Source: a virus
Lineage: Duplodnaviria > Caudoviricetes
DNA: 64,000 nucleotides
Virus record (IMG/VR): IMGVR_UViG_3300043499_000058
Location: 31 to 64,030 of that record
Strand: one strand, 5' to 3'
In this document: positions 1 through 64,000 of the stretch, in pieces
How positions within the stretch are numbered: position 1 is the first letter of the stretch
How the letters are laid out: each line of letters begins with the position of its first letter
The notes under the pieces: generated by a model
The model's input: only the letters and a program-made list of their open reading frames with translations
Told to the model about the DNA's origin: nothing
Databases searched by the model: none
Made by a program: the position numbers and the translations under genes

Positions 1-191
1 CTGGCGTCGGCGTTCAAAAGCGGACGCGTCCGGCGCTTCGCCTTCACGATGCACATGGGCGAGCGGGTGACGCCTCGACGCGAGGAGCAGGCGACGGCGG
101 CGGGGCGCTCGACCCGGACGGCGGGCGCGACTTCGAGCCTCGTCACGCGGTTCGTCAGGAGCGAACGGAGCAGGTTCAGCGGGTTCCTCAT
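1..191 (-). CDS. hypothetical protein, runs off the window edge (MRNPLNLLRS...)
   Basis: ATG at 191 preceded by AAGGAGG and a consensus promoter; frame open to position 1. Confidence 0.65.
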   Translation of the reverse strand, partial: MRNPLNLLRSLLTNRVTRLEVAPAVRVERPAAVACSSRRGVTRSPMCIVKAKRRTRPLLNADA

Positions 192-225
192 GGCAGTACC
201 TCCTTGCCGTAGAATGACAAAGGGG

Positions 226-254
226 ACGGTATCAGCTACCGCCCCCATTGTCAA
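226..254 (-). promoter_or_regulatory. sigma70-type promoter TTGACA-N17-TACCGT (extended -10)
   Basis: perfect -35, 17-nt spacer, TGn-TAnnnT, upstream of SD and ATG; same layout as 1600-1628. Confidence 0.8.
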
Positions 255-274
255 GTACCAATTTGTCACCCGGT

Positions 275-436
275 TCAGTCGTCGCGTTTCTTCACGTCCT
301 TCGGTTTCACATCCTCCTGAAAACCGAAACGATTGCGAACCGTGACCTTCCCCTTCACGTACCGAATGACAGTCGCCGGATGTCCGTCAACCGTCACCTT
401 GTCATCTCGTTTGAACTTCGGGCCTGTCAGGGGCAT
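275..436 (-). CDS. small beta-rich hypothetical protein (53 aa, MPLTGPKFKRDDKVTVDG...)
   Basis: hand translation; start overlaps upstream stop (TAATG) with GGAGG SD. Confidence 0.65.
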   Translation of the reverse strand: MPLTGPKFKRDDKVTVDGHPATVIRYVKGKVTVRNRFGFQEDVKPKDVKKRDD

Positions 437-705
437 TAGCGCCTCCTTTTTTTCAGTAGCTCGCGCGTTTCGTTCACGGCGGCGTACTCCTGCACCGGAT
501 AGGACGGATCGCCGTGAACGTGGAGATTGTCAGTCATGAGAATTCGGGCATCGATCTCGGCGTTGAGCGTCGGCGGGGTTGTCAGTCGTCGCCCGATCCT
601 CATAGCTCGCACCGAGATTCCGATGATGATGAGGATGAACGTAGCCACGATGACAATGAGTCCGAGCCACGCCGCTAGCGTTTCGCTGAGTGTGGGATCG
701 ACCAT
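436..705 (-). CDS. membrane protein
   Basis: one hydrophobic helix (LAAWLGLIVIVATFILIIIGI); GGGAGG SD. Confidence 0.7.
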   Translation of the reverse strand: MVDPTLSETLAAWLGLIVIVATFILIIIGISVRAMRIGRRLTTPPTLNAEIDARILMTDNLHVHGDPSYPVQEYAAVNETRELLKKRRR

Positions 706-723
706 AAGCCTCCCGAGACGGCA

Positions 724-749
724 AAGCCCCCGGCGATTGCCAGGGGCTT
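724..749 (-). terminator. intrinsic terminator-like hairpin
   Basis: AAGCCCCTGGC-AATC-GCCGGGGGCTT then T, directly after the histone-like gene. Confidence 0.65.
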
Positions 750-769
750 CACCCGCTCTCAGTTGTCAG

Positions 770-1552
770 CTACTTGCCGCGCTTGCGGCTGGCGGCGGAC
801 TTCTTGCCGGACTTCTTGGCGGGCTTCTTGGCGCTCGACTTCTTTGCCGGTGCCTTCTTGCCTGCCGACTTCGCCGGGGCGTTCTTGCGGCCTGTGGTGG
901 CCTTGGAGGTACCGCCCGAGCGGGTCGCGCCGTTGTGCTGGCCGGTGTCCTTCACGAAATCGAACTTGACGCGGGAGATGTGCCACCGCAGGAGGGTCTG
1001 AGCGTCGGCCTTGGTGCGCTTGCGGCCGTCCTCCGTCTTGGCATACATCGACTGCGCCTTGTCAGCCAGGAGCGCGTAGACCTTCTCCACGTTCCCCTTC
1101 TTGGAGCGGAGCGCCTTCATGATGACCTGGCGATTTCCACCCGACTGACCGATCCGGCTCTCGGCCGTCCAGTCGATTGATGTGTTGTCGATGGCGACAC
1201 GGCCGACGCCTGCGGGCGCGGCCTTTGTCACCTTGCGACCCTGAGCGGCCGGTCGCTTCGCCGTGCCCGACTTCGCGGACTTGGCAGGTGCCGACTTCGG
1301 GGCCGTCTTGCGCGACGTACCTGCGCTCGACTTCTTGCCTGCGGACTTCTTGCCCGCCGTCTTTGTCACCTTCGAGGTCGCGGCCGACTTGCGGCCGGAC
1401 GTTGCGCCGTTCTTGCTTCCGGCCGTCTTGCCGGAACCCGGCTTCTCGGCCTTCTTGATCGCGGTGCGAAGATCATCCTGAGACATCGCCTTGTAACCCT
1501 CGATGCCGAGGCTCTTGGCCTTCGCGCGAAGCTGAATGCTCTCGTTCGCCAT
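770..1552 (-). CDS. histone H1-like Lys/Ala-rich DNA-binding protein
   Basis: KKSA/KKPAKK repeats around a globular core; Rho-N-like N-terminus (QLRAKAKSLGIEGYKAMSQDDL); own promoter and terminator. Confidence 0.75.
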   Translation of the reverse strand: MANESIQLRAKAKSLGIEGYKAMSQDDLRTAIKKAEKPGSGKTAGSKNGATSGRKSAATSKVTKTAGKKSAGKKSSAGTSRKTAPKSAPAKSAKSGTAKRPAAQGRKVTKAAPAGVGRVAIDNTSIDWTAESRIGQSGGNRQVIMKALRSKKGNVEKVYALLADKAQSMYAKTEDGRKRTKADAQTLLRWHISRVKFDFVKDTGQHNGATRSGGTSKATTGRKNAPAKSAGKKAPAKKSSAKKPAKKSGKKSAASRKRGK

Positions 1553-1599
1553 ATCGATCACCGTCCTTTCGTTTGATTCGGGCCTGAATGACAAGAGGG

Positions 1600-1628
1600 A
1601 CAGTAGCAGCCTCCCGTCACGTTGTCAA
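1600..1628 (-). promoter_or_regulatory. sigma70-type promoter TTGACA-N17-TACTGT (extended -10)
   Basis: perfect -35, 17-nt spacer, TGC-TACTGT. Confidence 0.8.
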
Positions 1629-1637
1629 GAAATTCTT

Positions 1638-2024
1638 TCACTTGCCTGAAATCGGCTTGGAATAGCCCTTTGTGACAACTTCGATAGCTGCCCTCCTGCG
1701 CTCACCCATGAGTGGCGCGAGCTTGTCAAGCAGCGGGAGAATGCCGACCCCACTGATTTTGATGTGGTAGGTGGTCGAATGCTTACGGTTGCGTGGAGTG
1801 ACAATGCTTGCCCTCGACGCGTCCAATAATGCAACCACCTTGTCGGCTATGTCCGCGTCCGTAGTTGTCACCTGAATCATCGGATACATACGTCCCGTCC
1901 GACCACGTTGCAATCGAAAGCAACCCTCACCTTCGAGGTACCCCGCGAGCCAATGCAAATCACGCACCGACAAACGGTGCGCATATGTCCGGCTCGGCCT
2001 TCCTGATCCGGGTCTAGCTGGCAC
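1638..2024 (-). mobile_element. free-standing single-motif LAGLIDADG homing endonuclease
   Basis: WLAGYLEGEGCF motif followed by the typical beta-strand pattern. Confidence 0.85.
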
Positions 2025-2436
2025 TACGCTTTTTCACCCCTCTCTTGGCAGTTGGCCGATCCCTGAACCGGGCCGAGAGAGTCGCCGCACCGCTGTCCAC
2101 GTCGATGTCAGTCACCCAAAGCTTCACCGGCTCGATGGCCCCGCTGTCCAGCTTGGGCGCGAGCAGCGAGGCCAGACCTACGCGTTGCCCCTCCTCCTCG
2201 TCTAGCCGGTTCGAGATGTAGCCAAAGTGAGCGCCGCGAAGTTTTGTCAGTTTCATGGTGCCCGCGATCACGACTTTGATCGCGTCCGAGTCGAACCGAT
2301 TGTCAGGCTCGCGCTCAAGCGTCACCGGGAACGGAACCCACCCCGGCATCATTGCGATCACGTCACGCTTCCAGCGGAAATTCAGTCCGACGACTGATAG
2401 CTCGACCGACCACGTGCGTCCGGGCTTCTTGGCCAT
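2014..2436 (-). CDS. HIRAN domain protein
   Basis: VVGLNFR...LEREPDNRFDSDAIKV...GYI...LAPKLD. Confidence 0.85.
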   Translation of the reverse strand: MAKKPGRTWSVELSVVGLNFRWKRDVIAMMPGWVPFPVTLEREPDNRFDSDAIKVVIAGTMKLTKLRGAHFGYISNRLDEEEGQRVGLASLLAPKLDSGAIEPVKLWVTDIDVDSGAATLSARFRDRPTAKRGVKKRSAS

Positions 2437-2438
2437 TG

Positions 2439-2771
2439 TCAGACCACTACCTGCGTCTCGTCACCGGGATCACAATTTGTCAGGTATGGCAGCATCTTCC
2501 GCGCGTTCTCCGCTTCCCACCTACCAGCATGACCATCCCAGGTAGCAAGCTCGCCGCATCGACACAGCCCTTCTGTTTCGTCCAGCGCGGCTTCGGTGAT
2601 GTCAGCGGACAGGCCAATTGTCCCATCCGCCCATGAGACAGGATTTCCCGCGTTTGTCACGTAGATCCCGATACCGTCTGAGTCTAGTTCTTCTATCACT
2701 CGAACGATAACGCCGTCAGCATGATCGGGGTTTGCGCTGCAAACGAAACGCCCTGCAATGTCTGTGTCCAT
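2439..2771 (-). CDS. hypothetical protein
   Basis: ORF with GGAGG SD, packed in the operon. Confidence 0.65.
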   Translation of the reverse strand: MDTDIAGRFVCSANPDHADGVIVRVIEELDSDGIGIYVTNAGNPVSWADGTIGLSADITEAALDETEGLCRCGELATWDGHAGRWEAENARKMLPYLTNCDPGDETQVVV

Positions 2772-2831
2772 GTGAACCTCCCTTGCTCGGAAACTGACCT
2801 AGGGTCAATTTAGCAGCTTTGTCAGTTTGTG

Positions 2832-3002
2832 TCAAACCGGCTTGCGCTTGGGCTTCGGCGGGCCGGGAACGTAGGGCTTGTCCGAGGGGCGCGCGTTCTC
2901 GACGCACTCCTCGATCTCCTCCTCAGTCATACCGATCTCGAATGCGTTTTCAAGCGCCGAAAGCAACTTGCTATATGCCTCGGCCCATTTGTCATCTTCC
3001 AT
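2832..3002 (-). CDS. small hypothetical protein (MEDDKW...)
   Basis: ATG after GGAGGG, coupled to the upstream stop. Confidence 0.6.
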   Translation of the reverse strand: MEDDKWAEAYSKLLSALENAFEIGMTEEEIEECVENARPSDKPYVPGPPKPKRKPV

Positions 3003-3003
3003 G

Positions 3004-3135
3004 TCATCCCTCCTGTTCCTCATCAAGACACTCGAAGCAAGACGGCATCTCTGAGTCGCCATTGCGCTCATTGTCAGCTATCTCCTCCTCGGACAATTCG
3101 TCACCGCAGTAGCAGCACACTTCCATCTCATCCAT
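3004..3135 (-). CDS. small Zn-finger-like protein (43 aa, CCYC...CFEC)
   Basis: hand translation; two CxxC pairs; fills the gap exactly. Confidence 0.6.
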   Translation of the reverse strand: MDEMEVCCYCGDELSEEEIADNERNGDSEMPSCFECLDEEQEG

Positions 3136-3138
3136 TTG

Positions 3139-3465
3139 TCAGTCCTCCTCGTTGGATGGCCACAACGTTACGCGTGAAAAATGCTGCTGGTTCATCGTGA
3201 AGCTATGCAAGCTAATCTTGGCATCGTGAACCTCGGCCACCTGGCGGATGATCTCGAACCGAACATGATCGATGTCCTCACTGTCAATGACCACTCGCTG
3301 AAAAAAGTGGCCATCGCCTGAAATCTGCGTGGACTCGATCCACAACGCCGACTCCCCGGCGTCGTGCAAATCCCTGACAAGCGCCGTCGCGTTATTTTGA
3401 CGGATGCGGCGCTCCTCCTCCATCGTGGCCTGCTTCTCCTCCGGTGTCCTACGATCCATTGGCAT
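3139..3465 (-). CDS. hypothetical protein
   Basis: ORF coupled to upstream stop via TGA-CA-ATG. Confidence 0.65.
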   Translation of the reverse strand: MPMDRRTPEEKQATMEEERRIRQNNATALVRDLHDAGESALWIESTQISGDGHFFQRVVIDSEDIDHVRFEIIRQVAEVHDAKISLHSFTMNQQHFSRVTLWPSNEED

Positions 3466-3467
3466 TG

Positions 3468-3767
3468 TCACCCCCCTGACTTCCGGGGTCTACCCGGACG
3501 TAGCGTTTTCAAAATCCCAACGATCTCCCTGACATGGGCGGGCGAATAAAGTCTGATTGACAATTCGCCTAGCTCATGGCGCGCAGCCTCGGGGATTGTG
3601 CCCCGGCGTTCGAGCTTGCGCAACCAGGACTCGTCCTTACCAGTCAAGACTGACAATTCTCCGAGCGTAAGGTAGTGCATGAACTTGGCGGGCTTCATGT
3701 GCCCAACCTTGATCTCGCTCGGCGGCGTGACAACCCCGCGTCCACCCCTAGCCGTCTTTCGCGCCAT
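3468..3767 (-). CDS. MerR-like HTH DNA-binding protein
   Basis: LTLGELSVLTGKDESWLRKLERRGTIP...RLYS. Confidence 0.8.
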   Translation of the reverse strand: MARKTARGGRGVVTPPSEIKVGHMKPAKFMHYLTLGELSVLTGKDESWLRKLERRGTIPEAARHELGELSIRLYSPAHVREIVGILKTLRPGRPRKSGG

Positions 3768-4066
3768 GACGTAGCTCCCTCGCTCTCCGGTTGTGTTCAG
3801 CCATGTAGCGAACGCAGTCGAGTCTCCGCTTCTGAATTCGAGCCTGCTTCTTTGTCAGGCGTTGATGCGTTTTCCAGAGCCGACCGGCGAACCACGAATG
3901 GAATCGAGCGCGGATCACTTCTTGCCCGCTCTATGACTTGACAATTCAGACAGGGCCAAAAGCGCAAACCAAACACCCGGCCCAATCAAGTACCCATCGC
4001 CTTCGTCAACGCCAACCCCAAACAGGATTGATGAAAGCGCGCCCCAAAGATAGAAGCTCGGCGTTT

Positions 4067-4627
4067 TCACTTTGACCCCTTTCGCTTCTTGGGCTTGGGC
4101 GCTTCTGCCACCGTCTCGCGTGACAATTGCTGACGTAGCGCCTGCTCCTCGGCGCGAGCGGCGTCGGCGTCCTGGCCCTCCTTGTATGGATACCGCTGGA
4201 TGTACGCGGCCTTCGGCTTGGACTCCAACGCGTCCTCGATCAGTTTGTCCTTGATCACGCCCTTTTTCACCAAGTCATCGATCTTGTTGGGATCGACCAC
4301 CTGCTTTGTCACCTTGAGCCAGAGCGACTTCGGAAGCAACTTCTTGAGCCGGTCAGGATTCCACGTGGTTGTATGACCCCTGATCACGGTGATCTTGTAG
4401 GTGTCCCTGAAAACGTGCTTGACATCATTCGCTGACATGAACTTGGTGATCGCGGCGTTCAAACCCCCGACCTCCTCTTTCATTGTCATGTAGTCGTACT
4501 GCTCCTCCATGTCGCGCTCGATGTCCTCGATGTCCGACTCACGTTGCTCGACCATCTCGACGGCCGCTTGCAAGTCTTTGCCGGATTCGATGAGCCACGT
4601 CCCGTCTTTTAGCTGCTTGACTGACAT
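4067..4627 (-). CDS. Mu Gam/Gp157-like coiled-coil protein
   Basis: N-terminal coiled coil; ...LKVTKQVVDPNKIDDLVKKG pattern. Confidence 0.5.
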   Translation of the reverse strand: MSVKQLKDGTWLIESGKDLQAAVEMVEQRESDIEDIERDMEEQYDYMTMKEEVGGLNAAITKFMSANDVKHVFRDTYKITVIRGHTTTWNPDRLKKLLPKSLWLKVTKQVVDPNKIDDLVKKGVIKDKLIEDALESKPKAAYIQRYPYKEGQDADAARAEEQALRQQLSRETVAEAPKPKKRKGSK

Positions 4628-5966
4628 AGTGTACCTCCTCGTTTTTCAGTTTCATGACTTTGATCCCGAGCTTCTTGTACGTCTCCTTGCGCTCCATCCA
4701 ATGTTTCCGCAGGATCGACACGGTGTCGTCCACCATGTCAATGATCGCCGCATCGGTTTTGTCATCGTGCGGTCGCAGGGCGCGGCCGATCTGCTGGATG
4801 ATCCGGCCATCGTGCTTGCCGATCCAGGCCAGGATCACGCGTGACAAAATCGGAACGTCCAGCGCCTCGTCCGCTAGCTGTGTGGCCAGGAGACACCGAA
4901 TCTCACCGGCGCGAAACTGCTCCATGATCTGCTTGCGCCTCGGGCGCGGCACCTTGCCTGTCAAGATGACAACACCACCCATGATGTCCTCGTCCAACAG
5001 CGCCATCTGATCGTAGATATTTGTCAGGTGCTTTACGCGTCGGGAGAGAACGAGGGTACTGTGACCCTTTGTCACCTGCCGTACCGCCGTCTCCGCGATC
5101 AGTCGGTTGCGCGCCGGGTCGCGTTCCATCGCAGCCTGCAACCGCATCCAATCGTAGTGACCCCGGTATGGGAACTTGAATCCAGTTTTCAGGGGTACCA
5201 CCCTGACAGGGATTGGCGAGGAAAATTTCTGGCGATAGATGACCGGCCCGAGCAGGTGCGCCATAAACGGTTGCATTCCATCAGCGCGGCTTTCAGTCGC
5301 CGTGAACCCGAGCCGGTATCGAGCAGGGCATGCATTCAGGATTAGCTCCCACGTCTCAGCCGGTGCGTGGTGCGCCTCGTCCACAACCACCCCGCCGAAT
5401 TTGTCAGCGAAGTCACGGCGGAATGTGCCCAAGTTCTGACCCACGGTCTGCACCATCGCAATTGTCACGTCCTTGACCTCCCACCGTGGCCCCTGGATCA
5501 TTCCGATCTCGGCGTTCGGAATCGCCTTCTGCGCGTACTCGACCCACTGATTGAAAATGTCCTCCGTGTGGACAAACACGATCCACGGAGTTTTCACCTT
5601 GGCGATGACTGCGAGCGCCACCTGAGTCTTGCCGAACCCTGGCTGTGCGATCACAAGCCCCTGCTCCTCGTCTAGCGCCGCCTGTGCCGCCTCCTGCTGC
5701 CCTGTACGGCCCTCAGCGCCGAGAATCGGTAGAAAGTTCAGCTTGCGCGCTCGACGTGGCAGAACGCGCTGATCGACGTAGCGCACGTGGTCAGGCAGGA
5801 GGTTCCACGCTCCCCGAGGAATCCGAACCCTTGCGCCTGACAACCGTTTGTACGTCTTGACTTCCTGTTGCTTGGCATCGAAGAAGGTCAGCTTGGAGAA
5901 CAAGCGCACCCACTCACGCTCTGACAATTCAGAAGCTTGCAGGATGATGGTGGACTTGACAATCAT
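4539..5966 (-). CDS. SF2 DEAH-box helicase
   Basis: PGFGKT, VVDEAHH, TAT, QQIGRALR motifs. Confidence 0.93.
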   Translation of the reverse strand: MIVKSTIILQASELSEREWVRLFSKLTFFDAKQQEVKTYKRLSGARVRIPRGAWNLLPDHVRYVDQRVLPRRARKLNFLPILGAEGRTGQQEAAQAALDEEQGLVIAQPGFGKTQVALAVIAKVKTPWIVFVHTEDIFNQWVEYAQKAIPNAEIGMIQGPRWEVKDVTIAMVQTVGQNLGTFRRDFADKFGGVVVDEAHHAPAETWELILNACPARYRLGFTATESRADGMQPFMAHLLGPVIYRQKFSSPIPVRVVPLKTGFKFPYRGHYDWMRLQAAMERDPARNRLIAETAVRQVTKGHSTLVLSRRVKHLTNIYDQMALLDEDIMGGVVILTGKVPRPRRKQIMEQFRAGEIRCLLATQLADEALDVPILSRVILAWIGKHDGRIIQQIGRALRPHDDKTDAAIIDMVDDTVSILRKHWMERKETYKKLGIKVMKLKNEEVHYVSQAAKRRDVAHRIRQRLASGRRDGRAT

Positions 5967-6299
5967 GGGAGATAGCTCTGAGGGTTATCACAATGGCGAT
6001 GTTCGATCTCGCTCTTGACAAATCGATACTTGTCATGGCGAAGAATCGGCTTTTTGCATTTACGACAAATGCGACGATCTTTGTCATCCTTCTTGTATGG
6101 GCGCAAGCAGGTCGGGCAAATACGCTCGTCAGTCATGCGGGCCTCGCAATCTGCTTCGATCCGGCTACGGCGGTATGTCCCGACTCGTCGCGCCAGTCCT
6201 TGAGCGCCGCCGCCTTCGAGCCTGCCCGCCTGACAGCAATCAACGCTTCCGAGCCATTCGGCCGGACGGAGATGATGTGGTAGACAGCGGCGCTCTTTT

Positions 6300-6509
6300 T
6301 CATGTGAGCTTCTTACGTGGCTTGTTGGGCACCATCTGACGCAACGCGTACAGCGCATCGGTGTCGATCCGCTCGCCTACCACGACCACGTTGCGGACGC
6401 GGTTCTCCAACAGCCTCAGCCGATTATGTGTCTTTTTCAGGGAACGCCGATAGCTCGCCGCCTCACCTGTGCGACGAGCTAAAAGGGTTTCCATGTCTGC
6501 CTTTTTCAT
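6300..6509 (-). CDS. hypothetical protein
   Basis: ATGA-coupled ORF. Confidence 0.55.
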   Translation of the reverse strand: MKKADMETLLARRTGEAASYRRSLKKTHNRLRLLENRVRNVVVVGERIDTDALYALRQMVPNKPRKKLT

Positions 6510-6772
6510 GCGGGCCTCATGATCTTCACCAAAGCGTTGCGACCCCCGGTGAAAATCTTGTGCCGGGAACCGCGCTTGACAAGCAAACAGACGTGGTGGT
6601 CAGGGTCGATCCAGTTGGGCGCGGCACCCTCATGGTCGCCGTCTCTGTCCTTCCACTTGACAACCTCGTTGGCTTCGAGCGGGCGCACGACGACCCACCA
6701 CCGGCCGACACCGCCGTCCTCGATCTGATCCTTGGCACGTAGGGCGTGAAGCCTGACTGTCCGCTTACGCAT
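6506..6772 (-). CDS. hypothetical protein
   Basis: ORF coupled via TGA-CA-ATG. Confidence 0.6.
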   Translation of the reverse strand: MRKRTVRLHALRAKDQIEDGGVGRWWVVVRPLEANEVVKWKDRDGDHEGAAPNWIDPDHHVCLLVKRGSRHKIFTGGRNALVKIMRPA

Positions 6773-6774
6773 TG

Positions 6775-6960
6775 TCATCGTGCCGTCGCCTTTTCGAGAT
6801 CAGAGTAGCGGAAGCTTGCCTCACCGTTTGTCACCTTGACGTAGGTGGCGATCAACCGACCCCGCAACGATGGCCACGGCCACGTGATCTCGTCGCCGTA
6901 GACAGTCACAGACGGACGGAGATCGAGCGACTTGATCAGTGGAATTGTCAGATCATGCAT
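6775..6960 (-). CDS. hypothetical protein
   Basis: coupled ORF. Confidence 0.55.
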   Translation of the reverse strand: MHDLTIPLIKSLDLRPSVTVYGDEITWPWPSLRGRLIATYVKVTNGEASFRYSDLEKATAR

Positions 6961-7645
6961 CTTGAAGCTCCCGGCGATTCATGATGTAGCTGACAACGCG
7001 TTTGACCTGGGCATCGTTCAGTGGATCGAGGATGTTCTTGATCGCGGCGATGGCATCGATCTCGGGGTCGCCCGTTGACAATCCTGGGACGACAGGGTGG
7101 AAACCTTCGAGCCAGGTACCGCCCCCCGATGGCTGCCCCTTCATGAGCGCGTGGTCGATGACAACGACCTCAGCCTCTTGCACAGCGGCAGGTAGTGACG
7201 CTATTGCGCGCTGCTCGCGGAAGCGACCGGCCTCCTTGCGCTCCTCCTGCCCAAGCGAGTCCTCGTCGTCGGCCGCGATCTCCACAGCCTGTAGCTCACG
7301 CAGGTAAGCCCGGAACGTCGGCAACCATGCCTCGATCAAATCCCACGCCGCCATGCGACCGAAGCTGCGCCGGTCAACGCATGTGCGGTACAGGTAATTT
7401 GTCACCGCACTTGCGTCTTTCCACTTCATGCCTTTGTCAGTCCACAGTTCGTTGGCATCGACGTACTCCCACAGATGCTTGCCAGCCAAACCATGTGGTG
7501 ACAAATGATTCTTGCCGCCGTGACCTTTGACGTGGACACCGGCAGGCGGATGAAGCTCGATGTGCCGGATGAGACGCTGCACCTGCTTGATCAGCGGAAG
7601 GGCGCGGCGTCCGAGTGCCGTGTTTTCAGTCCGTGTTGCTCCCAT
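6953..7645 (-). CDS. hypothetical protein (MGATRTEN...), first gene after a promoter
   Basis: AAGGAGG SD before ATG 7645. Confidence 0.75.
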   Translation of the reverse strand: MGATRTENTALGRRALPLIKQVQRLIRHIELHPPAGVHVKGHGGKNHLSPHGLAGKHLWEYVDANELWTDKGMKWKDASAVTNYLYRTCVDRRSFGRMAAWDLIEAWLPTFRAYLRELQAVEIAADDEDSLGQEERKEAGRFREQRAIASLPAAVQEAEVVVIDHALMKGQPSGGGTWLEGFHPVVPGLSTGDPEIDAIAAIKNILDPLNDAQVKRVVSYIMNRRELQDA

Positions 7646-7683
7646 AGTGGTACCTCCTTCGTTCGGTGATTCGGGCATGTGCG

Positions 7684-7712
7684 AGTTTACCAGCCCTGGG
7701 TCAATTACGCAA
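7684..7712 (-). promoter_or_regulatory. promoter TTGCGT-N17-TAAACT
   Basis: 17-nt spacer containing CCCAGGGCTG, shared with 11270-11298. Confidence 0.7.
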
Positions 7713-8100
7713 GTTCCTCCTCCCGAGTGGTTTCTCGGCGCGTCTGCCACCCTTTGCGAGCAGTATGCGAGCCGAGGTTTCCCTGTTGCCATTGATCATT
7801 GCAATGGCGAGTCCGATGTTCACCTACCTGCTTGACAATCAGGTTCACCCTTTGGTTGTCCAGTTTGTTTTCATTGTCATGATCTACCTGCTTGCGATCT
7901 CCCGGTTTCAGACCAGCAACTTGCCGATGCATGTAGACCTTCCGATATTTGTCAGGACTGACCTTCTGATTCCGCACCGCGTAGCCCGTTGAGGAATCAA
8001 GAAACCATCGATGAACTGACAATTCTGGATACAGCGAGTCATCAACCATCGCGTACCCTGTCACTGTTCCGCCTCGTCCATTCAGCGCGATCCTACGCAA
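7705..8100 (-). mobile_element. HNH homing endonuclease
   Basis: YMHRQVAG...QVDHDNENKLDNQRVNL. Confidence 0.88.
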
Positions 8101-8776
8101 CCTCGTCCTCCCTTGTCTGAAAAGTCCAGTTCATGATCCCGAGCGCGTCGTAGCAGTCGTCCGGCTGTCTCGGCTTGGCTTTGGTTTTGTCATGCAATGG
8201 GATCAGACCGCGAGTCTTGTGGTCATAGAGATCAGGACGCTCCTCGACGGCATAGCTGAACATCGCCCACTTCTTGACATCCCATTTGGTGAAGTCCTTG
8301 TTGAGTTTTTTGTCAAGGTCGCGGGCTACCAACACTCGCCACGACTGCGCGTTGACATCGTAGACGCGCGTGTACCCGTACCTGACAAGCCCTCCCCGAA
8401 AGGCGCCACAAACTTCGGCCTGCTGACGTAGCCAGCCCGACTCTGCTCGCCTGACAATGCCGGCGGGCCATGACTCCTCGACACCGATCCAGATGTTGTC
8501 AGCCGGGATGGACATAGGGCCACACGCAGCGATGAGGCTATGGATGAAGTCCGCTGCCCTGACAGCCTGCGCGAGCCGGTCAAGGAAGTGGACATCGCGC
8601 TCCCACCTGACTGAAAACAAACCAGGGCCGCGCATGGTGTCGATCAGCGAGTCGTAGACCATCATCGCACCGGACATGGACGTGACCGAGACATCAATCC
8701 CGGCCACCGCCCATGAGTTTTCAGCGGCGCGACGAACCTTCGCCACCTTCGCTTTGTGCGCCGACTTTCTGGCCAC
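8093..8776 (-). CDS. RuvC-like Holliday junction resolvase / RNase H-fold nuclease
   Basis: VAGIDVS...IGVEE...SWR...K..VK...DDCYDALGI. Confidence 0.75.
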   Translation of the reverse strand: MARKSAHKAKVAKVRRAAENSWAVAGIDVSVTSMSGAMMVYDSLIDTMRGPGLFSVRWERDVHFLDRLAQAVRAADFIHSLIAACGPMSIPADNIWIGVEESWPAGIVRRAESGWLRQQAEVCGAFRGGLVRYGYTRVYDVNAQSWRVLVARDLDKKLNKDFTKWDVKKWAMFSYAVEERPDLYDHKTRGLIPLHDKTKAKPRQPDDCYDALGIMNWTFQTREDEVA

Positions 8777-9060
8777 TAGAACGAGCCTCCGTTTCCATCG
8801 AGCAAGTGGATCTCCCACGCCTTGAAAAAAGCATTGAGGGTGTTGACAAGCTGCTGACTGATCCACTTCGTCTTGGTTCGGAACGGAAGGTAGACACCCC
8901 TGGCAGTTCGCCGCCACTGTTTGTCACCCACTTGCGCGTAGTAGATGCTGGCGATCTCCACCTGCCAGCCGCGCTCGCTCCATGCGACCCGCGCTTTCAC
9001 CCGAGTACCTTCCCAAGCTCGACGCTTGACAACAGGGCCACGTTCGCTGAAGCCACTCAT
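8776..9060 (-). CDS. hypothetical protein
   Basis: coupled ORF. Confidence 0.6.
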   Translation of the reverse strand: MSGFSERGPVVKRRAWEGTRVKARVAWSERGWQVEIASIYYAQVGDKQWRRTARGVYLPFRTKTKWISQQLVNTLNAFFKAWEIHLLDGNGGSF

Positions 9061-9212
9061 GACGCCTCCTCGATACGTGTGACTTCAAGATCCTCGTACT
9101 CGACGTACCGCCACTCGATGAGCGCGGCCTCTTTAGCCTCCTCCTCGTTGTCAGCCTCGACCTCGAAGGACGAGCGAATCGTCCCTTCGATTGTTCCCTT
9201 GAAGGTTGTCAT
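9057..9212 (-). CDS. small acidic protein (MTTFKGTIEG...FEVEADNEEEAKEAA)
   Basis: hand translation; ATGA-coupled at both ends. Confidence 0.65.
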   Translation of the reverse strand: MTTFKGTIEGTIRSSFEVEADNEEEAKEAALIEWRYVEYEDLEVTRIEEAS

Positions 9213-9763
9213 GCCGCCAACTGCTCGGTGCATGGGTCGCAGTATAGAGCGTCCATCTCAACCTCCATCACCTGCACCCGTTCGGCACGGATCAACTCGA
9301 TCAGTTTGTCAGCCACGGCTCGAAGCGCATGGCCACGTGTCGGGCCGGTCATGTCACCGTAGCCTGGCAGAGCCTCAGCGTTGCTCATGAGCGCGTCGTA
9401 GATCACCTGCCGGATGTCCTCGACCGGCACATGGATCGTCCGCTTGGCCGTTCCCTGCCAGCCGTCGAACGCCTGGAACACCTGCCGTCCGAGACGGCCA
9501 ACCTCGTTGCTGACCTCGTTGAAGTGAACCATGTCCTTCGGGTTTTCACCCAGGGACAGCCAGTAGGCCCACGCCGACTCATGCCGGATCAGAACGTTGA
9601 CGTAGGACTCGAACGCGCGGGCCTCCATCGACGCCGGGTCGATGTCCATGCCGAACTCACGCATCCGGTCGATGAACTTGCGGGTCAGCCTTGTCAGCTT
9701 GATCTCAGGGATCTCAAAGGCGGGCTTGCTGACAACAACCTTCTGTGCTTTCTTGCGGGCCAT
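9209..9763 (-). CDS. hypothetical protein
   Basis: ORF with TAATG coupling. Confidence 0.7.
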   Translation of the reverse strand: MARKKAQKVVVSKPAFEIPEIKLTRLTRKFIDRMREFGMDIDPASMEARAFESYVNVLIRHESAWAYWLSLGENPKDMVHFNEVSNEVGRLGRQVFQAFDGWQGTAKRTIHVPVEDIRQVIYDALMSNAEALPGYGDMTGPTRGHALRAVADKLIELIRAERVQVMEVEMDALYCDPCTEQLAA

Positions 9764-10113
9764 TACAGTTCCACCCCACAGAGGACACAAAGGCTAGGCG
9801 GGATGACATAGGTGCCGACGCGGATGTCGAACACCGCCAAGTCCTTCAGGATTTCAGTCGCCATGTAGCGGAGGTTCGAGTCTACCGCTTCCTTGGGGAT
9901 CGGCGCGTGCTGGCCGGTGGACGCGACGTAGATTTCACCCGTCACGCCCCGGCGAAGCTCGGCCACCATGCTCTTGATCAACCCCTTGGTTTTGTCATCC
10001 TGAACCTCGATGGCGGCGTCGGCAAGCTCGCCCCGTACCTCGGCCTCGACCACGGCCATCTCGACGGCCTGAACCGTCTTGGCTGAAAACGCTGGCTTCG
10101 CTGACTTACGCAT
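9763..10113 (-). CDS. hypothetical protein
   Basis: ORF with GGAGG SD. Confidence 0.65.
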   Translation of the reverse strand: MRKSAKPAFSAKTVQAVEMAVVEAEVRGELADAAIEVQDDKTKGLIKSMVAELRRGVTGEIYVASTGQHAPIPKEAVDSNLRYMATEILKDLAVFDIRVGTYVIPPSLCVLCGVEL

Positions 10114-10357
10114 GGACGGCCTCCCGATGAAAAACCTCCACATGGAGATCGATGTCGTTGCGGTCGAAGTCAGGTTCCCGCCCATCACGGATGCGGGTCA
10201 GAAGCTCGTCAGACGGGGTACCCACATATGTCAGGCGGGCACCCGGCCCAACCAAGTTGTGAATCTCACGCACGATGGACGCGAGCGCGGCGGTCTTGCC
10301 TTGCATACTCCGCTTGCTCGATGCGTCCACCACGATTACTAGACGTTCACTTGTCAT
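10106..10357 (-). CDS. hypothetical protein
   Basis: ORF with AAGGAGG SD. Confidence 0.6.
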   Translation of the reverse strand: MTSERLVIVVDASSKRSMQGKTAALASIVREIHNLVGPGARLTYVGTPSDELLTRIRDGREPDFDRNDIDLHVEVFHREAVHA

Positions 10358-10582
10358 AGGTAGTCCTCCTTGTGTTTGTCATGCTCGCCCCAATTGCAGT
10401 CCTGGCAGGCGCGCATGAGATGGGCCGGTGTCGGTGAGTGGAAGTTGAGTCCGTGTTCCTCGATTATGGACATGATGGCATTTGTCAGCGTGGGCACGAA
10501 CACCTTGGGTACCAGCGCCAGGCCGGACTCGTTGCCGACGCGACCGATGACGCGACCGATCCGCGAGTATGCGAGGAAGCCA

Positions 10583-11008
10583 TCAGACCACTTCACCGCG
10601 TAGCTCCCGCAGCTTGCGCCGACTGACATTCGCTGCGCCGTCATCGGCGTACCGTGGAAGCTCGCCGTCCTCGACGGCCTCGATTGCCTCCTCGATCAGC
10701 GATTCCCACACAGACTCGTCCGGGGTGAAAAGCTGGAACCACTGAAGGGGCGAGATGCAGTCAGGCCGAAGCTCGTCGAAGCGAGCGTTAGCTGACAATC
10801 CCTTGGGAGTCATCATCTTGGGTGTAAACGCGGCGGTGAGCTTCGGCCGACCCTTCTTGACCTTGGCCTTCTGCGACACGTAGGTTGTCACCCGACCTGC
10901 GCGCCGACCGCTCGGCTTCTTGCCAGCGGTGGCTTGCCGCGACTTCTCAGCGGTCTGCTCCTTGCGCTCCTTGGCCGTCAGCTTCTTGTCAGGCACCGTG
11001 ACCACCAC
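10583..11008 (-). CDS. hypothetical protein with basic N-terminal half
   Basis: ORF; exact start uncertain. Confidence 0.6.
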   Translation of the reverse strand: MVVTVPDKKLTAKERKEQTAEKSRQATAGKKPSGRRAGRVTTYVSQKAKVKKGRPKLTAAFTPKMMTPKGLSANARFDELRPDCISPLQWFQLFTPDESVWESLIEEAIEAVEDGELPRYADDGAANVSRRKLRELRGEVV

Positions 11009-11237
11009 TCGTCGGCTGGAAGTCCTTGCCCGACTTGGCCTTAGACTTCTTCTTCTTTGTCACGTGACCAGCGCCAGACTCGATGGCGGCGATCATGCGT
11101 TCCCGCTCGCGGGTGGAATCACCGGGACGACTGCGGATATTTGTCATGCGCTCTTGCGGCGTGAGCGTGGCAGTCGCCTCTTGGCGAGCTTCGGCCTCAG
11201 CGCGGCGGTCGGAGCGCGAACGCTTCGAGTGCTTCAT
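10989..11237 (-). CDS. small basic protein
   Basis: AGGAGG SD directly after a promoter. Confidence 0.7.
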   Translation of the reverse strand: MKHSKRSRSDRRAEAEARQEATATLTPQERMTNIRSRPGDSTRERERMIAAIESGAGHVTKKKKSKAKSGKDFQPTSGGHGA

Positions 11238-11269
11238 AGGCTACCTCCTGTTTGTGGACGTGTCCGCCC

Positions 11270-11298
11270 ACCTTATCAGCCCTGGGCTAGTTACGCAA
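11270..11298 (-). promoter_or_regulatory. promoter TTGCGT-N17-TAAGGT
   Basis: near copy of 7684-7712. Confidence 0.7.
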
Positions 11299-11499
11299 GT
11301 CCGCATCCACAGGGCCGAGATCAGGGACGCCTAGGAGATCGAGAACTGCGCGCCAGTGGCGGCACGTCTTACGCCCCGAGTACCCGTCGCAGGTGCAGCC
11401 GCCTTCAGGCCAGTCCGTAGTGACAAAGCCGAGATCGACCGTGTGCCATTCATCCGGCGCGCTTCCGCTTTGAACGAGGAAGTGTGCGCGCCCCACCAT
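11287..11499 (-). CDS. SWIM zinc-finger protein
   Basis: GCTCDGYSGRKTCRH (CxC-x-CxH). Confidence 0.75.
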   Translation of the reverse strand: MVGRAHFLVQSGSAPDEWHTVDLGFVTTDWPEGGCTCDGYSGRKTCRHWRAVLDLLGVPDLGPVDADLRN

Positions 11500-12406
11500 T
11501 GCGATTGTCTCCACTAGGTGGTTGACTGACAAGGCGCTCGCTGACAGGTCGCTCTTTCGACTTCTGGATCGTAAGGATTTCAGGACGACAGAACCAGGCG
11601 AAGGGACACTCTTGGAACTGGACGGTGCGCGTGCTTGTGCAATCCGGGGCCGGGATTTCCTCATTTGTCACGTACCTCCGTAGTTCGTGCATTCGGCGCT
11701 TCACCTTCGCGCGGTGCTGCTTGACAATCAGCGCATCCTCATGGAGCGCCAAGGGCGATCCACTCTGCGTAGGCCCGCCCTTGCTTTCACCGATGAGCAG
11801 ACACGTCTCGATTTTCACTCCGAGAACTTCGCCCATGAAAGACTCGAAAGCGCAAACCTTGTTGACAATCTCTGCGTAGCCAACGATCTGCACCTTGTAC
11901 CCGAGCTTAGTTCCCCACTTCTCATGATCCTGAAAAGCCTTGACGTTCATGCCCTTGAAGTCCACCACATACAGCACGCCGTCGATCTCCACGATGGCAT
12001 CGATGGTGCCCGCGAAATCTCCGCTCGGGTGAAAAACTCTGATCTCGCAACCATGCAGGATCAGTAGACCGGCGCGGTGTGCCTTCCAGAGAGCAAACTG
12101 CCACTTGTAGTGCCTGAAATCTCCGTCAAGGAAGTAGCCATTGGTTCGCGGCGACTTCGCGCGGCGCTTCTCCTGACCCGTCTTGGCAAAGTATGCTTGC
12201 CGGACACAGGATGACAACATGGACGGACTGAAAACACCCTTCTCGCGCTTACGACCGCGAGCGATCATGAGGTTCATCATGAACTCACGATCAGCCTCGT
12301 CCTCTACGTCAAGTTGCTCCTCTAGCGTCTCCTCCAAAATCGGGACGAGGATACCCCGCGCTCGGCGGCGCTCAAGGATTCGCTTTTCAGTTGCCGTCCT
12401 AGCCAC
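11450..12406 (-). CDS. Cas4-like PD-(D/E)xK exonuclease
   Basis: SPSMLSSC.RQ, GTIDA, VVDFK, Q...Y, C-terminal C..CPF...C. Confidence 0.85.
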   Translation of the reverse strand: MARTATEKRILERRRARGILVPILEETLEEQLDVEDEADREFMMNLMIARGRKREKGVFSPSMLSSCVRQAYFAKTGQEKRRAKSPRTNGYFLDGDFRHYKWQFALWKAHRAGLLILHGCEIRVFHPSGDFAGTIDAIVEIDGVLYVVDFKGMNVKAFQDHEKWGTKLGYKVQIVGYAEIVNKVCAFESFMGEVLGVKIETCLLIGESKGGPTQSGSPLALHEDALIVKQHRAKVKRRMHELRRYVTNEEIPAPDCTSTRTVQFQECPFAWFCRPEILTIQKSKERPVSERLVSQPPSGDNRNGGARTLPRSKRKRAG

Positions 12407-12531
12407 GTTTGTCCAGACAAAAACCAGGGCCGTGTCTATACCCACCGCCAAAGGCACCGACAGCCGGGATCACCTGAGCGTCATCGACATCGTGGGGACT
12501 CTGACACCTAGGGCAAGTCAAAATCTGCGCG

Positions 12532-12924
12532 TCATTTGTCACGTCGAAGCCTCTCGATCTCGGCGCGCATGAGGCCCATTTGCTTGACAATCTCCTCATG
12601 ATCTTGTAGTCGCATGACAAAGAGATGTGTCGGCCGACCACCCTCGAAGTCGATCTGCATGGCAGGTAGTTGGCCCGGTGGTGTACCGAATGCGTCCTTT
12701 GTCAGCTTCTCGAACTCGACTTTGGAGAGCGTGTAGCTCGCGCTCTTAGTTGTCCGAGCCTCGACCAAGAACCCGTTGAGGGTGACATCCCGCTTACTCC
12801 ACCACAGCCGACCCGAGTTGACCTGGCGGCGTCCACCCGAACGGCGGGCCAGCCCGGACTCCTGCCGGTCGCTGCGCTGGTTCTCTCGGGCCTCCTCCCA
12901 CGGAGTCGGCGGAACTTCAGCCAT
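12532..12924 (-). CDS. Hjc-like Holliday junction resolvase
   Basis: RRQVNSG....K.DV....LVEARTT...SYTL. Confidence 0.7.
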   Translation of the reverse strand: MAEVPPTPWEEARENQRSDRQESGLARRSGGRRQVNSGRLWWSKRDVTLNGFLVEARTTKSASYTLSKVEFEKLTKDAFGTPPGQLPAMQIDFEGGRPTHLFVMRLQDHEEIVKQMGLMRAEIERLRRDK

Positions 12925-13279
12925 TGTCATCTGGCCTCCGCGTAGCAATTTCAGTTTCAACCTCGGCAAGCTTGTTGCGATGGTATTGAGCAAGCCAACG
13001 AAGATCGTCAAGAGACGACTTTTGAATCGTGCAAGAGGGATGCTGAAGGAACTCAGGCATTGTCAGCATACTTCGGTGGTTGTCCCTAAGCGCCTGAGCC
13101 GGTGTGATCGCCTTACCCACGTGACGCCTTCTCTCGATCAACCATGTGCCGCCAGTCCTGACAAAGTTCTTGCAGCGACTCGACCCCTGGCTGCATGAAC
13201 GTCGGGATGTCAGAGCGTTCAGCCACAATCGCAGCGCCCGCAATGAATGGGTACCACTTCTTGTCGAACTCCTCCAACG

Positions 13280-13498
13280 TCATGTTGTCACCCTGCGCTT
13301 GATCTTCTTGCGCTTCTGCCACTTGATCGCCGTGGCCCCGCTGATCAGCTTCGGCGCGCAACACTCGCCCACGTCAGCGTGGGCCGTGTAGTCAGCGTGC
13401 GTCTTGCGTGTGTTTTCACCGACCGGCGCAAGAAAAAGCTTGGCAACTACTCGCTCGCATGGTTTCTGACAAACATCGCAGGTACTACTCGTCGCCAT
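13280..13498 (-). CDS. small Cys-rich protein
   Basis: CDVC...ECC; start overlaps the displaced recA tail. Confidence 0.6.
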   Translation of the reverse strand: MATSSTCDVCQKPCERVVAKLFLAPVGENTRKTHADYTAHADVGECCAPKLISGATAIKWQKRKKIKRRVTT

Positions 13499-13556
13499 CG
13501 TCCTCGCCCTCCTCGTCGGCTTCCGGCGCGGAGATCGCCTTCGAGTTTTCAGTGAT
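13485..13556 (-). pseudogene. displaced original 3' end of recA
   Basis: translates ITENSKAISAPEADEEGEDDGDE*, aligning with the current RecA tail IQQNSLSISNPESEDDNESD*. Confidence 0.75.
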
Positions 13557-13948
13557 CAAGCCCATGCTGCCTTTCGTGCCAGGGCTTTCTCATTGAAAGG
13601 TTCAACCAACAGGTTGTCAGCGATTTGTTTTTCGATCTCGACAAATCGCTTGCACTTTGTCTGCGAAACAAAATACGGTCGAATTAGCGCGAACGCGGCG
13701 CGAGCTTGGTTGCCACTGACAACCCACTCCCACCTGTCCCGATGACGAATGTTCTTCGACTTCTTCATCGAAATCGAGCCGCCAAACATTTCACGCAATC
13801 GCTGAACAGGCTCAGGCTCACATTGGTTCAACGACAACCGAAGATGCAACGACTGAAATCCATCGCCTCGCACTCGCCCATAGAGAATGCTGACGCACCC
13901 CTCGCCTTCAAAAAAGCCCGCAGCCCAAGCAGCGTCAGTCGCTTTCAT
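13556..13948 (-). mobile_element. free-standing LAGLIDADG homing endonuclease
   Basis: AWAAGFFEGEGCV...FGGSI...WEWVVSG. Confidence 0.9.
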
Positions 13949-15020
13949 TGTCATCCTCACTTTCAGGATTCGATATTGACAAAGAATTCTGTTGGATCGC
14001 CCACACAAGCTCCTCGCGCATCTCGTCGTTGTCACGGAGATGCTTGCGGAACACAGACTCGGTGCCCTTCCACTCCTGGCCGTCCGAGTCCTCGTACGTG
14101 AACGTGTTACCTGACCTGACAATGAGCTTGTCCTCTAGGCCAAGGTGGATGATCTCGTACTCGGCGTCGATCAAGCTGCGCTCGTAGTCGTAGAGGAACA
14201 TCGACTCAAGCTCGGGCCTGGCCGTCTTTTGTTTTTCAGCCCGCACCGCGACCCAATGGCCAACCGGCACATCGACCGTCTGCACCTTGGCTCGCTTGAC
14301 TCGCTTACGTCCCTTTTTCATGCGGTCGAGCTTCTTGAATTCGATCCGCACCGACGCGTAATGCTTGAGCGCCCGACCCCCCGGCGTCGTCGTGCCACCA
14401 TAACCCGACACTTTGTCAATCAGTTGGTTCGTCCAGAGGATCAGGGTGTGGTCATTCTGCGCTGTGATACGTCGCAGCGCGCGAGACATCATCCGTGCCC
14501 GACCAGCGGTACGGTCGTCTCCCTCCTCCACATCCTTTTTCAGTTCCTCTTGTGGAAGCAGAGAGGCCACCGAGTCCACCATGACAACATCGGCGGGGTG
14601 GATGTCCTCCTCGGCATCTGCGATGACAAGAAGCTGCATGATCTTGATGAACTCCTCAGCCGTCTTGGGCCGATGGATCAGAAGCTCACCCAGGTTGCCC
14701 CCTAGATGCTCGAAGTACCGTTCATCGAACGATCCCTCAGAGTCCAAGAGCGCCACCGTTTCTCCACGCTGCTGCGCCCCCACCATTGTCATGCAGGCCA
14801 CGGTAGTCTTGCCGCCGTGGTAGTCACCGAACAGTTCGACGTGTCGGCCCCGAGGGAAACCACCCGCTGTGATCCGGTCGATGACAAGCGAACCGCTCGG
14901 TACGCGCTCGACCTTCCAACGCGGATGGGAAGCCAGTGACAAAACCTGGCTTCCCATCTGTCCGTTGACTCGATCCATGAGCGCCACCGTCCGAGAGCTA
15001 TTACGGCGAGCTTTTTTCAT
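13935..15020 (-). CDS. recA: RecA recombinase
   Basis: GGFPRGRHVELFG..GGKTT, VDSVASL, TPGGRALKHYASVRI. Confidence 0.95.
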   Translation of the reverse strand: MKKARRNSSRTVALMDRVNGQMGSQVLSLASHPRWKVERVPSGSLVIDRITAGGFPRGRHVELFGDYHGGKTTVACMTMVGAQQRGETVALLDSEGSFDERYFEHLGGNLGELLIHRPKTAEEFIKIMQLLVIADAEEDIHPADVVMVDSVASLLPQEELKKDVEEGDDRTAGRARMMSRALRRITAQNDHTLILWTNQLIDKVSGYGGTTTPGGRALKHYASVRIEFKKLDRMKKGRKRVKRAKVQTVDVPVGHWVAVRAEKQKTARPELESMFLYDYERSLIDAEYEIIHLGLEDKLIVRSGNTFTYEDSDGQEWKGTESVFRKHLRDNDEMREELVWAIQQNSLSISNPESEDDNESD

Positions 15021-15313
15021 GCTGACCTATTGACCCTCCTAGCGAGCTTCGCCCGCTTGTTGGACGCGCGCCGTTCGACCTTGACGTGCGCCATCGGACG
15101 CTTGGTAATTCCCCGTTTGTCAGGGATCGATCTGAGGGGCATCCGGCTTCGTGCCATCTGCCTCGCTGCCTGCGCTTTCAGGATGCGGAGAGCGTTCGCC
15201 GCGTTCCGATCCTCGTCCTGCTTCTGACGCCGTTTGAGCGCATCGAAGGTGAACCTCTGTGTGAGGTTGCGTAGGCCACTGAGCGGCCCCCTGCGGCCCT
15301 GCTCGCCCTTCAC
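15017..15313 (-). CDS. small Arg-rich protein
   Basis: coupled ORF. Confidence 0.55.
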   Translation of the reverse strand: MKGEQGRRGPLSGLRNLTQRFTFDALKRRQKQDEDRNAANALRILKAQAARQMARSRMPLRSIPDKRGITKRPMAHVKVERRASNKRAKLARRVNRSA

Positions 15314-15762
15314 AGAGGATCTACCTCATCCTCGTCAGGGACAAGCTCAGGATCGACGGCAGCGCGCTCCGCGACACCCTCCGCGTCCGGCCCATCCACG
15401 ACTCGCTCACCTGGCGCTGCTGCCTCGACCGGCAGACCGGCATCCTTGCGCTCCTCCACACTCGACTGCGGCATGACAAGCCCCTCGGCGTAGGTCGCGT
15501 CATCGATCCCGTACTGCGTCGGGTTGAGGTTGATCTGTACCGCCTGCGGATTGTCACTCGGCCCCGCATAGATGACGGTCGAACTCGCGCTCAACGTGAC
15601 CTTGGCAATTGCCATGCCGACGATCACGTTTTCAGGCATCTCGTAGTCAGGATCGAGGTTGACGATCCGCGCTCCGCTTTCGAGGACGATTGCCCACCCG
15701 TCGCCCTCTGGCTCGACGGCGGTGATCTCCTGACCGTGGTAGAACGTGAGGTTAGGTTCCAT
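15310..15762 (-). CDS. acidic hypothetical protein
   Basis: AAGGAGG SD before ATG 15762. Confidence 0.7.
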   Translation of the reverse strand: MEPNLTFYHGQEITAVEPEGDGWAIVLESGARIVNLDPDYEMPENVIVGMAIAKVTLSASSTVIYAGPSDNPQAVQINLNPTQYGIDDATYAEGLVMPQSSVEERKDAGLPVEAAAPGERVVDGPDAEGVAERAAVDPELVPDEDEVDPL

Positions 15763-15775
15763 TCGCGTGCCTCCT

Positions 15776-16051
15776 TCAGTATTTGTCATTATCCCGCATG
15801 TGGAAGTCGCATGTTGTCACTTGGATCAGGCCGGGAACACCCTTCACCTTTGCGACTGAGTAACGATACTCCATTCGAGCCGGGATGCGACAGTGACAAT
15901 CAAGCGTCCTATCGTTCCGTGTGTGGCGCATCTCTGCCCGGTAGAACTCGTACGTTCCCTGCGACCGCTCCCACCGCAGGAATGCCTCCTCGGGTGTTTC
16001 TTTGTCATCTTCGATTACCTCGGGCATAAGGTCAGCGAAGATGCTTGACAA
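15776..16051 (-). CDS. hypothetical protein
   Basis: ORF following dnaE; start uncertain. Confidence 0.55.
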   Translation of the reverse strand: MSSIFADLMPEVIEDDKETPEEAFLRWERSQGTYEFYRAEMRHTRNDRTLDCHCRIPARMEYRYSVAKVKGVPGLIQVTTCDFHMRDNDKY

Positions 16052-19000
16052 TTACTTACGACTCCGTGCTGCGCGCTTCCGCTTGTGCAGGACGGTGAAC
16101 GCGTTGACCAACCGCTCGTCGTCCACGCCCCACACCTGCGGCTCGCCCTCATAGCTGCCGGTGACATCAAAGAACCTGAACCCGAGCGGGCCATCGGTGT
16201 CAAACGGCTTACGGATAGCACCCTCCATGCAGATTACGCTACCTCGATGTTTGTCAGAGATGAACTTGAGGTAATTGGCCTCCTCGATCTTGTCCTCGTT
16301 CGCCATGATGTGAAAGGCGATCCCGTTTTCATCCACGGCCAAGAGGAGGAACGTTTTGACCCTGGCCCACGGACTCGCCTTCAGCTTCAGTAGCGGGTCG
16401 TTCTTTGTCAGTTTCTCTAGCTCAGGAATCCAAAACATCTTGGAGACACAGGCACGCTGATCGGTGAGTGCCGCCCCGCTATCGTACCCGAGATGCCGCC
16501 ACGTGCCGGTGTCGTTCTGGCGCTTGCGGGTGTGCTTGACCTGACAACCGTCCATCGCCTTCGGCTTGTGGAGCAGGAACCCAAGCAGCTTCAGAAGCTC
16601 CGTATCGTCCTCTGTGCCTTTGATTCCGAAAGCTGAAAATGCACCAACGCTGGCGAGATTGTTGATCGTGGTGCTTTTGACAGCCGTGCTTGACGTTCGC
16701 TCTTTGAGATCGTCAACCGATGAAAAAGGCTGACCAGCAATGATCGCGTTGAGAGCGACCGGCCCGACACCATCGATGGCGGACAGACCGACGCGGATCT
16801 GCTTTGCTTTTTCACCCTTGGAGAAGCCGCCGGTAGAAAGATTGATGGACGGTGTGAGGATCTTGTAGCCGTGCGCTCGCGCATCTGCGATGTACCGTCC
16901 CTTCTCGGGGTAGGTGTCCAACAGCGACACGTAGTAGTTGTGTTCCTTGTGCTTTTTCAGCCACGCCGCTTGCACCGAGAACTTGCCGTAGCTCGTCGCG
17001 TGGCCACGGTTGAAACCGTAGCCCTGGAACGACTCCATGTATTCGTCCCACATGGCCTCAGCCATAGCGGTTGTCATGCCCTCTACATTCTTGCGGGCGC
17101 TCTTGACAAACTTGGGCTTGATCTTGGCGAACGCTTCTGCGGCTCCGCGCCCGACGCCCTTGGCCAGCTTGATCGCGTCCAGAAGCTCCTGCGCCTCGTT
17201 GTGGTCGAAACCGATGGCATACCCAAGATCAAGAATTTGCTCCTGAAAAATCGGCATCCCATAACTGTCACCCAGGACGGCCTCTGCGACGGGATGCGCG
17301 TAGCGCGCTTGTTCCTCGCCCTTGCGCCGCTTGTTGTAGACCTTGTGGTACCCCGGCCTTGTCAGGCTCGGGCGATAGATCGCCACCGTTGCGATGACAC
17401 CATGCACGTCAGTCGGCTCGACCTCGATGCAGCCCTGCCGGTTCGTTTTTCCCTGAAGGGTGAAAATTCCCTCGGTGTCACCAGCCCGGATCATCTCGAA
17501 CGTCTCGGGGTCGTCCAGGGGGATCGACTCAAGATCAAGCGGGTTCATCCCCGACATGGCGAGCGTCTTGGAAACCACCGTCAGCATTTTCAGCCGGAGG
17601 AAGTCACCCTTGTTGAACCCGAACTCAAGCGCCTGCTTGTAGTCGTATTGACTGACAAGCTGGCCGCTCGATGCGATCAGGTATCGGGGCACCCACTCTG
17701 ACAACGGGCGCTCCTTGGTACCGAACACCCATCCGCACGCGTGCTGGCCCACTGACTTGATGTTGTCGAAGATGCCCGACGCAAGCTCGTAGATGTCAGG
17801 GTACTCGTCCTTGAGTGCCGTCCAGACATCCTCCTCCTCATCAACGAGGCCCGAGTCGATCATCTGCGGCAAGAGGCCCGCGATCTCGTCTACCGTCTCT
17901 TTGTCAAGCCCGAGAGATTCCGCGACCATGCGGAACGTGCTGCGGTTGGCCAGCGTTCCGTAGTTGCAGAGCAGCGCGATCTGTCCCTCGCCCTCGCGCT
18001 CCGCAACGTAGTCCTTGACGTACTGCATGAAATCTTCGTAACGGTCGTACTGGATGTCGATGTCGATGTCAGGAAGTTTCTTGCGCTCGGGGTTCACGAA
18101 CCGCTCGAATGTCAGCTTGTATTCGAGCGAGTCGATGTTGTGGATTCGCAAGCAGTAGCAGAGCAGCGAGTTTGCCGCCGAACCTCGGGTATTTGTCAGG
18201 ATGCCTTCGCGCCGAGCTTGCGCGATGAAGTCAGACATCATGAGCAGGTAATCGAGGAAGTCACCCATCGCTCGAAGCTCATGCTCGATCCGCTCGCGCG
18301 CTACGTCGCCATGTTTCCTGACAAGTTGCTTCAGACGGGGCTTGATTCTGCGACGTACTTCACTAATGAGATCGGTGTAGCCAGAGTCGGGGATTGAATA
18401 GCTGAAATTGTCAAGCGGATCGAGTCGAATGTCCGACTCGGCAACAATGTCCAGCACGTTGTCACATGCCCCATTTGCGAACTCCGTCCTTTCCTCTAGC
18501 ACTTCCATCGATTGCATGAAATTCCGCCAGTAAATGTAGCCCGACACCGCGTCCATCTTTTCACCCTGGGCTTCCTCCTTGGCCCACCGATTCATCTTCG
18601 TCGCAAGCATTGCGATGTGGGCCTTGCGTTGCTCCATGCTCTGATAGTGCGAATCGTTTGTCAGGACGGTAGGAGTACCCGTCGCCTCAGCCGCCTGCGC
18701 CAGAACCGCCCCCACCAACTGCTGACGTGTGACCATCTCCTCATAGCGGTCGAACCCCTTTCCAATGAACTTGTCATGGTAATGGTTTTGTAGCTCGACA
18801 TAGAAGTTCGGCCAAACCGTTTTCATGGACTCGACATAAGCGACCGCAGCCGTCAACGCCGAACCATTCAACGCAGCAATTGTCTGACAAAGCTCGCCGC
18901 CCAAGCAACCACTCAGCACGACGTTGTGGTGCAGGCCGTACGGTGCGTGGTCGATCATCGCCTCGATGGAGATGCGGGGCTTGTCATAGAAGTTCTCGCG

Positions 19001-19354
19001 TTGCATGGAGAGAGTCTGCCACGTGACGAGATTGTGGTACCCCTCTTTTGTCAACGCAAGAACGGTCAGGTGTCGAGCCGTATCGTACCTGAACTCTTTT
19101 TCACGCACGCCGAAGATTTCATCGGGCACCACGTAGAACTCGCACCCGAGGATCGGCTTGATCTTGGCCGCTCGCGCAGCCTGGTAGAAGGACGGGGCGC
19201 TACCCATCCAACCATGTTCGGTCAGACAGGCAGCGCCCCACCCTAGCTCGACAGCACGCGCGACGACGCTCTTTGGACTCCCGAACCCGTCCAGAACCGA
19301 GAACGTGGAGTGACAATGAAGGTCAGGGGCGTTTCGGCGGGCTGTCTTTCGCAT
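16052..19354 (-). CDS. dnaE: DNA polymerase III alpha subunit (family C)
   Basis: PHP HCHS..S.LDG, RGSAANSL, PDIDID, YGFNRGHA; no intein. Confidence 0.97.
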   Translation of the reverse strand: MRKTARRNAPDLHCHSTFSVLDGFGSPKSVVARAVELGWGAACLTEHGWMGSAPSFYQAARAAKIKPILGCEFYVVPDEIFGVREKEFRYDTARHLTVLALTKEGYHNLVTWQTLSMQRENFYDKPRISIEAMIDHAPYGLHHNVVLSGCLGGELCQTIAALNGSALTAAVAYVESMKTVWPNFYVELQNHYHDKFIGKGFDRYEEMVTRQQLVGAVLAQAAEATGTPTVLTNDSHYQSMEQRKAHIAMLATKMNRWAKEEAQGEKMDAVSGYIYWRNFMQSMEVLEERTEFANGACDNVLDIVAESDIRLDPLDNFSYSIPDSGYTDLISEVRRRIKPRLKQLVRKHGDVARERIEHELRAMGDFLDYLLMMSDFIAQARREGILTNTRGSAANSLLCYCLRIHNIDSLEYKLTFERFVNPERKKLPDIDIDIQYDRYEDFMQYVKDYVAEREGEGQIALLCNYGTLANRSTFRMVAESLGLDKETVDEIAGLLPQMIDSGLVDEEEDVWTALKDEYPDIYELASGIFDNIKSVGQHACGWVFGTKERPLSEWVPRYLIASSGQLVSQYDYKQALEFGFNKGDFLRLKMLTVVSKTLAMSGMNPLDLESIPLDDPETFEMIRAGDTEGIFTLQGKTNRQGCIEVEPTDVHGVIATVAIYRPSLTRPGYHKVYNKRRKGEEQARYAHPVAEAVLGDSYGMPIFQEQILDLGYAIGFDHNEAQELLDAIKLAKGVGRGAAEAFAKIKPKFVKSARKNVEGMTTAMAEAMWDEYMESFQGYGFNRGHATSYGKFSVQAAWLKKHKEHNYYVSLLDTYPEKGRYIADARAHGYKILTPSINLSTGGFSKGEKAKQIRVGLSAIDGVGPVALNAIIAGQPFSSVDDLKERTSSTAVKSTTINNLASVGAFSAFGIKGTEDDTELLKLLGFLLHKPKAMDGCQVKHTRKRQNDTGTWRHLGYDSGAALTDQRACVSKMFWIPELEKLTKNDPLLKLKASPWARVKTFLLLAVDENGIAFHIMANEDKIEEANYLKFISDKHRGSVICMEGAIRKPFDTDGPLGFRFFDVTGSYEGEPQVWGVDDERLVNAFTVLHKRKRAARSRK

Positions 19355-19355
19355 G

Positions 19356-19595
19356 TCAGTCAGGCACCTTCACCTTGTCGGCATTGTCAGTCTGCCACTG
19401 AGCGAACTGTTCAGCGACGACTTCGATGCCTTCCAAGAACGGCGTGCCAGCGCCAAGCTCCTCGACCCGGTTTCGGTATCGAGCGAGCATTCCGAGCGCC
19501 GACTTGTCTTGGCCGCGAATGACAAAGATCGGCTCATCGGCTGGAATGCCGAGAGCTTTCTTTGCCGCCCTGTAGTTGCCGTCATGAACACCCAT
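19356..19595 (-). CDS. hypothetical protein
   Basis: DEPIFVIRGQD motif of a kind common in phage small proteins. Confidence 0.7.
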   Translation of the reverse strand: MGVHDGNYRAAKKALGIPADEPIFVIRGQDKSALGMLARYRNRVEELGAGTPFLEGIEVVAEQFAQWQTDNADKVKVPD

Positions 19596-20003
19596 CTACT
19601 TGCCCTTCTTGCCCGCACCGGCCGCGACAGCGACCGGCTCCTCGTCCTCCGCAGGCTCCTCGGCTTCCGCCTCGGCGTCGTCTGTGCCTGCCTCGGCCTC
19701 GGTCGGCTCGGGCTTCTTGTTGAGCGTGATCGTGACCGACACGTAACGCGGTGCTGCGTCGTTTTCAGTCACATGCTCGTGTCCTGACAACGTGATGTTC
19801 AGCGTGTGATCGTCCGGTAGCGACTGTCCCGTAGCTGACAAGAACTCCTGCGCCAGATACGGAACCTCAGACACCACGCGCTTGACACCATCCTTCAGCA
19901 CATCCTCCGCCGTGGGGTAGTTCTCGGCGAACTTGGCGAGCAGGTTGTCATACACATCGTCGTAGTCCGCAGACTCGACAACCGTTCCGAAGCTGTAACT
20001 CAT
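19596..20003 (-). CDS. acidic hypothetical protein
   Basis: AGGAGG SD. Confidence 0.7.
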   Translation of the reverse strand: MSYSFGTVVESADYDDVYDNLLAKFAENYPTAEDVLKDGVKRVVSEVPYLAQEFLSATGQSLPDDHTLNITLSGHEHVTENDAAPRYVSVTITLNKKPEPTEAEAGTDDAEAEAEEPAEDEEPVAVAAGAGKKGK

Positions 20004-20011
20004 GCGTCCTC

Positions 20012-20617
20012 CTATCCCGACGCACCCTCACGGAGCTTGGTGGGCCGACAATCGCCCTCGCACCGTGGGGTCGCCTTTTTCACCGGGAGACACTTCTTGG
20101 ATTCCCGGTACTTGATCTTGACAATGATCTTCGGCTTCGACTTGACGACCTTGATCTTTGTCACTGTCTTGGTCTTGCCTGGCGTCGTGATCGTGGTAGT
20201 GACGGCAGGCAAAGTCACGACTGGAAGCGTCACAGCGGGAAGCGTGACAACTGCGCCGGGGTTGTTGATCGTGACCGTGTTCGTGTTCGTCACCGTCTGC
20301 GCTGGCAGGGTAACGGTGGTGCCAGGCGTTGTCACCGTGGTAGTCGTACCGGGTAGCGTGACCGTCACCGTCTCGGTGATGTCACCCGGCTCGCCGGGAC
20401 ATCCGCCCTGCGGTGCCGGGATGATGTCCTCCCGATCCTGATGGTGCCGGTGCGCCTCGACTGCATTGTTGCTGATCGTGATTTCCACATAGGGGTTCGA
20501 CGCCGATCCGGTTGCGTGACAAATCATTGTCTTGCTCCCTGTGGCGAGTACCGTTGACGCTCCCAGGCCAGCGGCCAAGAGAGCGACGGTTGCTACTGAA
20601 CTGACGACCTTTTTCAT
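20012..20617 (-). CDS. secreted protein with His/Cys domain and Thr/Val/Pro-rich stalk
   Basis: signal peptide; ICHATGSASNPY...H..H..D; TVTLP repeats. Confidence 0.8.
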   Translation of the reverse strand: MKKVVSSVATVALLAAGLGASTVLATGSKTMICHATGSASNPYVEITISNNAVEAHRHHQDREDIIPAPQGGCPGEPGDITETVTVTLPGTTTTVTTPGTTVTLPAQTVTNTNTVTINNPGAVVTLPAVTLPVVTLPAVTTTITTPGKTKTVTKIKVVKSKPKIIVKIKYRESKKCLPVKKATPRCEGDCRPTKLREGASG

Positions 20618-20625
20618 GTGACCCC

Positions 20626-21090
20626 CTACTTCGACTTCTTGGCCGACGACTTCTTGCCGCCGCTCGACTTCTTGGCCTGGGCCGCTTCCTCAGCCTCGCG
20701 CTTTGCGGCCCGCTCTGCGGCCTTGCGCTGACGCTCCTTGGCCTCTGCGATCAGCCGCTTGCCCGCCTTGTCAGTCGGCTCGGGCGCTGCCTCCTTCACG
20801 CGCTTGACAACACCCGCCTTGACTCTGACCTTGGCAGGCGTGGGGTCAAGCCACTTCTCCTCGCCGGTCGCGCGATCCGTGCCCTTGCGCTTCGGCTTGG
20901 CCGGGATTCCTACCGGCGTGAGGTTGACGAGGCCGAACAGCGACACCTTGTCACCCTCGGCAATCGTCTCCTCGATGACGCTTGACAACGAGTCGATGAA
21001 GTCCTTGGCGTTCTTCTTGGGAATGCGAAGGTCGTCCTCCATGACTTCGAGCGTCTTGTTGAGCAACTGAGCCTGTGTGAGTGTGGGCAT
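20626..21090 (-). CDS. HU/IHF-like DNA-binding protein with Lys-rich tail
   Basis: GDKVSLFGL..L....PAKPKRKG....TGE. Confidence 0.88.
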   Translation of the reverse strand: MPTLTQAQLLNKTLEVMEDDLRIPKKNAKDFIDSLSSVIEETIAEGDKVSLFGLVNLTPVGIPAKPKRKGTDRATGEEKWLDPTPAKVRVKAGVVKRVKEAAPEPTDKAGKRLIAEAKERQRKAAERAAKREAEEAAQAKKSSGGKKSSAKKSK

Positions 21091-21130
21091 ATTTGTCACC
21101 CGCCCTTTCTGCTAGAGGTTTAATACGTGA

Positions 21131-21164
21131 TCTGCGGGAAGGTCATGACGACGCTTCCCGCAGA
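21131..21164. promoter_or_regulatory. 11-bp inverted repeat in the leader of the HU gene
   Basis: TCTGCGGGAAG-N12-CTTCCCGCAGA. Confidence 0.55.
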
Positions 21165-21193
21165 ACGCGCACCTAGGTAGTTCGTTTGTCAGG

Positions 21194-22453
21194 CTACTTG
21201 CCCGACTTCTTGCCGCCCTTCTTGCCACCGGACTTCTTGCCGCCCTTGCCCTTTTTCTCCTCGACCGGCTCGGGAAAGACGGACGCGAGCATGTCGCCGT
21301 CGTCGTCCTTGGCAGCGGTGATCTTCACCTGCTGGCCTTCCTTGTAGTCGTCCATGTCCAGTTCCTTCCAGTCACGGCCGTTGTCATCTTCGCCGTCATC
21401 GAGGAAGAACAGGTCGAACTCCGTCCCGTCCTCCGTCTCGACTGTCAGGGTGTCCTCCTCCGAGTTGACGCTGGTGATTGTCACCAACTCCTCGTCGTAG
21501 GAATCTTCGGCGTAACCGGCCTCCGGCTCGGCCTCAGCCTCACCGACCTCGGACACCACGAAATCGCCATCGTCGTCCTTCTCGAAGCTGACAACGATCT
21601 CGTCGCCCTTCTTGTTTTCGGTGAGATCGACTTCATCGGTGCCATAGATGTCGAACTCCGTGCCCTCGTCACCGACCATGACCGTGAGGATGTTGTCCTT
21701 CTTCTTGGCCTTGACAACCGTGACAGTCAGTTCGTCGGCGTCGTCGGCTTCCTCGGGGTCGAACTCGTCCGCGTCGGGTTCCGGCTCCTCATCGGCAGGC
21801 TTGCCCTTCTTGGACTTCGAGGACTTGCCGCCCTTCGGCTCCTCGTCGTCGTCGTCCTTCTTTTTGTCATCGTCCTCCTCCATCGCATCCGAGGCGTCCA
21901 TCTCCTGCATGACGCGGCGCATCTGCTTGGTCGCCATCTTTTCGAGCATGTCGTCATCGACATCCTTGAGAGCGGCCTTCAGTTCCGCCTTTGTCAGCTT
22001 CTCGTTCTTGTTGCGGATCGAATACTTCCCGTTCCCTTCGAGCCGCTTGATCTTGAACTTCTGCCCGAGGACGTTTTCATCCTCGTACTTCATGTCCACG
22101 AACTCTTGCAGGACGTAGTAGTTGATCGTGAACACCTTGACTTCGCCATCGATCAACCACAGCGTCTTGGCGCGGGTGGAGGCATTGTCACCCTCCTCGC
22201 ACAGCGGGCAGTCGTCGCCGCCAGCGCACGGGCAGTAGCCCGTAGCGGGGGTGTAATGCTCGAAGTATTCGTACCACCCCGGATTGTCACCGACTTCGGG
22301 ATCGGGGATGAACAGCGCATACCCCTCGAAGAAGTCGTTGGTCTTTTTCAGGGTGATGAATCCACCACGCCCTGCATTGCGATCCTCAGCCGAGGTTACG
22401 CGGCGCGGTGTGAGAGTCTTGCTGCCTTTAGCCAATTGGCACCTTCCTTTCAT
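21194..22453 (-). CDS. ssDNA-binding (gp32-like) protein with acidic repeated C-terminal domains
   Basis: H...C..DDCPLC Zn site, acidic tail, position after primase; start uncertain. Confidence 0.6.
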   Translation of the reverse strand: MKGRCQLAKGSKTLTPRRVTSAEDRNAGRGGFITLKKTNDFFEGYALFIPDPEVGDNPGWYEYFEHYTPATGYCPCAGGDDCPLCEEGDNASTRAKTLWLIDGEVKVFTINYYVLQEFVDMKYEDENVLGQKFKIKRLEGNGKYSIRNKNEKLTKAELKAALKDVDDDMLEKMATKQMRRVMQEMDASDAMEEDDDKKKDDDDEEPKGGKSSKSKKGKPADEEPEPDADEFDPEEADDADELTVTVVKAKKKDNILTVMVGDEGTEFDIYGTDEVDLTENKKGDEIVVSFEKDDDGDFVVSEVGEAEAEPEAGYAEDSYDEELVTITSVNSEEDTLTVETEDGTEFDLFFLDDGEDDNGRDWKELDMDDYKEGQQVKITAAKDDDGDMLASVFPEPVEEKKGKGGKKSGGKKGGKKSGK

Positions 22454-23483
22454 TACGACGTTCGGGCTTTGTCACTTTCAGATCGATACCACGTTCGCGG
22501 AGTCTCCGCTTGAACGCTGACAACGAGATTGCGTTTTCGATGATGCGCCAACTCTCCTTTCCTGTCAATTCTGCCGGGTCGCCTTTCCCCTTCGGGTACA
22601 GGCACACGAAGTTCGGAATGCTTGTCAGTTTCTCCGAGGCCATGATGATGTTTTTCACCCCGGCCCCGTCTCTATCGAACATGTGGTAGATGCGCTTCGG
22701 GCGAAAGCTGCGAATGATCTGAGCCTGTCTGTCTGACAAACCTGTTCCGAGAATTCCACCTGCCGGTACCCCGTACTCCTGCTGGCAGATCGTGTCCAGC
22801 GATCCCTCCACAAGAACGAGGCCGAGAGAGGATACCTGCTTCCTGTCCAACTTGCAAGCGCCGAACAGAACGGCCGTCTTGGTGGCTCCCTCGGGCCAGT
22901 AGAGGTATTTCGGCCAGTCCTTCTCACGCACAGCGCGCTTGATCAGGAACCGGGTGATCCCTCGTTCATCGTCGGCGGGGATGACAATGCGCCGGTCGTC
23001 AGCGTCCCACCCAAGCCCCCACGCAGAGATCGCGCCTCCTCCAATGCCGCGCGTCTCAAGGTACTCAAGCGCGACGGCAGGCAGGTACCGATCAAAGCTG
23101 CCGAGATCCTCGGGTTTGTCAGGAGCATCGACCGGCCGAGCAAGCCTAACCTTCCCGTCAGTTCCACGCCGCTTTCGTTTCGACGCAGGGCCAAGCTCAA
23201 CCCTTGTGTGTCGAACGATAAGTTTGCGAGCTTCTTTTTCACTGATCCCCTTGATCTTGGCGATGGCCTTCTCGTACGTGCCTGAAATCCCACAGGACGC
23301 GAAGCAATGAACGAGAGGCTTATCGAGGTTTACCTGAAAATGCCGCTTGTTCGATCCATGCTCCGGGTTCGGACAAACTACCAGGGGCGCGAACCCACCT
23401 GACAAGTCAGCGTTGGGCGGGAAGTCTACGAACTCCTCCCACAACGCCGCGCCATCGAGTTTGCGCCCCCGGTAGTTGATCAC
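22428..23483 (-). CDS. DNA primase (Zn-binding plus TOPRIM)
   Basis: CP..H...HCF.C, LVEGSLD, FDRDGAG, KGDP. Confidence 0.9.
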   Translation of the reverse strand: MINYRGRKLDGAALWEEFVDFPPNADLSGGFAPLVVCPNPEHGSNKRHFQVNLDKPLVHCFASCGISGTYEKAIAKIKGISEKEARKLIVRHTRVELGPASKRKRRGTDGKVRLARPVDAPDKPEDLGSFDRYLPAVALEYLETRGIGGGAISAWGLGWDADDRRIVIPADDERGITRFLIKRAVREKDWPKYLYWPEGATKTAVLFGACKLDRKQVSSLGLVLVEGSLDTICQQEYGVPAGGILGTGLSDRQAQIIRSFRPKRIYHMFDRDGAGVKNIIMASEKLTSIPNFVCLYPKGKGDPAELTGKESWRIIENAISLSAFKRRLRERGIDLKVTKPERRNERKVPIG

Positions 23484-23857
23484 GGAACGACAACGATCGG
23501 ATCGGTTTTCAGGTGGATCGTCTGACCCGTCTTGAACGTCGGGAACGACTGCTCCCGCGCTAGCTCGCGTTGGTAGGCCATGAGTGCCCGCCCTGCCTCG
23601 GGGTCAGGTTCAGGACGATCATGTAGCACCGGCGTATGCGAGCCTGCAAGTTCGTCCCATACCTCTGACAAAGGTGACGTGCCGTGAAAGTCAAACTGCG
23701 CCGCTGATAGCAGACGCTCTCCCACGTCCTCGGGATCACGATTGTCAGGCCGGCGACCGTCATCGATGGGTACCCACGTCACCGGGGCGTCGGGGTCGAT
23801 CCCGAGCTTCGGAAGATCACGATACTTGTCATGCCCTAGCCAGCGTCCGCCCTCCAT
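23480..23857 (-). CDS. hypothetical protein
   Basis: packed ORF. Confidence 0.6.
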   Translation of the reverse strand: MEGGRWLGHDKYRDLPKLGIDPDAPVTWVPIDDGRRPDNRDPEDVGERLLSAAQFDFHGTSPLSEVWDELAGSHTPVLHDRPEPDPEAGRALMAYQRELAREQSFPTFKTGQTIHLKTDPIVVVP

Positions 23858-23859
23858 CG

Positions 23860-24033
23860 CTAGCCCTTCACTTCGTCTGTGACCACGCTGACAATTTCCT
23901 CGGGCGTCATCCGCAGAAGCACAAAGCGCACAGCCGTCCGCAGGTGAGTTTCGGCCTCGGACTGCGTGTGTGCGATCACTTCCTCCCTCGCCGGAAGCAC
24001 AGGTGGTTCATCGATGTCGGTTGCCTGTGCCAT
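23860..24033 (-). CDS. small hypothetical protein (MAQATDID...)
   Basis: hand translation; TGA-CA-ATG coupling. Confidence 0.55.
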   Translation of the reverse strand: MAQATDIDEPPVLPAREEVIAHTQSEAETHLRTAVRFVLLRMTPEEIVSVVTDEVKG

Positions 24034-24035
24034 TG

Positions 24036-24242
24036 TCAGATGATCCTCCGGTATTTCAGCTTACCGTCCTCGTCCAGATGACGAGGCTGCTCGGCAACCT
24101 CCACCTGAGTCTGTAGCTCGCCTGGCTCGCGCCGGGAAAGCTGCTCGACCCCACCCTGCTCGCCAGGCTTGCCTGACAAGATTTTGACACCACGATCAAC
24201 GACACCCTTGCGGGCGTCTGGCTTCGTCCCTTGCTCGCTCAT
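24036..24242 (-). CDS. hypothetical protein
   Basis: ATGA-coupled to dnaB. Confidence 0.55.
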   Translation of the reverse strand: MSEQGTKPDARKGVVDRGVKILSGKPGEQGGVEQLSRREPGELQTQVEVAEQPRHLDEDGKLKYRRII

Positions 24243-25615
24243 TTTGTCACTCCCTTCTTTCGCTTGACCCCTACTGGCTTTGGCGCGACTGCGCCCTCGA
24301 TGATCTTTGTCATCTCCTCGTCCTCTACCTCGTCGTCCTTCCCATTCATGTAGCTCCCACTCGGCTCGTTCGTCTCTCGCATGACCCCGGTGTTCGGAAA
24401 GAAGTCTAGCTCGAACCGAAACGACTGTCCAAAGCGCGACTTACTGCACTTGACAATGAGCTTGCGTTCCTCGCTCATGTGTCGCAGGCCGATCACATGG
24501 TCGGCTCCCTGCACCGGCACGTCCGAATTGAACGAGGTATCCATCCCCGGCGCGTCGTCCTTGCCGGTCATTTGCCGGTGCGCCTGATTTGTCACGATGA
24601 TGGGGATGTTGTACGTCTCGGCCATAGAAGCGATGTGCTGGCTCATGTCCGAAATCTCCTCCGTGCGCGAGTACCGCTTCTGGCTCGCATTCAAGAAGTA
24701 GATCGGATCGATGATGACAACATCAGGATTCAGTCCATCGATCTTCGCCTCGATGTACCCTGTAGTCATCCGAGTCAGATTGTTCGTCTTTGTCAAGAGG
24801 ATAAACTCGCCACACTCACCCTCGACGTACTCCATGAACCGCTTGTACGTTTTCATCGGGTAGCCGATCCCCGACATCAACGCCCGGTTGCGGAAGCTGT
24901 GTTCGAGGCCCACGGCCTCCTTCACTTCCGGCATGGCTGACAAGATCGTGTGGAACCGGCAGGTGTGTTCGTGCCGATTCATCTCAGGACTGAACATGAC
25001 AACCCGGTACTTGCGGATGACCGAGTTGGCCCCGAGGCCCGTCGTGAAGTAGGACTTAGACTGACCCGGCCTGGCCAGAATGACAATCATCCGACCGTTA
25101 ACGAGGCCGTCCCAATGGTGATCGATCCACTTGTACCCGGTCGGGATGCCTGGCGGCTCGCCTGCGTCACGCAGACGGCGAAGGCGCTTCTGCTCCTCGT
25201 AGTGATCGCGCCACCCACTGACAAGTAGGTGATCAGATGCCTGCGAATGTTGCCGGGTGATCTGTCCGAGGATGTCACGTGCAGCCTGGGCCTTCTGCAC
25301 AGCGTTCTCGACTTCCAACTCCTCACCGAGCGTATCCATGAGCGCGGTGATCTCGGTAAAGGCTCGTTCGTTTTTCAGGTCAGGGAGAAGGTCTTGCAGG
25401 CGCTCGTCCACCACCAACATCTCGAAGTCGGGGAACTTCCGCATGAAAGTCCGCCGCGAAATCGGAAGCCGAGCGGAGGCACGCTGCTCGATCCAACCGA
25501 ACTCCTCCTCGTAGCTGACAAAATCCTGGGCAGAGACTCCGTGTTGGTACGTTTTGCGGAGTCCGCCAACACCCTCAGTGACAATCGCAGCAATTACGTG
25601 GGCTTCGACGCTCAT
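24239..25615 (-). CDS. dnaB: DnaB-like replicative helicase
   Basis: GIPTGY, LARPGQSKS, FSPEM, IIDP, Q.AD, KSRFG. Confidence 0.92.
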   Translation of the reverse strand: MSVEAHVIAAIVTEGVGGLRKTYQHGVSAQDFVSYEEEFGWIEQRASARLPISRRTFMRKFPDFEMLVVDERLQDLLPDLKNERAFTEITALMDTLGEELEVENAVQKAQAARDILGQITRQHSQASDHLLVSGWRDHYEEQKRLRRLRDAGEPPGIPTGYKWIDHHWDGLVNGRMIVILARPGQSKSYFTTGLGANSVIRKYRVVMFSPEMNRHEHTCRFHTILSAMPEVKEAVGLEHSFRNRALMSGIGYPMKTYKRFMEYVEGECGEFILLTKTNNLTRMTTGYIEAKIDGLNPDVVIIDPIYFLNASQKRYSRTEEISDMSQHIASMAETYNIPIIVTNQAHRQMTGKDDAPGMDTSFNSDVPVQGADHVIGLRHMSEERKLIVKCSKSRFGQSFRFELDFFPNTGVMRETNEPSGSYMNGKDDEVEDEEMTKIIEGAVAPKPVGVKRKKGVTK

Positions 25616-25711
25616 AGGCTGCTCCCCTCTCTCACACTCTCACCCCTGGTATTCCCCGACCCCCTAAAGGGGGAGGGAGAATCCCCATGGTTCAAGAGCA
25701 GAAACAAACGC

Positions 25712-26029
25712 CTAAGAAGTGACAAGTTGCCTCCTTGCTTTCCGAGAAGCTCGCAGAGCGATAAGTGACAACCTGTTGTGATCAAGACGAGAGATCAGAT
25801 CGAAATTGCTGTGATGATTGTTTGATCGATCTCGGTCGCTGTGATGGACACATTGATCGCTTGTCAGTGGACCAAACTTCCACTCCCCAATCAAACGATG
25901 CGCAGGCTTGTAGCCCGCAACTCGCTTGCCATCCTTGACAAAACAAATCGCTACGCGAAGGTAGCCATCGTTGTCGATGTAACCGAGAGGATGCTTGAGA
26001 TCGAATCCGATTCGCCTGCGTTTTTTCAT
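25712..26029 (-). mobile_element. HNH homing endonuclease
   Basis: DGYLRV...AHRLI...VHHSDRDRSNN..SN....R..H. Confidence 0.85.
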
Positions 26030-26394
26030 CGAATCCAAACTCCTGCGATGAAAGCCTTGTTGATCCAGACCTTCTTGCCTCGATCTTTCACAGCATCAAG
26101 TCCGCCGCCCATTAGCTCGAACTCGACTGCATACGTGTCTACATGACAAACCATCGCTGCGATGGTGTCATCGGCCGAGAGTAGACCATCGCTCGGTGTT
26201 GCGAAGTCTGCGGCGAGAACAAGATCGACCAACGTTTTGTCACGCTTGGCTTTGATCAGCGCCATGTCGTATCCGTACTCGCGCTTGGGCGCGCGGCCAT
26301 GCCGCTTGCGTTCAACCATTACTGCTTCCAAGTGAACCTCCTTGTCGGGCCTGACAATCAGAGAGTGCGACCAAGAGAAGCGGGGAGAGGCCAT
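26026..26394 (-). CDS. hypothetical protein, first gene of the replication operon
   Basis: GGGAGGGG SD downstream of a promoter. Confidence 0.65.
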   Translation of the reverse strand: MASPRFSWSHSLIVRPDKEVHLEAVMVERKRHGRAPKREYGYDMALIKAKRDKTLVDLVLAADFATPSDGLLSADDTIAAMVCHVDTYAVEFELMGGGLDAVKDRGKKVWINKAFIAGVWIR

Positions 26395-26430
26395 AGCCCC
26401 TCCCCTGCACCTGATCGTCACCCAACCGGG

Positions 26431-26460
26431 ACAGTAGCATCGAACCTCATTGGGCGTCAA
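26431..26460 (-). promoter_or_regulatory. promoter TTGACG-N18-TACTGT
   Basis: shares TGCTACTGTCCC with the 1600 promoter. Confidence 0.7.
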
Positions 26461-26465
26461 GGGAC

Positions 26466-26553
26466 TGCTGTACGGGCCTGTGAGGGCCAGGGAGCGCCGG
26501 ATCGACCTTTCGGGTACCCCGCCGCTTTCCCGACCCTCACAGGCCGTACAGCA
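26466..26553. repeat. 20-bp inverted repeat / long hairpin
   Basis: TGCTGTACGGGCCTGTGAGGG (26466-26486) vs CCCTCACAGGCCGTACAGCA (26534-26553), one bulge. Confidence 0.85.
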
Positions 26554-26633
26554 AGGCGTCAGAGGGGCTTCCCCGAGGGCGGGCACGGCTCCACCCCCCT
26601 GACCTTTGGGCGGGCCTCAGCCCGCGAGCTTTG

Positions 26634-26888
26634 TCAGGACGTTGTGACCTTGGCCACGCCGTCCGCAGGAACCTCAACCTTGGCCTTTGCGCCGACCATC
26701 GGCTCCATCGGCGTCAGGAAACCGATCACCAAATACGCAGCCGCGCTGCCAAGCCCCCACACGAACGGGGCAAGCTCGAACGCCTCGACGCCTGACTGAA
26801 AAACTTTGCAGACGTAGACAGCTACCGCGACGGCCATCGCACGGACATACATGCGAGCCTGCGGATTGTTGCGATACCAAGTGGTCAT
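26634..26888 (-). CDS. holin-like membrane protein
   Basis: two hydrophobic segments at the end of the lysis cluster. Confidence 0.55.
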   Translation of the reverse strand: MTTWYRNNPQARMYVRAMAVAVAVYVCKVFQSGVEAFELAPFVWGLGSAAAYLVIGFLTPMEPMVGAKAKVEVPADGVAKVTTS

Positions 26889-26900
26889 TGTCAGTTCCTC

Positions 26901-27119
26901 CTAGCAGCCGTGGATGTATTGGTAGCTGTTCGTTGCGGCGCGGTACCAAATGCAGTCGTAGTGACCGGCATAGGTGCCTGGGTAATCGGGTGGGTGGTAG
27001 TACGGCCCCCAATACAGGTAGTCGCCACCGCCGCACGCGCATCCGTCTGCTACTGCCGCCGACGCTGAGATTGTCAGCATGGTCAGCACTAGCCCTACGA
27101 GAATGATCAGTCGCTTCAT
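26901..27119 (-). CDS. secreted Cys/Tyr-rich peptide
   Basis: signal peptide ending AVA; 48-aa mature part with 4 Cys. Confidence 0.7.
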   Translation of the reverse strand: MKRLIILVGLVLTMLTISASAAVADGCACGGGDYLYWGPYYHPPDYPGTYAGHYDCIWYRAATNSYQYIHGC

Positions 27120-27128
27120 TTCCTCTCC

Positions 27129-27689
27129 TTAGTAGAAGTTCTGCGTTTTCAGGTGGTAGTACGCATCAGATGGTTCTCCGTAGCGTCCGTCGATGTATGA
27201 CAATCCCCAAGCGATCTGTCTCCGCGCGTCGTATCCAGCGTTCGCGCAGTTGTCCATGCGCTGTGGGATTCCGCACGCATCGCTATCTGGATTGTCAGCA
27301 TGTTCGCTCCATCCGCTTTCGTGGTTCCAGAGCAGGTACAGAGAACACCATTCATCTCCGGTGTGCCACCCGTACGCTCGGGCCATCATGTTTCCTAGCG
27401 CGACGTTCGGGTTGTCACTCCAACAGCGAGGATCGACCTTGGGTTGCATCGCCCTGACTGTTTCGTTCCGTTCGATTGTCAGCCATGCAACCGCCTTGCA
27501 TGACCATCGCTTGTGATCGCCACCCCCATGCCCACATACGAACCTGGCATGTTTGAGGTTTTCAGTCTGCGAAGCAAGGCGGGCTTTCAGTGATGCGCCT
27601 TTGGGCTTCGTGACTAGATGTGCCTGGGCTGTGCTTGTCCCGCCGAACATGAAAACCACCATGACGGCAGTTAGGGCCAGCTTACGCAA
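27129..27689 (-). CDS. secreted lytic transglycosylase (SLT-like)
   Basis: signal peptide; LWNHESGW...A.GIPQ...QIAWGLSYI..RYG. Confidence 0.88.
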   Translation of the reverse strand: MRKLALTAVMVVFMFGGTSTAQAHLVTKPKGASLKARLASQTENLKHARFVCGHGGGDHKRWSCKAVAWLTIERNETVRAMQPKVDPRCWSDNPNVALGNMMARAYGWHTGDEWCSLYLLWNHESGWSEHADNPDSDACGIPQRMDNCANAGYDARRQIAWGLSYIDGRYGEPSDAYYHLKTQNFY

Positions 27690-27753
27690 CGTGCATCCTC
27701 CTTACTAGATGACAAAATCCCGACTACTTGGTCGGTCTACTCAGTTTTCAGGT

Positions 27754-28023
27754 TCAGATTCTTGACCCCCTTTCCCGCAGTTTCTCGCAATATGCAAGCG
27801 CGTTGCGCAACACTTCATTGTCAGTTTGTAGGTTGGCGATCAATCGGTTCAAGCCGTCGATGACTTGACCAATGGTGCCACTTTCGACTGTAGCGATCCC
27901 TGCCTGCTCTGCAATCGCGTCTACCTTCTGCGCCCGCTTGTACGCAAGGTATCCGAGCAAGAGGCTTGGGAACGCAGCGACGAGCGCCAACACCAATGCG
28001 CTGTTGAGAATGCCATGCCCCAT
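27754..28023 (-). CDS. membrane-anchored coiled-coil protein (lysis module)
   Basis: N-terminal TM helix plus coiled coil. Confidence 0.65.
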   Translation of the reverse strand: MGHGILNSALVLALVAAFPSLLLGYLAYKRAQKVDAIAEQAGIATVESGTIGQVIDGLNRLIANLQTDNEVLRNALAYCEKLRERGSRI

Positions 28024-28506
28024 TCAGTCTCTCCTCGCAGTCCACGGATTGATGAACGGTTCCAACAAAAGCGGCAATTCAAGTAGAGCCATGCCGACAT
28101 AGAGAATCGGAAGCTGCAAGCTTCCTTTCCCGGTCAGGAACGGTTCCGTCGCGCCGAGCGCGATGAAAAGCATGAACCCAACCTCGGCTGCCATTGTCAG
28201 TCGTACAAGTCGCAGGTTGCGATAGACGTTCAAGAAAACAAACTTTGCGCAGGCGAGGAACATGAAAACCACGCCCCACACATAGTTTGGTGTTTGCCAG
28301 AGCAAGAACGTTGGGGAAAGGAACAGGAAGTTGAGGCCCAACAGTGTGCAGACACCGCCATAGGTCATGACAAGCAGCCACAGGTTTGGGTGGGTTTTCC
28401 GAATGTCAATCACGGCACCATTCACCACCGGCCCTTGACCAGCGACGCGGTGAAACCTTGAAGTCCTGTTTGTCAGCACAGGCATTGGGCCATTTCCGGT
28501 TGTCAT
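28024..28506 (-). CDS. multi-pass membrane protein (holin candidate)
   Basis: about four TM segments, directly after the endolysin. Confidence 0.65.
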   Translation of the reverse strand: MTTGNGPMPVLTNRTSRFHRVAGQGPVVNGAVIDIRKTHPNLWLLVMTYGGVCTLLGLNFLFLSPTFLLWQTPNYVWGVVFMFLACAKFVFLNVYRNLRLVRLTMAAEVGFMLFIALGATEPFLTGKGSLQLPILYVGMALLELPLLLEPFINPWTARRD

Positions 28507-29156
28507 AGTGCTCTCCTTCGATCAAGCTCCTCTACTGCCGTCCAGAACCAATCGGGCTTCGGCTTGGGGCCGGGGAGGTTCTGCCAGATCGGTTCACCTT
28601 CCGTCCACTCGTCATCGGTCGGAAGCGGCAACTTGAAAAAGCGGAGCAGCGCGCGGTACTCGGCCGCTGCCAGGTTGTCGATGTTGGCAAACATCCAAGC
28701 ACGCTCGCCCACGTTTGTCAGGAAGCCATGCTCGACCAGCACTTCTGGCCCGAGCGTATCGACACGGCTGTAGCCGTAATAGCCCCTGAGTCCTCCGGTG
28801 TAGTTGTCAGTGTGATGTGGAGGATGGCCCGGCAACTTCATGAACTCCTCCGTGATCAGGGTAGCCAACGTCTTGTTGACCGCCCCCTTAGGGAAGCCCA
28901 TTGAAAACCCGGACGCTGCGGCACTAGCCGATCCGTCTCCATGCAGGAAGATGGCCGCGTCCACCTTGATCCCGTTCTGGATGTCACCCGGTTGGTAGAT
29001 GCCGTCGAAACGTCCATCGTCGTCCAGCATTTTCACCAGCCGGTCTGCGACTCGCTTGGTGAACTCGATCTCCCTGACTGTGCCGGTGCCACCCTCGAAC
29101 CCCGGCTCACGCGGCGGATTGTGTCCCGCCTGTACGAGAACTCTATGCTTGGCCAT
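28503..29156 (-). CDS. endolysin, N-acetylmuramoyl-L-alanine amidase (Amidase_3)
   Basis: VQAGH...E...IFLHGD...VLVEHGFLTN. Confidence 0.9.
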   Translation of the reverse strand: MAKHRVLVQAGHNPPREPGFEGGTGTVREIEFTKRVADRLVKMLDDDGRFDGIYQPGDIQNGIKVDAAIFLHGDGSASAAASGFSMGFPKGAVNKTLATLITEEFMKLPGHPPHHTDNYTGGLRGYYGYSRVDTLGPEVLVEHGFLTNVGERAWMFANIDNLAAAEYRALLRFFKLPLPTDDEWTEGEPIWQNLPGPKPKPDWFWTAVEELDRRRAL

Positions 29157-29162
29157 GCTTTG

Positions 29163-29330
29163 TCACCGCCCTTCGAGCTTTGCTTTGGCCGCTTCTAGTT
29201 CGGCCCTGGTTGTTGCGAGTGATTCCTTTGTCACCTGAAGCTCCTGCTCGGCTCCGTCAGCCCGGTCAGACTCCATGTGGTACTTGATCACGTACTCCGC
29301 GAGGAGCAGCATGACAACGTTGATGTTCAT
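29163..29330 (-). CDS. small coiled-coil protein (MNINVVMLLL...)
   Basis: hand translation; ATGA-coupled. Confidence 0.6.
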   Translation of the reverse strand: MNINVVMLLLAEYVIKYHMESDRADGAEQELQVTKESLATTRAELEAAKAKLEGR

Positions 29331-29749
29331 GACGCCCGCCCTTCTTTGTCAGACAACGGTTGTGGCAACCGCGCGATCACGGCAATCCTGCGACCGCCAG
29401 GCTGCATCACCGGCGTCGGGTTGTGGTGGAAGCAGGTTAGCGTGTTCCAGAGCGCCACGTCGCCCTCCTGTAGCTCGATCTCCACCCCGTCAATGATCGT
29501 CGGCGCGACCATCTCACCGTCGCGGTACACCGCCAACATGGTTGTCAGGCCAGGTGGCCCGTCCACGTGTGGCATTGTCGTCTCATTTACCTGCACACTA
29601 GTTGTCAGCGCCGAACCTAGACCGATGAGATCAGTCCACGGTTCGAGCGGGTGCAACGACTCATCCCATCGGTACCCAGGCTCCAAGCTTCGAGCCAGAT
29701 CCCCCAGGTGCGCAGCCAACCCGCGTCTGATGACAACAGGTTCTCTCAA
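29327..29749 (-). CDS. 2OG-Fe(II) dioxygenase-like protein
   Basis: PHVD...GDVALWN....HHNPTP......RIAVI (HxD...H...R). Confidence 0.65.
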   Translation of the reverse strand: MREPVVIRRGLAAHLGDLARSLEPGYRWDESLHPLEPWTDLIGLGSALTTSVQVNETTMPHVDGPPGLTTMLAVYRDGEMVAPTIIDGVEIELQEGDVALWNTLTCFHHNPTPVMQPGGRRIAVIARLPQPLSDKEGRAS

Positions 29750-30714
29750 AGCTTACCGATTTTCAGGGCGACGATTGACGGCTGGATGTTGTTGTGCGCG
29801 CCTGCGGTGACATTCTGAACCGCGCTGACGTTGGCGACCGAAGGGCCGCTAGTCGCAACATCGTCACCGAGATGCACCAACCCCGACGGGTTATCGAACG
29901 TCGCATCCCCCGTCGCAGGTACGTGCGTGTGACCCTGCATCGAGTGGTCATGTGCCATTTCTGCGCCTGACAACGTATGCGTCTTTGCGCCCCGAGTTTC
30001 GAGGATGGCATCCCAATCGACATCGCCGGTGTCCTGACCGACAATCACGCGGCCCTTGGTATTCGGCGTGGCGATTCCGCCAAGATGCGTTGACAAATCG
30101 GCGTAGATGCCTGTCGAGGCAGGGAGGTTCGAGCCGTCGTATTTCACCCACCCGGTAGGTGCGGCTGCTGCGAACCATGACAACGTTGCACCGGCCGGGA
30201 GCGACTTGCGAAGCCAGTTCGTTCCGTCACTGACATATTCGACTGCCTGATCGGTAGCCCAAAACGTCGAGCCTGGAACGACTGAGTTAGCGGCCGGTCG
30301 GTTGGCAAGCGTATTGATCAGAGAGTCGATTCCGAACGGCTGCCAAACACGTGCCACGTCAGAGCCGGTGTTCCACTCCCACTTGTTCTTTGTCGTGTTG
30401 AGCAACGCGAGGCCATACGGGGCACGTCCAGCGGCCAGGGCGTCTCTCTGCGTGGTGGTGAAAGCGCCGGGGATGAAACCTTCCAGACCACGGATGATCT
30501 TTGTCACTCGGAAGTCGCCTGAAAGCTGCGCTTCGAGCGAACCGATCCGTGAGAGCGTCAGCCCGGACTCACCGATCCGTACCGATCCCAGGTCGATTGT
30601 CTGTGTGAAGTCAACCAGGGCCGCTGCCGCTGCCTGAATTGCGTTCAGGTCGCCAGCGTAGAGCTTCCCGTTAGGGGCAACTCCCGTTGCGTCAAAGGTC
30701 TTTACTGCGATCAT
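29746..30714 (-). CDS. tail fibre with tail-collar domain
   Basis: APTGWVKYDG...PNTKGRVIVG...HTLS..EM.H.H...HNNIQPS. Confidence 0.85.
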   Translation of the reverse strand: MIAVKTFDATGVAPNGKLYAGDLNAIQAAAAALVDFTQTIDLGSVRIGESGLTLSRIGSLEAQLSGDFRVTKIIRGLEGFIPGAFTTTQRDALAAGRAPYGLALLNTTKNKWEWNTGSDVARVWQPFGIDSLINTLANRPAANSVVPGSTFWATDQAVEYVSDGTNWLRKSLPAGATLSWFAAAAPTGWVKYDGSNLPASTGIYADLSTHLGGIATPNTKGRVIVGQDTGDVDWDAILETRGAKTHTLSGAEMAHDHSMQGHTHVPATGDATFDNPSGLVHLGDDVATSGPSVANVSAVQNVTAGAHNNIQPSIVALKIGKL

Positions 30715-30726
30715 TTGTCACCCCTC

Positions 30727-31986
30727 TCAGGATTGAATGTTCTTGCCTGCGTTGTAGTTTTCAAGCACTTGGGCCGGGGTCAAGACTTCGTTGTAGAGCG
30801 CCACTTCATCGATGGGGCCGTTGAAAAACTCCCCGCCCGCCTGGTTCGCGCCGACGCGTGCAACGGTAGCGGTGTCTGTCAACACCTGCGGAGTGACAGC
30901 ACCCGTTCTGTCCACAGCGTTGATCCAGATTTTTGCGTTCACACCGTCATAGGTGACAACAAGGTGGTACACGGTGGCTGCGGTGAGCGCAATCGTGGAC
31001 ACGGCGATGTTGGCAACTGCTCGGCTCTGCAAGTAGACGCCGCCGCTGTCTGTGTAGAGAGACAACGTTCCGGTGCCCTTGTCATACAGACGACCGACCG
31101 CACCGCCCGAGTCCCCACGAACCCACATCTCAAGTGAAAACTGGTTGCCGACATTCAACTGCGCAGCGTGCGGGATTGTCATGTATTGAGTTGCACCGTC
31201 TAGGTCATACGCCGCTGTGTCGTCGTTGCCAGTAGCAACGAGGAGGCCCGGTGACGCAACTGCGGGTGGCGCACCGACCAGCGTGCCGTTGTTGCCATAG
31301 CCCGAGGCGTCATTCGCGTTTCCGTCCAAGCGGCTGTACCACACAGGTTGCTTGTTTCGTACCGTCCTGAAATAGCTCAGAGCATTCGCCTTGGAGTTGT
31401 CAATCGTGACTGCGATCCCGGCAGGTGTGACCCGTTGAAGCTCTTTCAGGAGTGACGGAATGTCAGGGGTAATCGAGCTTTTGATCCAGACCGCGTAGGC
31501 ATAGGCGCGAACGTCCTCGTAGACACGATACGCCCCGACCAGGCTAGACACCCCTGACAACATAGACAATCCGCCAGCCGAAAGCGACAAACCAGAGGGG
31601 GTGAATGACAACGCGTCACCAAACGTCGGCATGATAAACCCTTCGACAATCGATCTCACCCGAGATCGAGTGAATGGCCCGTACTGAAGCCGAGGCTTAA
31701 TGATCGCTCGACGTTGAGCGTCAGTCTTGCCAACCGGCGCAATCGGTACCCGAACGATGTCCTCCCACAAGCTCAGGTACTCGCTCGCCGTACTGACAAA
31801 CATCTCCTCCCCGAGATGATCAATCTCATCGATACACGACTGAACGATGTCCATGAGGACTTTTCGCGTCTGACCAAAGTTCGAGTCCTGGTTTTCAGGC
31901 CAGAGGCCAGGCGGCGAGAGTTCGATGAACGCGAGTTCCGCGTCCGTGTAGGTGCCCTCGGGGAGAAGTGTCGGCTGACCGATCAT
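30727..31986 (-). CDS. baseplate wedge (gpI/YmfQ-like) fused to a LamG domain
   Basis: LSLWE......RRAII; C-terminal FNGPIDEVALYNEVLT. Confidence 0.8.
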   Translation of the reverse strand: MIGQPTLLPEGTYTDAELAFIELSPPGLWPENQDSNFGQTRKVLMDIVQSCIDEIDHLGEEMFVSTASEYLSLWEDIVRVPIAPVGKTDAQRRAIIKPRLQYGPFTRSRVRSIVEGFIMPTFGDALSFTPSGLSLSAGGLSMLSGVSSLVGAYRVYEDVRAYAYAVWIKSSITPDIPSLLKELQRVTPAGIAVTIDNSKANALSYFRTVRNKQPVWYSRLDGNANDASGYGNNGTLVGAPPAVASPGLLVATGNDDTAAYDLDGATQYMTIPHAAQLNVGNQFSLEMWVRGDSGGAVGRLYDKGTGTLSLYTDSGGVYLQSRAVANIAVSTIALTAATVYHLVVTYDGVNAKIWINAVDRTGAVTPQVLTDTATVARVGANQAGGEFFNGPIDEVALYNEVLTPAQVLENYNAGKNIQS

Positions 31987-33401
31987 GTGACGGTGATCGT
32001 TCCCGGCACGCGCTTCTGCGTGGCCGTCGCTGTCTGATCAGTTGCCGGTGTGCTGACAACCACAGTAGCCACCCCTGGCAGACCGAAGATCGCATCGATG
32101 AGTCCTGCGATGTAGACGGTGCCGCCGACTGGAACGGCATTGATGTAGTCCGTGATCGCCTCCTGCACCGACGCGGTGACATCCGCGAGCAGATACCCAC
32201 CTGCCAGCGTGATCGCCACAGTGACATTCGTAGAAACCTGAGTGAACGTGGCCACGTGAATCGTGATGTTGGCAATGTCGCGCATTGTCAGGTCTGCGAG
32301 AACTGCCGCGATGACCCCGGCACTCGGGATCGATCCATTCGGCCCTGCGATCCTGACTGTGACATGCCCCGGTGTGGCGACGCCCACGTTGTCATTGTTG
32401 AACGCCGTGGCTGAGTCAACACCCTCGATGGCCTCGGCCCACGATTCGAGATCGGCCATCGAGCCGGTGCGCGGGTTGCGGATGAAATCGAGCAAGCGGG
32501 CACGGAATGTTTCCATGTCCTCCTCGTCCGTAGCCCCGGCGAACGTGGTGGTGTTTGTCACGTCCGTTACGCCGTCCGGCACCTGCACAAGCTCGCGGAT
32601 CGCGCCGATGACCGCGTTGTATGCCACCCCCGAGTCCTCGGACTCGCCTGCGACTGAAATCCGCTCGGCCGTTGACTCTACCACCGGCGCACCTACCAGC
32701 GCCGTATCGTTGTCAGTCCCGGTAGTGGTCACGTTGTTGGCGAACGTCGCGTTGAGCGCGTCCACGTTCTGCCACGCCCCACCGTTCAGACGCCGGTAGA
32801 GCTTCCTGGCAGTCGTGCCAGGGCCACCGGCAGCGACCACGGTGATTGTCGCCTGCTTGTTGATCGCCAACACCAGGGCATTCGACGCCGGGCCAATTTC
32901 AGTCTCCCCTGCTGCTGTGACAAACGAGTAAGCCCACTCGTACGTTCCCGCTGGCAGGGCACCTGCGCCACCGTCCGTTGCGACGGGCGCTGCGGGATCG
33001 CCAGGATTCGGGATCACCGAGTCGGCCGTTGTCAGGTAATAGAGAACATCACCCTCGCCTACGTCCACACCGACCATCGCGCCGGTCAAGATCGACGTGC
33101 CGCCAGCGCCAGTGAACATGAGCGTGCCAATCGCCTTGGTTCCCTGCTTTACTGACAAGCCGTACTGTTCGCCGTGACGACGAAGCTCGACAAGGTTCGC
33201 GGAAGTGACAAAGATGTTGTCCCGCTGAATTTGGTTGGCCAGGTACACGCCCTCCAATACCTCTGCCATGACTTCAGCGAAGATGCGAACGTTGCCGTCC
33301 TCCTCCACGTGGATGTCAGAGATGCGAGACTGGTATCGCTGAATGATGTCAGCGACGATCTGATCGCGGTTCCTGTAGATCACGTCAGCCTCTATCGGCA
33401 T
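31983..33401 (-). CDS. baseplate J-like protein
   Basis: G.AYN...GATDEED...RAR...GS..D...WA..IEGV. Confidence 0.9.
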   Translation of the reverse strand: MPIEADVIYRNRDQIVADIIQRYQSRISDIHVEEDGNVRIFAEVMAEVLEGVYLANQIQRDNIFVTSANLVELRRHGEQYGLSVKQGTKAIGTLMFTGAGGTSILTGAMVGVDVGEGDVLYYLTTADSVIPNPGDPAAPVATDGGAGALPAGTYEWAYSFVTAAGETEIGPASNALVLAINKQATITVVAAGGPGTTARKLYRRLNGGAWQNVDALNATFANNVTTTGTDNDTALVGAPVVESTAERISVAGESEDSGVAYNAVIGAIRELVQVPDGVTDVTNTTTFAGATDEEDMETFRARLLDFIRNPRTGSMADLESWAEAIEGVDSATAFNNDNVGVATPGHVTVRIAGPNGSIPSAGVIAAVLADLTMRDIANITIHVATFTQVSTNVTVAITLAGGYLLADVTASVQEAITDYINAVPVGGTVYIAGLIDAIFGLPGVATVVVSTPATDQTATATQKRVPGTITVT

Positions 33402-33796
33402 GACAATTCCTCTCCGAAGTAGTAGTCATGCGTCTCGATCAGAAGCGCGGCCCGTTCTCGCTTGACAATCAGCCAAGGAAACAGTTGATCAAGTACGTTA
33501 CGCGCATTGGCACCGTAGCATTGCCAACGCCAAGATTCCTTCTGCTCAGGTCGATTCGGCCGAAGCAGAACGACGCTGCCACATCCAGTGACAACTTGAA
33601 TGCGACGAATGATCTCCTCGTTTGTCATGGCAACTGCCATCGTGATCGCGCATCGCTGGTTTCGACGCTTGGTATCGAAGCACGTACCCTCGCCATCGAA
33701 TAGGCCCGCAAGCCAAGCGACCTCTATTTCAGACATCTCTCGGGCAGGAACACCCCGCGTCTTGCCGCCATTTCTAGTCCATACTTCGATTGGCAT
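33392..33796 (-). mobile_element. free-standing LAGLIDADG homing endonuclease
   Basis: AWLAGLFDGEGT...PWLIVKRERA. Confidence 0.9.
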
Positions 33797-33809
33797 TTGT
33801 CACCCCCTC

Positions 33810-34217
33810 CTAGATTGGAAGCTCGAACGTCAGGGACTCGCCCATTCGATCCTCGACGGGCACGCCTGCATCGCTCGACCTGATTGTGTAATCGATTCGC
33901 ATTTTCACTCCACCTATGCCTTCTTCTTCAACCACTACGTCTGTCAGTTCGATGTCGTCTGACATCGGGGCAAGCGCCTCGTCCACCATGAGCCGTAGCT
34001 CGCGCAGCACGCGGCCGCGAGGGAGACGTACAGCCTCCTCCAAGCGACTGCCGAGCGCGCCGTCTGATGGATCGAGCGCCCATGCCCGTCTGACAATTCT
34101 GAGACGAGTCCGAATTCGTTGTGCGATGACCTGTTCACCCTCGACACCCTGAAAGTCACGATTGCCACTGAAAAGCCAATCGCCGGTGACAGGATCGATT
34201 GCAAGATCGTATGCCAT
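33810..34217 (-). CDS. baseplate gp25/gpW-like protein
   Basis: IAQRIRTRL...W.LD...GSRL; gene position. Confidence 0.75.
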   Translation of the reverse strand: MAYDLAIDPVTGDWLFSGNRDFQGVEGEQVIAQRIRTRLRIVRRAWALDPSDGALGSRLEEAVRLPRGRVLRELRLMVDEALAPMSDDIELTDVVVEEEGIGGVKMRIDYTIRSSDAGVPVEDRMGESLTFELPI

Positions 34218-34226
34218 ACCGCCCTC

Positions 34227-34568
34227 CTAACCCACGTAGCTTCCAGCGCGTGACAAAACTGGCCCCAAGCACTTCGGCAAACGGCGACTACCCATCTGCC
34301 GCAGGACGACGACTAGCTCGCCCACCTTCGGGACTTCCGGTTCTATGAGCGCCGTCTTTTTGTCAACCCCTGTTGGTGTGGTGTCGTAGTAGGTGACAAT
34401 GTGTCGCAGGCCGACAATCGGGATCGCCTGGTCGCCATACTCCTTGAGCCAGACAAGTTTCTTTGTCACGTCTCGCTTGACCACTTTGCCGTAGGTGACT
34501 TCGTGCGGCGGAATGCCGCGCCGAATCTCCTCGAAGATCGCATCGTAGTCTCTGTCATTCAGCCCCAC
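34227..34568 (-). CDS. baseplate spike-like OB-fold protein
   Basis: PKVGELVVVL; located after the hub gene. Confidence 0.6.
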   Translation of the reverse strand: MGLNDRDYDAIFEEIRRGIPPHEVTYGKVVKRDVTKKLVWLKEYGDQAIPIVGLRHIVTYYDTTPTGVDKKTALIEPEVPKVGELVVVLRQMGSRRLPKCLGPVLSRAGSYVG

Positions 34569-34569
34569 G

Positions 34570-36801
34570 CTATCCCCCAAAGTCCGTGACAAATGGGATG
34601 TACCAATCGAACAGCCGTCTCGCGCCATAAAAGCTGTCGCGGTAGTACGGCGAGTTGAGCGGACTGATTTTCACCACGTCGCCTGTGTGCGGCGCGTGGA
34701 TGAAATGTCCGTCGTTCAGGTAGATGCCGACATGGTGGATGTCGCCTCCGCTGGCGAACAGTACCAAATCCCCTGAGATCAGGTTATCCTTGTTGACTTT
34801 TTTCAGCGAAGTGTTCGAGGCAATGCTGTACGTGGTCGGCCTGGACGAGTTGGCAAAGAGTCGGCGCGCGTCTCCACCGGCAGAGTTGGCACCGCCAATG
34901 ATGAGGCCCGAGCAGTCGAAGCTCGCAGGGCCGGAAGCTCCCCACTCATACGGCTTGCCGATCTGACGGATCAGGTAATTGACAAATTTGCGAGCATCGT
35001 CCGGTGCGTTGTTGGGCATCTTGACCGGAAAGCGTGCGCCAGTCGCGTCTGTGACAACAACATCGGTTTTGTCACCTTCAGGTACCGAGTTGCCAGACGC
35101 CTCGATGTCCTCTGTCAGCCCCCGATAGCGGGTGTTCCAGATTGCCTTGACCGAATCGCGGTACCTGACAGCCGCAGTACCCGCGCCATTGTACGCCTGC
35201 ACGCCGATCCAGATTTGATCCGGCTTCTGTGGATCAAGTCCTGACAACTTTCCGGCGAACGCTCGGGCGGCTGCGCGGATGTTTGCCTGCGGAATCCACC
35301 GGCCACCCTCGAACTCGTCACTCTTGCCGCCATAATCGTCAGCCCACTCCTTGTAGCCTCGCGTTGTCAGTTGAAATGGGCCAACTCCACGCTCACGGTC
35401 GAACGGGTTGCCAACGGTACCCGGCTGGTTTGCGAACTCGCGCCTCCATTGCTCGACCGCTGACATGCCCTGAGCAGCGCCAGGAGCGCCAGGAGCGCCC
35501 GTTCCGCTGCCAGACGTAGGTTTGGGGTACCATTCCGTGTCGCCGCTCTCAGGGACGTTTCTGAAGCTCGTCTCTTTGTCACAGATCGCAAGCAGAATCC
35601 CGAGGAAAAGATCGTAGGGCCAACCGTCGTGAAATTCCTGCGCGGCCGACGCGAACGAGTTGGCCCACCGGATGCCAGTCTGTCGCAGACCGGCTCCCAC
35701 ATCGCCCGGAAGGATGTCATCGGCAGGATCAGCTTCGAGAATCGGATCACTCGGGACGCGGCGCGAGATCGCGTAGTTCTTTTCACGCAGCCTGACTTCC
35801 TGAATGTACCCCTGCGGCCCGCCGATCAACCGAACGCCGACGATGAAAAAGATCCCATGCAGTCCCATGTCCGGCACGTTCAACTCGGCCATGTAGTTCT
35901 GCCTGACAAGTCGGCCGGTCGCCTCGAAGGGAATCGTCACTGACAATTCAAGCGCACCCACCTTGCCCTCGAAGATTTCCTCCCACGCCTCGACCAACGC
36001 TTCGCTGCGGTTCTTGGCGTCGGTTGAAGTGACAATCTTGATCGGGCGCTTTTTCCATGAACGCACGGAGGGGTCGGTGGCCTGAGCGACGAAACCGAGA
36101 TCGCCGCGCTCACCGAACACCCACACTTCCCCTGATCTGCGCTGCGTGTCCTTGGTGATTGTCACCTTCTCCACCGGAATCCATCCCTGCCGGGTCGCCG
36201 TCTTGGTCGGGATTCCAAAGAAGTAGGTCGGACTGACAGCGTAGTTCAGTTTGTCAGCGATCAGTGTGCCGTCCGGCTCCTGCCAAATCCACATCTTGCG
36301 ATTACGGTAGATGCGGTACCACGACTCCCAATACGACTCTGAGCCGTCGCGGTAGAACTTCTCTACACCTGTCACCCGAGCGAGCTTCATGCGCGTGAAC
36401 CCGAGCGCGCTGGCCTCGCCCTTGACAAACACGTCCGGCCGCAGCTTGCGGAACTCGCCAGGGGGTGCTTGTGAATCGGTCGCAACGGAGGAGATGTCAC
36501 GCCCCGCAATCGAGATCACGTGATCTTCGGACGAGTAGCTGACAACATCTGCGATCCCCGTTGAGAGATGCGTGACGTTCTTAGCTCGGGGAGAATCCGT
36601 GAAGATCGTAGCTCGAACCTCATTGTCACGATCCACCAGGAATTTCAGTTCAGGTGTCGGTGAACCGAGATCGATGCTGAACGAGTCCGAGTCTGAATCC
36701 ATCGCCGTGTCGATGGCAAACGCCTCGATGCTGGTCGATGGAAACTCCCGGTAGCCACGCCGACCGATTTCAGCCGTGATCAGGGCACGCACACTGATCA
36801 T
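34570..36801 (-). CDS. baseplate hub with lysozyme-like and NlpC/P60 domains
   Basis: hub N-terminus; KETSF..GPFQ..AYNG; GKPYEWG...FDCSG...HVGIY. Confidence 0.88.
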   Translation of the reverse strand: MISVRALITAEIGRRGYREFPSTSIEAFAIDTAMDSDSDSFSIDLGSPTPELKFLVDRDNEVRATIFTDSPRAKNVTHLSTGIADVVSYSSEDHVISIAGRDISSVATDSQAPPGEFRKLRPDVFVKGEASALGFTRMKLARVTGVEKFYRDGSESYWESWYRIYRNRKMWIWQEPDGTLIADKLNYAVSPTYFFGIPTKTATRQGWIPVEKVTITKDTQRRSGEVWVFGERGDLGFVAQATDPSVRSWKKRPIKIVTSTDAKNRSEALVEAWEEIFEGKVGALELSVTIPFEATGRLVRQNYMAELNVPDMGLHGIFFIVGVRLIGGPQGYIQEVRLREKNYAISRRVPSDPILEADPADDILPGDVGAGLRQTGIRWANSFASAAQEFHDGWPYDLFLGILLAICDKETSFRNVPESGDTEWYPKPTSGSGTGAPGAPGAAQGMSAVEQWRREFANQPGTVGNPFDRERGVGPFQLTTRGYKEWADDYGGKSDEFEGGRWIPQANIRAAARAFAGKLSGLDPQKPDQIWIGVQAYNGAGTAAVRYRDSVKAIWNTRYRGLTEDIEASGNSVPEGDKTDVVVTDATGARFPVKMPNNAPDDARKFVNYLIRQIGKPYEWGASGPASFDCSGLIIGGANSAGGDARRLFANSSRPTTYSIASNTSLKKVNKDNLISGDLVLFASGGDIHHVGIYLNDGHFIHAPHTGDVVKISPLNSPYYRDSFYGARRLFDWYIPFVTDFGG

Positions 36802-36992
36802 CGTGTGGCCTCGATGTGATCCTCGATCATTGAGATGGCTTTGTCAGTCACGTATTCGGCTGCAAAGAAACCGTCCGCGATCCTGTCGAATGCGGCAACG
36901 CGAAGCGGGAGCTTTTGGTTCGGGTACTTGCGCTCCCAAGCTCGAAAGGTCTGCGCGATTTTCACGTAGACGTTGTTTACCTTGCGCGCCAT
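36798..36992 (-). CDS. small hypothetical protein
   Basis: coupled ORF. Confidence 0.55.
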   Translation of the reverse strand: MARKVNNVYVKIAQTFRAWERKYPNQKLPLRVAAFDRIADGFFAAEYVTDKAISMIEDHIEATR

Positions 36993-36998
36993 TGTCAT

Positions 36999-37772
36999 CT
37001 AGTAGTAGACCACCGTGCCCACCGGCAGCCGGTAGTCAGGTGCTTTGTGCGACGGAATGTCTCGGGAGTCGAACCACTTTGCGTTCGCCCTGATCGCGTA
37101 AAGCTCTGTCCACCGTGCCCCGTTCCTGAAAACCGCGTACGCGATCTTCCGCAGCGTGTTCGACTGCGAGTTTGCTTTGAACTGTCGCGTACCCCTGCCC
37201 TTGCCGGTTGTGCCTCGCCCCTGATCCGGTTGCGTCGGCCCGGTGTTCGGTGCCTTCTTGCCGGTGCCTACCTTGACGACTGAAAACTGGTACTCGATGT
37301 CCATTGTCCGTTCGTCCTGAGCGTGGTTGAAAGTCTCACGCTCGGCAACGACGTACTGAAGGTTGGGGAGGATGCCAGGAAGGTGCAGGATCTTCCCGCG
37401 CTCGGGCGTGTCGGCGTAGAAGATCGCGCGCAACGCGTTCATGTTCTCCACGCTTGTCCAGCCGGGGAACGTTCCTGACAACGTGATCGTCGTCTCGGAC
37501 TTGTGCGTCACATCTACGTCAAGCTCGATTTCACCCAGGTACTTGTGACGCCCAAGCTCGGCCTGATCCTGAAGCTCGAACCCCTGCACCCCGAGCGGCC
37601 AGATGAAAGCCCGACCGCCAGGGATGGCAATGTACGGACGCGCAAAGTCGTCCTCGGGATCGAGCATGTACGCGGCTGTGTCAGTCGGTGACAAGTCCGT
37701 GTTGATTCCATGCCGCAGCGCCGGGGAGTCCGGTGGCCGATCCTCATTGTGTGGATACGGGATGTGAGCGAT
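36999..37772 (-). CDS. tail-tube initiator with C-terminal LysM-like domain (start ATC 37772 or TTG 37694)
   Basis: NTLRKIA.......RW..LY..N...L.VG; frame open up to 37772. Confidence 0.75.
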   Translation of the reverse strand: MAHIPYPHNEDRPPDSPALRHGINTDLSPTDTAAYMLDPEDDFARPYIAIPGGRAFIWPLGVQGFELQDQAELGRHKYLGEIELDVDVTHKSETTITLSGTFPGWTSVENMNALRAIFYADTPERGKILHLPGILPNLQYVVAERETFNHAQDERTMDIEYQFSVVKVGTGKKAPNTGPTQPDQGRGTTGKGRGTRQFKANSQSNTLRKIAYAVFRNGARWTELYAIRANAKWFDSRDIPSHKAPDYRLPVGTVVYY

Positions 37773-37774
37773 GG

Positions 37775-38185
37775 CTACTCACCTACTTTCATTTCAGCAA
37801 GCAACGCCCAATCGTAATTGTCAGTGGCAAACTGATCTTTGGGCTGAATTCGTCCTCGCACTCGTCGTTCCTGAAAAGCAATTGCGATGACTGCCTGATC
37901 GTGTTTTTCAACCAAATACGGAAGCAGTTGCCGCAGAACCTCAGCGGCGTCTTGTGTACAAACCGTCCACCACCATACATCCTGACTAGCTGGCCTCCTG
38001 ACGGTGCCACCGAACATCGACTGCAACTTGTCAAGTGCAATACGACGTTTTTGACTGACAACCAACTTGAGCACAAATCGAACACCGCTAGAGGTTGTCT
38101 TACACTTCGCCTTTGACAAAGAAACACATCCTTCGCCATCGATAAACCCCGCAGCCCAAGCAAGATCAGTTGGAATGTGAGTCAT
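37775..38185 (-). mobile_element. free-standing LAGLIDADG homing endonuclease
   Basis: AWAAGFIDGEGCV...PYLVEKHDQA. Confidence 0.92.
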
Positions 38186-38187
38186 TG

Positions 38188-40383
38188 TCACCTACCCCCT
38201 TGCGGCCCACGCCGCTGCGCTTTCTTTTGGCCTCGGAATCGCGGAGCGCCCTGCACGTTGTCAAGCTTGACCGGCAAGTAGGGTTCCTTGTTTGCGATGC
38301 GAAGCAGTTTGTCAAGATCCGCAGTCGGGACAAGGTGGACGGTGACGCCTGCCTCGCCCTGGATGTGAACACCGCCACCCCGACTCGGCCGTGCTGACAA
38401 TCCACGATCCAACCGCTTGAGCCGAGCTTCAGCCGTCGCCGCTGAGATGTACCGATGCGAAAACGCTGACAATACCTCTTGCTGATCGTCGGTCGGGCCT
38501 TCGTGGAATGACAATCCAGTAGCCCGAGTCGAACGACCGAGCTTTGCAAGGAACGGGAAGCCCTTTGGCACCCGGCGTGCATCGCCTGAAGCGATTGCTC
38601 GCCTTGTGAATTCGTCCTGAAGCTGCTGCGCCGCGATGGGGGTTCCCAAAAGCGCCGCCGTTGCCCCTGTCGCTTTCAGTCCAGTCGCCAGGTTCTTTCT
38701 GCTCCACAGCGGCACCACCGGAGGCTTAGTCGTGCCGCCGCCAGTACCCGTCCCTGTCGGTGCGCCAGGCATGAACCATGAGAGCGGATCGATGACAACC
38801 CAATACGGGTTCGAGCGCGAGCCTGAACGTGTTTGTCCTTCGCCTGTAGCTGAAAACGCCCCGAGTCCAGAACCGACGACTGACGCCGCCGCAAGCTGCG
38901 GTGCCCGCGTTGCGAGGCCAGGGAAACGGCCCATGATGTTTTTCAGGCCAGGGATGCGCGCTGCGCCCTTCCCGAGCATTCCGACGATCCCCGCGCCGAA
39001 GATCAGCCTAGAGGCCAACGCTGCCCCGCCTACGGCCCCCACAGCCCCCGTAACGGCCGACGGGTTCTGATCGGTAATCCAATCACCAATCCGGTTGATC
39101 TGCATGGCGATGGGCCGCAGCGCCGGGTCAGCACCGCGAGCAACTGTCAGGCCCACGTTGCGCTGAATCTGCCCAAGCTGCTGATACGCCCTTTGTCTGT
39201 TTCGCTGCTCGGCCATCTGCTTGCCAAGCTCCGCGTCTTTGGCTTTGTTGATCCCGTCAACGAATTTTTCAAGCGCCGGGATTCCACCCTGCGCCATGAG
39301 GTTGAGGAACTGCCTGAAAGATTCCTGACGGCCAAAGAGCTTCGAGGCCAATGTCAGGTTGATACCTGACGCACCCGAGCCAGCGATAGCCGCGTCGTCG
39401 TCCAAGCCCTCGACACCGAGCGCCATCGGGTTCGAGAAGCGAGCGCCATTCGGGGCTACCGCCTGCATCATCTTCTGAAGCACCTGAAAACCGCCAAGCG
39501 CGCGCAGTTGCGACGGGTCAGTTGGCAGACCGGCCTGCCGAAACGCTTTCATCTGATCGTCGGTCTGCGGCCGGATGATCTCGGACGCGAGCAACTGCGT
39601 CACGCCTCGACCGATGACAGCCGGTGAACCACCGGAGCGAGCCGCGAGTCCGTACACGGCCCAAATCTGCTCGGGGGTCATGCGCGATGCGGTCTGCGCG
39701 GCACCGAGTCGGCCAATGTCACGCGCGATGTCCTCACCGCGAACAGTAGGCGTCTCTTGCAGAACGCGAGCGATGATGTCACGCATACGTGCGCCCTGAG
39801 CGCCAATGTCACGCGGCGTACCGGGAGGGGTGGCACCGATGATCATTCCGGCGACACCACCGCCGAGCGCCTGCGGGTCTGCACCTTCCGCGAACATCGA
39901 GATTTCAGCCATCGTCTTTGCGTATTTGTCAAGCATGTTGAGTCCACGCTGACCACGTACGTCGTCACCGAACGATGAGTAGAAGCGGATCATGTGCTGC
40001 TGGATGTCATCGACGGCGATCCCGAATCGGTTGCTCAGGTCGATGGCGATGTCGCCAACCTGATTCAAGCCGCGCCCGAGACTTGTCAGTTTGCCGTTGG
40101 AATCGATCTCTCCCGCAAGCGCATCAATTTCACCCAGGCGGTCAAGGAACTGGCCGAGGCCACTGACAGCGGACGCTGTTGCGTACACCGTGGCCCCGGC
40201 CAGCGCGTATCTGATCGTCGTACCGACCGCGCGCATCTGCTGACCCCACAGCCCGAGGTTGCGCGTGTGCGAACGAACCTGCCGGTCGAAACCGACAAGC
40301 CCGCCGATGTTCCGCTCGATGTCAGCCCGAAGCTGCGCACCGTGCGAAGTCCAGATGAGATTAAGTCTGTAGTCAGACGACAC
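38188..40383 (-). CDS. tape measure protein
   Basis: 731 aa, Ala/Gly-rich helical, after the tail chaperones. Confidence 0.85.
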   Translation of the reverse strand: MSSDYRLNLIWTSHGAQLRADIERNIGGLVGFDRQVRSHTRNLGLWGQQMRAVGTTIRYALAGATVYATASAVSGLGQFLDRLGEIDALAGEIDSNGKLTSLGRGLNQVGDIAIDLSNRFGIAVDDIQQHMIRFYSSFGDDVRGQRGLNMLDKYAKTMAEISMFAEGADPQALGGGVAGMIIGATPPGTPRDIGAQGARMRDIIARVLQETPTVRGEDIARDIGRLGAAQTASRMTPEQIWAVYGLAARSGGSPAVIGRGVTQLLASEIIRPQTDDQMKAFRQAGLPTDPSQLRALGGFQVLQKMMQAVAPNGARFSNPMALGVEGLDDDAAIAGSGASGINLTLASKLFGRQESFRQFLNLMAQGGIPALEKFVDGINKAKDAELGKQMAEQRNRQRAYQQLGQIQRNVGLTVARGADPALRPIAMQINRIGDWITDQNPSAVTGAVGAVGGAALASRLIFGAGIVGMLGKGAARIPGLKNIMGRFPGLATRAPQLAAASVVGSGLGAFSATGEGQTRSGSRSNPYWVVIDPLSWFMPGAPTGTGTGGGTTKPPVVPLWSRKNLATGLKATGATAALLGTPIAAQQLQDEFTRRAIASGDARRVPKGFPFLAKLGRSTRATGLSFHEGPTDDQQEVLSAFSHRYISAATAEARLKRLDRGLSARPSRGGGVHIQGEAGVTVHLVPTADLDKLLRIANKEPYLPVKLDNVQGAPRFRGQKKAQRRGPQGGR

Positions 40384-40744
40384 TGAAAACCCTCGCTTCG
40401 ATAGCTTCGATTACCTCAAGCGCGCCTGCTCGTTTCAGGATCAGATGTGGAGTAATTCGTTTGAGGATTTTCAGGATGTCCTCACGTCGATTGACTGCAA
40501 GCACACGCATTTCCCGAGTGCCATATGCCTTCCGGCTTTGCTTGGCGATACGGCTCTGACAAACGATTCCGTTGACGTTCAGGAAGGTTTCCAACGCGTG
40601 AATTACGTCAGACGTTTTGTCAACCTGGCCCCAGGTGATCTGGAAATGGATTCGTTCCTTTTTGTCAACCCACCACAGGATCGAGCCATCACCGTCAGTG
40701 AAGCCCGCCACGTAAGCCCATGTCATCGGTTTTGCGCTACTCAC
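40373..40744 (-). mobile_element. free-standing LAGLIDADG homing endonuclease
   Basis: WAYVAGFTDGDGSI...PHLILKR. Confidence 0.92.
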
Positions 40745-41187
40745 TCAGGCTCCTTGTTGTCAGCCGCCGCGTAGCGTGCATCTTGCTCCGCGATGTTTGC
40801 TTCGGGATCGGCAAAGATGGCCTCGATCTCTCTGCGCCGGTCTGACTTCTCCTCCTCTGACAACGTTGCGAGATGGGAGACATCTTCGCCGGGGCGGTAG
40901 ACCTCATCCTTGAACCGATCTGCAAGCTCCTTCATCTCCTGGGGGTTGAACGGTTTGTGACAAACCTCGCAAGTGACAAGTCGTCCGTACGCTTCTGCTT
41001 CTAGCTCGTCTACACACCAAGGGTGGACGGCGGCTCGTCGCTCGTCCCAATCAATTTCAGTGTGGAGATAAGTGAGGGTGAGTTGTCCAGGGGTAGACCC
41101 GCCGGAAGGGTCATAAAGACTCCCTTTAGATGCCACCACGGTTTTCCAGAGAGAGCGTTCCAGTCGATTGTCACCAACGCTTTTTTT
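40741..41187 (-). CDS. tail assembly chaperone -1 frameshift extension (gpGT-like)
   Basis: -1 frame open from slippery A AAA AAA (41187-41181) to 40741. Confidence 0.75.
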   Translation of the reverse strand, partial: KKSVGDNRLERSLWKTVVASKGSLYDPSGGSTPGQLTLTYLHTEIDWDERRAAVHPWCVDELEAEAYGRLVTCEVCHKPFNPQEMKELADRFKDEVYRPGEDVSHLATLSEEEKSDRRREIEAIFADPEANIAEQDARYAAADNKEPE

Positions 41188-41606
41188 AGCTCGTCCAGCC
41201 TCTCGTCGTCCAACCCGTCGATGGCAGGCGAACTGAAATCGACCATGCGCTGATAGCACTCGCTCAGGTAGTTGATCTCGGTCGGCTCCAAGCCAACCTC
41301 GGGATCGAGCATCTGTTCGAGCGAATCGAACACGCGCCGTTCGTGATTGTCAGGATCGCGCAGGCAGTAGAGCAACGTGCAGACCTGCATGGTGCGATCC
41401 CGAAGATCGACGCCGTAAACGTTTTCAGGCGCAGGAATGTCTGCGGCCTGTTCGAGTGTCCACTGATACTCCTTCTCGATCAGCGGCACCATTGCGAAGC
41501 CGATGCTCGGTCTGTCAGGGAGAGTCACGTAGTCGGGCGCTTGCTGACCCATCCTGATCTTGGCGATCCGCCGACTCTCTTTCATCCTGTCAAGGATTTC
41601 ACTCAC
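41010..41606 (-). CDS. tail assembly chaperone (gpG-like)
   Basis: between tube and tape measure; slippery site. Confidence 0.8.
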   Translation of the reverse strand: MSEILDRMKESRRIAKIRMGQQAPDYVTLPDRPSIGFAMVPLIEKEYQWTLEQAADIPAPENVYGVDLRDRTMQVCTLLYCLRDPDNHERRVFDSLEQMLDPEVGLEPTEINYLSECYQRMVDFSSPAIDGLDDERLDELKKALVTIDWNALSGKPWWHLKGVFMTLPAGLPLDNSPSLISTLKLIGTSDEPPSTLGV

Positions 41607-41940
41607 GACTCATTCCGCCCTTCTTGATTGTCTGGATGTCAGCCGCCATCTCGGGTGTAGTCGTCGTGTCCCACCCGACCGGCAGCGCGTACAAGATCCG
41701 GTTGCAACAGTGTGTCTCAGCCCGGATGACAAACTCGCTGAGTTTGCCAGAGCCACCTGAACCAAGCTCCGTCACTTCGGGGTCGAGCTTCCCGCAGAAC
41801 GGACAAACAGGTGGCCCTGGCTCTGCCATGACAATCTGCTCCTCTTTCGCAAGAGTGAGCATCTGCTCAGTGGCCTCAGCGTTTCGTTCGACCGCCGCGA
41901 TGAGGCGATCCATTCGGTTGTCAGTCCCGCCCTTCTTCAT
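41599..41940 (-). CDS. Zn-ribbon protein
   Basis: CPFC...HCC. Confidence 0.6.
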   Translation of the reverse strand: MKKGGTDNRMDRLIAAVERNAEATEQMLTLAKEEQIVMAEPGPPVCPFCGKLDPEVTELGSGGSGKLSEFVIRAETHCCNRILYALPVGWDTTTTPEMAADIQTIKKGGMSRE

Positions 41941-41942
41941 CG

Positions 41943-42335
41943 CTAGTCCCTCACGTAGCCGGGAACGGAGATGTTGCAGTTGAGCGTCACCTGCTCCTGG
42001 CCGCTCTGGATGCGAATGAGCGTCCAGTTGCATCCCCGGTACACGTTGCGGTCGTCTCCGCGTCTTGTCATCGACTCGAAGTCCCGCAGCGTCTTGAGAC
42101 GACGCTCGTTGTTCATGCCCCTCGCCACGCCTCTTTTCAGGAGGATGGCCGAGAACGTAATCTCGTCCTCGTCTGCTCCGCGTACTGTGCGGAGGACAGG
42201 GCCATCGACGCCGAACGCTCCCTGAAAACGTACCTCCTGCCGGAACTCCTCCGTCATGTCTTGCGTTGCGGCGAAGTCCTCACCGGCAATGAAGATGCCG
42301 AGATCAGGTGCGTTGAGTGCTTCGAGCCAGGCCAC
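41943..42335 (-). CDS. tail tube protein
   Basis: 130 aa beta-rich protein downstream of the sheath. Confidence 0.75.
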   Translation of the reverse strand: MAWLEALNAPDLGIFIAGEDFAATQDMTEEFRQEVRFQGAFGVDGPVLRTVRGADEDEITFSAILLKRGVARGMNNERRLKTLRDFESMTRRGDDRNVYRGCNWTLIRIQSGQEQVTLNCNISVPGYVRD

Positions 42336-42336
42336 C

Positions 42337-42765
42337 CTAGCTCACCCCCTCGAACGAACGGGTAACGCGACCGTCCGTAATGGTTCCTTCCATGATTTCT
42401 GCCATCCTTTCTTCGATGTCCTCGACGGCCTTGATCGCCTCGTCGTTCTTGACAATCAGATACGGCAACATCGCATAGAGCATCTTGTAGACGTTTGCCA
42501 CACCATTGACAGCCAGAGCGAACGAGCCGCTATGACCCTTTTTCAAGCGATCAGGCCGATGATGGATTTCGACAGTCGCCTTGATTCCTTCGATTTCAAG
42601 GAAAGTGACAATGGCGTCAAGAACTTCTCGACGGTTCTGATAGATTTTCAGCCTACTTTGCCGCCGAATCGTTCCACGCGTCTGCCGACCAACACGGCAA
42701 TCCACACAGCCTTCGCCATCGAAGAATCCAGCGACGTAAGCCCATGAGATCGGCAACCATGCCAT
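42337..42765 (-). mobile_element. free-standing LAGLIDADG homing endonuclease
   Basis: WAYVAGFFDGEGCV...PYLIVKNDEA. Confidence 0.92.
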
Positions 42766-42783
42766 TGTCAGTTTCCTCCTCTC

Positions 42784-43902
42784 TTAGACCGGGATGACAA
42801 GCTGTGCGTCAACGAGGATCGTCTGGATGCCCCGGATGACCTCGCCCTTGTAGCTGACCGTGACAGACTTGTTGTCAGCCGACGGGATGATCGCCACACC
42901 GTAGCCAGCCGTTCCGTCAGGCTGCGTGAGTGGCTTGACCCAATTCGACCGCTCGGCAAGCAGCGCCTCGACACCGGCCTTGAGATCGTTCCGGTTTGTC
43001 AGGGTGTTGCCGCGACGAAGGAAGTTCTGCGTTTCCGCATAGTCCCTCACGTCGATGAAAAGCTGATCCACGATCAGCCTTGTCATCACAGCGTCGAACG
43101 TTGTGTCAGTCGTCCACGTGGTGCGAAGGTGCGCGATCTCCACGCCCCCATAGCGTCCACGCCGAAGCATGGAGACACCGCCCTGAAGCAGAGTCTCCAT
43201 GTCGTTGACGGCGACACCGGCCGTGACCTTGATCCTGAACATCGGCAAGCCGGTGGAATCGCGCTCGACATCCGTGAAGGCAGCGAGCCTCATGGTGTCC
43301 AGATCGTCTGACAAATCGCTGTTCTTGGCGACCTCTGCTGCTACAGCCGCAGCCGCGTACGCGCCCGTACGGAGTGTGCCGTTCTCGTCGTAGAAGCCAG
43401 GGGCAACGAGGACAGCCCGCTTGGAAGCGATGGCGGCAGCCGCCGTGATCAGGTTGGCCGACGAAGTTGCGTTCGCCATGCCGACAAAGGCCACCTGCTT
43501 GTTCTGGATCAGTTCTGCGTTTTCAGCCGAGTCCGCAAGTGCGACGAGATCGGCCTGGGTGATGGAGTCTGTCAGCCGGATACGCAAGTCCGGGTTGGCC
43601 TCTTGAATTGCCCACGCCGCCTGACGCTGCGGGAGAGTCGGCCCTGCGGCTGAGGCCGAGGCAACTGCCGTGACCTGGGGAACCCCGCGACCGAGAACGA
43701 ACCTGACAAGCAGGGCCAACGGTGACGCTGGCCCAAACAACGTGTCAGCCTCCGAAGGACGCGTGATGACAGCCGGGACGAGAATCGCCTGTGTGCCGCC
43801 CGCGTCCTTCTGCCCTTCGATCCCGATGGGGAGATAGAGCGCCTGTGAAAATCGCGGCCCGAGGCTAGTCGCGTCTTTGACTTCGGGGTACAACTGACTC
43901 AT
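42784..43902 (-). CDS. tail sheath protein
   Basis: LLQGGVS...RTT...TRLIVD; C-terminal I..I.V sheath pattern. Confidence 0.85.
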   Translation of the reverse strand: MSQLYPEVKDATSLGPRFSQALYLPIGIEGQKDAGGTQAILVPAVITRPSEADTLFGPASPLALLVRFVLGRGVPQVTAVASASAAGPTLPQRQAAWAIQEANPDLRIRLTDSITQADLVALADSAENAELIQNKQVAFVGMANATSSANLITAAAAIASKRAVLVAPGFYDENGTLRTGAYAAAAVAAEVAKNSDLSDDLDTMRLAAFTDVERDSTGLPMFRIKVTAGVAVNDMETLLQGGVSMLRRGRYGGVEIAHLRTTWTTDTTFDAVMTRLIVDQLFIDVRDYAETQNFLRRGNTLTNRNDLKAGVEALLAERSNWVKPLTQPDGTAGYGVAIIPSADNKSVTVSYKGEVIRGIQTILVDAQLVIPV

Positions 43903-43922
43903 GCTTTTTCACTCCTTCCGTG

Positions 43923-44546
43923 CTATATGGTTATTTCAAGAGTTTCATCGATTGTCAATCCCGGTTCCTGTTCCACACCGTCGATGAACTCGATGGGCGT
44001 TTTCTTTGTGCGAGAGTAGACCCGCACTCGAAGCTCCGCGTCAATGATCCTGAAAACAGGAAGATCGTTGATACGGTCTACCACGTGTTGACCACCTGAA
44101 AAAGAGAGAATTTCCACTCCGTCTGTCACCGCCATGCAGCGTTCGCGGGCCGACGGGCCGTTGAACAGGCGATCAAGGTCTTGGCGAGCTTCGAGTCTAG
44201 CAGAGGAACCGCCTGACTCCACACTTGCCCACACGCCTACGTTGATGTCTACTTCATGACAATGAGCCTCCCATTCCTCTACGGTACCTGCGATTTCATC
44301 GAACGCTTGATTCACTACGTTGTCACCAAACCCAAAGAACATCTGGCGCGGATCATCGATCTCGAAGTGGATGATCGTTGACTTGAATGGCATCTTTTTG
44401 GCGAGCGCGTCAGCGGGCGGGTACTCCATGATGACCTCGTACACCTGGGGCGTGTCGGTGACAAGATCGCCCATCTCACCAAGGATGTAGTCCCGCAGCG
44501 ACTCAGCGAGTGATGTGGCCCACTTGTCAGGATTGAAAGTTGTCAT
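43923..44546 (-). CDS. tail terminator / neck protein
   Basis: position before the sheath. Confidence 0.6.
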   Translation of the reverse strand: MTTFNPDKWATSLAESLRDYILGEMGDLVTDTPQVYEVIMEYPPADALAKKMPFKSTIIHFEIDDPRQMFFGFGDNVVNQAFDEIAGTVEEWEAHCHEVDINVGVWASVESGGSSARLEARQDLDRLFNGPSARERCMAVTDGVEILSFSGGQHVVDRINDLPVFRIIDAELRVRVYSRTKKTPIEFIDGVEQEPGLTIDETLEITI

Positions 44547-45154
44547 CGTGTCGTCCTCAGTAGACCTTGACGTGCGGCCCACCGATGCTGACTTGGAATC
44601 CGAGGCCGAGCCGATGTGGTTCGCACATGGCTTGTCATCGGCGCGGCTAGGAGTGTGCTGCCCTGCATACGTGCGGAGAAGCTGCGGAACCGACCCTTAT
44701 TGTCACGCAGACTCCCAAACGTTTCAGACATGATCCTCTCAGCGAAGCGCGTACGCTGGATGAACCGAAGGGTTGCGACCCCTGACATTCGCAAGATGGG
44801 TCGGCGCACTCCTCCACCACCCGCGACGATTCCGTGTTCGACCATCCAAGCCCCCCGCTCCTCATTGAAAACCTCCCACGCTCCGGGTGACACTCTCCGC
44901 ACGCGCCAGCCTCGTCCTGACGCTCCGGTGATCCGCCTGACAGGGATCGTGCCAGCGCGTCCACCGGGAGCTTGAGCGCCCCGATAGTACCGCATTGCGT
45001 AGCCCTGCGTCGTGTGAGCCATGAGCCTCGCCGCCAGACCCATCACGTCTGAAAACTCTTTGCTACCCGTACGCATCGAACGGATCAGCGTGTCGATTTC
45101 ATCGAACGTCTGCCGACTGATTCCGTAGCCCTGTGGGATGACATATCTAGCCAA
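44543..45154 (-). CDS. neck / tail completion protein (HK97 gp10-like)
   Basis: PVRRITG....W...AWMVEHG...RPIL. Confidence 0.65.
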   Translation of the reverse strand: MARYVIPQGYGISRQTFDEIDTLIRSMRTGSKEFSDVMGLAARLMAHTTQGYAMRYYRGAQAPGGRAGTIPVRRITGASGRGWRVRRVSPGAWEVFNEERGAWMVEHGIVAGGGGVRRPILRMSGVATLRFIQRTRFAERIMSETFGSLRDNKGRFRSFSARMQGSTLLAAPMTSHVRTTSARPRIPSQHRWAARQGLLRTTR

Positions 45155-45998
45155 CGTTGCGCTCTGTTTTCACCAAACGCAGGCCGACTTCCCAATGGTG
45201 CGGGCCACCACCACTCGGGTCAGGGATCTTATTGCCACTGACAACGATATACCTGCGTCCGTCGTAACGAACGTAGTCCTCACCGCCCATCGACCAGCTA
45301 AAGAAATCCAGATCGACACCGTTCCATGACAACGGGAAGATACCAAGGTGATCGTCCATTTCGACTTCACCGAATAGCTGTTGCGCATACTCGGCTGTCA
45401 GGCGGCGCACCGCGCCTGCCTGCACCGGCTGGATGAATGCTTTTACCGGCAGACTGACAAGCACCGTGGGGATGAGTCCCTGTTCGTTGCACATCGGCGG
45501 CGGCGCAACCGGCGCAGGCCCGACAACATTCGGCAAGTTGTTTTCATTCACCGGCGGCACAATGTCTGCCCACTGACCGATTTGCACCAGCGCGCCATCA
45601 TTGAGACTGCGATACAGGCGAATGCTTGTCACCGGGTCAGGCGGGAAGTCGGCCGCATGGAACTCCTCAAAGATAACCGACACGATCTCGTTGAGCGTGA
45701 TCAGCGGTGCTGAAAACGTAGTCAGCTTATCGAACACCGCATGGCCTGGGATCTCCCATCGGTACCCGACCACATACCTGACAGAGCCAGTGACATTGCC
45801 ACCACCGCTTGCGACGGCCGCGAAGGGCACATCCCCCGGCTCGTACGCGACCTCGACTGGCTGATGCCATTTCAGGTTGCGATATCCGAGCGATGTCAGG
45901 CAGGGACAAGGTGTCCCGGCACCTTCGCGGTGGTATTCCGCGTCAGAGCCGTTTACTGACAACAGGGCGTTGAACCTAGCGATGTTACTCATTTTCAC
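45147..45998 (-). CDS. head closure protein with insertion
   Basis: CPC motif; C-terminal D.V.YDGRRY.V...HHWEVGL. Confidence 0.6.
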   Translation of the reverse strand: MKMSNIARFNALLSVNGSDAEYHREGAGTPCPCLTSLGYRNLKWHQPVEVAYEPGDVPFAAVASGGGNVTGSVRYVVGYRWEIPGHAVFDKLTTFSAPLITLNEIVSVIFEEFHAADFPPDPVTSIRLYRSLNDGALVQIGQWADIVPPVNENNLPNVVGPAPVAPPPMCNEQGLIPTVLVSLPVKAFIQPVQAGAVRRLTAEYAQQLFGEVEMDDHLGIFPLSWNGVDLDFFSWSMGGEDYVRYDGRRYIVVSGNKIPDPSGGGPHHWEVGLRLVKTERNVG

Positions 45999-46696
45999 TC
46001 ATAGCTGATCGTGATAGCCGTCCGTGAGTGATCCCAGGAGATCGTTGAGATGCTGCCCATGCCGGTCGGGTCGATGTCAGGCAACACGAAGATGTAGGAA
46101 TTGGTGATCCCGAGAAGCCGGTTCGCTTCCTTTGTCAGATAGTCGATCAGGTCGTCCAGACTCGTCTTGGCGCTTGAATCGGACTTCTGACTGACAAGCC
46201 CCGCTGTGTAGCTCTCGCCAGCGGACGCACTCAAGAGGAAAGTCTGGATTGAGGTACGCGCCAGCGCCATAAGGGTCAACCCCTCCATGTGTCGCCAGCT
46301 AACGCTACCTGACAATGCATCGTACGGATCTTCCAGCCCGAGCAGGGTGGCAACAAGAAACTCTGTCTCCTGCACGACGATAGCCTCGTTCAGCGTTGCA
46401 TCTCGTTGAAGCACCCTTGTCATGATCTCATGGACGAGAGTGCGCGTACCACCCTGAAGCGCGGCGGACGGCTCGCCAATGATCCCGGCCGCTGTTTCCC
46501 AGGCGATTGAAAACCACTTGTCAACGGCCGTGGCCAACGAAGTCGTGTATCGAGTGATGTAGGACGGGTAGTCGCCAATCTCGGTGACAACTTCAATCTC
46601 GGCGTACGGGCCTTCCTCGGCTGCGCTTTCATAGATGTGCAGCTTGGCAATGTCAGGATCGCCCGGTGGTACAAAGTCAAGTCTAACTTTCGCCAT
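45995..46696 (-). CDS. head-tail adaptor with FN3-like N-terminus
   Basis: position and beta-rich N-terminal domain. Confidence 0.55.
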   Translation of the reverse strand: MAKVRLDFVPPGDPDIAKLHIYESAAEEGPYAEIEVVTEIGDYPSYITRYTTSLATAVDKWFSIAWETAAGIIGEPSAALQGGTRTLVHEIMTRVLQRDATLNEAIVVQETEFLVATLLGLEDPYDALSGSVSWRHMEGLTLMALARTSIQTFLLSASAGESYTAGLVSQKSDSSAKTSLDDLIDYLTKEANRLLGITNSYIFVLPDIDPTGMGSISTISWDHSRTAITISYE

Positions 46697-48404
46697 CGAA
46701 TCCCACCTTTGTCAATTTACCCTTCTCAGGGATGGTTGCGATGATCACGACTTCTTGGAGTCCGGCTGCGGTCAACTGCGCATGGATCACAGCTTCCGCG
46801 CCTATCAGTTCTGCTCCTTCAGTTCCGGCATTTGTCAGTACGGCCTCTTGGATCTGCGCAGCGGTGAGGAAGTGAAGCTCGGTGCCGTCCATCCAGAAGC
46901 CGGTTAGGTACTCGGCCAGGCCCGAGAGCAACGCGCGAGCGACAATGCTACCAGCCCGTGCATACTCCTTTTGCTTGACCGCTATGATCGAACCAACCGC
47001 AACCAAAGTACCTGTTCGGGTAGCGATGAAAACGTCAGCGCCATAGAACTTGCCCCCGGCCAGGATCACTCCAGTTTTTGTCACCGTGGCCGACTTGATT
47101 CCCGCACCGAACGCCTTTGCCGCCAGGAACCCACTCTCGCCATAGACCGTGGCCTTCGCGCCTGAAACGCGACCGTCTGCCATAATCGTACCGGGCTTGG
47201 GCGCTGCTTCCCTCTGCGATGAGCCTGACAATAGCGCCTTGGCAATCAGTGAGCCTACCTCACTCATGGTAGCCGCGTCAGCACCCGCCAAAAGCCCCCG
47301 AGCAGCAATGAAACCCGCTTCAGCATAAGCAATGGCATCCGCACCTGACAAAAAAGCACCGGAAGTAAGACTGCCCGTTTCGTTGCGAATTGTAGATTTC
47401 ATTCCCGATGAAAACGCTGACGCAAGCAAGCTGCCGGTTTCGGCACGCTGCGATGAGTCGCCACCTGACATAAAAACGCCAGCAACAATCGAGCCAGCTT
47501 TACCTGCTCCCTCCTTGATCGAAGCACCGAACGCTCGCGCCGACGCCAGGATCGAACCAAGCCGCGAAAGCGTTGCTGTGTCTGCCCCACTTATCAGACC
47601 TGACGCCTGAATGGTTCCAGCCTCAGCGAACGTCGAAGCATCGATGGCTGACAAAAACGCAAACGCAAGAATTGTGCCTGTCTTGCTTCGCTCCCATACG
47701 TCAGCACCAAATACCCGCACACCCGTTGTCAATGAGCCTGCTTCGGCGCGCTCACTGACATCCGCGCCAACCAAGATTGCGCTTGCGATCAGAGAACCCA
47801 ACTCGGGATGTTCAGCCACATCGATACCTGACAAAAGACCACCCGCAAGGATAGAACCAGCCCTGGGTGCGAATTCCTTCACCCTCGTACCTGACAAAAG
47901 CGTCTGCGCGATTAATGCGCCCGATTCCGCACGTTCGCCTACGTCAGCGCCACCCACAAGCCCTGTAGCGATAAGCGAACCAGTTTCCGGGTGTTCGGTC
48001 GCATCGACACCTGTGAGCGCAGCCAGCGCCAAGAGAGCGCCTGTTTCGGCCATCGTTGCCGCATCCGTCCCTGCAAGCAGGCCCGAAGCAATGAGTGATC
48101 CCGCTTCCGCCCTTTGGGACGAGTCGCCGCCACTCTCCAATGCCGTTGCCAACAAAGCGCCGGTTTCAGATGACTGAAAAGCGTCTGCGCCTGATACGCG
48201 AGTAATTGTCATCACTGACCCGGTGCGTTCACGTGTTGACGCGTCTGCGCCTGCGACCACTGTGCCCGCAATGATCGAGCCAGTCTTGGTGTAGGTATTG
48301 GCACCGCCACCATTGACAAAATCCCGCAGGAACCATCCATTGCCAGTAACGAGTTCACTGAACCATCCAGCGCCAGAAAGCTCAGGTGCGAAAATGCCAA
48401 TCAT
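46683..48404 (-). CDS. structural protein with about 20-aa tandem repeats
   Basis: more than 20 repeats of ETGSLxAxxxLSGxDx. Confidence 0.8.
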   Translation of the reverse strand: MIGIFAPELSGAGWFSELVTGNGWFLRDFVNGGGANTYTKTGSIIAGTVVAGADASTRERTGSVMTITRVSGADAFQSSETGALLATALESGGDSSQRAEAGSLIASGLLAGTDAATMAETGALLALAALTGVDATEHPETGSLIATGLVGGADVGERAESGALIAQTLLSGTRVKEFAPRAGSILAGGLLSGIDVAEHPELGSLIASAILVGADVSERAEAGSLTTGVRVFGADVWERSKTGTILAFAFLSAIDASTFAEAGTIQASGLISGADTATLSRLGSILASARAFGASIKEGAGKAGSIVAGVFMSGGDSSQRAETGSLLASAFSSGMKSTIRNETGSLTSGAFLSGADAIAYAEAGFIAARGLLAGADAATMSEVGSLIAKALLSGSSQREAAPKPGTIMADGRVSGAKATVYGESGFLAAKAFGAGIKSATVTKTGVILAGGKFYGADVFIATRTGTLVAVGSIIAVKQKEYARAGSIVARALLSGLAEYLTGFWMDGTELHFLTAAQIQEAVLTNAGTEGAELIGAEAVIHAQLTAAGLQEVVIIATIPEKGKLTKVGFDGES

Positions 48405-49304
48405 CTACAGATTGTCCGTGTAGGCCCGCACGTCTTCAATCGTGTGGACTGCGGAAGTGCCGCCGTTGTAGCTGAGTCCGATAAGTTGGTTGGCCGGTGT
48501 GATGTCGAAGGCGGCAGACGTGACAACGAGCGCCTTGACCGCGTTCGTCAAACCCGTGGTGGTGAGGTTCGTCGTCCAGTTGGCCTTACCGCGCAACTGA
48601 GCAGTCGCGCCGGTGACAAGCACGATCACGTCAAGTTCGATCTCTCCTCTATCGATAGCAGCCGTCCCTGCTCCCCATGTGAATGTGAGCCGAGCGGTGT
48701 CTGCCGTAGACCCGGCAGTTCCTACTCTCACGATCAAGATAGGTGTTGCGATGCCTGCGGCAGTCTTACTGATCACCAAGCGCCAGTGATAGCTCCTTCC
48801 GACCCGGAGAGCGCCAAGCCCGAGGACGGGGATGGCAGACCCGACAACGTATGTGTCGGCTGCGAATCCGGCAGCGGAGGCGGCAGCGGCAAAGTTCGTT
48901 CCGATAGGAGCGGCAGGAGAAGCCTTGTCAACGAACCAGCCAAGGTTGTCTTCGTAGCGAAGCTCGTCACCCGGCGCGAGCGCGACTGACTTCAACTGCA
49001 CGACATCGGTGTTGATCGAGTTACGGTCGATCTGCACCGTGACTTGGTTCGTGACGGCCGCGTCCCGGTTGCGGATACTGATGGACTTGATCCCGCGCAC
49101 CTTGGCCGCGTTCGTCGGTGCTGTCGCAAGAACAGTCGTGTTTGCGGTTGAAATTAGAACATGCCCGGCATCAGGGTTTTCAGGGATTGGCGGGGCGGCA
49201 TCCGATGAGTCCACGAAGGCGCAATAGGCGTCAACGGTTCCTGCCGCCGAAGTGACAACCTCTAGCTCATCCGGGGTGGTTGCGTGTCCAACAAGAATGA
49301 TCAT
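48405..49304 (-). CDS. virion accessory / fibre-like protein
   Basis: Ala/Thr/Gly-rich beta protein in the structural cluster. Confidence 0.6.
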   Translation of the reverse strand: MIILVGHATTPDELEVVTSAAGTVDAYCAFVDSSDAAPPIPENPDAGHVLISTANTTVLATAPTNAAKVRGIKSISIRNRDAAVTNQVTVQIDRNSINTDVVQLKSVALAPGDELRYEDNLGWFVDKASPAAPIGTNFAAAASAAGFAADTYVVGSAIPVLGLGALRVGRSYHWRLVISKTAAGIATPILIVRVGTAGSTADTARLTFTWGAGTAAIDRGEIELDVIVLVTGATAQLRGKANWTTNLTTTGLTNAVKALVVTSAAFDITPANQLIGLSYNGGTSAVHTIEDVRAYTDNL

Positions 49305-50065
49305 CTGCGCAGCAACTCCTTCGGAAACTTTGAGTAGTCAGGGTCGTGGGTTGGATAAACAGGGGCACCCACCCCATCGAAAGTCCAACCGTTGAGAAAT
49401 TCGCTGGTGTCGAGTGTTGGCGATCCCGTGATAGAACGGCCGGTTGCGTTCCCGATAAGATCAACGAGAGAGGTAGCGGCAACATCAAACTCGATCAACC
49501 CTACCGGCGTTCCGTGTGCGTTGTTCTGGATGTCAGATGTCCGCCAGTTAGCATCGAGTGTCGCCTTGTTGGCATCGGACATTGCCCCTTCGAACCAAGC
49601 CGTCACACCGAACCATCCGTCGAACAGGTCGCTTCCGCCATTCCAAGTACCAATCTCCCACTCGCTACACGCAACGGCGTCGGAATGCGTGTTGTCAAGG
49701 TCTTCGTGAGTCCACACACCACCACCCTGCGACCACCCGAGACGTGGAGTTACATTACCAGCACCCTTTGATAGTGCCAAGACGTAGGAATTGACAGTGT
49801 CCTGAAAAAGACTAGTTGATGCTTGAGAGCCAACAGCGTCGGTATCCGTAACCAAGGCATCAATCGGTGCAGACCCTCGGAAGCTCGATCCGTATTTAGC
49901 AGCGCCACCCGTCAGAAGATAGCTCATGCCCATCCACGTGCCTATCGACGCGCGCTTGATGACAACTACCGAAGTGAAAGCTCCATCCCCAACGTTGGCC
50001 AGCGGACTGGCTAACGAGGAGAACCGCACCCAATCCGCACCGTCGAACCGAAGGACGCCCGCCAT
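49301..50065 (-). CDS. LamG/ConA-like virion protein
   Basis: LRFDG.D...EIG......FDG. Confidence 0.6.
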   Translation of the reverse strand: MAGVLRFDGADWVRFSSLASPLANVGDGAFTSVVVIKRASIGTWMGMSYLLTGGAAKYGSSFRGSAPIDALVTDTDAVGSQASTSLFQDTVNSYVLALSKGAGNVTPRLGWSQGGGVWTHEDLDNTHSDAVACSEWEIGTWNGGSDLFDGWFGVTAWFEGAMSDANKATLDANWRTSDIQNNAHGTPVGLIEFDVAATSLVDLIGNATGRSITGSPTLDTSEFLNGWTFDGVGAPVYPTHDPDYSKFPKELLRR

Positions 50066-50386
50066 CTACCAAGACCTCACAGTACCGACAGAGCAATTAC
50101 CCGCCTCATCGTGCAGACAATCGTGGATTCGATAGAACGAACCGGGCCTGGGCGTTCTGACAAGTGCCTGCGCTTCGATCAAGTCACGAAACGCCACACA
50201 ATCCGCTCGCACACGAAAACGCATGATGATGAATTGGCCGAACGGCCCTGGCTTGGTAGCCGCCTTCTCAAATTGCTCTGCCCCGAACCGAAGCTGGCTC
50301 GTAATTCCGGCGAGCAATGCGGCAAAGATCAGATCATTTGCGGCACTCGACGCAAATGCCAATTCAGCATTCAGACAATAAATCAT
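50066..50386 (-). CDS. hypothetical protein
   Basis: packed ORF. Confidence 0.55.
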   Translation of the reverse strand: MIYCLNAELAFASSAANDLIFAALLAGITSQLRFGAEQFEKAATKPGPFGQFIIMRFRVRADCVAFRDLIEAQALVRTPRPGSFYRIHDCLHDEAGNCSVGTVRSW

Positions 50387-50418
50387 GTCAGACGCACACC
50401 ATTTTCACCCCTTATTGT

Positions 50419-50454
50419 CAAGGAGGGGCCAGCAAACAGCCTGACCCCTCCTTG
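50419..50454. terminator. intergenic hairpin
   Basis: CAAGGAGGGG...CCCCTCCTTG. Confidence 0.45.
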
Positions 50455-50478
50455 GCGGTTGTCATTGAGCATCGCCAT

Positions 50479-50967
50479 CTAGTGCAGGAGTGCCACCGTG
50501 GGCGTGACCTTGATCACGTCGCTGGTGGCCAGCACCACCGCGAGTCCGTCATCGAAGTTCGCCTGACCGATTGTCACCGTGTTCGCGTTGTTGTTGATGT
50601 GGAAGCCGTTGATCGTAGCTCCTGTTGCACCAACGGTCGGGAATGTCACCTGCGGATATGTCACCTGCCGACCAAGGTTCGTCGGCCGTTCCGCGATGGC
50701 TCCCCACGTCGCTGCCGCGAGCGTCTGCCGCGCGTAGGACGTGTACGTTGTCTCGGTGATGTTGGCGAACGTCTGCGCGTGCGTGATCACCGTTGAGGCC
50801 GTCTGCGACGTAAACAGACAAAGCTGCAACGGTGACGTGTATTTCGCCGTGGCCAACGGGAACTGCCCGAGCCAGATGTCAAGCCCTTCGTCGGGCATCA
50901 TCTGAGCCATGAACAATTTGTCAGCCTCGAAGGGCAGGTAGTCCCGGTAGTGGATGCGCTCATTCAT
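50479..50967 (-). CDS. virion structural protein
   Basis: LCLFT...E...SYARQ...VTFP pattern of phage structural proteins. Confidence 0.7.
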   Translation of the reverse strand: MNERIHYRDYLPFEADKLFMAQMMPDEGLDIWLGQFPLATAKYTSPLQLCLFTSQTASTVITHAQTFANITETTYTSYARQTLAAATWGAIAERPTNLGRQVTYPQVTFPTVGATGATINGFHINNNANTVTIGQANFDDGLAVVLATSDVIKVTPTVALLH

Positions 50968-51322
50968 CGTCGTCATCCTCCCCCGGCACGCGGATCGCCT
51001 TTGCCCCCACAAGCTCCTCCAACGCCTCCTGTGCGTCGTCGGCTGTCAGCTTGTCCTCCTCGCTCTCTACGCGCGCCTGGATCGCCTTGTGATGCCGCGC
51101 GTAAGGGTCGGTGCCTTCATGCGGTGCCGGAACGGGAGTGGTGACTTCCGTACCCGGTTCGCCGCAATTCGGGCAGACGCCCTCACCATGTTTTTCAGGC
51201 TCGGGGTTTCCAGTCATGTTCGTGATCTGCCTCTTGGTTGCGCCGCCTGAAAAACGGCCAGGGTTCTTGGGCGTCCCGAGTGAACAAGCTGTGTTCTTGC
51301 ACTCGTAGACCTTTGTTGTCAT
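50960..51322 (-). CDS. Zn-ribbon protein
   Basis: C...C...CPNCG; AAGGAG SD. Confidence 0.65.
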   Translation of the reverse strand: MTTKVYECKNTACSLGTPKNPGRFSGGATKRQITNMTGNPEPEKHGEGVCPNCGEPGTEVTTPVPAPHEGTDPYARHHKAIQARVESEEDKLTADDAQEALEELVGAKAIRVPGEDDDDE

Positions 51323-51618
51323 GCAACGACTCCTTCCGGTTCCGGCAAAGGCCCGCCCAGGGCGTGAATGGCCGGACGGGTACACGTGTCGCAATGCTTC
51401 GGCTCCACCGTGTGCCCGACAAAAAGGTTGTCACAACAAGAGCAACGGAACAGCTTGTGGATCTTGGGGTTGTAGATGATCCCAACCGCCAAGCCCAACT
51501 CCGCGATCTGCTCCTCGGTGACAACCTCGCGCTTTTTCCGGTCATGCACGCAACAGACAACGGCCGTGCCGCTGAGGACTATTCGCAGTCCTGTGTGTGC
51601 TGCTCTTGTCTGAGCCAT
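51319..51618 (-). CDS. Cys-rich protein
   Basis: CC.H, CSCC, CDTC. Confidence 0.65.
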   Translation of the reverse strand: MAQTRAAHTGLRIVLSGTAVVCCVHDRKKREVVTEEQIAELGLAVGIIYNPKIHKLFRCSCCDNLFVGHTVEPKHCDTCTRPAIHALGGPLPEPEGVVA

Positions 51619-51655
51619 TTCCGCCCTTTCGTTTGGGTGAAAACAGGGGCCGGTG

Positions 51656-51979
51656 CTAGATCAAACCGAAGTGTTCAATTCGGTGACAATTCGGACAAAG
51701 TGGTTCGCAATTTTCACGAACATACTTTCCGCCGTCCTCACCGGACACGATCCTGTGGATGTCACTTAGAGACTCGTTCCATCCACAACGGATACAGGGT
51801 TGTAGCCTCATGATCGCCTTCCAACGAACGCTTGATGACAAATCGCTGCCCTTCTTCACTTTGCGATGGTAACTGCATAGCGAACGGAACGAAACGCGAG
51901 CGCCAAAGTGCTTTCGTTGACTGACAATTCTTTCAGCTACGTTACTGCATCCTTTCGTTGAACACTGTGGTCTTTTCAT
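51656..51979 (-). mobile_element. HNH endonuclease
   Basis: CIRCGW.....IHRI....GGKY..EN...LCPNCHR.EH. Confidence 0.88.
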
Positions 51980-52007
51980 TGCACCGACCCCGCCGTTTTC
52001 AGTCCGC

Positions 52008-53075
52008 TTACGGCAGCGTGAGCTTCTGCACGCTGTTGGCCAGGTCTGCGTACATCCCGCGCCGCGCACGTCCGACCTGCTGACCCTCGACAAGACGAGA
52101 GATGTCGGCGGGGCCGATGTCGATGCGGAGATCGTGATGCAGCATCTCCTTGAACAGTTCCCTCGGCTGGATCAGGTAGCACGACTTCGCGGTGACGCCG
52201 GGGTACACGAACGAGTCCGTGCCCCTTTTCAGCGTCTCCCCGTCGTAGTAGATGATCGTGTCGATGGGGATGTTCGGGAGAGGGTTGCCCTGAACATCGT
52301 TGACGGGCGTGAGCAGCGCGTTCTCGATCTGGAAACGATCCGCCTCGGACGCGAGAAGCACCGTGCCTCGCCGCTGCGGAATCGCCTGAACGGTTGCCGT
52401 GTAGCCCGCCTGGAATGTCAGGTGCGTTTTCTCCTGAAGCGTCGTGCCAGTCGCATTTGCCGCCGTCAGGTTCCCTGCTGCGTACGTGAACCCGATGATG
52501 ACTGACAAATGCAGGTGGTTGAGAAGTGCGTTGTACGCACGTCCGAACGCCTTGTTGTGAAGCTCGATGCTCCACGTGCGGTCGAACTCCACCATGTCCT
52601 CCGTCCACTCGAAGCCAGCCGCGTACGTCTGGATCGAGCCGAGTGCCGGGGCACCCCTGCGGAGCGTTCCGAACTGAACCTCGCCACCCTCGAACTTCTC
52701 CAAGAAAACCACGTCAGCCTGCAACGTGTTTTCATCGATCTGGAAAGTTCCGCCGGGGAAGGGGCCATTGACCCGCTCGAAGATGGGGCCGTAGAGGAGC
52801 GGGATTTCAGCAAGCCCCCGCGCCACGTCGATCCGCACCTTTTCGAGCAAGTCCATCGCACCCTCGGAAGTCGTGATCATCTCGGAGATGTCCACGTTCT
52901 CCTCGAACCGGATGTTTGTCAGCCCGCCATCTTTGGCAAGAGCATCGACAATCATCTCGGACACAAGAAGCTCCTGCATGACATCGCCGGAGTTGATCGC
53001 GTCCTTCCACGCCCGCTCCTGGGACTTCTTGTCCATCACGTTCCAGTACGGGGCCGTTGCGGTTGCGTTCGCCAT
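52008..53075 (-). CDS. major capsid protein
   Basis: 355 aa; EGGEVQFG, YAAGFEWTEDM; strong SD; position. Confidence 0.85.
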   Translation of the reverse strand: MANATATAPYWNVMDKKSQERAWKDAINSGDVMQELLVSEMIVDALAKDGGLTNIRFEENVDISEMITTSEGAMDLLEKVRIDVARGLAEIPLLYGPIFERVNGPFPGGTFQIDENTLQADVVFLEKFEGGEVQFGTLRRGAPALGSIQTYAAGFEWTEDMVEFDRTWSIELHNKAFGRAYNALLNHLHLSVIIGFTYAAGNLTAANATGTTLQEKTHLTFQAGYTATVQAIPQRRGTVLLASEADRFQIENALLTPVNDVQGNPLPNIPIDTIIYYDGETLKRGTDSFVYPGVTAKSCYLIQPRELFKEMLHHDLRIDIGPADISRLVEGQQVGRARRGMYADLANSVQKLTLP

Positions 53076-53101
53076 TGTCAGTTTCCTCCCTTCTCGGTTT
53101 C

Positions 53102-53476
53102 CTAGACCTCGGGGATCTGCGAAGTCAGAACGACCTCCGCATACCCGTCGGCGTTTTTGGCGGTGACAACCTTGCAGACGCCCAATTCGAGCGCACCGCC
53201 CGCGATCAGGTCGGTGTCACCCCGCTTGAAGCCTGCACCGGCCGACCACTTGAGGTTGGTTCCGACTGCCGGGTTGAGTGCGGCAGGCAGCTTGATCTTC
53301 CATGCTCGGTTCACAGCGACTTCGAGGGCACGCCCCCGGTTGACCGCCGCTGCGGTGATGTCATTGATCAGAAAGCCGGTGAAACCGCTGACCCTGAAAA
53401 GATCACCGTGGTCGCCCACAGTGGCCGCAGGGAAAGAGATGTCGATTGCTTTCTTGTCACCAATGAGATGACCCAT
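53102..53476 (-). CDS. head decoration / capsid cement protein
   Basis: small Gly/Ala-rich beta protein immediately before the capsid gene. Confidence 0.65.
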   Translation of the reverse strand: MGHLIGDKKAIDISFPAATVGDHGDLFRVSGFTGFLINDITAAAVNRGRALEVAVNRAWKIKLPAALNPAVGTNLKWSAGAGFKRGDTDLIAGGALELGVCKVVTAKNADGYAEVVLTSQIPEV

Positions 53477-53495
53477 CTTTTTTCAGCCTCCCTTC

Positions 53496-54140
53496 CTACG
53501 ACTTGTTGTCGTCTGCGTCCGGCGCGGGTGCGTCGAACTCGGCCTGCTTCGCATCGAAGGCCGACTCCACCGTGGAGTAATCGACCTCGGCCAACGCGTA
53601 GACCCGGCGCAGATCGGCCAGTTCGTCAGCGTCGTCGGCGTCGTCCACGGCGGACTTCCAGTCCTCCGCTGACAACTCCTTCGCGGCCTTGATGTCCTTC
53701 TCGGCATCCTCGACCCGCTTGACAAGCGCGTCCTTGTTGCCGTTTTCAGCCAGACCGAGCGCGCGAGCGTGGGTCTGATAGTTCGCCTTCGTCCACGTGG
53801 CACGATCCTCGGGAAGCTCGGCGGATTCCGCCTTCGCATTCGCCCGAAGCTCCTGCTCGGGGGTCAGGGTGGACTCGGGAGCATGTGTGGCAACGTTCGC
53901 CTCCATACCCGGCCCGTCCAGCACGTTCGCGCCGTAGTCCTCGCTTATCGGCACCACGGTCTGCTCGACCGGCAAAAGCCGACCGGCTGCTGTGGTGGGG
54001 TCGGGGGATGCGTACCCCGGAGGGCTGACAACGATGGGCTTCAACTCCTGCGCCATTTCCTGATCCTCCTGACGGAACGAGGGATCGGTTTTCAGTCCCG
54101 GCTGAGACTGGAACAGACCCTCTGAGTCCATGACCGACAT
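53496..54140 (-). CDS. acidic head-associated protein with SAP-like motif
   Basis: ARALGLAENGNKDALVKRV. Confidence 0.65.
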   Translation of the reverse strand: MSVMDSEGLFQSQPGLKTDPSFRQEDQEMAQELKPIVVSPPGYASPDPTTAAGRLLPVEQTVVPISEDYGANVLDGPGMEANVATHAPESTLTPEQELRANAKAESAELPEDRATWTKANYQTHARALGLAENGNKDALVKRVEDAEKDIKAAKELSAEDWKSAVDDADDADELADLRRVYALAEVDYSTVESAFDAKQAEFDAPAPDADDNKS

Positions 54141-54160
54141 TTTCAGTTTCTCCTTTCGTC

Positions 54161-55300
54161 CTAGAGCTTTGACGATCCGACGCTGACCATGCCGGAACGA
54201 CCGACCTTACCGCCGTCCGACTTGTCACCGTTCTGACGTGACCGAGAAAGCGGTGCAGGTGCCGTCACCATCTCGGTGACAAGCACCGACGCCTCGGCAT
54301 CCTCGGCCAAGAACGTCTCGACGGCCTTCTCGATCTCGCCATCGTCCTTGCCGACCATCTCCGTCACCGGGAACAGCCGCATGACCGTGGCGCGTGTTGC
54401 CTTGACCTTCGGCTCGTCGCCCTTCAGGTGCTTTGTCAACGCTGTCAGAACGCGCTCCTTCAGTTCGCCGGTGCCGATGGCATCGACCTTGCTGACAACC
54501 TCCGTGACGGCCTCGACCACATCGGCGTCGTCACCGATGCCAAGAAGCTTGCGGAGCTTGCTGAAGATCGTCTCGGATTCCTTACCGGCGTCTGCGTCCT
54601 TTTTCATCTCGGAGATGCTGTCCTCCATCTCCTCCTCGACGCGAGCCTTCATGAGCTTGAACAGCGACGGGTTCTCCCGCTCGATGTCAGCGAGTGTCGC
54701 CTTGGCCCAATCGACTTCTGCCACTTCACCCTCCTTCATTTCAGTTGCGTAGCCTGCGACAGCCGCGTTCATGCCCTGCGAACCCGGCCGCGCCCAATCG
54801 ATGCTTGACAATCGGAACGTCTCGATGTGTCGCACACCGCCTACCACCTTGCCGGACGCTTTGCCCGCCCAAGATGTCAGTCTGGCCAGACCCGACTTGG
54901 AATGTCTCCGAGCGCGTCCACCAGGGATGTTGTAGCCCTTGACGTAGAGAACGTCCTTCCCGCTCTCCTTTTTCACGACAGCCCCGAGCCACAGTGTCTC
55001 GGGATCGGGGTAGTCGTAGCCGACTCGATCCGGGGGGATGTGCCCCCAATAGCCAGGCTTCTCGTCCTTGTTGATCTGCTCCGCGACGTTGTGCAGGATC
55101 GCGTCAGGCCAGTTGTTGCCGTTGCCTGACAAGCCCGCCTCAACGCGCAGGATCGGGAACTGAGGATGCTCGTCCTCGTACGCCTCGGTCAGTTCTGCAA
55201 CCCGAGTCTTGTTGAGCTTGACAATCCCCGAAACGTCTCCGACCATCTCGGAGACTTCGAGTTCAAGCTCTGCGTTCTCGATGACAAACTCGTCAGCCAT
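54161..55300 (-). CDS. prohead protease / scaffold
   Basis: GLSGN...GYWGH...SIDW..PG..GM; helical C-terminal half. Confidence 0.75.
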   Translation of the reverse strand: MADEFVIENAELELEVSEMVGDVSGIVKLNKTRVAELTEAYEDEHPQFPILRVEAGLSGNGNNWPDAILHNVAEQINKDEKPGYWGHIPPDRVGYDYPDPETLWLGAVVKKESGKDVLYVKGYNIPGGRARRHSKSGLARLTSWAGKASGKVVGGVRHIETFRLSSIDWARPGSQGMNAAVAGYATEMKEGEVAEVDWAKATLADIERENPSLFKLMKARVEEEMEDSISEMKKDADAGKESETIFSKLRKLLGIGDDADVVEAVTEVVSKVDAIGTGELKERVLTALTKHLKGDEPKVKATRATVMRLFPVTEMVGKDDGEIEKAVETFLAEDAEASVLVTEMVTAPAPLSRSRQNGDKSDGGKVGRSGMVSVGSSKL

Positions 55301-55302
55301 TG

Positions 55303-55941
55303 TTACCTCTTTCTCAGGGAGCGGTTGACGCCATCGTTCGGGATCTGCTCGACGCCAGTACCGTTCGCCGTCTGACGATCCTCCTTGCGTCCGAGGAGAC
55401 GCTGGATCGGAGAAACCCGCCCATCGCCCCGCTCGTTCGATTTCGTCCAGGCACCACCCGCCAGGTTTGTCAGCGCGAACGCTGCCACGACACCTGCTCC
55501 TGTGTCACCCACCTTGACGGCTGCGGTGACAAGGCCAGAGGCCGGTACATCGGCGTTGATCGCGGCAGCGATGGATGTCGCCGTCTCTGTGCCGTTGATC
55601 GCACCGGCTGTCACCGCGAGGTTCACGGTGATGTCGTTGCCCGCGACCACAATGGTTCGACCGACTGTGCCGCCGGGGTTGACAAACGCGACCCGGACAG
55701 AGTTGCCCAGGTAGTCCGCATTCTTGGCCGTGAACAGAAGATCGTTGTCTGCGCCCGCCATCGCAGTTGTCAGGGTTGCCTTGGTAGCGAAGCCGCGCAG
55801 CGACTCACGATCCCCGATGACCGTGTTCGGATCGTCCTTGCCGAGCGTCCTGATCGAGCGCCGCGACTGCGACGTGATCCGCACCGGCAAACGCCAGCGG
55901 TTGCTCCTGCGCAACGGGTTGTTGCTGAGAATCCTTGGCAC
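55303..55941 (-). CDS. structural protein with Arg-rich termini
   Basis: central FTAK..LGNSVRV...TATSIAAAIN domain. Confidence 0.65.
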   Translation of the reverse strand: MPRILSNNPLRRSNRWRLPVRITSQSRRSIRTLGKDDPNTVIGDRESLRGFATKATLTTAMAGADNDLLFTAKNADYLGNSVRVAFVNPGGTVGRTIVVAGNDITVNLAVTAGAINGTETATSIAAAINADVPASGLVTAAVKVGDTGAGVVAAFALTNLAGGAWTKSNERGDGRVSPIQRLLGRKEDRQTANGTGVEQIPNDGVNRSLRKR

Positions 55942-56084
55942 TACCTACCTCCTCTCGTTTTCACTCCGGTTCGTACACCCTTGGGGGTGCTGCCCTTCTT
56001 GCGGGCAGACAGTGTTGTCACCGTCTTGCCCACAGTCGTCGGGCCGTCCTTGTCGATCCGAAGTACGCGGGGCGGAATTGTCAT
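55941..56084 (-). CDS. small basic peptide (47 aa)
   Basis: hand translation MTIPPRVLRIDK...GVKTRGGR; coupled at both ends. Confidence 0.55.
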   Translation of the reverse strand: MTIPPRVLRIDKDGPTTVGKTVTTLSARKKGSTPKGVRTGVKTRGGR

Positions 56085-56200
56085 CGAACACCCCGAACGT
56101 GAAGCTCGATGCCTGACGGGACGATGACGCGCTTGCGCACGATGTAGTTGCGTCGTGTGCGGCGCTTCCCGAGGCGAAGCTTCTTGTTGTTGTATTTCAT
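56081..56200 (-). CDS. small basic peptide (39 aa)
   Basis: MKYNNKKLRLGKRRTRRNYIVRKR...; AAGGAGAAGG SD. Confidence 0.6.
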   Translation of the reverse strand: MKYNNKKLRLGKRRTRRNYIVRKRVIVPSGIELHVRGVR

Positions 56201-56202
56201 TG

Positions 56203-56349
56203 TCACCTTCTCCTTCTTCGACGGACTCTGTTACGGCCTACCCGCGCTGCTACCTGCTTCGGGTTCTTGATCCCCTTGCGCCGGTTGCCGTAACGACGAC
56301 GATGTACCGACTTTTTCAGCCTGATCTTCCGTGGCCTTCCCGACCTCAC
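56203..56349 (-). CDS. protamine-like peptide (48 aa)
   Basis: MRSGRPRKIRLKK...RVRRRRRR; GTGA-coupled to portal. Confidence 0.55.
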   Translation of the reverse strand: MRSGRPRKIRLKKSVHRRRYGNRRKGIKNPKQVAARVGRNRVRRRRRR

Positions 56350-57941
56350 TCGTTACGGCCCCCTCCATTGCGGCCGGACGCCGCAGGCTGCTTACGCCGC
56401 GTGCCACGGTTGCCGTTGCCGTTTGTCAGTTGCGGCTGCGGTGTGGCCTTGGCGATCTCGATGGCGTTTTCCTTATCGATTTCTGCCAGGTGTTCCTCCA
56501 AGGACAAATTGTCTGCTGCGTCCTCAGCTTCCTGGGTCGGTGCCTTCATCGTTCTGAAAACGCGGAACTGACGCAGCGCCTCGCGTGCCGTGTTCTCGCT
56601 GATCAGCTTGCGCTCCAAGAGGACTTCGAGCGTCATGACGAACTGCTGCATCGCCTGGGTCAGAGTGACAAGGCTTTCGACCCTGATCTCTGTCCACAGG
56701 ATGTCAAGACGAACCGGCTCCTCGCCGTTCATGGCCAGCATCATCTTGACAATCATCTGAAGCGGCTCCTGATACTGAGCGCGCTTCCGTTCGATCTTCT
56801 TCTCGAAGGGGATTGTCTGCGCATTCATGTTGCCTGACGACGTTCCACCCTCGACGCGCATGAAAGCCCACTCGGGCGTCTCGGACGCGACAGCGATGCA
56901 GTCGATCAGGAATTCGAGAAGTGTCTTGGAGTCGCCAAGCACACTTGTCACTTCGATGAAATCGATGTCCTCCTCGGAACCGATGAAAAGAACCTCGCGG
57001 CCCTTCCAAGGAATCGTAGCGCCTGAAATCGGTTCACCCGTTTCCTGATCGATGACGCTCGGGAAATTGTTGACCAGGAACGCCTTGACATCCTCGACCT
57101 TGAATTTCAACTTGGGCGTGGAGTGGTAAGCGTGGGCCTGCAACGCCTGACGCATGACTTCGTGGAACGCCTTGATGAAGGGGTAGACCGATTCCAGATC
57201 GGACTGTCCACCTGACAAAGCCGAGTCGAACTCGTTGTAGACAGCCAAGATAGGAACGAACCCATCCGGGTTGTCACGATTCCAGTCGGTCAGCCACCGC
57301 TGCGCGGTGCGGTCGTAGTACGTGTACGACTCGGGAGTGATGACCTCCCAAATTTCATGCTCCTTGATCTGCGGCTTCGTTCCACGCTTGACATCCGGCC
57401 TCGGCTGGATCTCGTCCACCCACTCCACCATTGTCACGATGACGGCCTGGGTGATCAGCTTCGGGTTCCGCTTGTCATACGTGACGGTGATGCGCTCTGG
57501 CTCGATCAACGTCAACGTGCAGGAGCGGCGTTCCTCCTCGGTTGTCAGCCTATCGGAAAGAGGCGGTTGCCAGATGCGAACGTATGTCAGGGAGTCGCGC
57601 AACGAGTTACGGAAAATCTCGATGAGTTGCGGCTTCCAGTGACGGTCGATGGCCTCGTTGACAAAGGCCGTCAATTCCTCGTCGTCGCCATTGACGACGG
57701 GCATTCCCATGAACTCGACCGTGCGGTCGATGATCGGCTTGCAGAACCCGGCCCCGAGATGACTGTCAGCCCCATCGTTCCGGTATAGCTGACGAGCCAT
57801 GTCGTAGTCCACCCGCGTTTTGTCAAGCGCAGGTGCCGGGCCAAAGAAAGATCCACTCAACACGCGCCAGTTGTGGCGAAGGCCACCTGACAACCATGTG
57901 AGTTGTTCGCTGATCCATCCTGTGAATCTACTCATGTCCAC
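56346..57941 (-). CDS. portal protein
   Basis: 531 aa after terminase; NPDGFVPI...G.SDLE...SETP. Confidence 0.88.
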   Translation of the reverse strand: MDMSRFTGWISEQLTWLSGGLRHNWRVLSGSFFGPAPALDKTRVDYDMARQLYRNDGADSHLGAGFCKPIIDRTVEFMGMPVVNGDDEELTAFVNEAIDRHWKPQLIEIFRNSLRDSLTYVRIWQPPLSDRLTTEEERRSCTLTLIEPERITVTYDKRNPKLITQAVIVTMVEWVDEIQPRPDVKRGTKPQIKEHEIWEVITPESYTYYDRTAQRWLTDWNRDNPDGFVPILAVYNEFDSALSGGQSDLESVYPFIKAFHEVMRQALQAHAYHSTPKLKFKVEDVKAFLVNNFPSVIDQETGEPISGATIPWKGREVLFIGSEEDIDFIEVTSVLGDSKTLLEFLIDCIAVASETPEWAFMRVEGGTSSGNMNAQTIPFEKKIERKRAQYQEPLQMIVKMMLAMNGEEPVRLDILWTEIRVESLVTLTQAMQQFVMTLEVLLERKLISENTAREALRQFRVFRTMKAPTQEAEDAADNLSLEEHLAEIDKENAIEIAKATPQPQLTNGNGNRGTRRKQPAASGRNGGGRNE

Positions 57942-58521
57942 TCGCTTCCGAGACGATGGCGTCCAGTTCGGTTGTCAGTTGTGCGATGCGCTTCTGAGTT
58001 TCGAGCGGCAACGCTTCGAGCTTGCTGAAAAAGTCGTCACTCAATTCGTGCTGATGCTGCTCGGTCTTGGTGACAACAGATTCGGACTTGTTGACCTTCG
58101 TGATCCCGACGCGATCCAGACCCTCCACGATTGCGTTGAGCCTGATCTTTGCGTCCGGTTCATGCCGAGCAATTTCGAGCAGACCTTCTGTCAGTTCGAC
58201 AGAGGCATCCTTCATGTGGTTGACAGCGCCCGCAACCTTGTCGGCAGCGACGATGGCCACCTTTGCCTGAAAATCATCGTCCTCGCCCCACGCCTTGACA
58301 AGCCCGGTCTGGATGTTCAGCGAGTCCGAGATGTAGCGCCAGGAGTAACCGACCGCCTTGAGAACGGCCGCGTAGTCCCTGGCCCACGAAAGCTCATGTG
58401 CGTTCAGTTCAGCCAGGTCGGTGATCTTTTTCACCTTCCGCTTGCTGAACAGTGTCCCACCTGACTTCCTGCGCGCGAGGCCGACCACGATTTCCTCGGC
58501 GGTTGTGTCCTTACGCGGCAC
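57928..58521 (-). CDS. terminase small subunit-like HTH protein
   Basis: HTH (GYSWRYISDSLNI...W..DDDF), RLNA...LDRVG. Confidence 0.65.
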   Translation of the reverse strand: MPRKDTTAEEIVVGLARRKSGGTLFSKRKVKKITDLAELNAHELSWARDYAAVLKAVGYSWRYISDSLNIQTGLVKAWGEDDDFQAKVAIVAADKVAGAVNHMKDASVELTEGLLEIARHEPDAKIRLNAIVEGLDRVGITKVNKSESVVTKTEQHQHELSDDFFSKLEALPLETQKRIAQLTTELDAIVSEASGHE

Positions 58522-60229
58522 TTGAAATCACACTCCCTGACCGTGCAAAAAGCTCCCCGACGGAAGCTGAAATTGAGATATGCGGCTTTTTCATCGTTGC
58601 GATCTCGCAGAACATGTCGGCGTGGTGCCAGTGATCCGGGTTCTTGTTTTTCACCCAACGCCGAATGTTACGGCCCTTGGTGTCCTCCTCCTCGGACGCC
58701 GCCATCTGACAAAGCTGGTACATGTAACCGTTGTACGGCAACCGAGGCATGATCTCCCCGATTGTCTCCACGTCAGAGGGCATGATCATCCGCCCGCCCA
58801 TGAGCCTACCTACGTGCATGTCGAACGCGTCGGTGCGGTCGATGTTCACCTTACCAACCTCGCCCGCCTTGGGCGTGTTGAAAACGCCTGTCTCGGCCTG
58901 GTCAGGTCGATCCTGCTCGAAGCCGATCCAGACCCTCTTGTGGTATTTCAGGGCCAGCTTCTTGGCCTCGCTCTTTTCAGGGTGGGCATCGATGATGCAG
59001 GTGAAAGAGCCGAGTCCCGCCAGGAAGGTGTCCAACTGATCCCACATCGGGTTGGCGGGTTTGTCAGCGAAGATTTTGGCTTGCCAGAAAATGCGACGGC
59101 CGTAACGGTCGATGTAGTCGGCCCTGACATGCAGGACGTTGCCGACATCGACGCCGACGTACACAGGGCCGGTCGGCAGTCCGCCTTGGCTGTGCCCCGA
59201 CTTCGGGATGCACTTGCGGATCAATTCAGGTGTGATCTGATCCCCGGCGCTGACAAACGGTTCACCACGGTTGTTGTTGTACCAAGCTCGCAGTTTCTTT
59301 GGCTGGACTTGCCCCAGGAAGTAGTTTTCCATGAAGCCAGCGATTGTCTGCGTGGGTGAGTTGAGTTGGTTGATCTGATAGCCGCGCTTACGTCCGCCTG
59401 GGTTGTCACTCTCCCAGGTGCCGAACGCGTTAGCAGCGGCGCGCTCTTGATCGGAAATCTCCTTGTGGCAGTAGACGCACCGAACGCTGCACTCCTCGGC
59501 CATGTCGCCAATGACAATGTTTTCGTCCACTGTGATCGTTTGTCTGCGCGAGCAATGCGGACAGGGGATGTACCAACGGTGCTGATCGCTTGCGTGCCAT
59601 GCGTCCTCTGCGTCTACGCCGTGACCCGGCGCGGTCGGGGTTGACAATTCGGTCTTGCGCTTGATGTCCGATCCGTCGAGCCGCGCCATCGCCTCGGGGA
59701 TGTTGTCCTCGATCATTTTGTCACGCTCGTCCATGACAAGACAATCGGCGGGGATCTCTCGAAGTTCAGTCCAGATGTTCGTACCTCGGATGCGAAGCGC
59801 GATGTCATCGATGGACTGCTTGTGCAGGCGGTTGTCAACGTTCTTGAAGTGGGCCTTTAGCTCCGCGTTCGAGTCGATGATCGGGTCGATCCGGCCCTGG
59901 ACAAAGGGGATAGCTCCGGTTTTCAATGGCATGAGGTAAAGCTGGTGCCACTTCCTTTTCACGATCCAGTGGAACGTCCTGACAAGGAAAATCGTTGTCA
60001 GTCCCATCTGCGCCCCCTTGGGCACGATGATCCACTCAGACTCGTCGCGGATGATGTCGCGTTGGAACTCGCGCCCGCGCATGTCGAAAGGATGTCCGTC
60101 TACTCTCAGCTTCAAGAGATCGGCCCAAGCGTCCGGGTATGCCTGTGCGTTCGCACGCGCTGACATACGGCTGCGGGGAGCAACCACAACCGGCTTGTTT
60201 ACAGGAATTTTGGCTGTTTTACGGGCCAC
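58511..60229 (-). CDS. terminase large subunit (lambda GpA family)
   Basis: KGAQMGLT, MDERD, STPT, CPHC..Q, GVDVG, PDH. Confidence 0.92.
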   Translation of the reverse strand: MARKTAKIPVNKPVVVAPRSRMSARANAQAYPDAWADLLKLRVDGHPFDMRGREFQRDIIRDESEWIIVPKGAQMGLTTIFLVRTFHWIVKRKWHQLYLMPLKTGAIPFVQGRIDPIIDSNAELKAHFKNVDNRLHKQSIDDIALRIRGTNIWTELREIPADCLVMDERDKMIEDNIPEAMARLDGSDIKRKTELSTPTAPGHGVDAEDAWHASDQHRWYIPCPHCSRRQTITVDENIVIGDMAEECSVRCVYCHKEISDQERAAANAFGTWESDNPGGRKRGYQINQLNSPTQTIAGFMENYFLGQVQPKKLRAWYNNNRGEPFVSAGDQITPELIRKCIPKSGHSQGGLPTGPVYVGVDVGNVLHVRADYIDRYGRRIFWQAKIFADKPANPMWDQLDTFLAGLGSFTCIIDAHPEKSEAKKLALKYHKRVWIGFEQDRPDQAETGVFNTPKAGEVGKVNIDRTDAFDMHVGRLMGGRMIMPSDVETIGEIMPRLPYNGYMYQLCQMAASEEEDTKGRNIRRWVKNKNPDHWHHADMFCEIATMKKPHISISASVGELFARSGSVISSAA

Positions 60230-60261
60230 TGAAAAGGGGCGGCTTTTGCACCGCTGATTTC

Positions 60262-60290
60262 AGTGTAGCCGGTGCCTGTCAGGGTGAAAA
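60262..60290 (-). promoter_or_regulatory. candidate promoter of the structural operon, TTTTCA-N17-TACACT
   Basis: good -10 and 17-nt spacer directly upstream of terminase. Confidence 0.55.
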
Positions 60291-60316
60291 GAAGGGCCGG
60301 GGTTTCCCCCGGCCCT
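60286..60316 (-). terminator. intrinsic terminator
   Basis: AGGGCCGGGG-GAAA-CCCCGGCCCT then TCTTTT. Confidence 0.85.
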
Positions 60317-60352
60317 CGGCCCGAATCGCCGCGCTCTCGGAAGCGGCAGCGA
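60286..60352 (-). ncRNA. candidate small RNA of about 67 nt
   Basis: own promoter, two hairpins, terminator, no ORF. Confidence 0.55.
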
Positions 60353-60358
60353 GAGATC

Positions 60359-60388
60359 AGCGTAGTGCGTACCTCACCGGCTTGTCAA
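60359..60388 (-). promoter_or_regulatory. promoter TTGACA-N18-TACGCT
   Basis: perfect -35 and TAnnnT. Confidence 0.65.
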
Positions 60389-60437
60389 ACCGGCTAGAAG
60401 TCCTCCCCTAGTGCTTCCTCCCCGAATCTCGGGAACC

Positions 60438-60686
60438 CTATTTTGTCATCGAACCAATAGTTTTCAGGAACGAGATCAAGCGGTACCTGAAACCCCATGT
60501 CAAACCATGCCTGACATTCTTTGAGGGTGAACCGTTGGGGATCACGAATGACAATGTAACCGTGTCCGAAGGGTAAACGAGTCGTGGCGTCACGTCGAAG
60601 TTGACAATCTTCTCGGAACCGTTTGGCAAGCTGAAAACCACTCGCGCGGATTCGAGCATCATGACGCCGTGCGTTGAGTCGGCCAT
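60438..60686 (-). CDS. hypothetical protein (alternative frame 60394-60711 also open)
   Basis: very strong SD GGGGAGGAG before ATG 60686. Confidence 0.5.
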   Translation of the reverse strand: MADSTHGVMMLESARVVFSLPNGSEKIVNFDVTPRLVYPSDTVTLSFVIPNGSPSKNVRHGLTWGFRYRLISFLKTIGSMTK

Positions 60687-60716
60687 ATCTCCTCCCCTTT
60701 ACTCCGGCCACGCCGG

Positions 60717-61160
60717 TTAGAGATTGTCACGAATTTGTCTCGACAACCTGACAAGGATGTAGGCCATCTTGTCCACCATGCCTTCCATGTGATGCCGGAA
60801 TGTCATGCTGATCAGATCGTCCACGTCCCGGTGGAGCAGACCGTCAAGTTGATCGAGGACGAATTCCGCTTCTCGGGTGACAAGATGCAGTAGCTCATGA
60901 ACGATGGCCGTCTCCATCGCCGCGTCTGCGCCGGGGTACTCCGCTGACATCATCGCCGGGTTGACGTACAATCGGGCCATCTCGTAGTCCTTGGCCCGCC
61001 AGATACGCGCGTGATCGTGCGGCCCGAACTCTCCGAAGTCGTCGGTGTTTTCAGGCCACTTGTCGTACTCCTCTGGCCAGACTACGTGCAAGTCCCAGGT
61101 TGTCAGCCCCAGGATTTGTACCCACCGTTGAACAGTGTGGTAAACGTCAACCCTGCTCAC
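60717..61160 (-). CDS. HExxH metallopeptidase-like protein
   Basis: IVHELLHL. Confidence 0.7.
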   Translation of the reverse strand: MSRVDVYHTVQRWVQILGLTTWDLHVVWPEEYDKWPENTDDFGEFGPHDHARIWRAKDYEMARLYVNPAMMSAEYPGADAAMETAIVHELLHLVTREAEFVLDQLDGLLHRDVDDLISMTFRHHMEGMVDKMAYILVRLSRQIRDNL

Positions 61161-61282
61161 TTGTCACCCTTCTTGCGTGCGCGTGCCTTTGCGACCGACT
61201 TCTCCTGCTCGCGCTCCGCAACCGCATCGACCACGACCTCGGCCTTCTCCTTCTTGGGCTTCGTCTTGTCAGCCGCACGCTC

Positions 61283-61459
61283 CTAAAGCACATCGGCATC
61301 GACCGGGATGCGCTCGCGGTTCCGCTTGGCAAAGACCTCGAAGCTGATCCGGCCAAGCCGCAAGTGCGGCATGAGATGGGTGAACCCATTGTTTTCCATC
61401 TGCGTGCGTTCGTCGTAATTGTCAGTTGGGGTACAGATCGTCTTACTGAGTGTCGCCAT
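61283..61459 (-). CDS. small hypothetical protein (MATLSK...)
   Basis: AAGGAGG SD. Confidence 0.55.
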   Translation of the reverse strand: MATLSKTICTPTDNYDERTQMENNGFTHLMPHLRLGRISFEVFAKRNRERIPVDADVL

Positions 61460-61469
61460 GTGTGCCTCC

Positions 61470-61976
61470 TTAGAGCGCCGCCGTCTCGAACGAGACGGTG
61501 CGCCGAGTCGCTTGCAGAAAGTGGTGGGCCGTGACAACCTGGCCTCCCAGGAACTTCACCATTTGCTCCTGAAAAGTGATCGGTAGTTCGAGCTTCATCG
61601 CGTGCTTGATCAGGTTGTATGTGTCCTGGCCGATATAGAAATCGACGTTGACAACGTGGACACGACTGGCAAGCTCGCACATACGGAACTGGACTGCATG
61701 GATGACCGCCTTCTCGCGCTCCCCGAGCGGCCACGACTCGCCAGGCTTGAAAACATGCTTGCCCAAGACGATGCAACCATCGAGCGCGAGCCTATACGCA
61801 GCATCCGCGAACGCTTGCTGAAAACGTGCCGATCCTGCGAGAAGAACGATCTCAGGCAGACCGCGCAACATTTTGACCTCTTGCAGCGCAGGCTCCACGA
61901 ACTCAGTTGCCACCCATCCGGGCATCTCGTTCGACTCTGCAAGTGACACCAAACATGCGAAGGTTCTATCCAACAT
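61470..61976 (-). CDS. nucleoside 2-deoxyribosyltransferase-fold protein
   Basis: IVLLAGSARF...G.IVL...VHVVNVD.YIG..T. Confidence 0.65.
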   Translation of the reverse strand: MLDRTFACLVSLAESNEMPGWVATEFVEPALQEVKMLRGLPEIVLLAGSARFQQAFADAAYRLALDGCIVLGKHVFKPGESWPLGEREKAVIHAVQFRMCELASRVHVVNVDFYIGQDTYNLIKHAMKLELPITFQEQMVKFLGGQVVTAHHFLQATRRTVSFETAAL

Positions 61977-62283
61977 TGTCACCACCCCCTTCAGGAGTCC
62001 AGATTCGGCCAGTACCGTCGGCCTTCTCCATGATCTTTTTCACTGTGTAGCCATCGAGCCGGTTGAACGTTATCGCCATCTTGCGGTTCGCGTGCTGGAT
62101 CGTGGCATCGCTCGGCTGCATCGGTGCCTGGGTGAGCGCCTGCCATTCGTAGTACGCGGCCAAGAATGCGATCACTTTGTCATCGTAGACCCCGATGAAC
62201 TCCATCTCGCCGTCCTGGGCATTGAGCTTGGTGATGTCACCCGGTTTAATGTAAGCCGGTGGGTAGGTCTTTTTTTCAGCCAT
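61966..62283 (-). CDS. hypothetical protein
   Basis: packed ORF. Confidence 0.55.
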   Translation of the reverse strand: MAEKKTYPPAYIKPGDITKLNAQDGEMEFIGVYDDKVIAFLAAYYEWQALTQAPMQPSDATIQHANRKMAITFNRLDGYTVKKIMEKADGTGRIWTPEGGGDNVG

Positions 62284-62491
62284 TCGACTCACGCTTGTAG
62301 ACGACGCGGCCATACATGACAGCGTTACCGTCCTCGTCACGCATTGGGACAATGATTTTGTCAGTCTGTACCCATGAACCATCGTCGTACGCCTGAAAAC
62401 GATCAAGGACGGCTGCGACTTCCTCGTTCAGCGCCTCCTCGACGTTCTCCTCGTTCTGATCCTCTGCCTCGAATCGAAAGCGTGTGATCAC
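62276..62491 (-). CDS. small acidic protein
   Basis: GGAGGAGG SD, GTGA coupling. Confidence 0.6.
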   Translation of the reverse strand: MITRFRFEAEDQNEENVEEALNEEVAAVLDRFQAYDDGSWVQTDKIIVPMRDEDGNAVMYGRVVYKRESNG

Positions 62492-62754
62492 AGCTTGCCC
62501 TCCTCCTTTGCGATGTTGAGCGCCCGCCTGACAAGTTCCCAGGGGTGGTAGGCCAGACGCGGGTAGTCTCTGACAATGACTTGTCGTTTGCGACCCCCAC
62601 GCCGCTTCTTGAAGATCCGGCAGCGATACGTTCCCCGATTCCCGCGAGTGGTCAACGTTCCCCACACGTCGTTGTCGAACAGTAACTCACCCAACAGTTG
62701 ATTGTCAGGCCCGTCAAAGCCACCTGGCAGAAGCTCCATCCGAACGCGGATCAC
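62488..62754 (-). CDS. hypothetical protein
   Basis: coupled ORF. Confidence 0.65.
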   Translation of the reverse strand: MIRVRMELLPGGFDGPDNQLLGELLFDNDVWGTLTTRGNRGTYRCRIFKKRRGGRKRQVIVRDYPRLAYHPWELVRRALNIAKEEGKL

Positions 62755-63062
62755 AGGTCATCTCTCCGATGTTCCAGTTCAGTTGTCAGGTTCTCGATCT
62801 CAGCCTTCAACTCGCGGCGCTCGTTGTCCCACCCCGTCTTGGCCGCGAGCCAGAACCGAAGCATGGCAACCAACATGCTCGCTCCTTCTGAATGCGTGCG
62901 CCGCCAGTCATTGTCACCGAGATACACCCAGACATCGGTGCTTGTGACCGCGATCTCGCCTCTCTTTGGTTCGCCATAGAACGGCTCGATGAGATGGTTG
63001 TCACCACCATTGAAAACGCGCCAGGCGTCTCGACCTTCGACTTTGAGTTGTGGGTTATCCAA
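62751..63062 (-). CDS. hypothetical protein with C-terminal coiled coil
   Basis: GGAGGAGG SD before TTG. Confidence 0.55.
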   Translation of the reverse strand: MDNPQLKVEGRDAWRVFNGGDNHLIEPFYGEPKRGEIAVTSTDVWVYLGDNDWRRTHSEGASMLVAMLRFWLAAKTGWDNERRELKAEIENLTTELEHRRDDL

Positions 63063-63426
63063 TGTCAGCCTCCTCCATGTAAGGGATTCCGCGCTCGCCG
63101 CAGAACCACAGGTGATCCGGTGGAATGACCGTGTAGACCTTGACTTCCTCGATTTTGTCACCCCAGGTCGGCCGCACGTGAACCTCGGCGCGCTCGGGCA
63201 GGTACACCTGCCACAAGTCCCACCGTTCGATCTCTGTCTGCGGCCCGAAGGCTCCTGACAACCCCCAAGCCATGCTCGGAGTCGGAGACAAGGAGATGTA
63301 GGGCAACGTGAGCGCCCCGTCATCGGCCCACGCTACTGTCACCTGCTGATACGGCTTCAGGCCACCCGAGCGAATCTTCTTGCGCCGTTCAGTGGGCGAC
63401 CAGTGAAAAAGCGGTTCAAGTCTCAC
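63055..63426 (-). CDS. ADP-ribosyltransferase-fold protein
   Basis: LFHWS...I...GL.P...ISLS...EE.KV...IPP. Confidence 0.65.
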   Translation of the reverse strand: MRLEPLFHWSPTERRKKIRSGGLKPYQQVTVAWADDGALTLPYISLSPTPSMAWGLSGAFGPQTEIERWDLWQVYLPERAEVHVRPTWGDKIEEVKVYTVIPPDHLWFCGERGIPYMEEADIG

Positions 63427-63635
63427 AGGCTACGCAAGTGGCGCTCGAAGTGAGAGTTGCACAGGCAGACTGGCGACCGCTTCTCGCGGATCGTTGCGAT
63501 GGCCTTGTCAGCCGTCCAATCCTTCCACATCATGAGCGCCCGCGCCGCGACCGACTTCATTCCACCTGAAAAACCGAAGTCACCCCGATACGTGTTCCCG
63601 AATCTGCCCTTTGCTTTGCCATCCAGTTCGGCCAT
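63423..63635 (-). CDS. hypothetical protein (MAELDGK...)
   Basis: GGGAGG SD. Confidence 0.55.
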   Translation of the reverse strand: MAELDGKAKGRFGNTYRGDFGFSGGMKSVAARALMMWKDWTADKAIATIREKRSPVCLCNSHFERHLRSL

Positions 63636-63742
63636 CCGGCCTCCCTTCTCGCCCTTCCGGGCTTTGTCAGACGCTACAGGGGCGGGGCACTTGAGCGAAC
63701 CCCACCCCCGAGCGCGGAGGTACCATGAACACCACTGACCCG

Positions 63743-63934
63743 TTACAACGCGACGAGCCGAGCGCGACCATTGGACTGTAGCACTTTCGCGCCGGGGAGG
63801 ATGCCGTACTCCATGAACCGCCGCCAGCGCGTATTGTGGCGCAACTGGCAGGCTCGACAGTCGAGCGAGTACGAATCGACCGGCCCGCCGCAACCAACAC
63901 ACAGGCCCGCCGCTCGCGCCGAGTAGTTAACCAT
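63743..63934 (-). CDS. small Zn-finger-like protein
   Basis: CVGCG...CRAC..H. Confidence 0.55.
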   Translation of the reverse strand: MVNYSARAAGLCVGCGGPVDSYSLDCRACQLRHNTRWRRFMEYGILPGAKVLQSNGRARLVAL

Positions 63935-64000
63935 GACGCCGACCCCGCGATCAAGCGCCCGCTCTCCTCGTTCGACACGCTGAAAAATCGCGTTCGAGTG

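What the first reader, a model, noticed from the sequence alone, without database searches (positions are those of the whole stretch)
1..64000. Genome saturated with a non-palindromic hexamer TGACAA/TTGTCA on both strands
Seen: counting by eye gave 8, 9, 7, 9 and 6 copies in the first five kb, 6 in 17001-18000 (inside dnaE) and 7 in 47041-47900. At an assumed 60% GC about 0.3 per kb is expected, so enrichment is roughly 20-25 fold, extrapolating to several hundred sites. A variant TGAAAA/TTTTCA is also conspicuous, giving consensus TGAMAA. Sites occur in both orientations and in several reading frames. They are written into proteins with codons normally rare at high GC (TTG TCA, GTG ACA, GAT GAC AA), and even the homing endonuclease ORFs carry them (5 in 37775-38191). 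Knowledge: comparable saturation is known for DNA uptake sequences, cyanobacterial HIP1 and Chi. Mycobacteriophage L5 stoperators contain TGTCAA but are 13 bp, oriented and far fewer. Inference: a second code laid over the coding sequence. It could be a binding lattice for a phage or host protein that coats, silences or protects the genome (candidates here: H1-like 770-1552, HU, MerR-like), a titration decoy for a host regulator or sigma region 4 (the motif matches TTGACA at 5 of 6 positions in either direction), or a DNA-modification target.
Basis: partly seen in the sequence, partly recalled or inferred. Interest (0 to 1): 0.92.

Follow-up and report, generated by a model that had tools for sequence, protein, structure and literature searches.

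The report
Evenly spaced private hexamer lattice in phage
A 64-kb soil phage and its relatives keep a six-letter DNA word about every 110 bases, in either direction and evenly spaced, so some still unidentified protein probably reads it all along the double helix.

Summary
TGACAA/TTGTCA occurs 425 times in 64 kb, 21 times base expectation, and is the commonest hexamer. With proteins and codon usage held fixed, CDS hold 385 sites against 67±7. TGAAAA (162 copies) is an interchangeable variant.

Sites are under-dispersed: variance/mean is 0.39 and 0 of 128 500-bp windows are empty. They exclude each other below about 40 bp across orientations and across the two words.

Against a relative at 73% nt identity, sites stay in place twice as often as control hexamers. 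At unchanged amino acids the figures are 88% against 45%.

The trait is clade-wide but the word drifts, to TGAAAA, TGAAAT(T), TGTAAT(T), TGGAAT and TGCCAA. 72 outgroup loci lack it. The rest of the MAG holding the closest relative is not enriched.

Orientation-blind spacing argues against primase, Chi or RNA signals. No methyltransferase or transglycosylase was found.

Best reading (about 45%): a binding lattice for a phage-encoded duplex DNA-binding protein. Candidates are a conserved MerR-type winged helix with an AT-hook (3468-3767) and an H1-like protein (770-1594).

This scan has noted private-word saturation in other phages. My searches found no published description.

The parts
1..64000 (.). 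Genome-wide lattice of the asymmetric word TGAMAA. There are 425 TGACAA/TTGTCA and 162 TGAAAA/TTTTCA sites. Mean spacing is 109 bp (CV 0.62), and both orientations and all permitted frames are used.
3468..3767 (-). 99-aa stand-alone MerR-type winged-helix protein with basic tails and a C-terminal GRPR (AT-hook core). It is conserved in 7 of 7 complete clade genomes. It is the leading candidate reader, but this is not shown.
   Evidence: AF2 model with core pLDDT 84-91. Foldseek top hits are MerR-type wHTH chains including RacA-DNA 5i44 and BldC-DNA 6ama/6amk, all weak (E 0.014-0.12; none of the 500 listed reaches E 0.001). Profile against PDB: 4ua1, E 4.2e-4. Pfam MerR_1 in 4 of 6 members, below the curated cut-off. 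Orthologues.
770..1594 (-). 274-aa 'H1-like' protein. It has an N-terminal SAP/Rho_N helix pair, a disordered Lys/Ala/Ser-rich linker, a 3-helix globular domain (residues 154-217) and a basic tail. It is conserved in 6 of 7 complete genomes and is a candidate partner or coat protein.
   Evidence: Pfam Rho_N E 9.7e-5, below cut-off. Model. Best structural match Z 6.1, not convincing. Orthologues.
20626..21099 (-). HU-like protein with a Lys/Ala-rich C-terminal tail, conserved in the clade. It is an unlikely specificity determinant.
   Evidence: Pfam Bac_DNA_binding E 7.6e-8. The arm is nearly identical in L063 (TGAAAT) and L064 (TGACAA+TGCCAA).
22428..23483 (-).
   Evidence: Pfam Toprim_2 E 4.7e-7. 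Conserved in the clade. The hypothesis is disfavoured by orientation-blind spacing.
38793..39926 (.). Longest stretch without TGACAA/TTGTCA (1133 bp), inside the tape-measure gene. It is partly filled by five TGAAAA-type sites. The orthologous C84 gene also holds two of that genome's largest gaps.

Best explanation
The hexamer is a selected recognition lattice. One TGAMAA site is kept about every 110 bp along the whole phage chromosome. It is read on double-stranded DNA without regard to orientation by a sequence-specific protein that belongs to this phage clade and whose specificity drifts between lineages.

The most likely reader is a small monomeric DNA-binding protein. My leading candidate is the conserved stand-alone MerR-type winged-helix protein with an AT-hook (3468-3767). 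It would nucleate or position the phage's other basic nucleoid-type proteins, the H1-like SAP protein (770-1594) and the tailed HU-like protein (20626-21099). The phage DNA would then be coated, organised or marked as self at regular intervals.

Shown: the enrichment, DNA-level selection on individual sites, even spacing, orientation- and word-interchangeability, the clade-wide occurrence with a drifting word, and its absence from outgroup phages and from the candidate host MAG.

For: (1) DNA-level selection.
- 385 sites in CDS against 67±7 under a protein- and codon-preserving shuffle.
- 112 of 225 aligned sites are identical in place in the relative C84, against 54.6 expected from control hexamers.
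- At unchanged amino acids, 92 of 104 (88%) are identical against 45% of controls.
- Replicated with another word in G008 vs G009: 24 of 38 (63%) against 26%.

(2) Lattice behaviour.
- 500-bp windows have variance/mean 0.39, and 0 of 128 are empty.
- For TGACAA/TTGTCA alone, 11 gaps are under 30 bp against about 77 expected, and 10 exceed 400 bp against about 29 expected.
- For the TGAMAA set, 11 gaps exceed 300 bp against 37 expected.

(3) Duplex-level, orientation-blind reading.
- Sites with a nearest neighbour under 40 bp are depleted across orientations: 0.085 against 0.230 (z -5.4), and for TGAMAA z -7.2.
- The same holds across the two words (z -7.2).
- Combined spacing (CV 0.62) is more regular than either orientation alone (0.75-0.84).
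- Of the 138 TGAMAA sites lost in C84, the replacement within 45 nt was of opposite orientation only in 41, same orientation only in 28, both in 1 and absent in 68.
- Lost sites have a C84-only site within 45 nt in 70 of 138 cases (51%). Baselines are 26-38%, and kept sites show 9 of 169 (5%).

(4) Sharp six-position specificity with one degenerate position. Single-substitution neighbours sit at about 0.1-1.7 times expectation, except TGAAAA (11x), TGACAT (3.8x) and TGTCAA (4.4x, which overlaps TTGTCAA). Flanks carry no information. This is typical of one protein domain in one turn of the major groove.

(5) Private and drifting.
- Words are TGACAA/TGAAAA (G000, C84), TGAAAA (G007), TGAMAW (G011), TGAAAT(T)/TGTAAT(T)/TGGAAT (G008-G010) and TGACAA+TGCCAA (L064/L028).
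- TG is invariant in all of them.
- 72 outgroup DnaE loci show no such word.
- The MAG holding C84 has 543 copies in about 4.43 Mb outside that contig, near the reversed-word control of 535 for the whole MAG. C84 alone has 369 copies in 70.8 kb.

(6) A candidate reader exists.
- The MerR-type wHTH protein is present in 7 of 7 complete genomes with an invariant GRP core, and its fold and profile match.
- Solved stand-alone relatives read short asymmetric words as single protomers. BldC reads AATTxxxx(C), using a minor-groove AT-rich contact plus recognition-helix contacts (passages of PMC5859096).
- RacA coats and compacts DNA, and one arginine on its recognition helix reads the terminal TG steps of TGACGCCGGCGTCA (passages of PMC4914108).

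(7) No DNA-modifying enzyme was found.
Against: No binding was tested, and no tool here can dock protein on DNA.

The recognition helix of the MerR-type protein does not track the word cleanly. G007 (TGAAAA) and G008 (TGAAAT/TGTAAT) have almost the same helix, and so do G009 and G011, whose words differ. Only about seven independent genomes were available, so covariation could not be tested with phylogenetic control.

The Foldseek matches are weak (E 0.014 or worse), and the Pfam MerR hits are below the curated cut-offs.

The H1-like globular domain has no convincing structural match (best Z 6.1).

There is no helical (10.5 bp) phasing, which a tightly wrapped array might show.

Lattice regularity is weak or absent in two clade genomes. 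G011 has variance/mean 0.98, and G010 has a cross-orientation z of +0.7.

In G000 vs G007, whose preferred word differs, conservation at unchanged amino acids is barely above control (39% against 34%).

A reader that is a novel modification enzyme or a host protein would give the same sequence statistics.
Confidence: 0.45

Rival explanations
1. The word is the target of a covalent DNA modification (methylation, a hypermodified base, a backbone change or a nick). A phage or host enzyme with an asymmetric 6-bp specificity would write it. The genome is saturated so that a protective mark lies within about 100 bp of every position.
For: An asymmetric 6-bp site with one degenerate position and stepwise drift of single positions is typical of type IIG/III-like specificities (my own knowledge, not tested). 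A mark would be orientation-blind and would favour even coverage. G at position 2 is strictly required.
Against: None of PF01555, PF02384, PF00145, PF02086 or PF01702 matches G000 in six frames, while 10-14 of 14 control genomes ring. PF01555 is absent from 5 of 5 further complete clade genomes. Pfam scans of 60 ORFs found no modification enzyme, nor did a PHROGs scan of 10 ORFs, all but two of them also among those 60. A mark at one base per 110 bp protects no other sequence from ordinary restriction enzymes. About 40 ORFs have no recognisable family, so a novel enzyme remains possible.
Confidence: 0.17
2. The word is a self-identity tag in the manner of DNA uptake sequences. A phage machine that works on stretches of a few hundred bp needs at least one word per stretch, so it acts on phage DNA and spares or ignores host DNA. 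Candidates are a host-DNA-degrading helicase-nuclease, the recombination module or the packaging initiator. This concerns function and can coexist with the best explanation as to the reader.
For: The behaviour matches USS/DUS, which are over-represented, occur in both orientations and are more evenly spread than random (passage of PMC2817400; passage of PMC1939737). Density differs 43-fold between the phage contig (5.2/kb) and the rest of the MAG (0.12/kb). The word is private and drifts between lineages. The clade conserves an SF2 helicase, a PD-(D/E)XK nuclease, RecA and a resolvase. Accessory genes without a C84 orthologue carry the word at full density (9.0/kb against 8.7/kb), and homing-endonuclease ORFs carry more (12.1/kb).
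Against: No machine with such a requirement is known in phages, to my knowledge. Translocating nucleases that read a word (RecBCD-Chi) are orientation-dependent, whereas this lattice is not. Nothing here links the helicase or the nuclease to the word.
Confidence: 0.15
3. The word is bound by a host protein (a nucleoid protein, regulator or defence sensor) that the phage recruits or titrates. The different words of relatives would then reflect different hosts.
For: The word differs between relatives whose GC ranges from 46% to 60%, which hints at different hosts. The statistics cannot tell a phage reader from a host reader.
Against: The sigma-70 -35 decoy version is not supported. T precedes TGACAA less often than chance (67 of 425), and most TTGACA copies are by-products. 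The one candidate host MAG shows no enrichment. Gradual single-position drift along the phage phylogeny suits a co-inherited reader better than host switches. The hosts are unknown, so this remains open.
Confidence: 0.08
4. The word is a strand-specific signal. It could be a template start site for the phage DnaG-type primase (read as 5'-TTGTCA-3', as T7 reads GTC) or a Chi-like stop signal for a host helicase-nuclease.
For: The phage encodes its own primase and DnaB. On the complementary strand every clade word ends in CA-3'. That could be a cryptic nucleotide plus the initiating nucleotide, as in T7 and SP6 primase sites (recalled, not checked). Chi-rich lambdoid phages exist (PMC12315714, search listing and start of the abstract only).
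Against: A strand-specific reader predicts that each orientation keeps its own spacing, independent of the other. Instead the two orientations exclude each other (z -5.4 to -7.7 in G000 and C84). Lost sites are replaced by opposite-orientation sites at least as often as by same-orientation sites (41 against 28). Combined spacing is more regular than either orientation alone. There is no orientation switch along the genome. The candidate host MAG is not enriched.
Confidence: 0.06
5. The word has no function. It would be a by-product of codon or dipeptide usage, or of a neutral context-dependent mutation bias.
For: A few neighbours are mildly depleted (for example TCACAA 0.4x and TGACAC 0.4x of order-2 expectation), as a biased repair process might produce.
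Against: The enrichment survives all three shuffles (z 46-71). Sites are conserved at synonymous positions. The sites are under-dispersed and exclude each other, which a mutation bias cannot produce. The word differs between close relatives. Outgroup phages and the candidate host lack it.
Confidence: 0.02

Closest known systems
DNA uptake sequences (USS of Pasteurellaceae, DUS of Neisseriaceae)
   Same: A non-palindromic word, hugely over-represented, in similar numbers in both orientations and more evenly spread than random. It is written into proteins and differs between related lineages (passages of PMC2817400 and PMC1939737). The behaviour here is the same.
   Different: USS/DUS are 9-12 bases at about one per kb in bacterial chromosomes, are under-represented in coding DNA and are read by the competence uptake machinery. 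Here the word is 6 bases at about 9 per kb, sits in a phage, is nearly as dense in genes as outside them, and has an unknown reader.
Stoperators of Cluster A mycobacteriophages (L5 repressor gp71)
   Same: An asymmetric word dispersed over a phage genome and bound by a monomeric phage HTH protein (passages of PMC9283540). That the specificity evolves between relatives I know from the title and abstract start of PMC6550527 and from recall.
   Different: Stoperators are 13-mers, number a little over twenty per genome, lie in promoters and short intergenic spaces, and have an orientation tied to transcription that is needed for function. Here there are 587 six-base sites, about 90% inside genes, and orientation is irrelevant.
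Stand-alone MerR-type winged-helix architectural proteins: BldC, RacA, lambda Xis
   Same: The 99-aa protein has the same fold class and lacks the MerR coiled coil. BldC protomers read a short directional word with an AT-rich minor-groove element. RacA binds many chromosomal sites, coats and compacts DNA, and reads TG steps of a word starting TGAC.
   Different: BldC and RacA act at tens of sites. BldC uses direct repeats 9-10 bp apart, and RacA uses a 14-bp palindrome. Neither has a genome saturated with its word. Binding of the phage protein to TGAMAA is untested.
Chi sites, including Chi-rich lambdoid phages
   Same: A short over-represented word that protects or directs the processing of DNA. 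Some phages are rich in it (PMC12315714, listing and abstract start only).
   Different: Chi works in one orientation and is defined and shared by the host genome (my own knowledge). This lattice is orientation-blind and is absent from the candidate host MAG.
Other 'private word' saturations noted in this scan (AGTACT in jumbo phages, AGACA, GATATT, GGGGTA, TTTAG)
   Same: A phage- or element-specific short word, selected and evenly spaced, with an unknown reader. In one case the relatives each carry their own variant (AI notes, not checked by me).
   Different: Those words are palindromic or strictly strand-specific, or sparser. This one is asymmetric yet orientation-blind, is the densest of them, and has a documented stepwise drift of the word across seven complete genomes.

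Membership tests
Chi-like signal | It works in one orientation only, so each orientation should keep its own spacing. | tested here: not met
   Cross-orientation exclusion has z -5.4 to -7.7. Replacements are opposite-orientation in 41 cases and same-orientation in 28.
Chi-like signal | The same word is over-represented in the host chromosome. | tested here: inconclusive
   The MAG holding C84 has 543 copies in about 4.43 Mb outside the phage contig, against a reversed-word control of 535 for the whole MAG. The host assignment rests on binning only.
DNA uptake sequence (USS/DUS) | Over-represented, found in both orientations, and more evenly spread than random. | tested here: met
   The feature itself is taken from PMC2817400.
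DNA uptake sequence (USS/DUS) | Read by the DNA-uptake machinery of a naturally competent bacterium; a 9-12-mer at about one per kb. | tested here: not met
   This is a phage genome, and the word is exactly 6 bp at 9.2/kb. Uptake cannot be tested here.
Stoperator/operator array (Cluster A mycobacteriophages) | A 13-mer asymmetric site. | tested here: not met
   No information lies outside the six positions (at most 0.09 bits), and the 7-mers are explained by the 6-mer.
Stoperator/operator array (Cluster A mycobacteriophages) | Orientation is tied to the direction of transcription, and the sites lie in promoters and short intergenic spaces. | tested here: not met
   All genes lie on one strand, yet the sense-strand counts are 229 against 196, and both orientations are equally conserved (0.54 and 0.46). 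383 of the 425 sites lie wholly inside coding ORFs.
Primase recognition site (T7 gp4 / DnaG type) | It acts on one template strand, so spacing should be kept per strand. | tested here: not met
   cross-orientation exclusion and replacement, and combined spacing that is more regular than either strand alone.
Primase recognition site (T7 gp4 / DnaG type) | A trinucleotide core with a cryptic 3' nucleotide. | tested here: inconclusive
   On the complementary strand every clade word ends in CA-3'. This is compatible with the feature but not specific to it.
Restriction-modification or DNA-modification target | A cognate modifying enzyme is encoded by the phage. | tested here: inconclusive
   The five enzyme families are absent in six-frame scans. 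PF01555 is absent in 5 of 5 other complete genomes. None was found in the 60 ORFs scanned. Novel or host enzymes are not excluded.
Restriction-modification or DNA-modification target | A modified base or backbone is present at the word. | not testable with these tools
   Only assembled contigs of the runs are held, with no raw reads.
HIP1-type highly iterated palindrome | A palindromic word. | tested here: not met
   TGACAA is not its own reverse complement, and neighbouring sites pair in random orientation.
Stand-alone MerR-type wHTH (BldC/RacA/Xis-like), for ORF 3468-3767 | A MerR-type winged helix-turn-helix fold. | tested here: met
   The model core has pLDDT 84-91. The top Foldseek hits are all MerR-type wHTH, though weak (E 0.014-0.17). 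The profile hits MerR-family regulator 4ua1 at E 4.2e-4.
Stand-alone MerR-type wHTH (BldC/RacA/Xis-like), for ORF 3468-3767 | No coiled-coil dimerisation domain or effector domain. | tested here: met
   The protein has 99 residues. After the wing there is one 13-residue helix and then a basic tail.
Stand-alone MerR-type wHTH (BldC/RacA/Xis-like), for ORF 3468-3767 | It binds the repeated DNA word. | not testable with these tools
   No protein-DNA prediction or assay is available. The comparison of helix against word was not clean.

The most novel reading that the evidence does not exclude
This phage clade writes the positions of its own chromatin into its genome. A private six-letter word every 110 bp or so seats a phage-encoded winged-helix/AT-hook protein, which with H1-like and HU-like partners builds a regular nucleoprotein array. 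The array would mark phage DNA as self and shield it from host nucleases. Because the word and its reader drift together, each lineage holds a private code that could also act as a barrier, or a recognition system, between co-infecting relatives.
Probability: 0.3. Interest if true: 0.9.

Novelty: categorically new. Interest (0 to 1): 0.8.

Why it matters
If a phage genome carries a dense, evenly spaced and orientation-blind word under site-by-site selection, then about a tenth of its sequence serves a second code that standard annotation does not see. A third of all TCA and ACA codons and a third of the TGA stops in this genome exist inside the word.

The code is private to a lineage and drifts in steps. 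That offers a natural experiment on how a DNA-binding specificity and hundreds of its sites co-evolve. It could also become a practical tag for assigning metagenomic contigs to a phage lineage and for separating phage from host DNA in bins. The 70.8-kb contig in an Acidobacteria MAG stands out 43-fold.

The scan has met similar private words in unrelated phages, so this may be one instance of a general, undescribed layer of phage genome organisation. This clade is favourable for solving it: the signal is very strong (z above 50), seven complete genomes with four or more word variants are at hand, and the list of conserved candidate readers is short.

Tried and rejected
Nearest annotated phages. 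A distant BLAST of window 15001-23000 against 50,697 phage records found 42 records, each covering about 2% of the query (the DnaE gene, 68-71% identity; Streptomyces, Mycobacterium and Saccharomonospora phages). That gave no usable relative.

Scans with single proteins or thin alignments found nothing: the primase in viral contigs, the primase in five relatives' records and the two-sequence DnaE alignment.

The metagenome scan with the DnaE alignment added only short clade contigs (L138-L145, L148, L151), and I did not analyse them further.

The scan of 401 genomes of the phylum of G006 with the TerL profile found 14 with a match, but only G006 holds a close relative. So there was no second host-linked copy.

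Sequencing runs: 6 rows from 2 studies, all soil metagenomes and all held as assembled contigs. No RNA holder is listed. I did not use read laying, because contigs cannot show nicks, read ends or modification.

HU-like protein as the specificity determinant: rejected as the leading candidate, because L063 and L064 have nearly the same arm but different words.

The 419-aa protein next to the primase looked by eye like a gp32-type SSB (zinc knuckle, long acidic tail), so I dropped it as a reader without a test.

Structure search for the H1-like globular domain gave a best Z of 6.1 (NAB2 N-terminal domain), which is within the noise for helical domains. The ESM Atlas gave feature scores of 0.85 to unnamed clusters, which is a lead only.

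Helical phasing: no 10.5-bp periodicity in any of the 4 genomes tested. A 3-bp codon period appears only in G000 and C84, above the shuffle threshold only in G000 (114.6 against 105.8; C84 105.1 against 106.7). G007 and G008 peak elsewhere, below threshold.

Tie to gene starts, as in another note on this genome: no peak at starts. The one peak lies in the 15 nt after stop codons, because 19 of 54 TGA stops begin a word.

Compensation statistic. My first contrast (56 of 105 lost sites against 4 of 120 kept sites) overstated the effect, because a partner-only site lies within 45 nt of 26-38% of random aligned positions. Against those baselines the effect is 70 of 138 (51%), which is real but moderate. 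In G008 vs G010 there was no contrast (54% against 49%).

Literature. Searches (terms as listed in those calls) gave no paper describing this word or an orientation-blind hexamer lattice in a phage. For them I saw only listings and abstract starts. Supplementary files were not opened.

I did not use complex prediction, the search of protein representatives or the listing of cluster members.

Full report
WHAT THE WINDOW IS

The window is all but 30 bases of a single 64,030-bp virus record. It has 58.4% GC. Essentially all long ORFs lie on the minus strand: my crude caller gives 97 ORFs covering 92%.

Pfam and PHROGs identify the following genes:
- a replication and recombination module of the phage's own: DnaE 16052-19354, DnaB 24239-25615, a Toprim primase 22428-23483, RecA 13935-15020, an SF2 helicase 4539-5966, a PD-(D/E)XK nuclease 11450-12457, a resolvase 12532-13011 and an HU-like protein 20626-21099;
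- tail and baseplate genes, and an amidase;
- several homing-endonuclease ORFs.

The annotated phage collection holds no close relative.

THE OBSERVATION

The window holds 196 TGACAA and 229 TTGTCA.
- The total of 425 compares with 20.4 expected from base composition and 47.8 from an order-2 Markov chain (z 54.5).
- It is the commonest hexamer in a 58% GC genome.
- Longer words are fully explained by the hexamer, and flanks carry at most 0.09 bits.
- Of the 18 single-substitution neighbours, only TGAAAA is strongly enriched (162 copies, 11x). TGACAT reaches 3.8x. TGTCAA reaches 4.4x, but it overlaps TTGTCAA. The rest sit at 0.1-1.7x.

With every protein and every gene's codon usage held fixed, 300 shuffles give 67.2±6.9 sites in CDS, with a maximum of 91, against 385 observed.

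The word sits in every frame that does not create an in-frame stop, and it is slightly denser outside genes. It accounts for 36% of all TCA codons and 33% of all ACA codons, and 19 of 54 TGA stop codons begin a word.

SELECTION ON THE DNA WORD ITSELF

A profile scan of one genome per prokaryote species found a much closer relative, with TerL 83% identical. It lies on a 70.8-kb contig (here C84) binned into an uncultured Acidobacteria MAG. C84 is collinear with the window but circularly permuted. The two share 60 reciprocal-best genes. C84 carries TGACAA 369 times (18x) and TGAAAA 224 times (17x), at a flat density from end to end.

I compared 45 codon-aligned gene pairs (36.1 kb, 73% nt identity, 56% at third positions).
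- 112 of 225 word sites are identical in place, against 54.6 expected from all other hexamer windows.
- Where the overlapping amino acids are unchanged, 92 of 104 sites (88%) are nucleotide-identical, against 45% of controls.
- Both orientations are equally conserved (0.54 and 0.46), and so is TGAAAA (0.54 and 0.62).

The test replicates with a different word. In G008 vs G009 (TGAAAT/TGTAAT, 58% nt identity), the figures at unchanged amino acids are 24 of 38 (63%) against 26%. It is weak in G000 vs G007, whose preferred words differ (39% against 34%).

A LATTICE, NOT JUST AN ABUNDANCE

Sites are far more regular than random.
- For TGACAA/TTGTCA alone, 11 gaps are under 30 bp against about 77 expected, and 10 exceed 400 bp against about 29 expected.
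- For the TGAMAA set, mean spacing is 109 bp with CV 0.62. In 500-bp windows the mean is 4.6 and the variance 1.8, and 0 of 128 windows are empty.
- The gap histogram shows soft exclusion below about 40 bp, an excess at 50-130 bp, and 11 gaps over 300 bp where 37 are expected.
- There is no helical phasing, no association with gene starts and no trend along the genome.

THE KEY DISCRIMINATING RESULT

The exclusion works across orientations and across the two words.
- The fraction of sites with an opposite-orientation neighbour within 40 bp is 0.085, against 0.230 for random placement (z -5.4). For TGAMAA the z is -7.2.
- TGAAAA sites avoid TGACAA sites (z -7.2).
- Combined spacing is more regular than that of either orientation alone.
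- Of 138 TGAMAA sites lost in C84, the replacement within 45 nt is of opposite orientation only in 41, same orientation only in 28, both in 1 and absent in 68.

Against proper baselines the local replacement is moderate. 70 of 138 lost sites (51%) have a partner-only site within 45 nt. The figure is 26-38% for random aligned positions and 5% (9 of 169) for kept sites.

So one site of either orientation and either word satisfies the local need. That is what a reader of duplex DNA predicts. It is not what a strand-specific reader predicts, whether a primase template site, a Chi-like signal or an RNA signal.

A CLADE-WIDE TRAIT WITH A DRIFTING WORD

34 viral contigs whose TerL is 44-56% identical (best tblastn segment; the last five match only part of the protein) also have saturating words, but other ones. 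The words are TGAAAT(T), TGTAAT(T), TGGAAT, TGAATT and TGAAAA, and two contigs carry TGACAA with or without TGCCAA.

Through a DnaE alignment I obtained the replication modules of eight clade members and 72 outgroup phage loci. The outgroups have no such word. Their top z per square root of kb has a median of 1.3 and a maximum of 2.4, against 2.1-6.8 in the clade.

Seven complete genomes show stepwise drift with phylogenetic distance:

| Genome(s) | Words |
|---|---|
| G000, C84 | TGACAA above TGAAAA |
| G007 | TGAAAA (322) above TGACAA (113) |
| G011 | TGAMAW |
| G008, G009 | TGAAAT(T) and TGTAAT(T) |
| G010 | TGAAAT, TGGAAT, TGTAAT |
| L064 (replication-module locus, not one of the seven complete genomes) | TGACAA and TGCCAA |

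Only the leading TG and the A at position 5 are constant.

Under-dispersion and cross-orientation exclusion recur in G000, C84, G007 and G008, and more weakly in G009. They are weak or absent in G011 and G010.

NOT A HOST SIGNATURE, AS FAR AS CAN BE TOLD

The whole MAG holds 912 copies, of which 369 lie on C84. That leaves 543 in about 4.43 Mb (0.12/kb), against 5.2/kb on the phage contig. The reversed-word control for the whole MAG is 535.

The host assignment rests on binning only. No further clade member was found in the 400 other genomes sampled from that phylum.

WHO READS IT

No methyltransferase or transglycosylase family is detectable. The non-structural proteins conserved across the clade are listed. 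Among them are three nucleoid-type DNA binders.

(a) The HU-like protein has a Lys/Ala tail. Its DNA-binding arm is nearly identical in two phages with different words, so it probably does not set the specificity.

(b) The 274-aa protein has a SAP/Rho_N helix pair, a confident three-helix globular domain and two long disordered basic tails. This architecture recalls linker histones, but no convincing structural match was found. Its tails carry RGRP AT-hooks in G008, G009 and G011, but not in G000, C84 or G010.

(c) The 99-aa protein is present in 7 of 7 complete genomes, always with a C-terminal GRP core.
- Its model is a winged helix-turn-helix.
- Its best Foldseek matches are all MerR-type DNA-binding domains. 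They include the stand-alone proteins RacA and BldC bound to DNA, at weak E-values of 0.014-0.12.
- The family profile hits a MerR-family regulator at E 4.2e-4 and aligns the conserved arginine of I-R-x-L-E to the MerR I-R-Y-Y-E.

From the passages I read:
- Each BldC protomer recognises a directional AATTxxxx(C) word through a narrowed AT-rich minor groove plus two recognition-helix residues (PMC5859096).
- RacA coats and compacts DNA, and one arginine on its recognition helix reads the terminal TG steps of TGACGCCGGCGTCA (PMC4914108).

A monomeric protein of this class is therefore a structurally reasonable reader of an asymmetric word with an invariant TG and an A/T-rich tail.

The evidence stops there. 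The recognition helix is identical in G000 and C84, which share a word. But it is also nearly identical in G007 and G008, and in G009 and G011, whose words differ. Seven genomes are too few for a controlled covariation test. The route to more genomes was closed.

MOST LIKELY MECHANISM

I put about 45% on a phage-encoded duplex DNA-binding protein that occupies the lattice and, with the basic H1-like and HU-like proteins, coats or organises the phage chromosome at roughly 110-bp intervals.

The purpose is inferred only. It could be protection, compaction, global control of access, or a self mark.

The rivals are:
- a covalent modification target (17%);
- a self-identity tag for a phage machine, in the manner of uptake sequences (15%), which can overlap with the main reading;
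- a host-protein site (8%);
- strand-specific priming or Chi-like signals (6%);
- no function (2%).

COMPARISON WITH WHAT IS KNOWN

In population-genetic behaviour the closest known thing is the DNA uptake sequence, which is over-represented, occurs in both orientations and is more even than random (PMC2817400 passage). That is a longer and sparser bacterial word read by the competence machinery.

The closest phage precedent is the stoperator array. It has a little over twenty 13-mers, lies in promoters and short intergenic spaces, and has an orientation tied to transcription (PMC9283540 passages). All three of those defining features fail here.

Chi, primase sites and HIP1 each fail a defining feature that I tested (see the membership table).

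My literature searches found no description of this word or of an orientation-blind hexamer lattice in a phage. I saw listings and abstract starts only.

Earlier AI notes of this scan report private-word saturation in other, unrelated phages. The general phenomenon therefore recurs, although I did not check those notes.

VERDICT

The feature is real, strongly selected, clade-wide and not explained by any known system.

Noticed in passing
window 21194-22453 (-): The 419-aa protein between the primase and the HU-like gene has an N-terminal CxC...CxxC zinc knuckle and a very long acidic region ending in a basic tail. By eye it resembles a gp32-type single-strand-binding protein. It is conserved in all seven complete clade genomes. 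Pfam gives only a sub-threshold CusF hit.
   Followed up: no
window 1638-2024, 25712-26038, 37775-38191, 40373-40744 and other small ORFs: Homing-endonuclease ORFs carry the word at the highest density in the genome: 12.1/kb over eight ORFs, and up to 16.8/kb. These ORFs are AT-richer (52% GC). Genes without a C84 orthologue are as saturated as shared genes (9.0/kb against 8.7/kb).
   Followed up: partly
window 38188-40383 (tape-measure gene) and its C84 orthologue: The largest word-free stretches of both genomes fall in the tape-measure gene. In G000 the gaps lie at 39485-39926 and 38940-39266. In C84 the gaps measure 549 and 389 bp.
   Followed up: no
L044, L046-L049 (G006 contig C84): A 70.8-kb contig binned into an Acidobacteria MAG is, from end to end, a phage genome collinear with the window and circularly permuted relative to it. 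The word density alone separates it 43-fold from the rest of the bin. A stretch at about 14.4-16.6 kb of C84, with genes that lack G000 orthologues, holds three of its eight largest word gaps.
   Followed up: partly
window 20626-21099 (-) and orthologues: The HU-like arm tip is the canonical R-N-P-x-T-G in the distant clade members. In G000 the intercalating proline is replaced. A Lys/Ala-rich C-terminal tail is present only in the G000, C84, L058, L059 and L065 lineage.
   Followed up: no
window 770-1594 (-) and orthologues in L224, L229, L234: The basic tails of the H1-like protein carry two to four RGRP AT-hook cores in G008, G009 and G011, and none in G000, C84 or G010. In the other genomes the gene lies next to the 99-aa MerR-type gene.
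   Followed up: partly
whole window: GATC (1114 copies) and TCGA (1092) are the commonest tetramers, at 2.3-2.4 times base expectation but close to order-2 expectation. GC skew is negative in every 4-kb window, which is consistent with all genes lying on one strand.
   Followed up: no
window, gene ends: 19 of the 54 TGA stop codons are the first three letters of a TGAMAA word. This gives the only positional peak in the metagene profile: 26 sites/kb in the 15 nt after stops, against a genome mean of 9.2.
   Followed up: yes

Follow-up and report, generated by a model that had tools for sequence, protein, structure and literature searches.

Several described systems place homing endonucleases in or beside genes that their hosts need. 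Phage T4 carries free-standing endonucleases of the GIY-YIG and HNH families, encoded by its seg and mob genes and associated with 'intronless homing', and some of these genes carry replacement expression signals for the downstream gene (PMC2988022). The same source describes genes in pieces, in which nrdA of phage Aeh1 is split by mobE and gene 60/39 of T4 by mobA. In fungal mitochondria, mobile ORFs form 'gene hybrids', described for atp6 of Allomyces macrogynus and for atp6, atp9, cox2 and nad3 of a Glomus sp., with Rhizopus atp9 and Mortierella cox2 as further examples and older cases cited there (PMC3630166). Other homing elements occupy recA itself: Bacillus phage 0305phi8-36 has a group I intron with I-Bth0305I in this gene, and the RecA of Mycobacterium tuberculosis has an intein. 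Our literature search found no described phage case of an endonuclease cassette that brings a substitute gene tail.

The locus studied here very probably represents such a case, in which a free-standing homing endonuclease cassette was copied into the last 5% of the recA gene of a soil phage, right after the WAI codons. It lies in a 64,000-nt stretch of DNA (the window) that encodes phage head, tail and replication functions and comes from an IMG/VR virus record 64,030 nt long. A first-pass annotation, made from the letters alone, had described an endonuclease inserted into the 3' end of recA and an old RecA tail beyond it, and its features are confirmed where it put them, on the minus strand (Table 1).

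Table 1. Features of the recA locus, in coordinates of the window
Feature	Coordinates	Strand	Remarks
recA ORF	13935..15020	-	361 aa, ends ...WAIQQNSLSISNPESEDDNESD*; Pfam RecA E 8.7e-49
recA body, codons 1-342, up to conserved ...ELVWAI motif	13995..15020	-	
Inserted cassette (substitute tail and endonuclease gene)	13554..13994	-	441 nt; X3 contig joint, composition break
Substitute RecA tail QQNSLSISNPESEDDNESD and stop	13935..13994	-	AT-rich, 19 codons
LAGLIDADG homing endonuclease gene	13556..13948	-	single-motif, 130 aa; Pfam, fold
Displaced native RecA tail TENSKAISAPEADEEGEDDGDE and stop	13485..13553	-	GC-rich; tail profile, X3 contig
Next gene, cysteine-rich (CDVC...CC)	13280..13498	-	72 aa; conserved recA neighbour
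GATC, left junction	13995..13998	-	same four letters at right junction, 13554..13557

The recA body encodes the RecA ATPase core. Its Pfam match spans residues 16-250, every residue invariant in 36 relatives is present, and E337, L338 and I342 are nearly invariant in the same set. Two start codons are candidates for the endonuclease gene, ATG 13954 and ATG 13948, of which the latter, with GAGGA 5 nt upstream, is the more likely; the form starting there is P0123 of the protein collection. From this ATG the endonuclease start overlaps the recA stop by 14 nt, and the last five codons and stop of the substitute tail are co-encoded with the endonuclease N-terminus. The ORF ends in ...KAAWA*. The junctions read TGGGCGATC at 14003..13995 and TGGGCTTGATC at the 3' side, as first proposed, and the TGA within TGGGCTTGATC is indeed the endonuclease stop. 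Past it, the reading frame at 13485..13562 gives GLITENSKAISAPEADEEGEDDGDE*, and the old tail overlaps the start of the next gene, as claimed: its stop overlaps the ATG at 13498 by 14 nt, and both the ribosome-binding region of the 72-aa gene and its first 14 nt lie within the displaced tail. That gene has no Pfam or PHROG match. Joining both flanks by coordinate yields an open 364-aa RecA with no internal stop. Because GATC is present at both insert ends, boundaries of 13558..13998 are equally possible. Scans of 13100-15400 stayed at chance level: the one promoter-like site (0.7 expected) is on the wrong strand, and terminator-like sites number three (2.0 expected).

The two RecA tails differ in composition as the first-pass annotation had said, AT-rich for the attached and GC-rich for the old one. 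Third-position GC is 0.38 over the 21 codons of the attached tail and 0.83 over the 23 codons of the downstream tail, compared with 0.72 in the recA body (341 codons) and 0.56 in the endonuclease gene; no 21-codon window of the body falls below 0.48. The break is sharp, falls exactly after the WAI codons and coincides with the joint of the empty allele described below. Judged by its codons, the attached tail is foreign. The tails are nevertheless homologous, with 7/12 residues identical, and counted from the letters they share 19/36 nt over the 12 aligned codons.

A profile of the 12 residues after 'WA' was built from 42 of the 46 closest RecA matches, the remaining four having no anchor motif or too short a tail. 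Among 93,131 six-frame 12-mers of the window, the downstream tail ranks first against this profile (32.1 bits) and the attached tail second (19.0 bits), with the best background 12-mer at 16.8 bits; of the two C-termini, the native one left downstream thus resembles insert-free relatives more. When the final 40 residues of RecA were aligned locally with the DNA past the endonuclease, the score was 50, which none of 300 shuffles reached. The profile of closest relatives replaced a broad HMM of the last 70 residues from 119 listed relatives, in which the downstream fragment came 4th of 2053 (E 4.3), not significant alone. A donor of the substitute tail was not found, the best relative tails sharing 7/12 residues, and a degenerate pattern for the eight residues WAITENSK matched no IMG/VR stretch.

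Relatives without the endonuclease preserve the ancestral layout. A homologue of the 72-aa gene directly follows recA, with no endonuclease between them, in 7/7 distinct related loci, and in 6/7 the recA stop overlaps the start of this homologue, like the displaced tail here. The count covers loci other than those of the eight closest RecA relatives (69-75% identity), some of which may carry the cassette. The first-pass annotation had staked its reading on a comparison of recA tails, and endonuclease-free relatives do share the tail type of the downstream fragment. Other searches added little: 904 GenBank phage records match RecA, all below 60% identity (best 30-35%) and none useful for tails, a single-protein scan of IMG/VR gave no relatives, and a metagenome scan gave, among the matches listed, one usable relative (L085).

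The empty site, which had been reconstructed on paper, also exists as DNA. One 151-nt contig from X3, an independent soil run of another study and year, joins 13553 to 13995 exactly, skipping the 441 nt between them; the 4-nt GATC fits either side of the joint. Its 114-nt recA piece has one differing letter and its 35-nt side one change, C>G at 13542, which by reading of the codons appears synonymous in the tail frame, and the flanks of the filled and empty alleles are ~99% alike. The site is therefore polymorphic for presence and absence of the cassette between near-identical flanks, on the evidence of a single short contig with a depth of 2.6 and only 35 nt on one side. Runs X1, X2 and X4 gave no joint; the pieces of run X4 and most of X3 were short, <90% alike and uninformative. 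The two alleles, filled and empty, together place the insertion site to the exact base. Relatives' layout, composition break and X3 contig all agree with the proposal of a replacement tail and a surviving old one.

An allele lacking the cassette could also be the product of secondary, precise loss, the cassette being old or immobile and its endonuclease a possibly inactive resident. This reading would suit the single empty-site contig and the lack of close endonuclease copies elsewhere, and deletion through the 4-nt GATC repeat is possible in principle. However, 4 nt of homology rarely give a precise deletion of 441 nt, the ORF is unbroken, its modelled fold is of high confidence and it retains every family-invariant residue, the similarity of the allele flanks fits a recent event, and the AT-rich tail has not drifted towards genome composition. 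We consider loss improbable, and the locus is better read as a gain.

Still less probable is duplication of the tail in place, with the endonuclease landing between the copies and the upstream copy diverging later. The homology of the two tails is what such a history would leave, but so few shared nucleotides, such distant third-position GC values and so sharp a composition break are not, and the near-identity of the recA flank to the empty allele leaves no time for such divergence. Equally doubtful is the idea that the cassette targets the 72-aa gene by a 5'-end strategy, with a native AT-rich tail and a cassette-borne GC-rich copy downstream. Three other endonuclease genes of this genome work in that way, and the endonuclease starts MKAT where the 72-aa gene starts MAT; yet the X3 contig has the downstream copy and lacks the upstream one, and composition is genome-like in the downstream copy and not in the upstream copy. 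The N-terminus of the endonuclease, MK.T(D/E).AWAAGF, is moreover typical of its own family, and we rejected its derivation from the 72-aa gene on this ground.

The endonuclease is a clear member of the LAGLIDADG family, matching Pfam LAGLIDADG_1 at 27.8 bits (cut-off 23.1). Its motif reads AAGFFEGEG; 50 relatives keep its glycines throughout and the E of G-E-G almost without exception. The structure model (pLDDT 95.4) has the elements H-E-E-H-E-E-H, the alpha-beta-beta-alpha-beta-beta-alpha core fold, and matches 118 PDB chains at E<=0.001; all those listed are LAGLIDADG enzymes (TM 0.53-0.68), including I-CreI, I-MsoI, I-CvuI and I-OnuI. Sequence relatives number 5594 at E<=0.001, with the closest 54% identical; a word-index search returned two proteins, one of them the window's own. 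None of 80 IMG/VR loci with endonuclease relatives holds recA or its neighbours. Spread among recA genes is accordingly not documented, since no close relative adjoins recA and the closest is 54% identical. Endonuclease relatives conserve this W codon at their C-terminus in any case. We attach no significance to the TGGGC common to both junctions, because W is aligned there in 4/7 sequences (alignment A2).

That the insert is instead spliced out as a group I intron or intein, with RecA made with the downstream tail, is the least likely reading of all: introns and inteins do occur in recA of other phages and bacteria (PMC3239194, PMC11377839), and weak intein matches fall in an in-frame insert in the RecA of one relative (P0027, loci L005/L006), but here 13200-14300 has no Rfam match at E<=1 and no intron was detected, the ORF takes 393 of the 441 nt and leaves no space for a ribozyme core, the endonuclease has its own start out of frame with recA and no match to an intein domain, and the recA frame continues to a family-typical tail and stop.

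The reading we favour, gain of a splicing-free cassette, suggests the following sequence of events. In a mixed infection, a homodimeric enzyme would cut endonuclease-free recA at or near the WAI/tail junction, and repair from the cassette-bearing genome would then copy the cassette in, with the native tail serving as right-hand homology. The foreign, AT-rich, in-frame tail would substitute for the C-terminal acidic tail of RecA and so keep the protein whole. Displaced downstream, the native tail is no longer part of RecA, and the next gene still takes its start and ribosome-binding region from it. Translation of the endonuclease is probably coupled to that of recA, because it begins within the final codons of the substitute tail. 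The cassette-bearing allele would be immune, since its site is split and its substitute tail is differently encoded. The GATC of both junctions may mark a 4-nt cleavage overhang. Two-fold symmetry of the empty site near the junction does not exceed background, reaching at best 5/9 arm positions, a value attained at ~5.6% of window positions; the I-CreI target differs from this weakly symmetric site.

The same design recurs elsewhere. On another phage contig (L176/L245), a related endonuclease interrupts a major head protein gene (phrog_1005, E 7.6e-54) 33 nt short of its end, and the attached copy of the last 10 codons specifies the same residues with different codons. In L246, a relative with 90% aa identity that lacks the endonuclease, 31/33 nt agree with the downstream copy and 23/33 with the attached copy. 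The displaced piece of L176 has its own ribosome-binding site and ATG, and at the recA locus a TTG overlaps the endonuclease stop on the side of the displaced tail; such displaced pieces may continue to be translated as mini-ORFs, which would preserve coupling to the next gene. At 5' ends, three other LAGLIDADG genes in the window show a mirror-image arrangement, starting with the first 3-4 residues of the downstream gene, differently encoded. Relatives lack these inserts. The earlier suggestion that the recA cassette mirrors a 5'-end strategy is borne out. These 3-4-codon duplications were found by eye and checked against relatives, and an in-window test missed them (B, p 0.08; D and E not significant). 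A screen of 80 loci for terminal duplications could test 55 at the 3' end and 67 at the 5' end. At p<=0.01 it returned two loci at each end: L176, which is real, and L200, rejected on inspection, at the 3' end; L192, also rejected on inspection, and the candidate L239 at the 5' end.

One 3'-end and three 5'-end versions in this genome, and another 3'-end version in an unrelated phage, suggest that the design may be common. We tentatively propose, with less confidence than we place in the history of the recA locus, that small free-standing LAGLIDADG endonucleases of soil phages share a general and so far undescribed way into essential coding regions without introns or inteins: they would insert 3 to 23 codons from a gene end and bring the displaced codons along in a different encoding. 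An upstream gene would receive a new tail from a cassette at its 3' end; at 5' ends, the endonuclease would take the ribosome-binding site and first codons of its host gene and return a new start region. Recoding would at once keep the host protein whole, destroy the target and remove repeats able to delete the element.

These findings have several implications. First, a homing endonuclease can apparently colonise the coding sequence of an essential phage gene without splicing, by carrying a substitute for the part of the gene that it displaces. Second, the exact site offers a directly testable target for a new and very small (130 aa) LAGLIDADG enzyme. Third, the design would explain short chimeric gene ends in phage genomes, and it may be systematically overlooked, as annotation shows no more than a gene that looks ordinary, followed by an endonuclease gene and a short gap. 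Finally, it links the endonuclease biology of phages to the mobile-ORF gene hybrids of fungal mitochondria.

Comparison with the known systems brings out what is distinctive here. Like the recA cassette, the T4 seg and mob genes as described in PMC2988022 are free-standing and lie beside essential genes; they rely on upstream transcription, and their overlap with the preceding ORF is 11-24 bp, against 14 nt for the cassette. Unlike it, they sit between genes or split genes into two polypeptides, and the available text of that source does not mention for them the duplicated, recoded gene terminus present here. Aeh1 nrdA with mobE and T4 60/39 with mobA likewise have an endonuclease inside a coding region without intron or intein; in those cases two chains reassemble, whereas RecA here is one chain because the cassette supplies a new end (PMC2988022). 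The intron of 0305phi8-36 and the M. tuberculosis intein are also homing elements that target recA, but they lie in the catalytic core and are spliced out, from RNA or protein, whereas the cassette is splicing-free and sits at the variable RecA tail, just past the last conserved motif. I-CreI, I-MsoI, I-CvuI and I-CeuI are homodimeric, intron-encoded enzymes of organelles. The phage endonuclease resembles them in its 130 aa, its one LAGLIDADG motif with acidic residue and its core fold, and differs in sequence (12-19% identity) and in the weak symmetry of its proposed target.

The fungal hybrids, as presented in PMC3630166, share most with this locus: a gene that has received, close to its 3' end, an endonuclease ORF together with a C-terminal segment of foreign origin in phase with it, and a native C-terminus left downstream that is nearer to insert-free relatives, the two copies differing strongly in DNA. 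Set against that account, the present case lies in a phage genome and not in a fungal mitochondrion, its endonuclease has an ORF of its own, out of frame, with a start that overlaps the new stop, its displaced tail is still the translation start region of the next gene, and mirror-image 5' versions occur in the same phage genome.

The recA gene of this soil phage carries, at an exact site, a 441-nt cassette of foreign composition (13554..13994) holding a LAGLIDADG endonuclease gene and a substitute tail that keeps RecA whole, and the native tail stays with the start of the next gene. Every gene of the recA stretch lies on the minus strand, and the frames and coordinates bear out the anatomy described in the first-pass annotation: recA, a LAGLIDADG reading frame and a displaced tail still overlapping the next gene. 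That observation is confirmed and its interpretation supported. The likely start of the endonuclease gene is ATG 13948, with GAGGA 5 nt upstream (the 130-aa form is P0123 in the protein collection), and its overlap with the recA stop is 14 nt; the stop of the downstream fragment likewise overlaps by 14 nt the start (ATG 13498) of a cysteine-rich gene of 72 aa. The virus record, from IMG/VR, comprises 64,030 nt at an estimated 90% completeness, and a run search found the window in sequencing runs labelled soil metagenomes.

Features of the recA locus and further LAGLIDADG genes in the window
Feature	Coordinates	Strand	Details
recA	13935..15020	minus	361 aa; Pfam RecA E 8.7e-49; ends ...WAIQQNSLSISNPESEDDNESD*
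LAGLIDADG_1 ORF	end at 13556	minus	27.8 bits against a cut-off of 23.1
Downstream fragment	13485..13556	minus	directly past endonuclease stop, other frame; ITENSKAISAPEADEEGEDDGDE*
72-aa gene	13280-13498	minus	
Endonuclease gene	33392..33796	minus	N-terminal residues in common with downstream gene: MPIE
Fifth LAGLIDADG gene	37775-38191	minus	38.2 bits; between 731-aa tail protein gene and next gene, ~80 nt before the latter's start
Endonuclease gene	40373..40744	minus	N-terminal residues in common with downstream gene: MSS
Endonuclease gene	42337..42765	minus	N-terminal residues in common with downstream gene: MAWL

Both tails belong to RecA. Of 8000 candidates scored in a protein search, 5937 are RecA relatives (E<=1e-20); the closest are 69-75% identical, and their C-termini run ...EL.WAI, about ten semi-conserved residues and an acidic end. 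We built a profile of the 12 residues past 'WA' from 42 of the 46 closest matches (four lacked the anchor motif or had too short a tail) and scored it on all 93,131 six-frame 12-mers of the window. The downstream fragment ranked first (32.1 bits) and the attached tail second (19.0 bits), ahead of the top background 12-mer at 16.8 bits; both are therefore RecA tails, the stranded one the more typical, as the reading of the fragment as the old RecA tail had held. Its local alignment score of 50 was reached in none of 300 shuffles; a broader HMM from all 119 listed relatives, which placed it 4th of 2053 (E 4.3), was not discriminating. In E. coli, RecA has an acidic C-terminus that is autoregulatory, and the acidic character of both tails fits this. 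The contrast between an AT-rich attached and a GC-rich downstream tail also held, with GC3 values of 0.38 (21 codons) versus 0.83 (23 codons), set beside 0.72 in the recA body (341 codons) and 0.56 in the endonuclease gene (131 codons). Every 21-codon window of the recA body is at 0.48 or above, and the final ones before the junction lie at 0.7-0.9; the foreign DNA therefore starts right behind the WAI codons. By hand count, the two tails agree at 7 of 12 residues and at only 19 of the 36 nt over the same codons.

Relatives reveal the ancestral layout. In seven distinct related loci (L005, matched at the same positions by L006, L007-L011 and L085; RecA 43-62% identical), a homologue of the 72-aa gene directly follows recA, and none has an endonuclease gene between the two. 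With start codons picked by the conserved N-terminus, the recA stop overlaps the homologue's start by 4-23 nt in six of the seven, and the genes abut in the other. Judged from sequence, this overlap is the ancestral arrangement, kept here by the stranded tail. The first-pass annotation had suggested comparing recA tails among related phages; those of endonuclease-free relatives are of the same type as the downstream fragment, which leaves its reading standing. The 72-aa protein, whose gene in this phage group always comes after recA, shows the conserved pattern CD(I/V)C ... ADVG.CC, which looks zinc-binding; the protein matches no family in Pfam or PHROG. At the head of the displaced tail's frame, a TTG at 13557-13559 (minus strand) overlaps with the stop of the endonuclease gene (TTGA), and this tail could thus be translated as a 24-codon mini-ORF ending within the start of the 72-aa gene.

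An empty allele was sought in Logan contigs of four soil runs aligned to 12900..15100. Two of these, from the probable source sample, cover the stretch unaltered, insert included. In an independent run from another study (2019), one contig joins 13553 to 13995 and skips the 441 nt, exactly where the empty site had been reconstructed from the window. Its recA piece spans 114 nt with one differing letter, and its other side 35 nt with one change, C>G at 13542, which is synonymous when read in the tail frame. Four letters at the joint (GATC) are compatible with either side; since a unitig cannot mis-join on four shared letters, the junction must exist in the reads. The case for an empty allele is thin, a single 151-nt contig at depth 2.6. 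Joining both sides by coordinate gives an open 364-aa RecA that runs from WAI straight into the stranded tail.

The endonuclease gene looks intact, because the motif residues are kept, the structure model is confident and the fold matches the family. A HMMER search of 1.84 billion representatives found 5594 relatives at E<=0.001 (the closest 54%, 46% and 40% identical), mostly single-motif proteins of 110-170 aa, some two-domain. The endonuclease retains the family-invariant glycines and the acidic G-E-G residue; a model from an alignment of 50 single-motif relatives has a pLDDT of 95.4, with helices and strands in the expected order; and all PDB fold matches among those listed are LAGLIDADG endonucleases, including I-PnoMI, I-MsoI, I-OnuI, I-CvuI, I-CeuI and I-CreI. 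An intron or intein is very unlikely: no Rfam family matches at E<=1 in 13200..14300, the ORF occupies 393 of the cassette's 441 nt and its frame differs from that of recA. As the coding strand of the recA/endonuclease stretch gave no promoter-like site in a scan, and terminator signals stayed at chance level, the endonuclease is probably expressed by read-through from recA and translational coupling. The seg and mob genes of T4, like the endonuclease gene here, overlap the preceding ORF, by 11-24 bp (PMC2988022). A weak terminator-like hairpin with a T run lies at 13916-13930 (minus strand), towards the 5' end within the endonuclease gene, in a scan that as a whole was at chance level; T4 mobE and segF have terminators at the corresponding position (PMC2988022). 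Separately, in a related phage whose RecA is 62% identical (P0027, at ~2730-3500 of L005/L006), an in-frame insert of ~240 residues interrupts RecA behind about residue 67, close to the ATP-binding loop; it is probably an intein, with weak intein and LAGLIDADG_3 matches, both below cut-offs.

The arrangement recurs at a 3' end in another phage. Among 80 IMG/VR loci with endonuclease relatives, 55 could be screened for a duplicated upstream-gene tail; two passed p<=0.01, and one was real on inspection. At this locus (L176/L245, the same contig region, ~2300-3070), the gene of a major head protein (phrog_1005, E 7.6e-54) ends ITTAFSASAF*, and an endonuclease gene related to that at recA follows, inserted 33 nt ahead of the head gene's native end; it carries the motif AWAAGFIDG, yet its best PHROG is labelled 'HNH endonuclease'. 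Past it come a ribosome-binding site, an ATG, two codons and a second ITTAFSASAF*, so that the native copy sits in a 13-codon mini-ORF; 8 of 10 codons are synonymous variants between the copies (hand count). By sequence comparison, the endonuclease-free relative L246 (90% amino acid identity) is the empty form, agreeing with 31 of 33 nt in the downstream copy versus 23 of 33 in the attached copy, and in the 30 nt past the stop at 24 versus 7 positions. Seven other related loci lack the insert.

The cassette had also been described as the mirror image of a 5'-end strategy, and three 5'-end cases bear this out. Four further small LAGLIDADG genes lie in the window (Pfam 22.5, 38.2, 20.4 and 29.7 bits, the third below its cut-off), and three of them open with the downstream gene's first 3-4 residues in different codons. 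The genes flanking these inserts are adjacent and insert-free in five of five related genomes, whose native start region, ribosome-binding site included, matches the region now used by the endonuclease genes; at one related locus (L259), the gene's 12-letter start is identical to that of the 42337..42765 endonuclease gene. Read this way, four of the five endonuclease genes in the window lie a few codons inside a gene end, with a recoded copy of the displaced part; at the remaining one (37775-38191), no clear duplicated terminus was found. Elsewhere, a 638-aa open frame (L258, G004:C1:20769-22670) holds a homologue of the 472-aa baseplate-like protein, with ~500 nt extra between query residues 339 and 341, which could be another in-frame insert.

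We propose that the enzyme would cut alleles lacking the cassette at the WAI/tail junction or close to it. Homing enzymes favour targets that encode conserved motifs, and RecA E337, L338 and I342, nearly invariant, are encoded in the left half of the proposed target; because this half encodes the last conserved RecA motif, the junction is the kind of target such enzymes prefer. The empty site has little two-fold symmetry. Repair off a cassette-bearing genome would place a copy of the cassette where the recA body meets the native tail, and the filled allele would be immune to cutting. The first cassette could have arisen when a diverged donor served for homologous repair on one side only and the other end was joined at GATC; past the break, the tail would then remain that of the recipient.

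The main value of this locus is an empty/filled pair defined to the base, and the recurrences hint that terminus-replacing cassettes are perhaps a common, overlooked habit of phage endonucleases. A literature search, whose coverage left out most subscription journals, found no phage in which an endonuclease gene adjoins a duplicated and recoded gene end, and the accessible parts of a T4 endonuclease review (PMC2988022) and an ICP1 phage study (PMC10448857) do not mention one. As described in PMC3630166, which cites cases from Allomyces, Rhizopus and Mortierella, the mobile-ORF gene hybrids of fungal mitochondria have the same architecture: an inserted foreign C-terminus, an endonuclease ORF and, downstream, the native C-terminus, closest to that of insert-free relatives. 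Unlike those hybrids, the recA cassette resides in a phage, its endonuclease is a separate, overlapping ORF, the next gene still uses the displaced tail, and 5' counterparts exist.

Follow-up and report, generated by a model that had tools for sequence, protein, structure and literature searches.

Introduction

SegF and SegG of phage T4 are GIY-YIG enzymes, and SegB has also been described as belonging to this class. In the published account of intron-less homing, SegF, SegG and the HNH enzyme encoded by mobE are free-standing phage endonucleases, whose genes contain no intron or intein and adjoin conserved genes; overlap of their starts with the upstream gene is common, and coupled translation has been suggested (PMC2988022). 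In genes-in-pieces, such as mobE in nrdA of Aeromonas phage Aeh1 and mobA in T4 gene 39/60, the endonuclease gene lies within a coding region and is tolerated without splicing, with the host protein split into two reassembling polypeptides (PMC2988022). Endonuclease genes of the fungal mitochondrial 3′-end type are likewise free-standing, carry their own differently coded copy of the host terminus and need no splicing. Homodimeric single-motif LAGLIDADG enzymes such as I-CreI, I-CvuI and I-MsoI have their genes in group I introns within rRNA genes, and F-CphI exemplifies the Endonuclease VII type of homing endonucleases (PMC6083498).

In the window analysed here, a 64-kb IMG/VR record of a soil phage, four single-motif LAGLIDADG ORFs (HEG1 to HEG4) are located directly 5′ of the genes for a putative tail tube, the tape measure, a 257-aa tail protein and baseplate J, each opening with the first three to five codons of its downstream gene (Table 1). 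These inserts are likely ribozyme-free homing-endonuclease cassettes residing inside the first three to five codons of conserved phage tail genes. They are the 5′-end mirror of the 3′-end duplications of fungal mitochondria, differing from these in acting at the 5′ end, where they take the host Shine-Dalgarno (SD) sequence and start codon and must supply a new translation start and not just a new tail, and in residing in a tailed phage with several cassettes in one tail operon. They resemble the T4-type genes in lacking an intron or intein and in adjoining conserved genes, whereas the latter overlap the end of the upstream gene or split the host gene, and the passages on the latter describe no sharing or duplication of the first host codons (PMC2988022). 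As compared to genes-in-pieces, the host protein stays intact, since the cassette restores the few codons that it displaces. With the I-CreI group the window enzymes share the motif, the order of the fold and a conserved lysine region, and their dimer is likewise modelled to form via the LAGLIDADG helix, but they are free-standing in phage structural genes, shorter (123-142 aa) and only 16-22% identical to I-CreI-type enzymes.

Architecture of the junctions

Table 1. Coordinates of the cassettes, their host genes and related elements
Feature	Position	Strand	Remarks
HEG1, single-motif LAGLIDADG ORF, 142 aa	42337-42765	-	First 4 codons ATG GCA TGG TTG (MAWL, 42754-42765) = native tube start
Rebuilt tube 5′ end	42324-42351	-	SD-like GAGGGGG 42345-42351, HEG1 stop TAG, 1 nt, GTG GCC TGG CTC (MAWL) 42324-42335
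Putative tail tube, 130 aa	41943-42335	-	Restarted at GTG 42335; position after PHROG tail sheath match
HEG2, LAGLIDADG ORF, 123 aa	40373-40744	-	First 3 codons GTG AGT AGC (MSS, 40736-40744) = native tape-measure start
Rebuilt tape-measure start GTG TCG TCT (MSS)	40375-40383	-	Ser AGY to TCN; within last HEG2 codons, stop 40373-40375
Tape measure gene, 731 aa	38188-40383	-	Size and position; Pfam PhageMin_Tail 20.9 bits, below cut-off 33.2
HEG3, LAGLIDADG ORF, 136 aa	37775-38185	-	ATG 38185; first 5 codons ATG ACT CAC ATT CCA (MTHIP) = native start of next gene
413-nt presence/absence unit	37759-38171	-	HEG3 body, stop and rebuilt ATC GCT CAC ATC CC; absent from one X1 contig
257-aa tail gene between tape measure and hub	36999-37772	-	Occupied-allele frame opens at ATC 37772: ATC GCT CAC ATC CCG (IAHIP)
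HEG4, LAGLIDADG ORF, 134 aa	33392-33796	-	First 4 codons ATG CCA ATC GAA (MPIE, 33785-33796) = native J start
Rebuilt J start ATG CCG ATA GAG (MPIE)	33390-33401	-	Overlaps last HEG4 codons and stop (33392-33394)
Baseplate J gene, 472 aa	31983-33401	-	Pfam Baseplate_J 115.3 bits
HEG5, 3′-end-type sibling element	13485-13954 (HEG5 13556-13954)	-	Starts inside last codons of RecA-like gene
HEG6, sixth LAGLIDADG ORF	1638-2024	-	Absent from G001

The four ORFs, their start positions and the codons given in the initial annotation match at every coordinate. Its gene labels hold in part: baseplate J is supported by Pfam, whereas the so-called LysM initiator (the 257-aa gene) has no match in Pfam or PHROG and the tail tube was named from its position after the PHROG tail sheath match, its product being 79-90% identical to those of the post-sheath genes of the related phages G001 and G002.

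The distance from the upstream stop codon to the start of HEG1, HEG2, HEG3 and HEG4 is 18, -1, 2 and 13 nt, respectively, with the HEG2 start overlapping the stop of a chaperone ORF. At their other end, HEG1 and HEG3 terminate 1 nt 5′ of the tube start and 2 nt 5′ of the ATC, while HEG2 and HEG4 overlap the tape measure and J genes by 11 and 10 nt. The predicted purine-rich SD for the restarted gene was found at all four junctions as SD-like runs (GAGGGGG, GAGGG, AGGTGA and GGAGAGGA) 6-9 nt 5′ of the restarted genes. G+C content is 0.50-0.53 across each insert as compared to about 0.60 in the flanks.

The rebuilt copies differ from the native ones in 4 of 12 nt at the tube junction (both degenerate codons changed), in 6 of 9 nt at the tape measure and in all three degenerate codons at J; in the 257-aa gene the second residue, Thr in the native copy, has become Ala in the rebuilt one. 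Across ten junctions, counting those of relatives, 22 of the 25 degenerate codons differ between copies, 21 of these changes being synonymous, and serine codons switch from AGY to TCN at three sites. Rebuilt start copies are present as proposed, but that of the third gene is ATC, unusual as a start codon, which speaks against a simple new start. The first usual start codon of this gene is TTG 37694, and conservation of the N-terminal residues behind the ATC extends to L012, L013 and G002. Unusual rebuilt starts were observed three times, the others being ATC at the G002 tube gene and ACG at the L037 tube gene, and they fit awkwardly with essential, abundant proteins.

Enzyme family and predicted fold

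Pfam assigns HEG1 to LAGLIDADG_3 (29.7 bits, cut-off 22.5), HEG3 to LAGLIDADG_1 (38.2 bits, cut-off 23.1) and HEG4 to LAGLIDADG_3 exactly at the cut-off (22.5 bits). HEG2 (20.4 bits) falls under its cut-off of 23.1, has the motif GFTDGDG and is 33-34% identical to HEG1. PDB profile matches of HEG1 to I-CreI, I-MsoI and I-CvuI extend across residues 10-120. Its model (pLDDT 79.4) has the order alpha-beta-beta-alpha-beta-beta-alpha with residues 1-7 outside the first helix, and best Foldseek matches are I-CvuI and I-CreI (probability 1.00, TM 0.54-0.60). A two-copy model scored 0.65, the best of three controls reaching 0.08, on a scale whose mark is attained by 20 of 30 proteins with structures of same-chain pairs and by 1 of 23 with single-chain structures. 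The two-copy runs share at least 78% of contacts, with partner pLDDT of at least 75 and residues 9-18 forming the interface; however, this pass may reflect likeness only, because I-CreI dimers have already been solved. HEG1 is predicted to adopt an I-CreI-like fold and is modelled as a homodimer.

Empty sites and the direction of insertion

Alignment with insert-free relatives revealed that the empty tube site consists of the HEG1 start joined to the tube body, and intergenic insertion without duplication was not seen in the relatives compared. G001, whose tube is 79% identical, lacks all four inserts, and its empty tube site (...aggaggactgacag ATG GCA TGG TTG GAA GGG CTC) comprises the sheath stop, SD, start and tube body. 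The tube start of G001 and the first four codons of HEG1 are identical in 12 of 12 nt, with the same SD context, and the empty junctions read ATGGCATGGTTG followed by GAAGG in G001 (12/12) and ATGGCGTGGTTG followed by GAAGC in L012. Since the G001 empty site corresponds to the first codons and SD context of HEG1, HEG1 has taken over the native SD and start codon, and it is the downstream tube copy that has been added. Judged from this comparison, the native copy is the upstream copy and the downstream GTG GCC TGG CTC belongs to the element. At the sheath gene it is the window that is empty, and its start, ATG AGT CAG TTG, matches the left copy of G002 (ATG AGC CAG TTG) and not the right one (ATG TCG CAA CTG). 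The start context TGACA(A)ATG occurs genome-wide, with TGACAATG present 27 times on the minus strand vs 0.78 in shuffles, and upstream likeness of starts is therefore little informative.

An empty allele of HEG3 was found in one contig of one run (X1, from the probable source sample). This contig joins 38172 to 37758 with the exact loss of 413 nt, HEG3 plus the rebuilt start, and restores ATG ACT CAC ATT CC/G TAT and the protein MTHIPYPHN; at this joint 2 nt fit either side and the short side is 28 nt, for which the tool warns (<30 nt). Depth of the branch contig is 5.9 as compared to 9.2-9.5 in the flanks. The same search revealed no empty alleles of HEG1, HEG2 or HEG4.

Distribution among related phages

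The tube site is empty in L012, L013 (identical to G001), L014/L015, L016, L017, L018 and L038, and occupied in the window, G002, L019 and L037. The tape-measure site is occupied in the window, G002 and L038, and that of the 257-aa gene in the window only, among the relatives compared. The J site is empty in G001, L015, L017 and L018; it is occupied by the LAGLIDADG gene in the window and, in G002, by a gene of the Endonuclease_7 family (PF02945, E 8.8e-18) inserted at exactly this codon. The proposed strategy is not specific to the LAGLIDADG family. As a free-standing phage gene, the G002 insert resembles the F-CphI-type enzymes, the difference being that terminal-codon sharing has no mention in the opening of the abstract of PMC6083498.

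The architecture with recoding was found again in G002, L019, L038 and L037, and the layout also in L093, where the duplicated codons are not recoded except for the start; in other phages it occurs at sheath, tube, tape-measure, wedge and J genes. Enzyme lineages track the site, with tube-site enzymes being mutual best matches and tape-measure-site enzymes likewise, while the first residues track the host gene (MAF/MAF in L019, MAWL/MAWL elsewhere). Among distant homologues the layout is a minority: at least two shared residues in 5 of 28 scored loci under a strict test, and at least three in 4 of 56 under a loose one (null 22/3080).

HEG5, absent from G001, belongs with HEG-a of G002 to the 3′-end type, as in fungal mitochondria. 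The displaced tail of the RecA-like gene persists as a dead remnant at about 13485-13556, still overlapping the start of the next gene (local score 50 vs 22 ± 4 in shuffles, none of 2000 reaching 50).

It is conceivable, though unlikely, that the cassettes are fossils, with inactive or domesticated endonucleases, the layout being a scar and the tail genes now depending on the rebuilt starts. The subthreshold Pfam score of HEG2 and the empty allele seen for HEG3 alone would agree with this, as would the HEG2 ortholog at the same G002 site, which has diverged about as much as its flanks (87-88% vs 75-90% identity), but all ORFs are intact and their motifs (GFFDGEG, GFTDGDG, GFIDGEG and GLFDGEG) retain the acidic residue. 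Moreover, five of the six 5′-end sites compared (sheath, tube, 257-aa gene, W and J) differ in occupancy between the window and G002, its closest relative, tube-site enzymes are just 46% identical in two phages with 90% identical tube proteins, and HEG3 is polymorphic within one sample.

Splicing and chance

If the inserts were unrecognised self-splicing or host-dependent introns, translation of the tail proteins would begin at the native start, and the downstream copy would not function as one. Excision from behind the left copy to behind the right copy would yield exactly the same protein, and three right copies carry ATC or ACG, as though a start codon were not needed; even so, such introns are very improbable. 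The inserts measure 361-430 nt and are filled by the ORF, and with intergenic space close to nil, the initial annotation was right in seeing no spare sequence for a ribozyme: an Rfam scan of 31000-44000 detected neither group I nor group II introns at E<=1, the sole match being a sub-threshold xanthine riboswitch. For an intron, neither an SD at 6-9 nt nor a codon-for-codon synonymous copy of the first residues would be required, yet both are kept in ten junctions and hardly differ between HEG2 of the window and its G002 ortholog. The unrelated Endonuclease_7 gene has the same layout.

When endonuclease starts were paired with downstream genes from other, unrelated loci, a shared run after the start of at least two residues occurred in 20 of 756 pairs and of at least three in none, as compared to runs of 3, 2 and 3 residues after canonical starts in the window, plus HIP at the ATC site. 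That these are ordinary intergenic genes sharing first residues by chance or start-codon choice, for which the shortness of the shared runs (2-4 residues) and the genome-wide start context might speak, is practically dismissed by this null and is already contradicted by the empty sites of relatives, whose uninterrupted genes open with exactly the first codons of the endonuclease, and by the X1 deletion, which restores the frame to the base.

Proposed mechanism and implications

Each cassette combines the body of the endonuclease gene and its stop codon with a duplicate of the host-gene start (SD, start codon and first codons) written in different codons. After insertion, the endonuclease would be translated from the native SD and start of the host gene, so that the first host residues would become its unstructured N-terminal tag, and the host gene would be translated separately from the rebuilt start. 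Since the rebuilt start either follows the endonuclease stop by 1-4 nt or overlaps with it, translation is probably coupled. Acting as an I-CreI-like homodimer, the enzyme would cleave the uninterrupted allele of a co-infecting relative at a target spanning the insertion point, and repair templated by the occupied genome would then insert the cassette there. Against this, two-fold symmetry in the reconstructed empty sites is at best 5-6 of 11, with no excess above random windows (null P(>=6) = 0.46). Owing to the codon differences, the occupied allele would no longer be recognised, deletion between direct repeats would be avoided, and strand invasion would be guided towards the copy preceding the endonuclease. 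Thus, this layout shows a route by which selfish endonuclease genes can enter coding sequence, one that would dispense with splicing.

Endonuclease genes at the starts of tail genes

The IMG/VR virus record comprises 64,030 bases with an estimated completeness of 90%, and the window, covering nearly all of it, was found in two soil-metagenome runs (X1 and X2), both from one sample. The inserts studied here lie in the contractile-tail module on the minus strand, where four ORFs with one LAGLIDADG motif apiece, HEG1 to HEG4, immediately precede the genes for the putative tube, the tape measure, a 257-aa protein and baseplate J (J), respectively. The positions and codons assigned to the four endonuclease and tail-gene starts in the initial annotation were all correct on re-reading, and the residues shared between the two starts number 3, 2 and 3, with HIP in addition at the site where the tail gene resumes at ATC. 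The endonuclease stop codon precedes the first codon of the tube gene by 1 nt and that of the 257-aa gene by 2 nt, and the endonuclease ORF overlaps the host gene by 11 nt at the tape measure and by 10 nt at J. The G+C content is 0.50-0.53 across each insert as compared to about 0.60 in the surroundings; dips of 7-10 points at 33250-33700, 37750-38200, 40300-40750 and 42400-42700 correspond to the four inserts. The sequence TGACAATG, which precedes start codons, occurs in 27 copies on the minus strand of the whole window versus 0.78 in shuffles, and since it is a genome-wide start context, likeness upstream of the duplicated starts is no evidence of duplication.

Searches of the GenBank phage collection returned no near match to the 13-kb region (megablast) and no match to the tube protein (tblastn), and no relatives of the sheath protein or of HEG4 were found in viral contigs. 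The comparisons below draw on two relatives' genomes, G001 and G002, and on homologous loci designated by L numbers.

Tail-module genes of the window in order, the HEG5 element, and endonuclease junctions in relatives (left copy, native host-gene start used by the endonuclease; right copy, rebuilt start brought by the insert)
Source	Feature or site	Position	Strand	Insert or remark	Left copy	Right copy	Window at this site
Window	sheath	1st in tail module	minus	PHROG tail sheath, E 1.2e-8
Window	putative tube, 130 aa	2nd in tail module	minus
Window	chaperone-like ORFs	3rd in tail module	minus
Window	tape measure, 731 aa	4th in tail module	minus
Window	257-aa gene	5th in tail module	minus	no family match
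Window	hub, 743 aa, peptidase domain	6th in tail module	minus
Window	gp25/W-like wedge protein	7th in tail module	minus
Window	baseplate J	8th in tail module	minus	Pfam 115 bits
Window	J-adjacent wedge protein	9th (last listed) in tail module	minus
Window	HEG5 element	13485-13954	minus	starts inside last codons of RecA-like gene
G002	sheath			LAGLIDADG	ATG AGC CAG TTG	ATG TCG CAA CTG	empty: ATG AGT CAG TTG
G002	tube			LAGLIDADG, 46% identical to HEG1	ATG GCA TGG TTG	ATC GCT TGG CTT	HEG1
G002	tape measure			HEG2 ortholog, 87-88% identical	as in window	as in window	HEG2
G002	W (wedge gene)			LAGLIDADG	MAW	MW	empty
G002	J	L105 2916-3350	minus	144-aa Endonuclease_7, PF02945 E 8.8e-18	GTG CCA ATC GAA (MPIE)	ATG CCG ATT GAA
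G002	257-aa gene			empty: ATG GCG CAC ATC CCG TAT			HEG3
L019	tube				ATG GCG TTT	GTG GCC TTC
L038	tape measure				TTG AGT AGC	GTG TCT TCG
L037	tube				ATG GCT TGG CTG	ACG GCT TGG CTC
L093	unrelated gene			GGA TGT GAC follows unchanged	ATG	GTG

Empty sites identify the native copy

G001, a 69-kb complete relative whose tube and J proteins are 79% and 64% identical to those of the window, lacks all four inserts and gave no match when searched with HEG1. Its sheath-tube junction reads aggaggactgacag ATG GCA TGG TTG GAA GGG CTC, while in the window HEG1 begins aggaggaaactgaca ATG GCA TGG TTG followed by the endonuclease body, and the tube gene begins GTG GCC TGG CTC GAA GCA CTC. Because the empty junction of G001 carries the start codons of HEG1, the upstream copy with its Shine-Dalgarno sequence (SD) is, on these alignments, the host's own, and the downstream copy arrived with the insert. 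Alignment with insert-free relatives, the check proposed in the initial annotation, thus recovered the empty tube site and shows the added downstream copy. The sheath-tube interval is without an endonuclease in seven further tube-bearing loci (L012-L018, of which L014 and L015 are alike over the tube region), and the tube begins (M/L)AWL in five of these seven. Empty sites were likewise found at the tape measure (L012, L013, L015 and L019), at the 257-aa gene (L012, L013, L015, L018, L019, L038 and G002, excluding the upstream junction of L017) and at J (L008, L015, L017 and L018). An apparent J insertion in L017 was rejected, the split match being a longer J ORF of 638 aa. The elements are hence present sporadically, at one precise site, among close relatives, as homing genes are.

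Comparison of Logan contigs from both runs with 31500-43500 revealed an empty allele of HEG3. One X1 contig of 6,874 nt is identical to the window from 43500 to 38172, HEG1 and HEG2 included, and then jumps to 37758, skipping 413 nt that are exactly the HEG3 body, its stop codon and the rebuilt ATC GCT CAC ATC CC. On the coding strand the joint reads ATG ACT CAC ATT CC + G TAT CCA CAC AAT, which restores an intact gene (MTHIPYPHN) with an ordinary ATG start. The HEG3 branch is found on a separate 413-nt contig at a depth of 5.9, with flanks at 9.2-9.5, and in run X2 a contig crosses HEG3 without difference. HEG3 is the one element for which occupied and empty alleles with exact borders were found in one population, the empty allele being represented by one X1 contig that extends 28 nt past the joint, in a sample that is probably the window's own source. 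No joint was seen in Logan contigs at HEG1, HEG2 or HEG4, which is no proof of absence, as such contigs drop rare variants. Individual elements may be fossil, immobile cassettes, but the polymorphism of HEG3 and the fact that close relatives differ in occupancy argue for recent movement.

Junctions and rebuilt starts

The claim that the inserts have no spare room for a ribozyme held, as the ORFs fill them and an Rfam search of 31000-44000 returned no group I or group II intron match, and hence no ribozyme core, at E ≤ 1. The predicted purine-rich SD ahead of each restarted gene was also borne out, with an SD-like run 6-9 nt upstream in all four cases. Removal of the inserts from the mRNA by splicing would yield identical proteins, but we consider it very improbable, given the lack of room and of an Rfam match for a ribozyme; if the inserts were spliced out, moreover, neither the conserved SD nor the synonymous copy would serve a purpose. 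Nor are the inserts inteins: every ORF ends in a stop codon, and only LAGLIDADG families were matched. The host gene resumes in another reading frame at three of the four junctions, the tube being the exception.

Non-standard codons occur at three rebuilt starts, namely ATC at 37772 of the window and at L104 6001, and ACG at L037 904-906, each behind a good SD and 2-4 nt after the endonuclease stop codon. In the 257-aa gene no in-frame ATG, GTG or TTG precedes 37694, and the residues after ATC are conserved in relatives, where they are therefore coding sequence. These ATC and ACG codons may act as initiators, perhaps via reinitiation only. Frameshifting out of HEG3 into the 257-aa gene was rejected, since a TGA two codons ahead of the ATC closes the frame of that gene and the context is not a slippery one.

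Recurrence in relatives

G002, the closest relative found (tube 90% and tape measure 76% identical), is a 70.8-kb contig filed under an uncultured Acidobacteria MAG, and it has the same layout as the window at more sites. Its J site is occupied by an Endonuclease VII-type gene at the exact J codon position that HEG4 holds in the window. The cassettes bring with them a diverged version of the host-gene terminus. When both copies were compared at ten junctions, 22 of 25 degenerate codons were different, and just one of the changes altered the residue. In the window, the right copy of the 257-aa gene (GCT CAC ATC CCG) is nearer to the native start of G002 (GCG CAC ATC CCG) than to the left copy. 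The codon differences may have come with the element from an earlier host instead of arising by selection at each codon.

The best hits of the endonucleases follow the site, those at the tube with other tube-site enzymes and those at the tape measure with tape-measure-site enzymes, and their first residues match the host gene, MAF with MAF and MAWL with MAWL. HEG1 orthologs P0002-P0008 are 57-86% identical; P0002-P0007 begin with MAW, MAS or MAY, and P0008 with MNASW. Chance as the source of the shared residues is excluded, being contradicted by the relatives' sequences; when endonuclease starts were paired with downstream genes of other loci, at least two residues were in common in 20 of 756 pairs and at least three in none (0/756). 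Only a minority of the more distant homologues show the layout, with at least two residues shared at 5 of 28 scored loci in a strict test and at least three at 4 of 56 in a loose one (null, 22/3080).

Two further arrangements were observed in these loci. At L037 153-899 two LAGLIDADG domains are encoded by a single uninterrupted 248-aa ORF, the first beginning MAWL and the second, which is of the tube-site lineage, MAPLAMTK; a nested insertion seems to have joined two single-motif enzymes into one protein with two domains. At L022 3815-4520 the likeness lies deeper in the gene: the endonuclease ORF has ...VPCEFTCGVAGSWAYVAGF, and ...VPCEFTSGAAGTGKT is found some 22 codons into the P-loop gene that follows, as if more of the 5' end had been re-supplied here.

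The predicted enzymes

The motifs of HEG1 to HEG4 are GFFDGEG, GFTDGDG, GFIDGEG and GLFDGEG, each retaining the last acidic residue, which we take to be the catalytic one. Pfam scores against the gathering cut-off are 29.7/22.5 bits for HEG1, 38.2/23.1 for HEG3, 22.5/22.5 for HEG4 and, below the cut-off, 20.4/23.1 for HEG2, which shares 33-34% identity with HEG1. A profile built from HEG1 and six orthologs matched I-CreI, I-MsoI and I-CvuI over residues 10-120. The fold was examined on HEG1, whose AlphaFold model (pLDDT 79.4) has the alpha-beta-beta-alpha-beta-beta-alpha order, with helices at 8-18, 46-58 and 89-102 and two strands between one helix and the next; the first helix does not include the borrowed residues 1-7, and Foldseek placed I-CvuI and I-CreI on top with a probability of 1.00. 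A two-copy model of HEG1 scored 0.65 against 0.08 for the best control, with the motif helix (residues 9-18) as interface, contact agreement of at least 78% between runs and pLDDT of at least 75; the mark used is reached by 20 of 30 solved one-chain pairs and by 1 of 23 single chains. The model is consistent with a homodimer via the motif helix, although this result may reflect mere likeness, because I-CreI dimers have already been solved. In the four reconstructed empty sites the best two-fold symmetry within 8 nt on either side of the junction was 5-6 of 11, where the null probability of at least 6 is 0.46, so that symmetry weighs neither for nor against the proposal.

Elements at the 3' ends of genes

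HEG1 to HEG4 duplicate the 5' end of the host gene, whereas displacement of the old C-terminus downstream was found at HEG5 (ORF 13556-13954) and at HEG-a of G002. The RecA-like gene before HEG5 now ends in a replacement tail, and its old tail, ITENSKAISAPEADEEGEDD..., persists behind HEG5, dead, still overlapping the start of a 72-aa gene; it scores 50 versus 22 ± 4 for shuffles, of which 0 of 2000 reach 50. G001 is without HEG5, and there the RecA-like gene and the next gene abut. HEG-a reads in frame into the native C-terminus VGLRLVKTERPTDG, and the re-coded VGLRLVKTERPTG was given to the host gene.

In two relatives (L104 2250-2714 and L018 7064-7552), one and the same head-tail gene has a LAGLIDADG gene inserted at its 3' end, and at L104 the insert runs in frame into the native C-terminus, with a replacement copy re-coded at nearly every codon. 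A sixth LAGLIDADG ORF of the window, HEG6 (1638-2024), missing from G001, starts 11 nt inside an upstream 140-aa gene and is followed by a conserved TTGACA-17-TACTGT promoter-like site; its terminal codons agree too little with those of its neighbour for a call either way. A 131-aa ORF at 7705-8100 (HNH_3, 19.4 bits, below the cut-off of 24.8) ends in ...TREEELA, and the RuvC-like gene just upstream ends in ...TREDEVA, which looks like the 3'-end arrangement again, with a third nuclease family.

Proposed mechanism and significance

In the mechanism we propose, the cassette would consist of the endonuclease body, its stop codon and a re-coded host translation start, placed after codon 3-5 of the host gene. 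The endonuclease would be translated from the host gene's SD and start. Ribosomes would enter the host gene at the rebuilt start, probably in a manner coupled to the end of endonuclease translation. When a relative co-infects, its uninterrupted allele would be cut by the homodimer, and the cassette would be copied in during repair. As suggested by the recoding, the empty allele would be cut and the occupied allele spared; the codon differences would abolish the cut site in the latter, block deletion between repeats and stop the broken end pairing with the wrong copy.

A 3'-end form is known from fungal mitochondria, and HEG1 to HEG4 are its 5' mirror, here in tailed phages. One account of free-standing phage endonucleases (PMC2988022) has them overlapping the end of the upstream gene or splitting genes. 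In PMC7315562, the 'N-terminal duplication' of Tremella mitochondria consists of intron-borne copies of downstream exons, an arrangement other than the sharing of 5' starts in phages. A search of largely open-access literature returned no account of a phage gene whose first codons are shared by an endonuclease gene.

Sharing terminal codons and re-supplying them would constitute a third route of homing endonucleases into essential coding sequence, beside introns and inteins, taken up to six times within one tail operon and, at one site, by two unrelated nuclease families. Since fusing the left copy to the gene body recreates the empty site, the likely meganuclease target can be read from an occupied genome alone, which is useful in enzyme discovery. 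For annotation, small ORFs steal the apparent starts of structural genes, whose true start may be GTG, ATC or ACG. Termination-reinitiation at non-standard codons could be studied in a natural setting at the ATC and ACG starts.

Rebuilt starts sit 1-4 nt from the endonuclease stop codon or overlap it, with ATC or ACG in three elements. It is conceivable, though we regard it as rather doubtful, that the essential tail protein is made mainly by ribosomes just off the endonuclease. Because translation would be coupled, nonsense or frameshift decay of the endonuclease would starve the phage of tail protein. If this is true, the selfish gene would stay intact under the purifying selection that acts on its host gene, and the usual cycle of invasion, decay and loss would be broken; as a general strategy, together with the 3'-end twins and the unrelated Endonuclease VII and HNH cases, either end of any conserved phage gene would be colonisable without ribozyme or intein, whatever the nuclease family.
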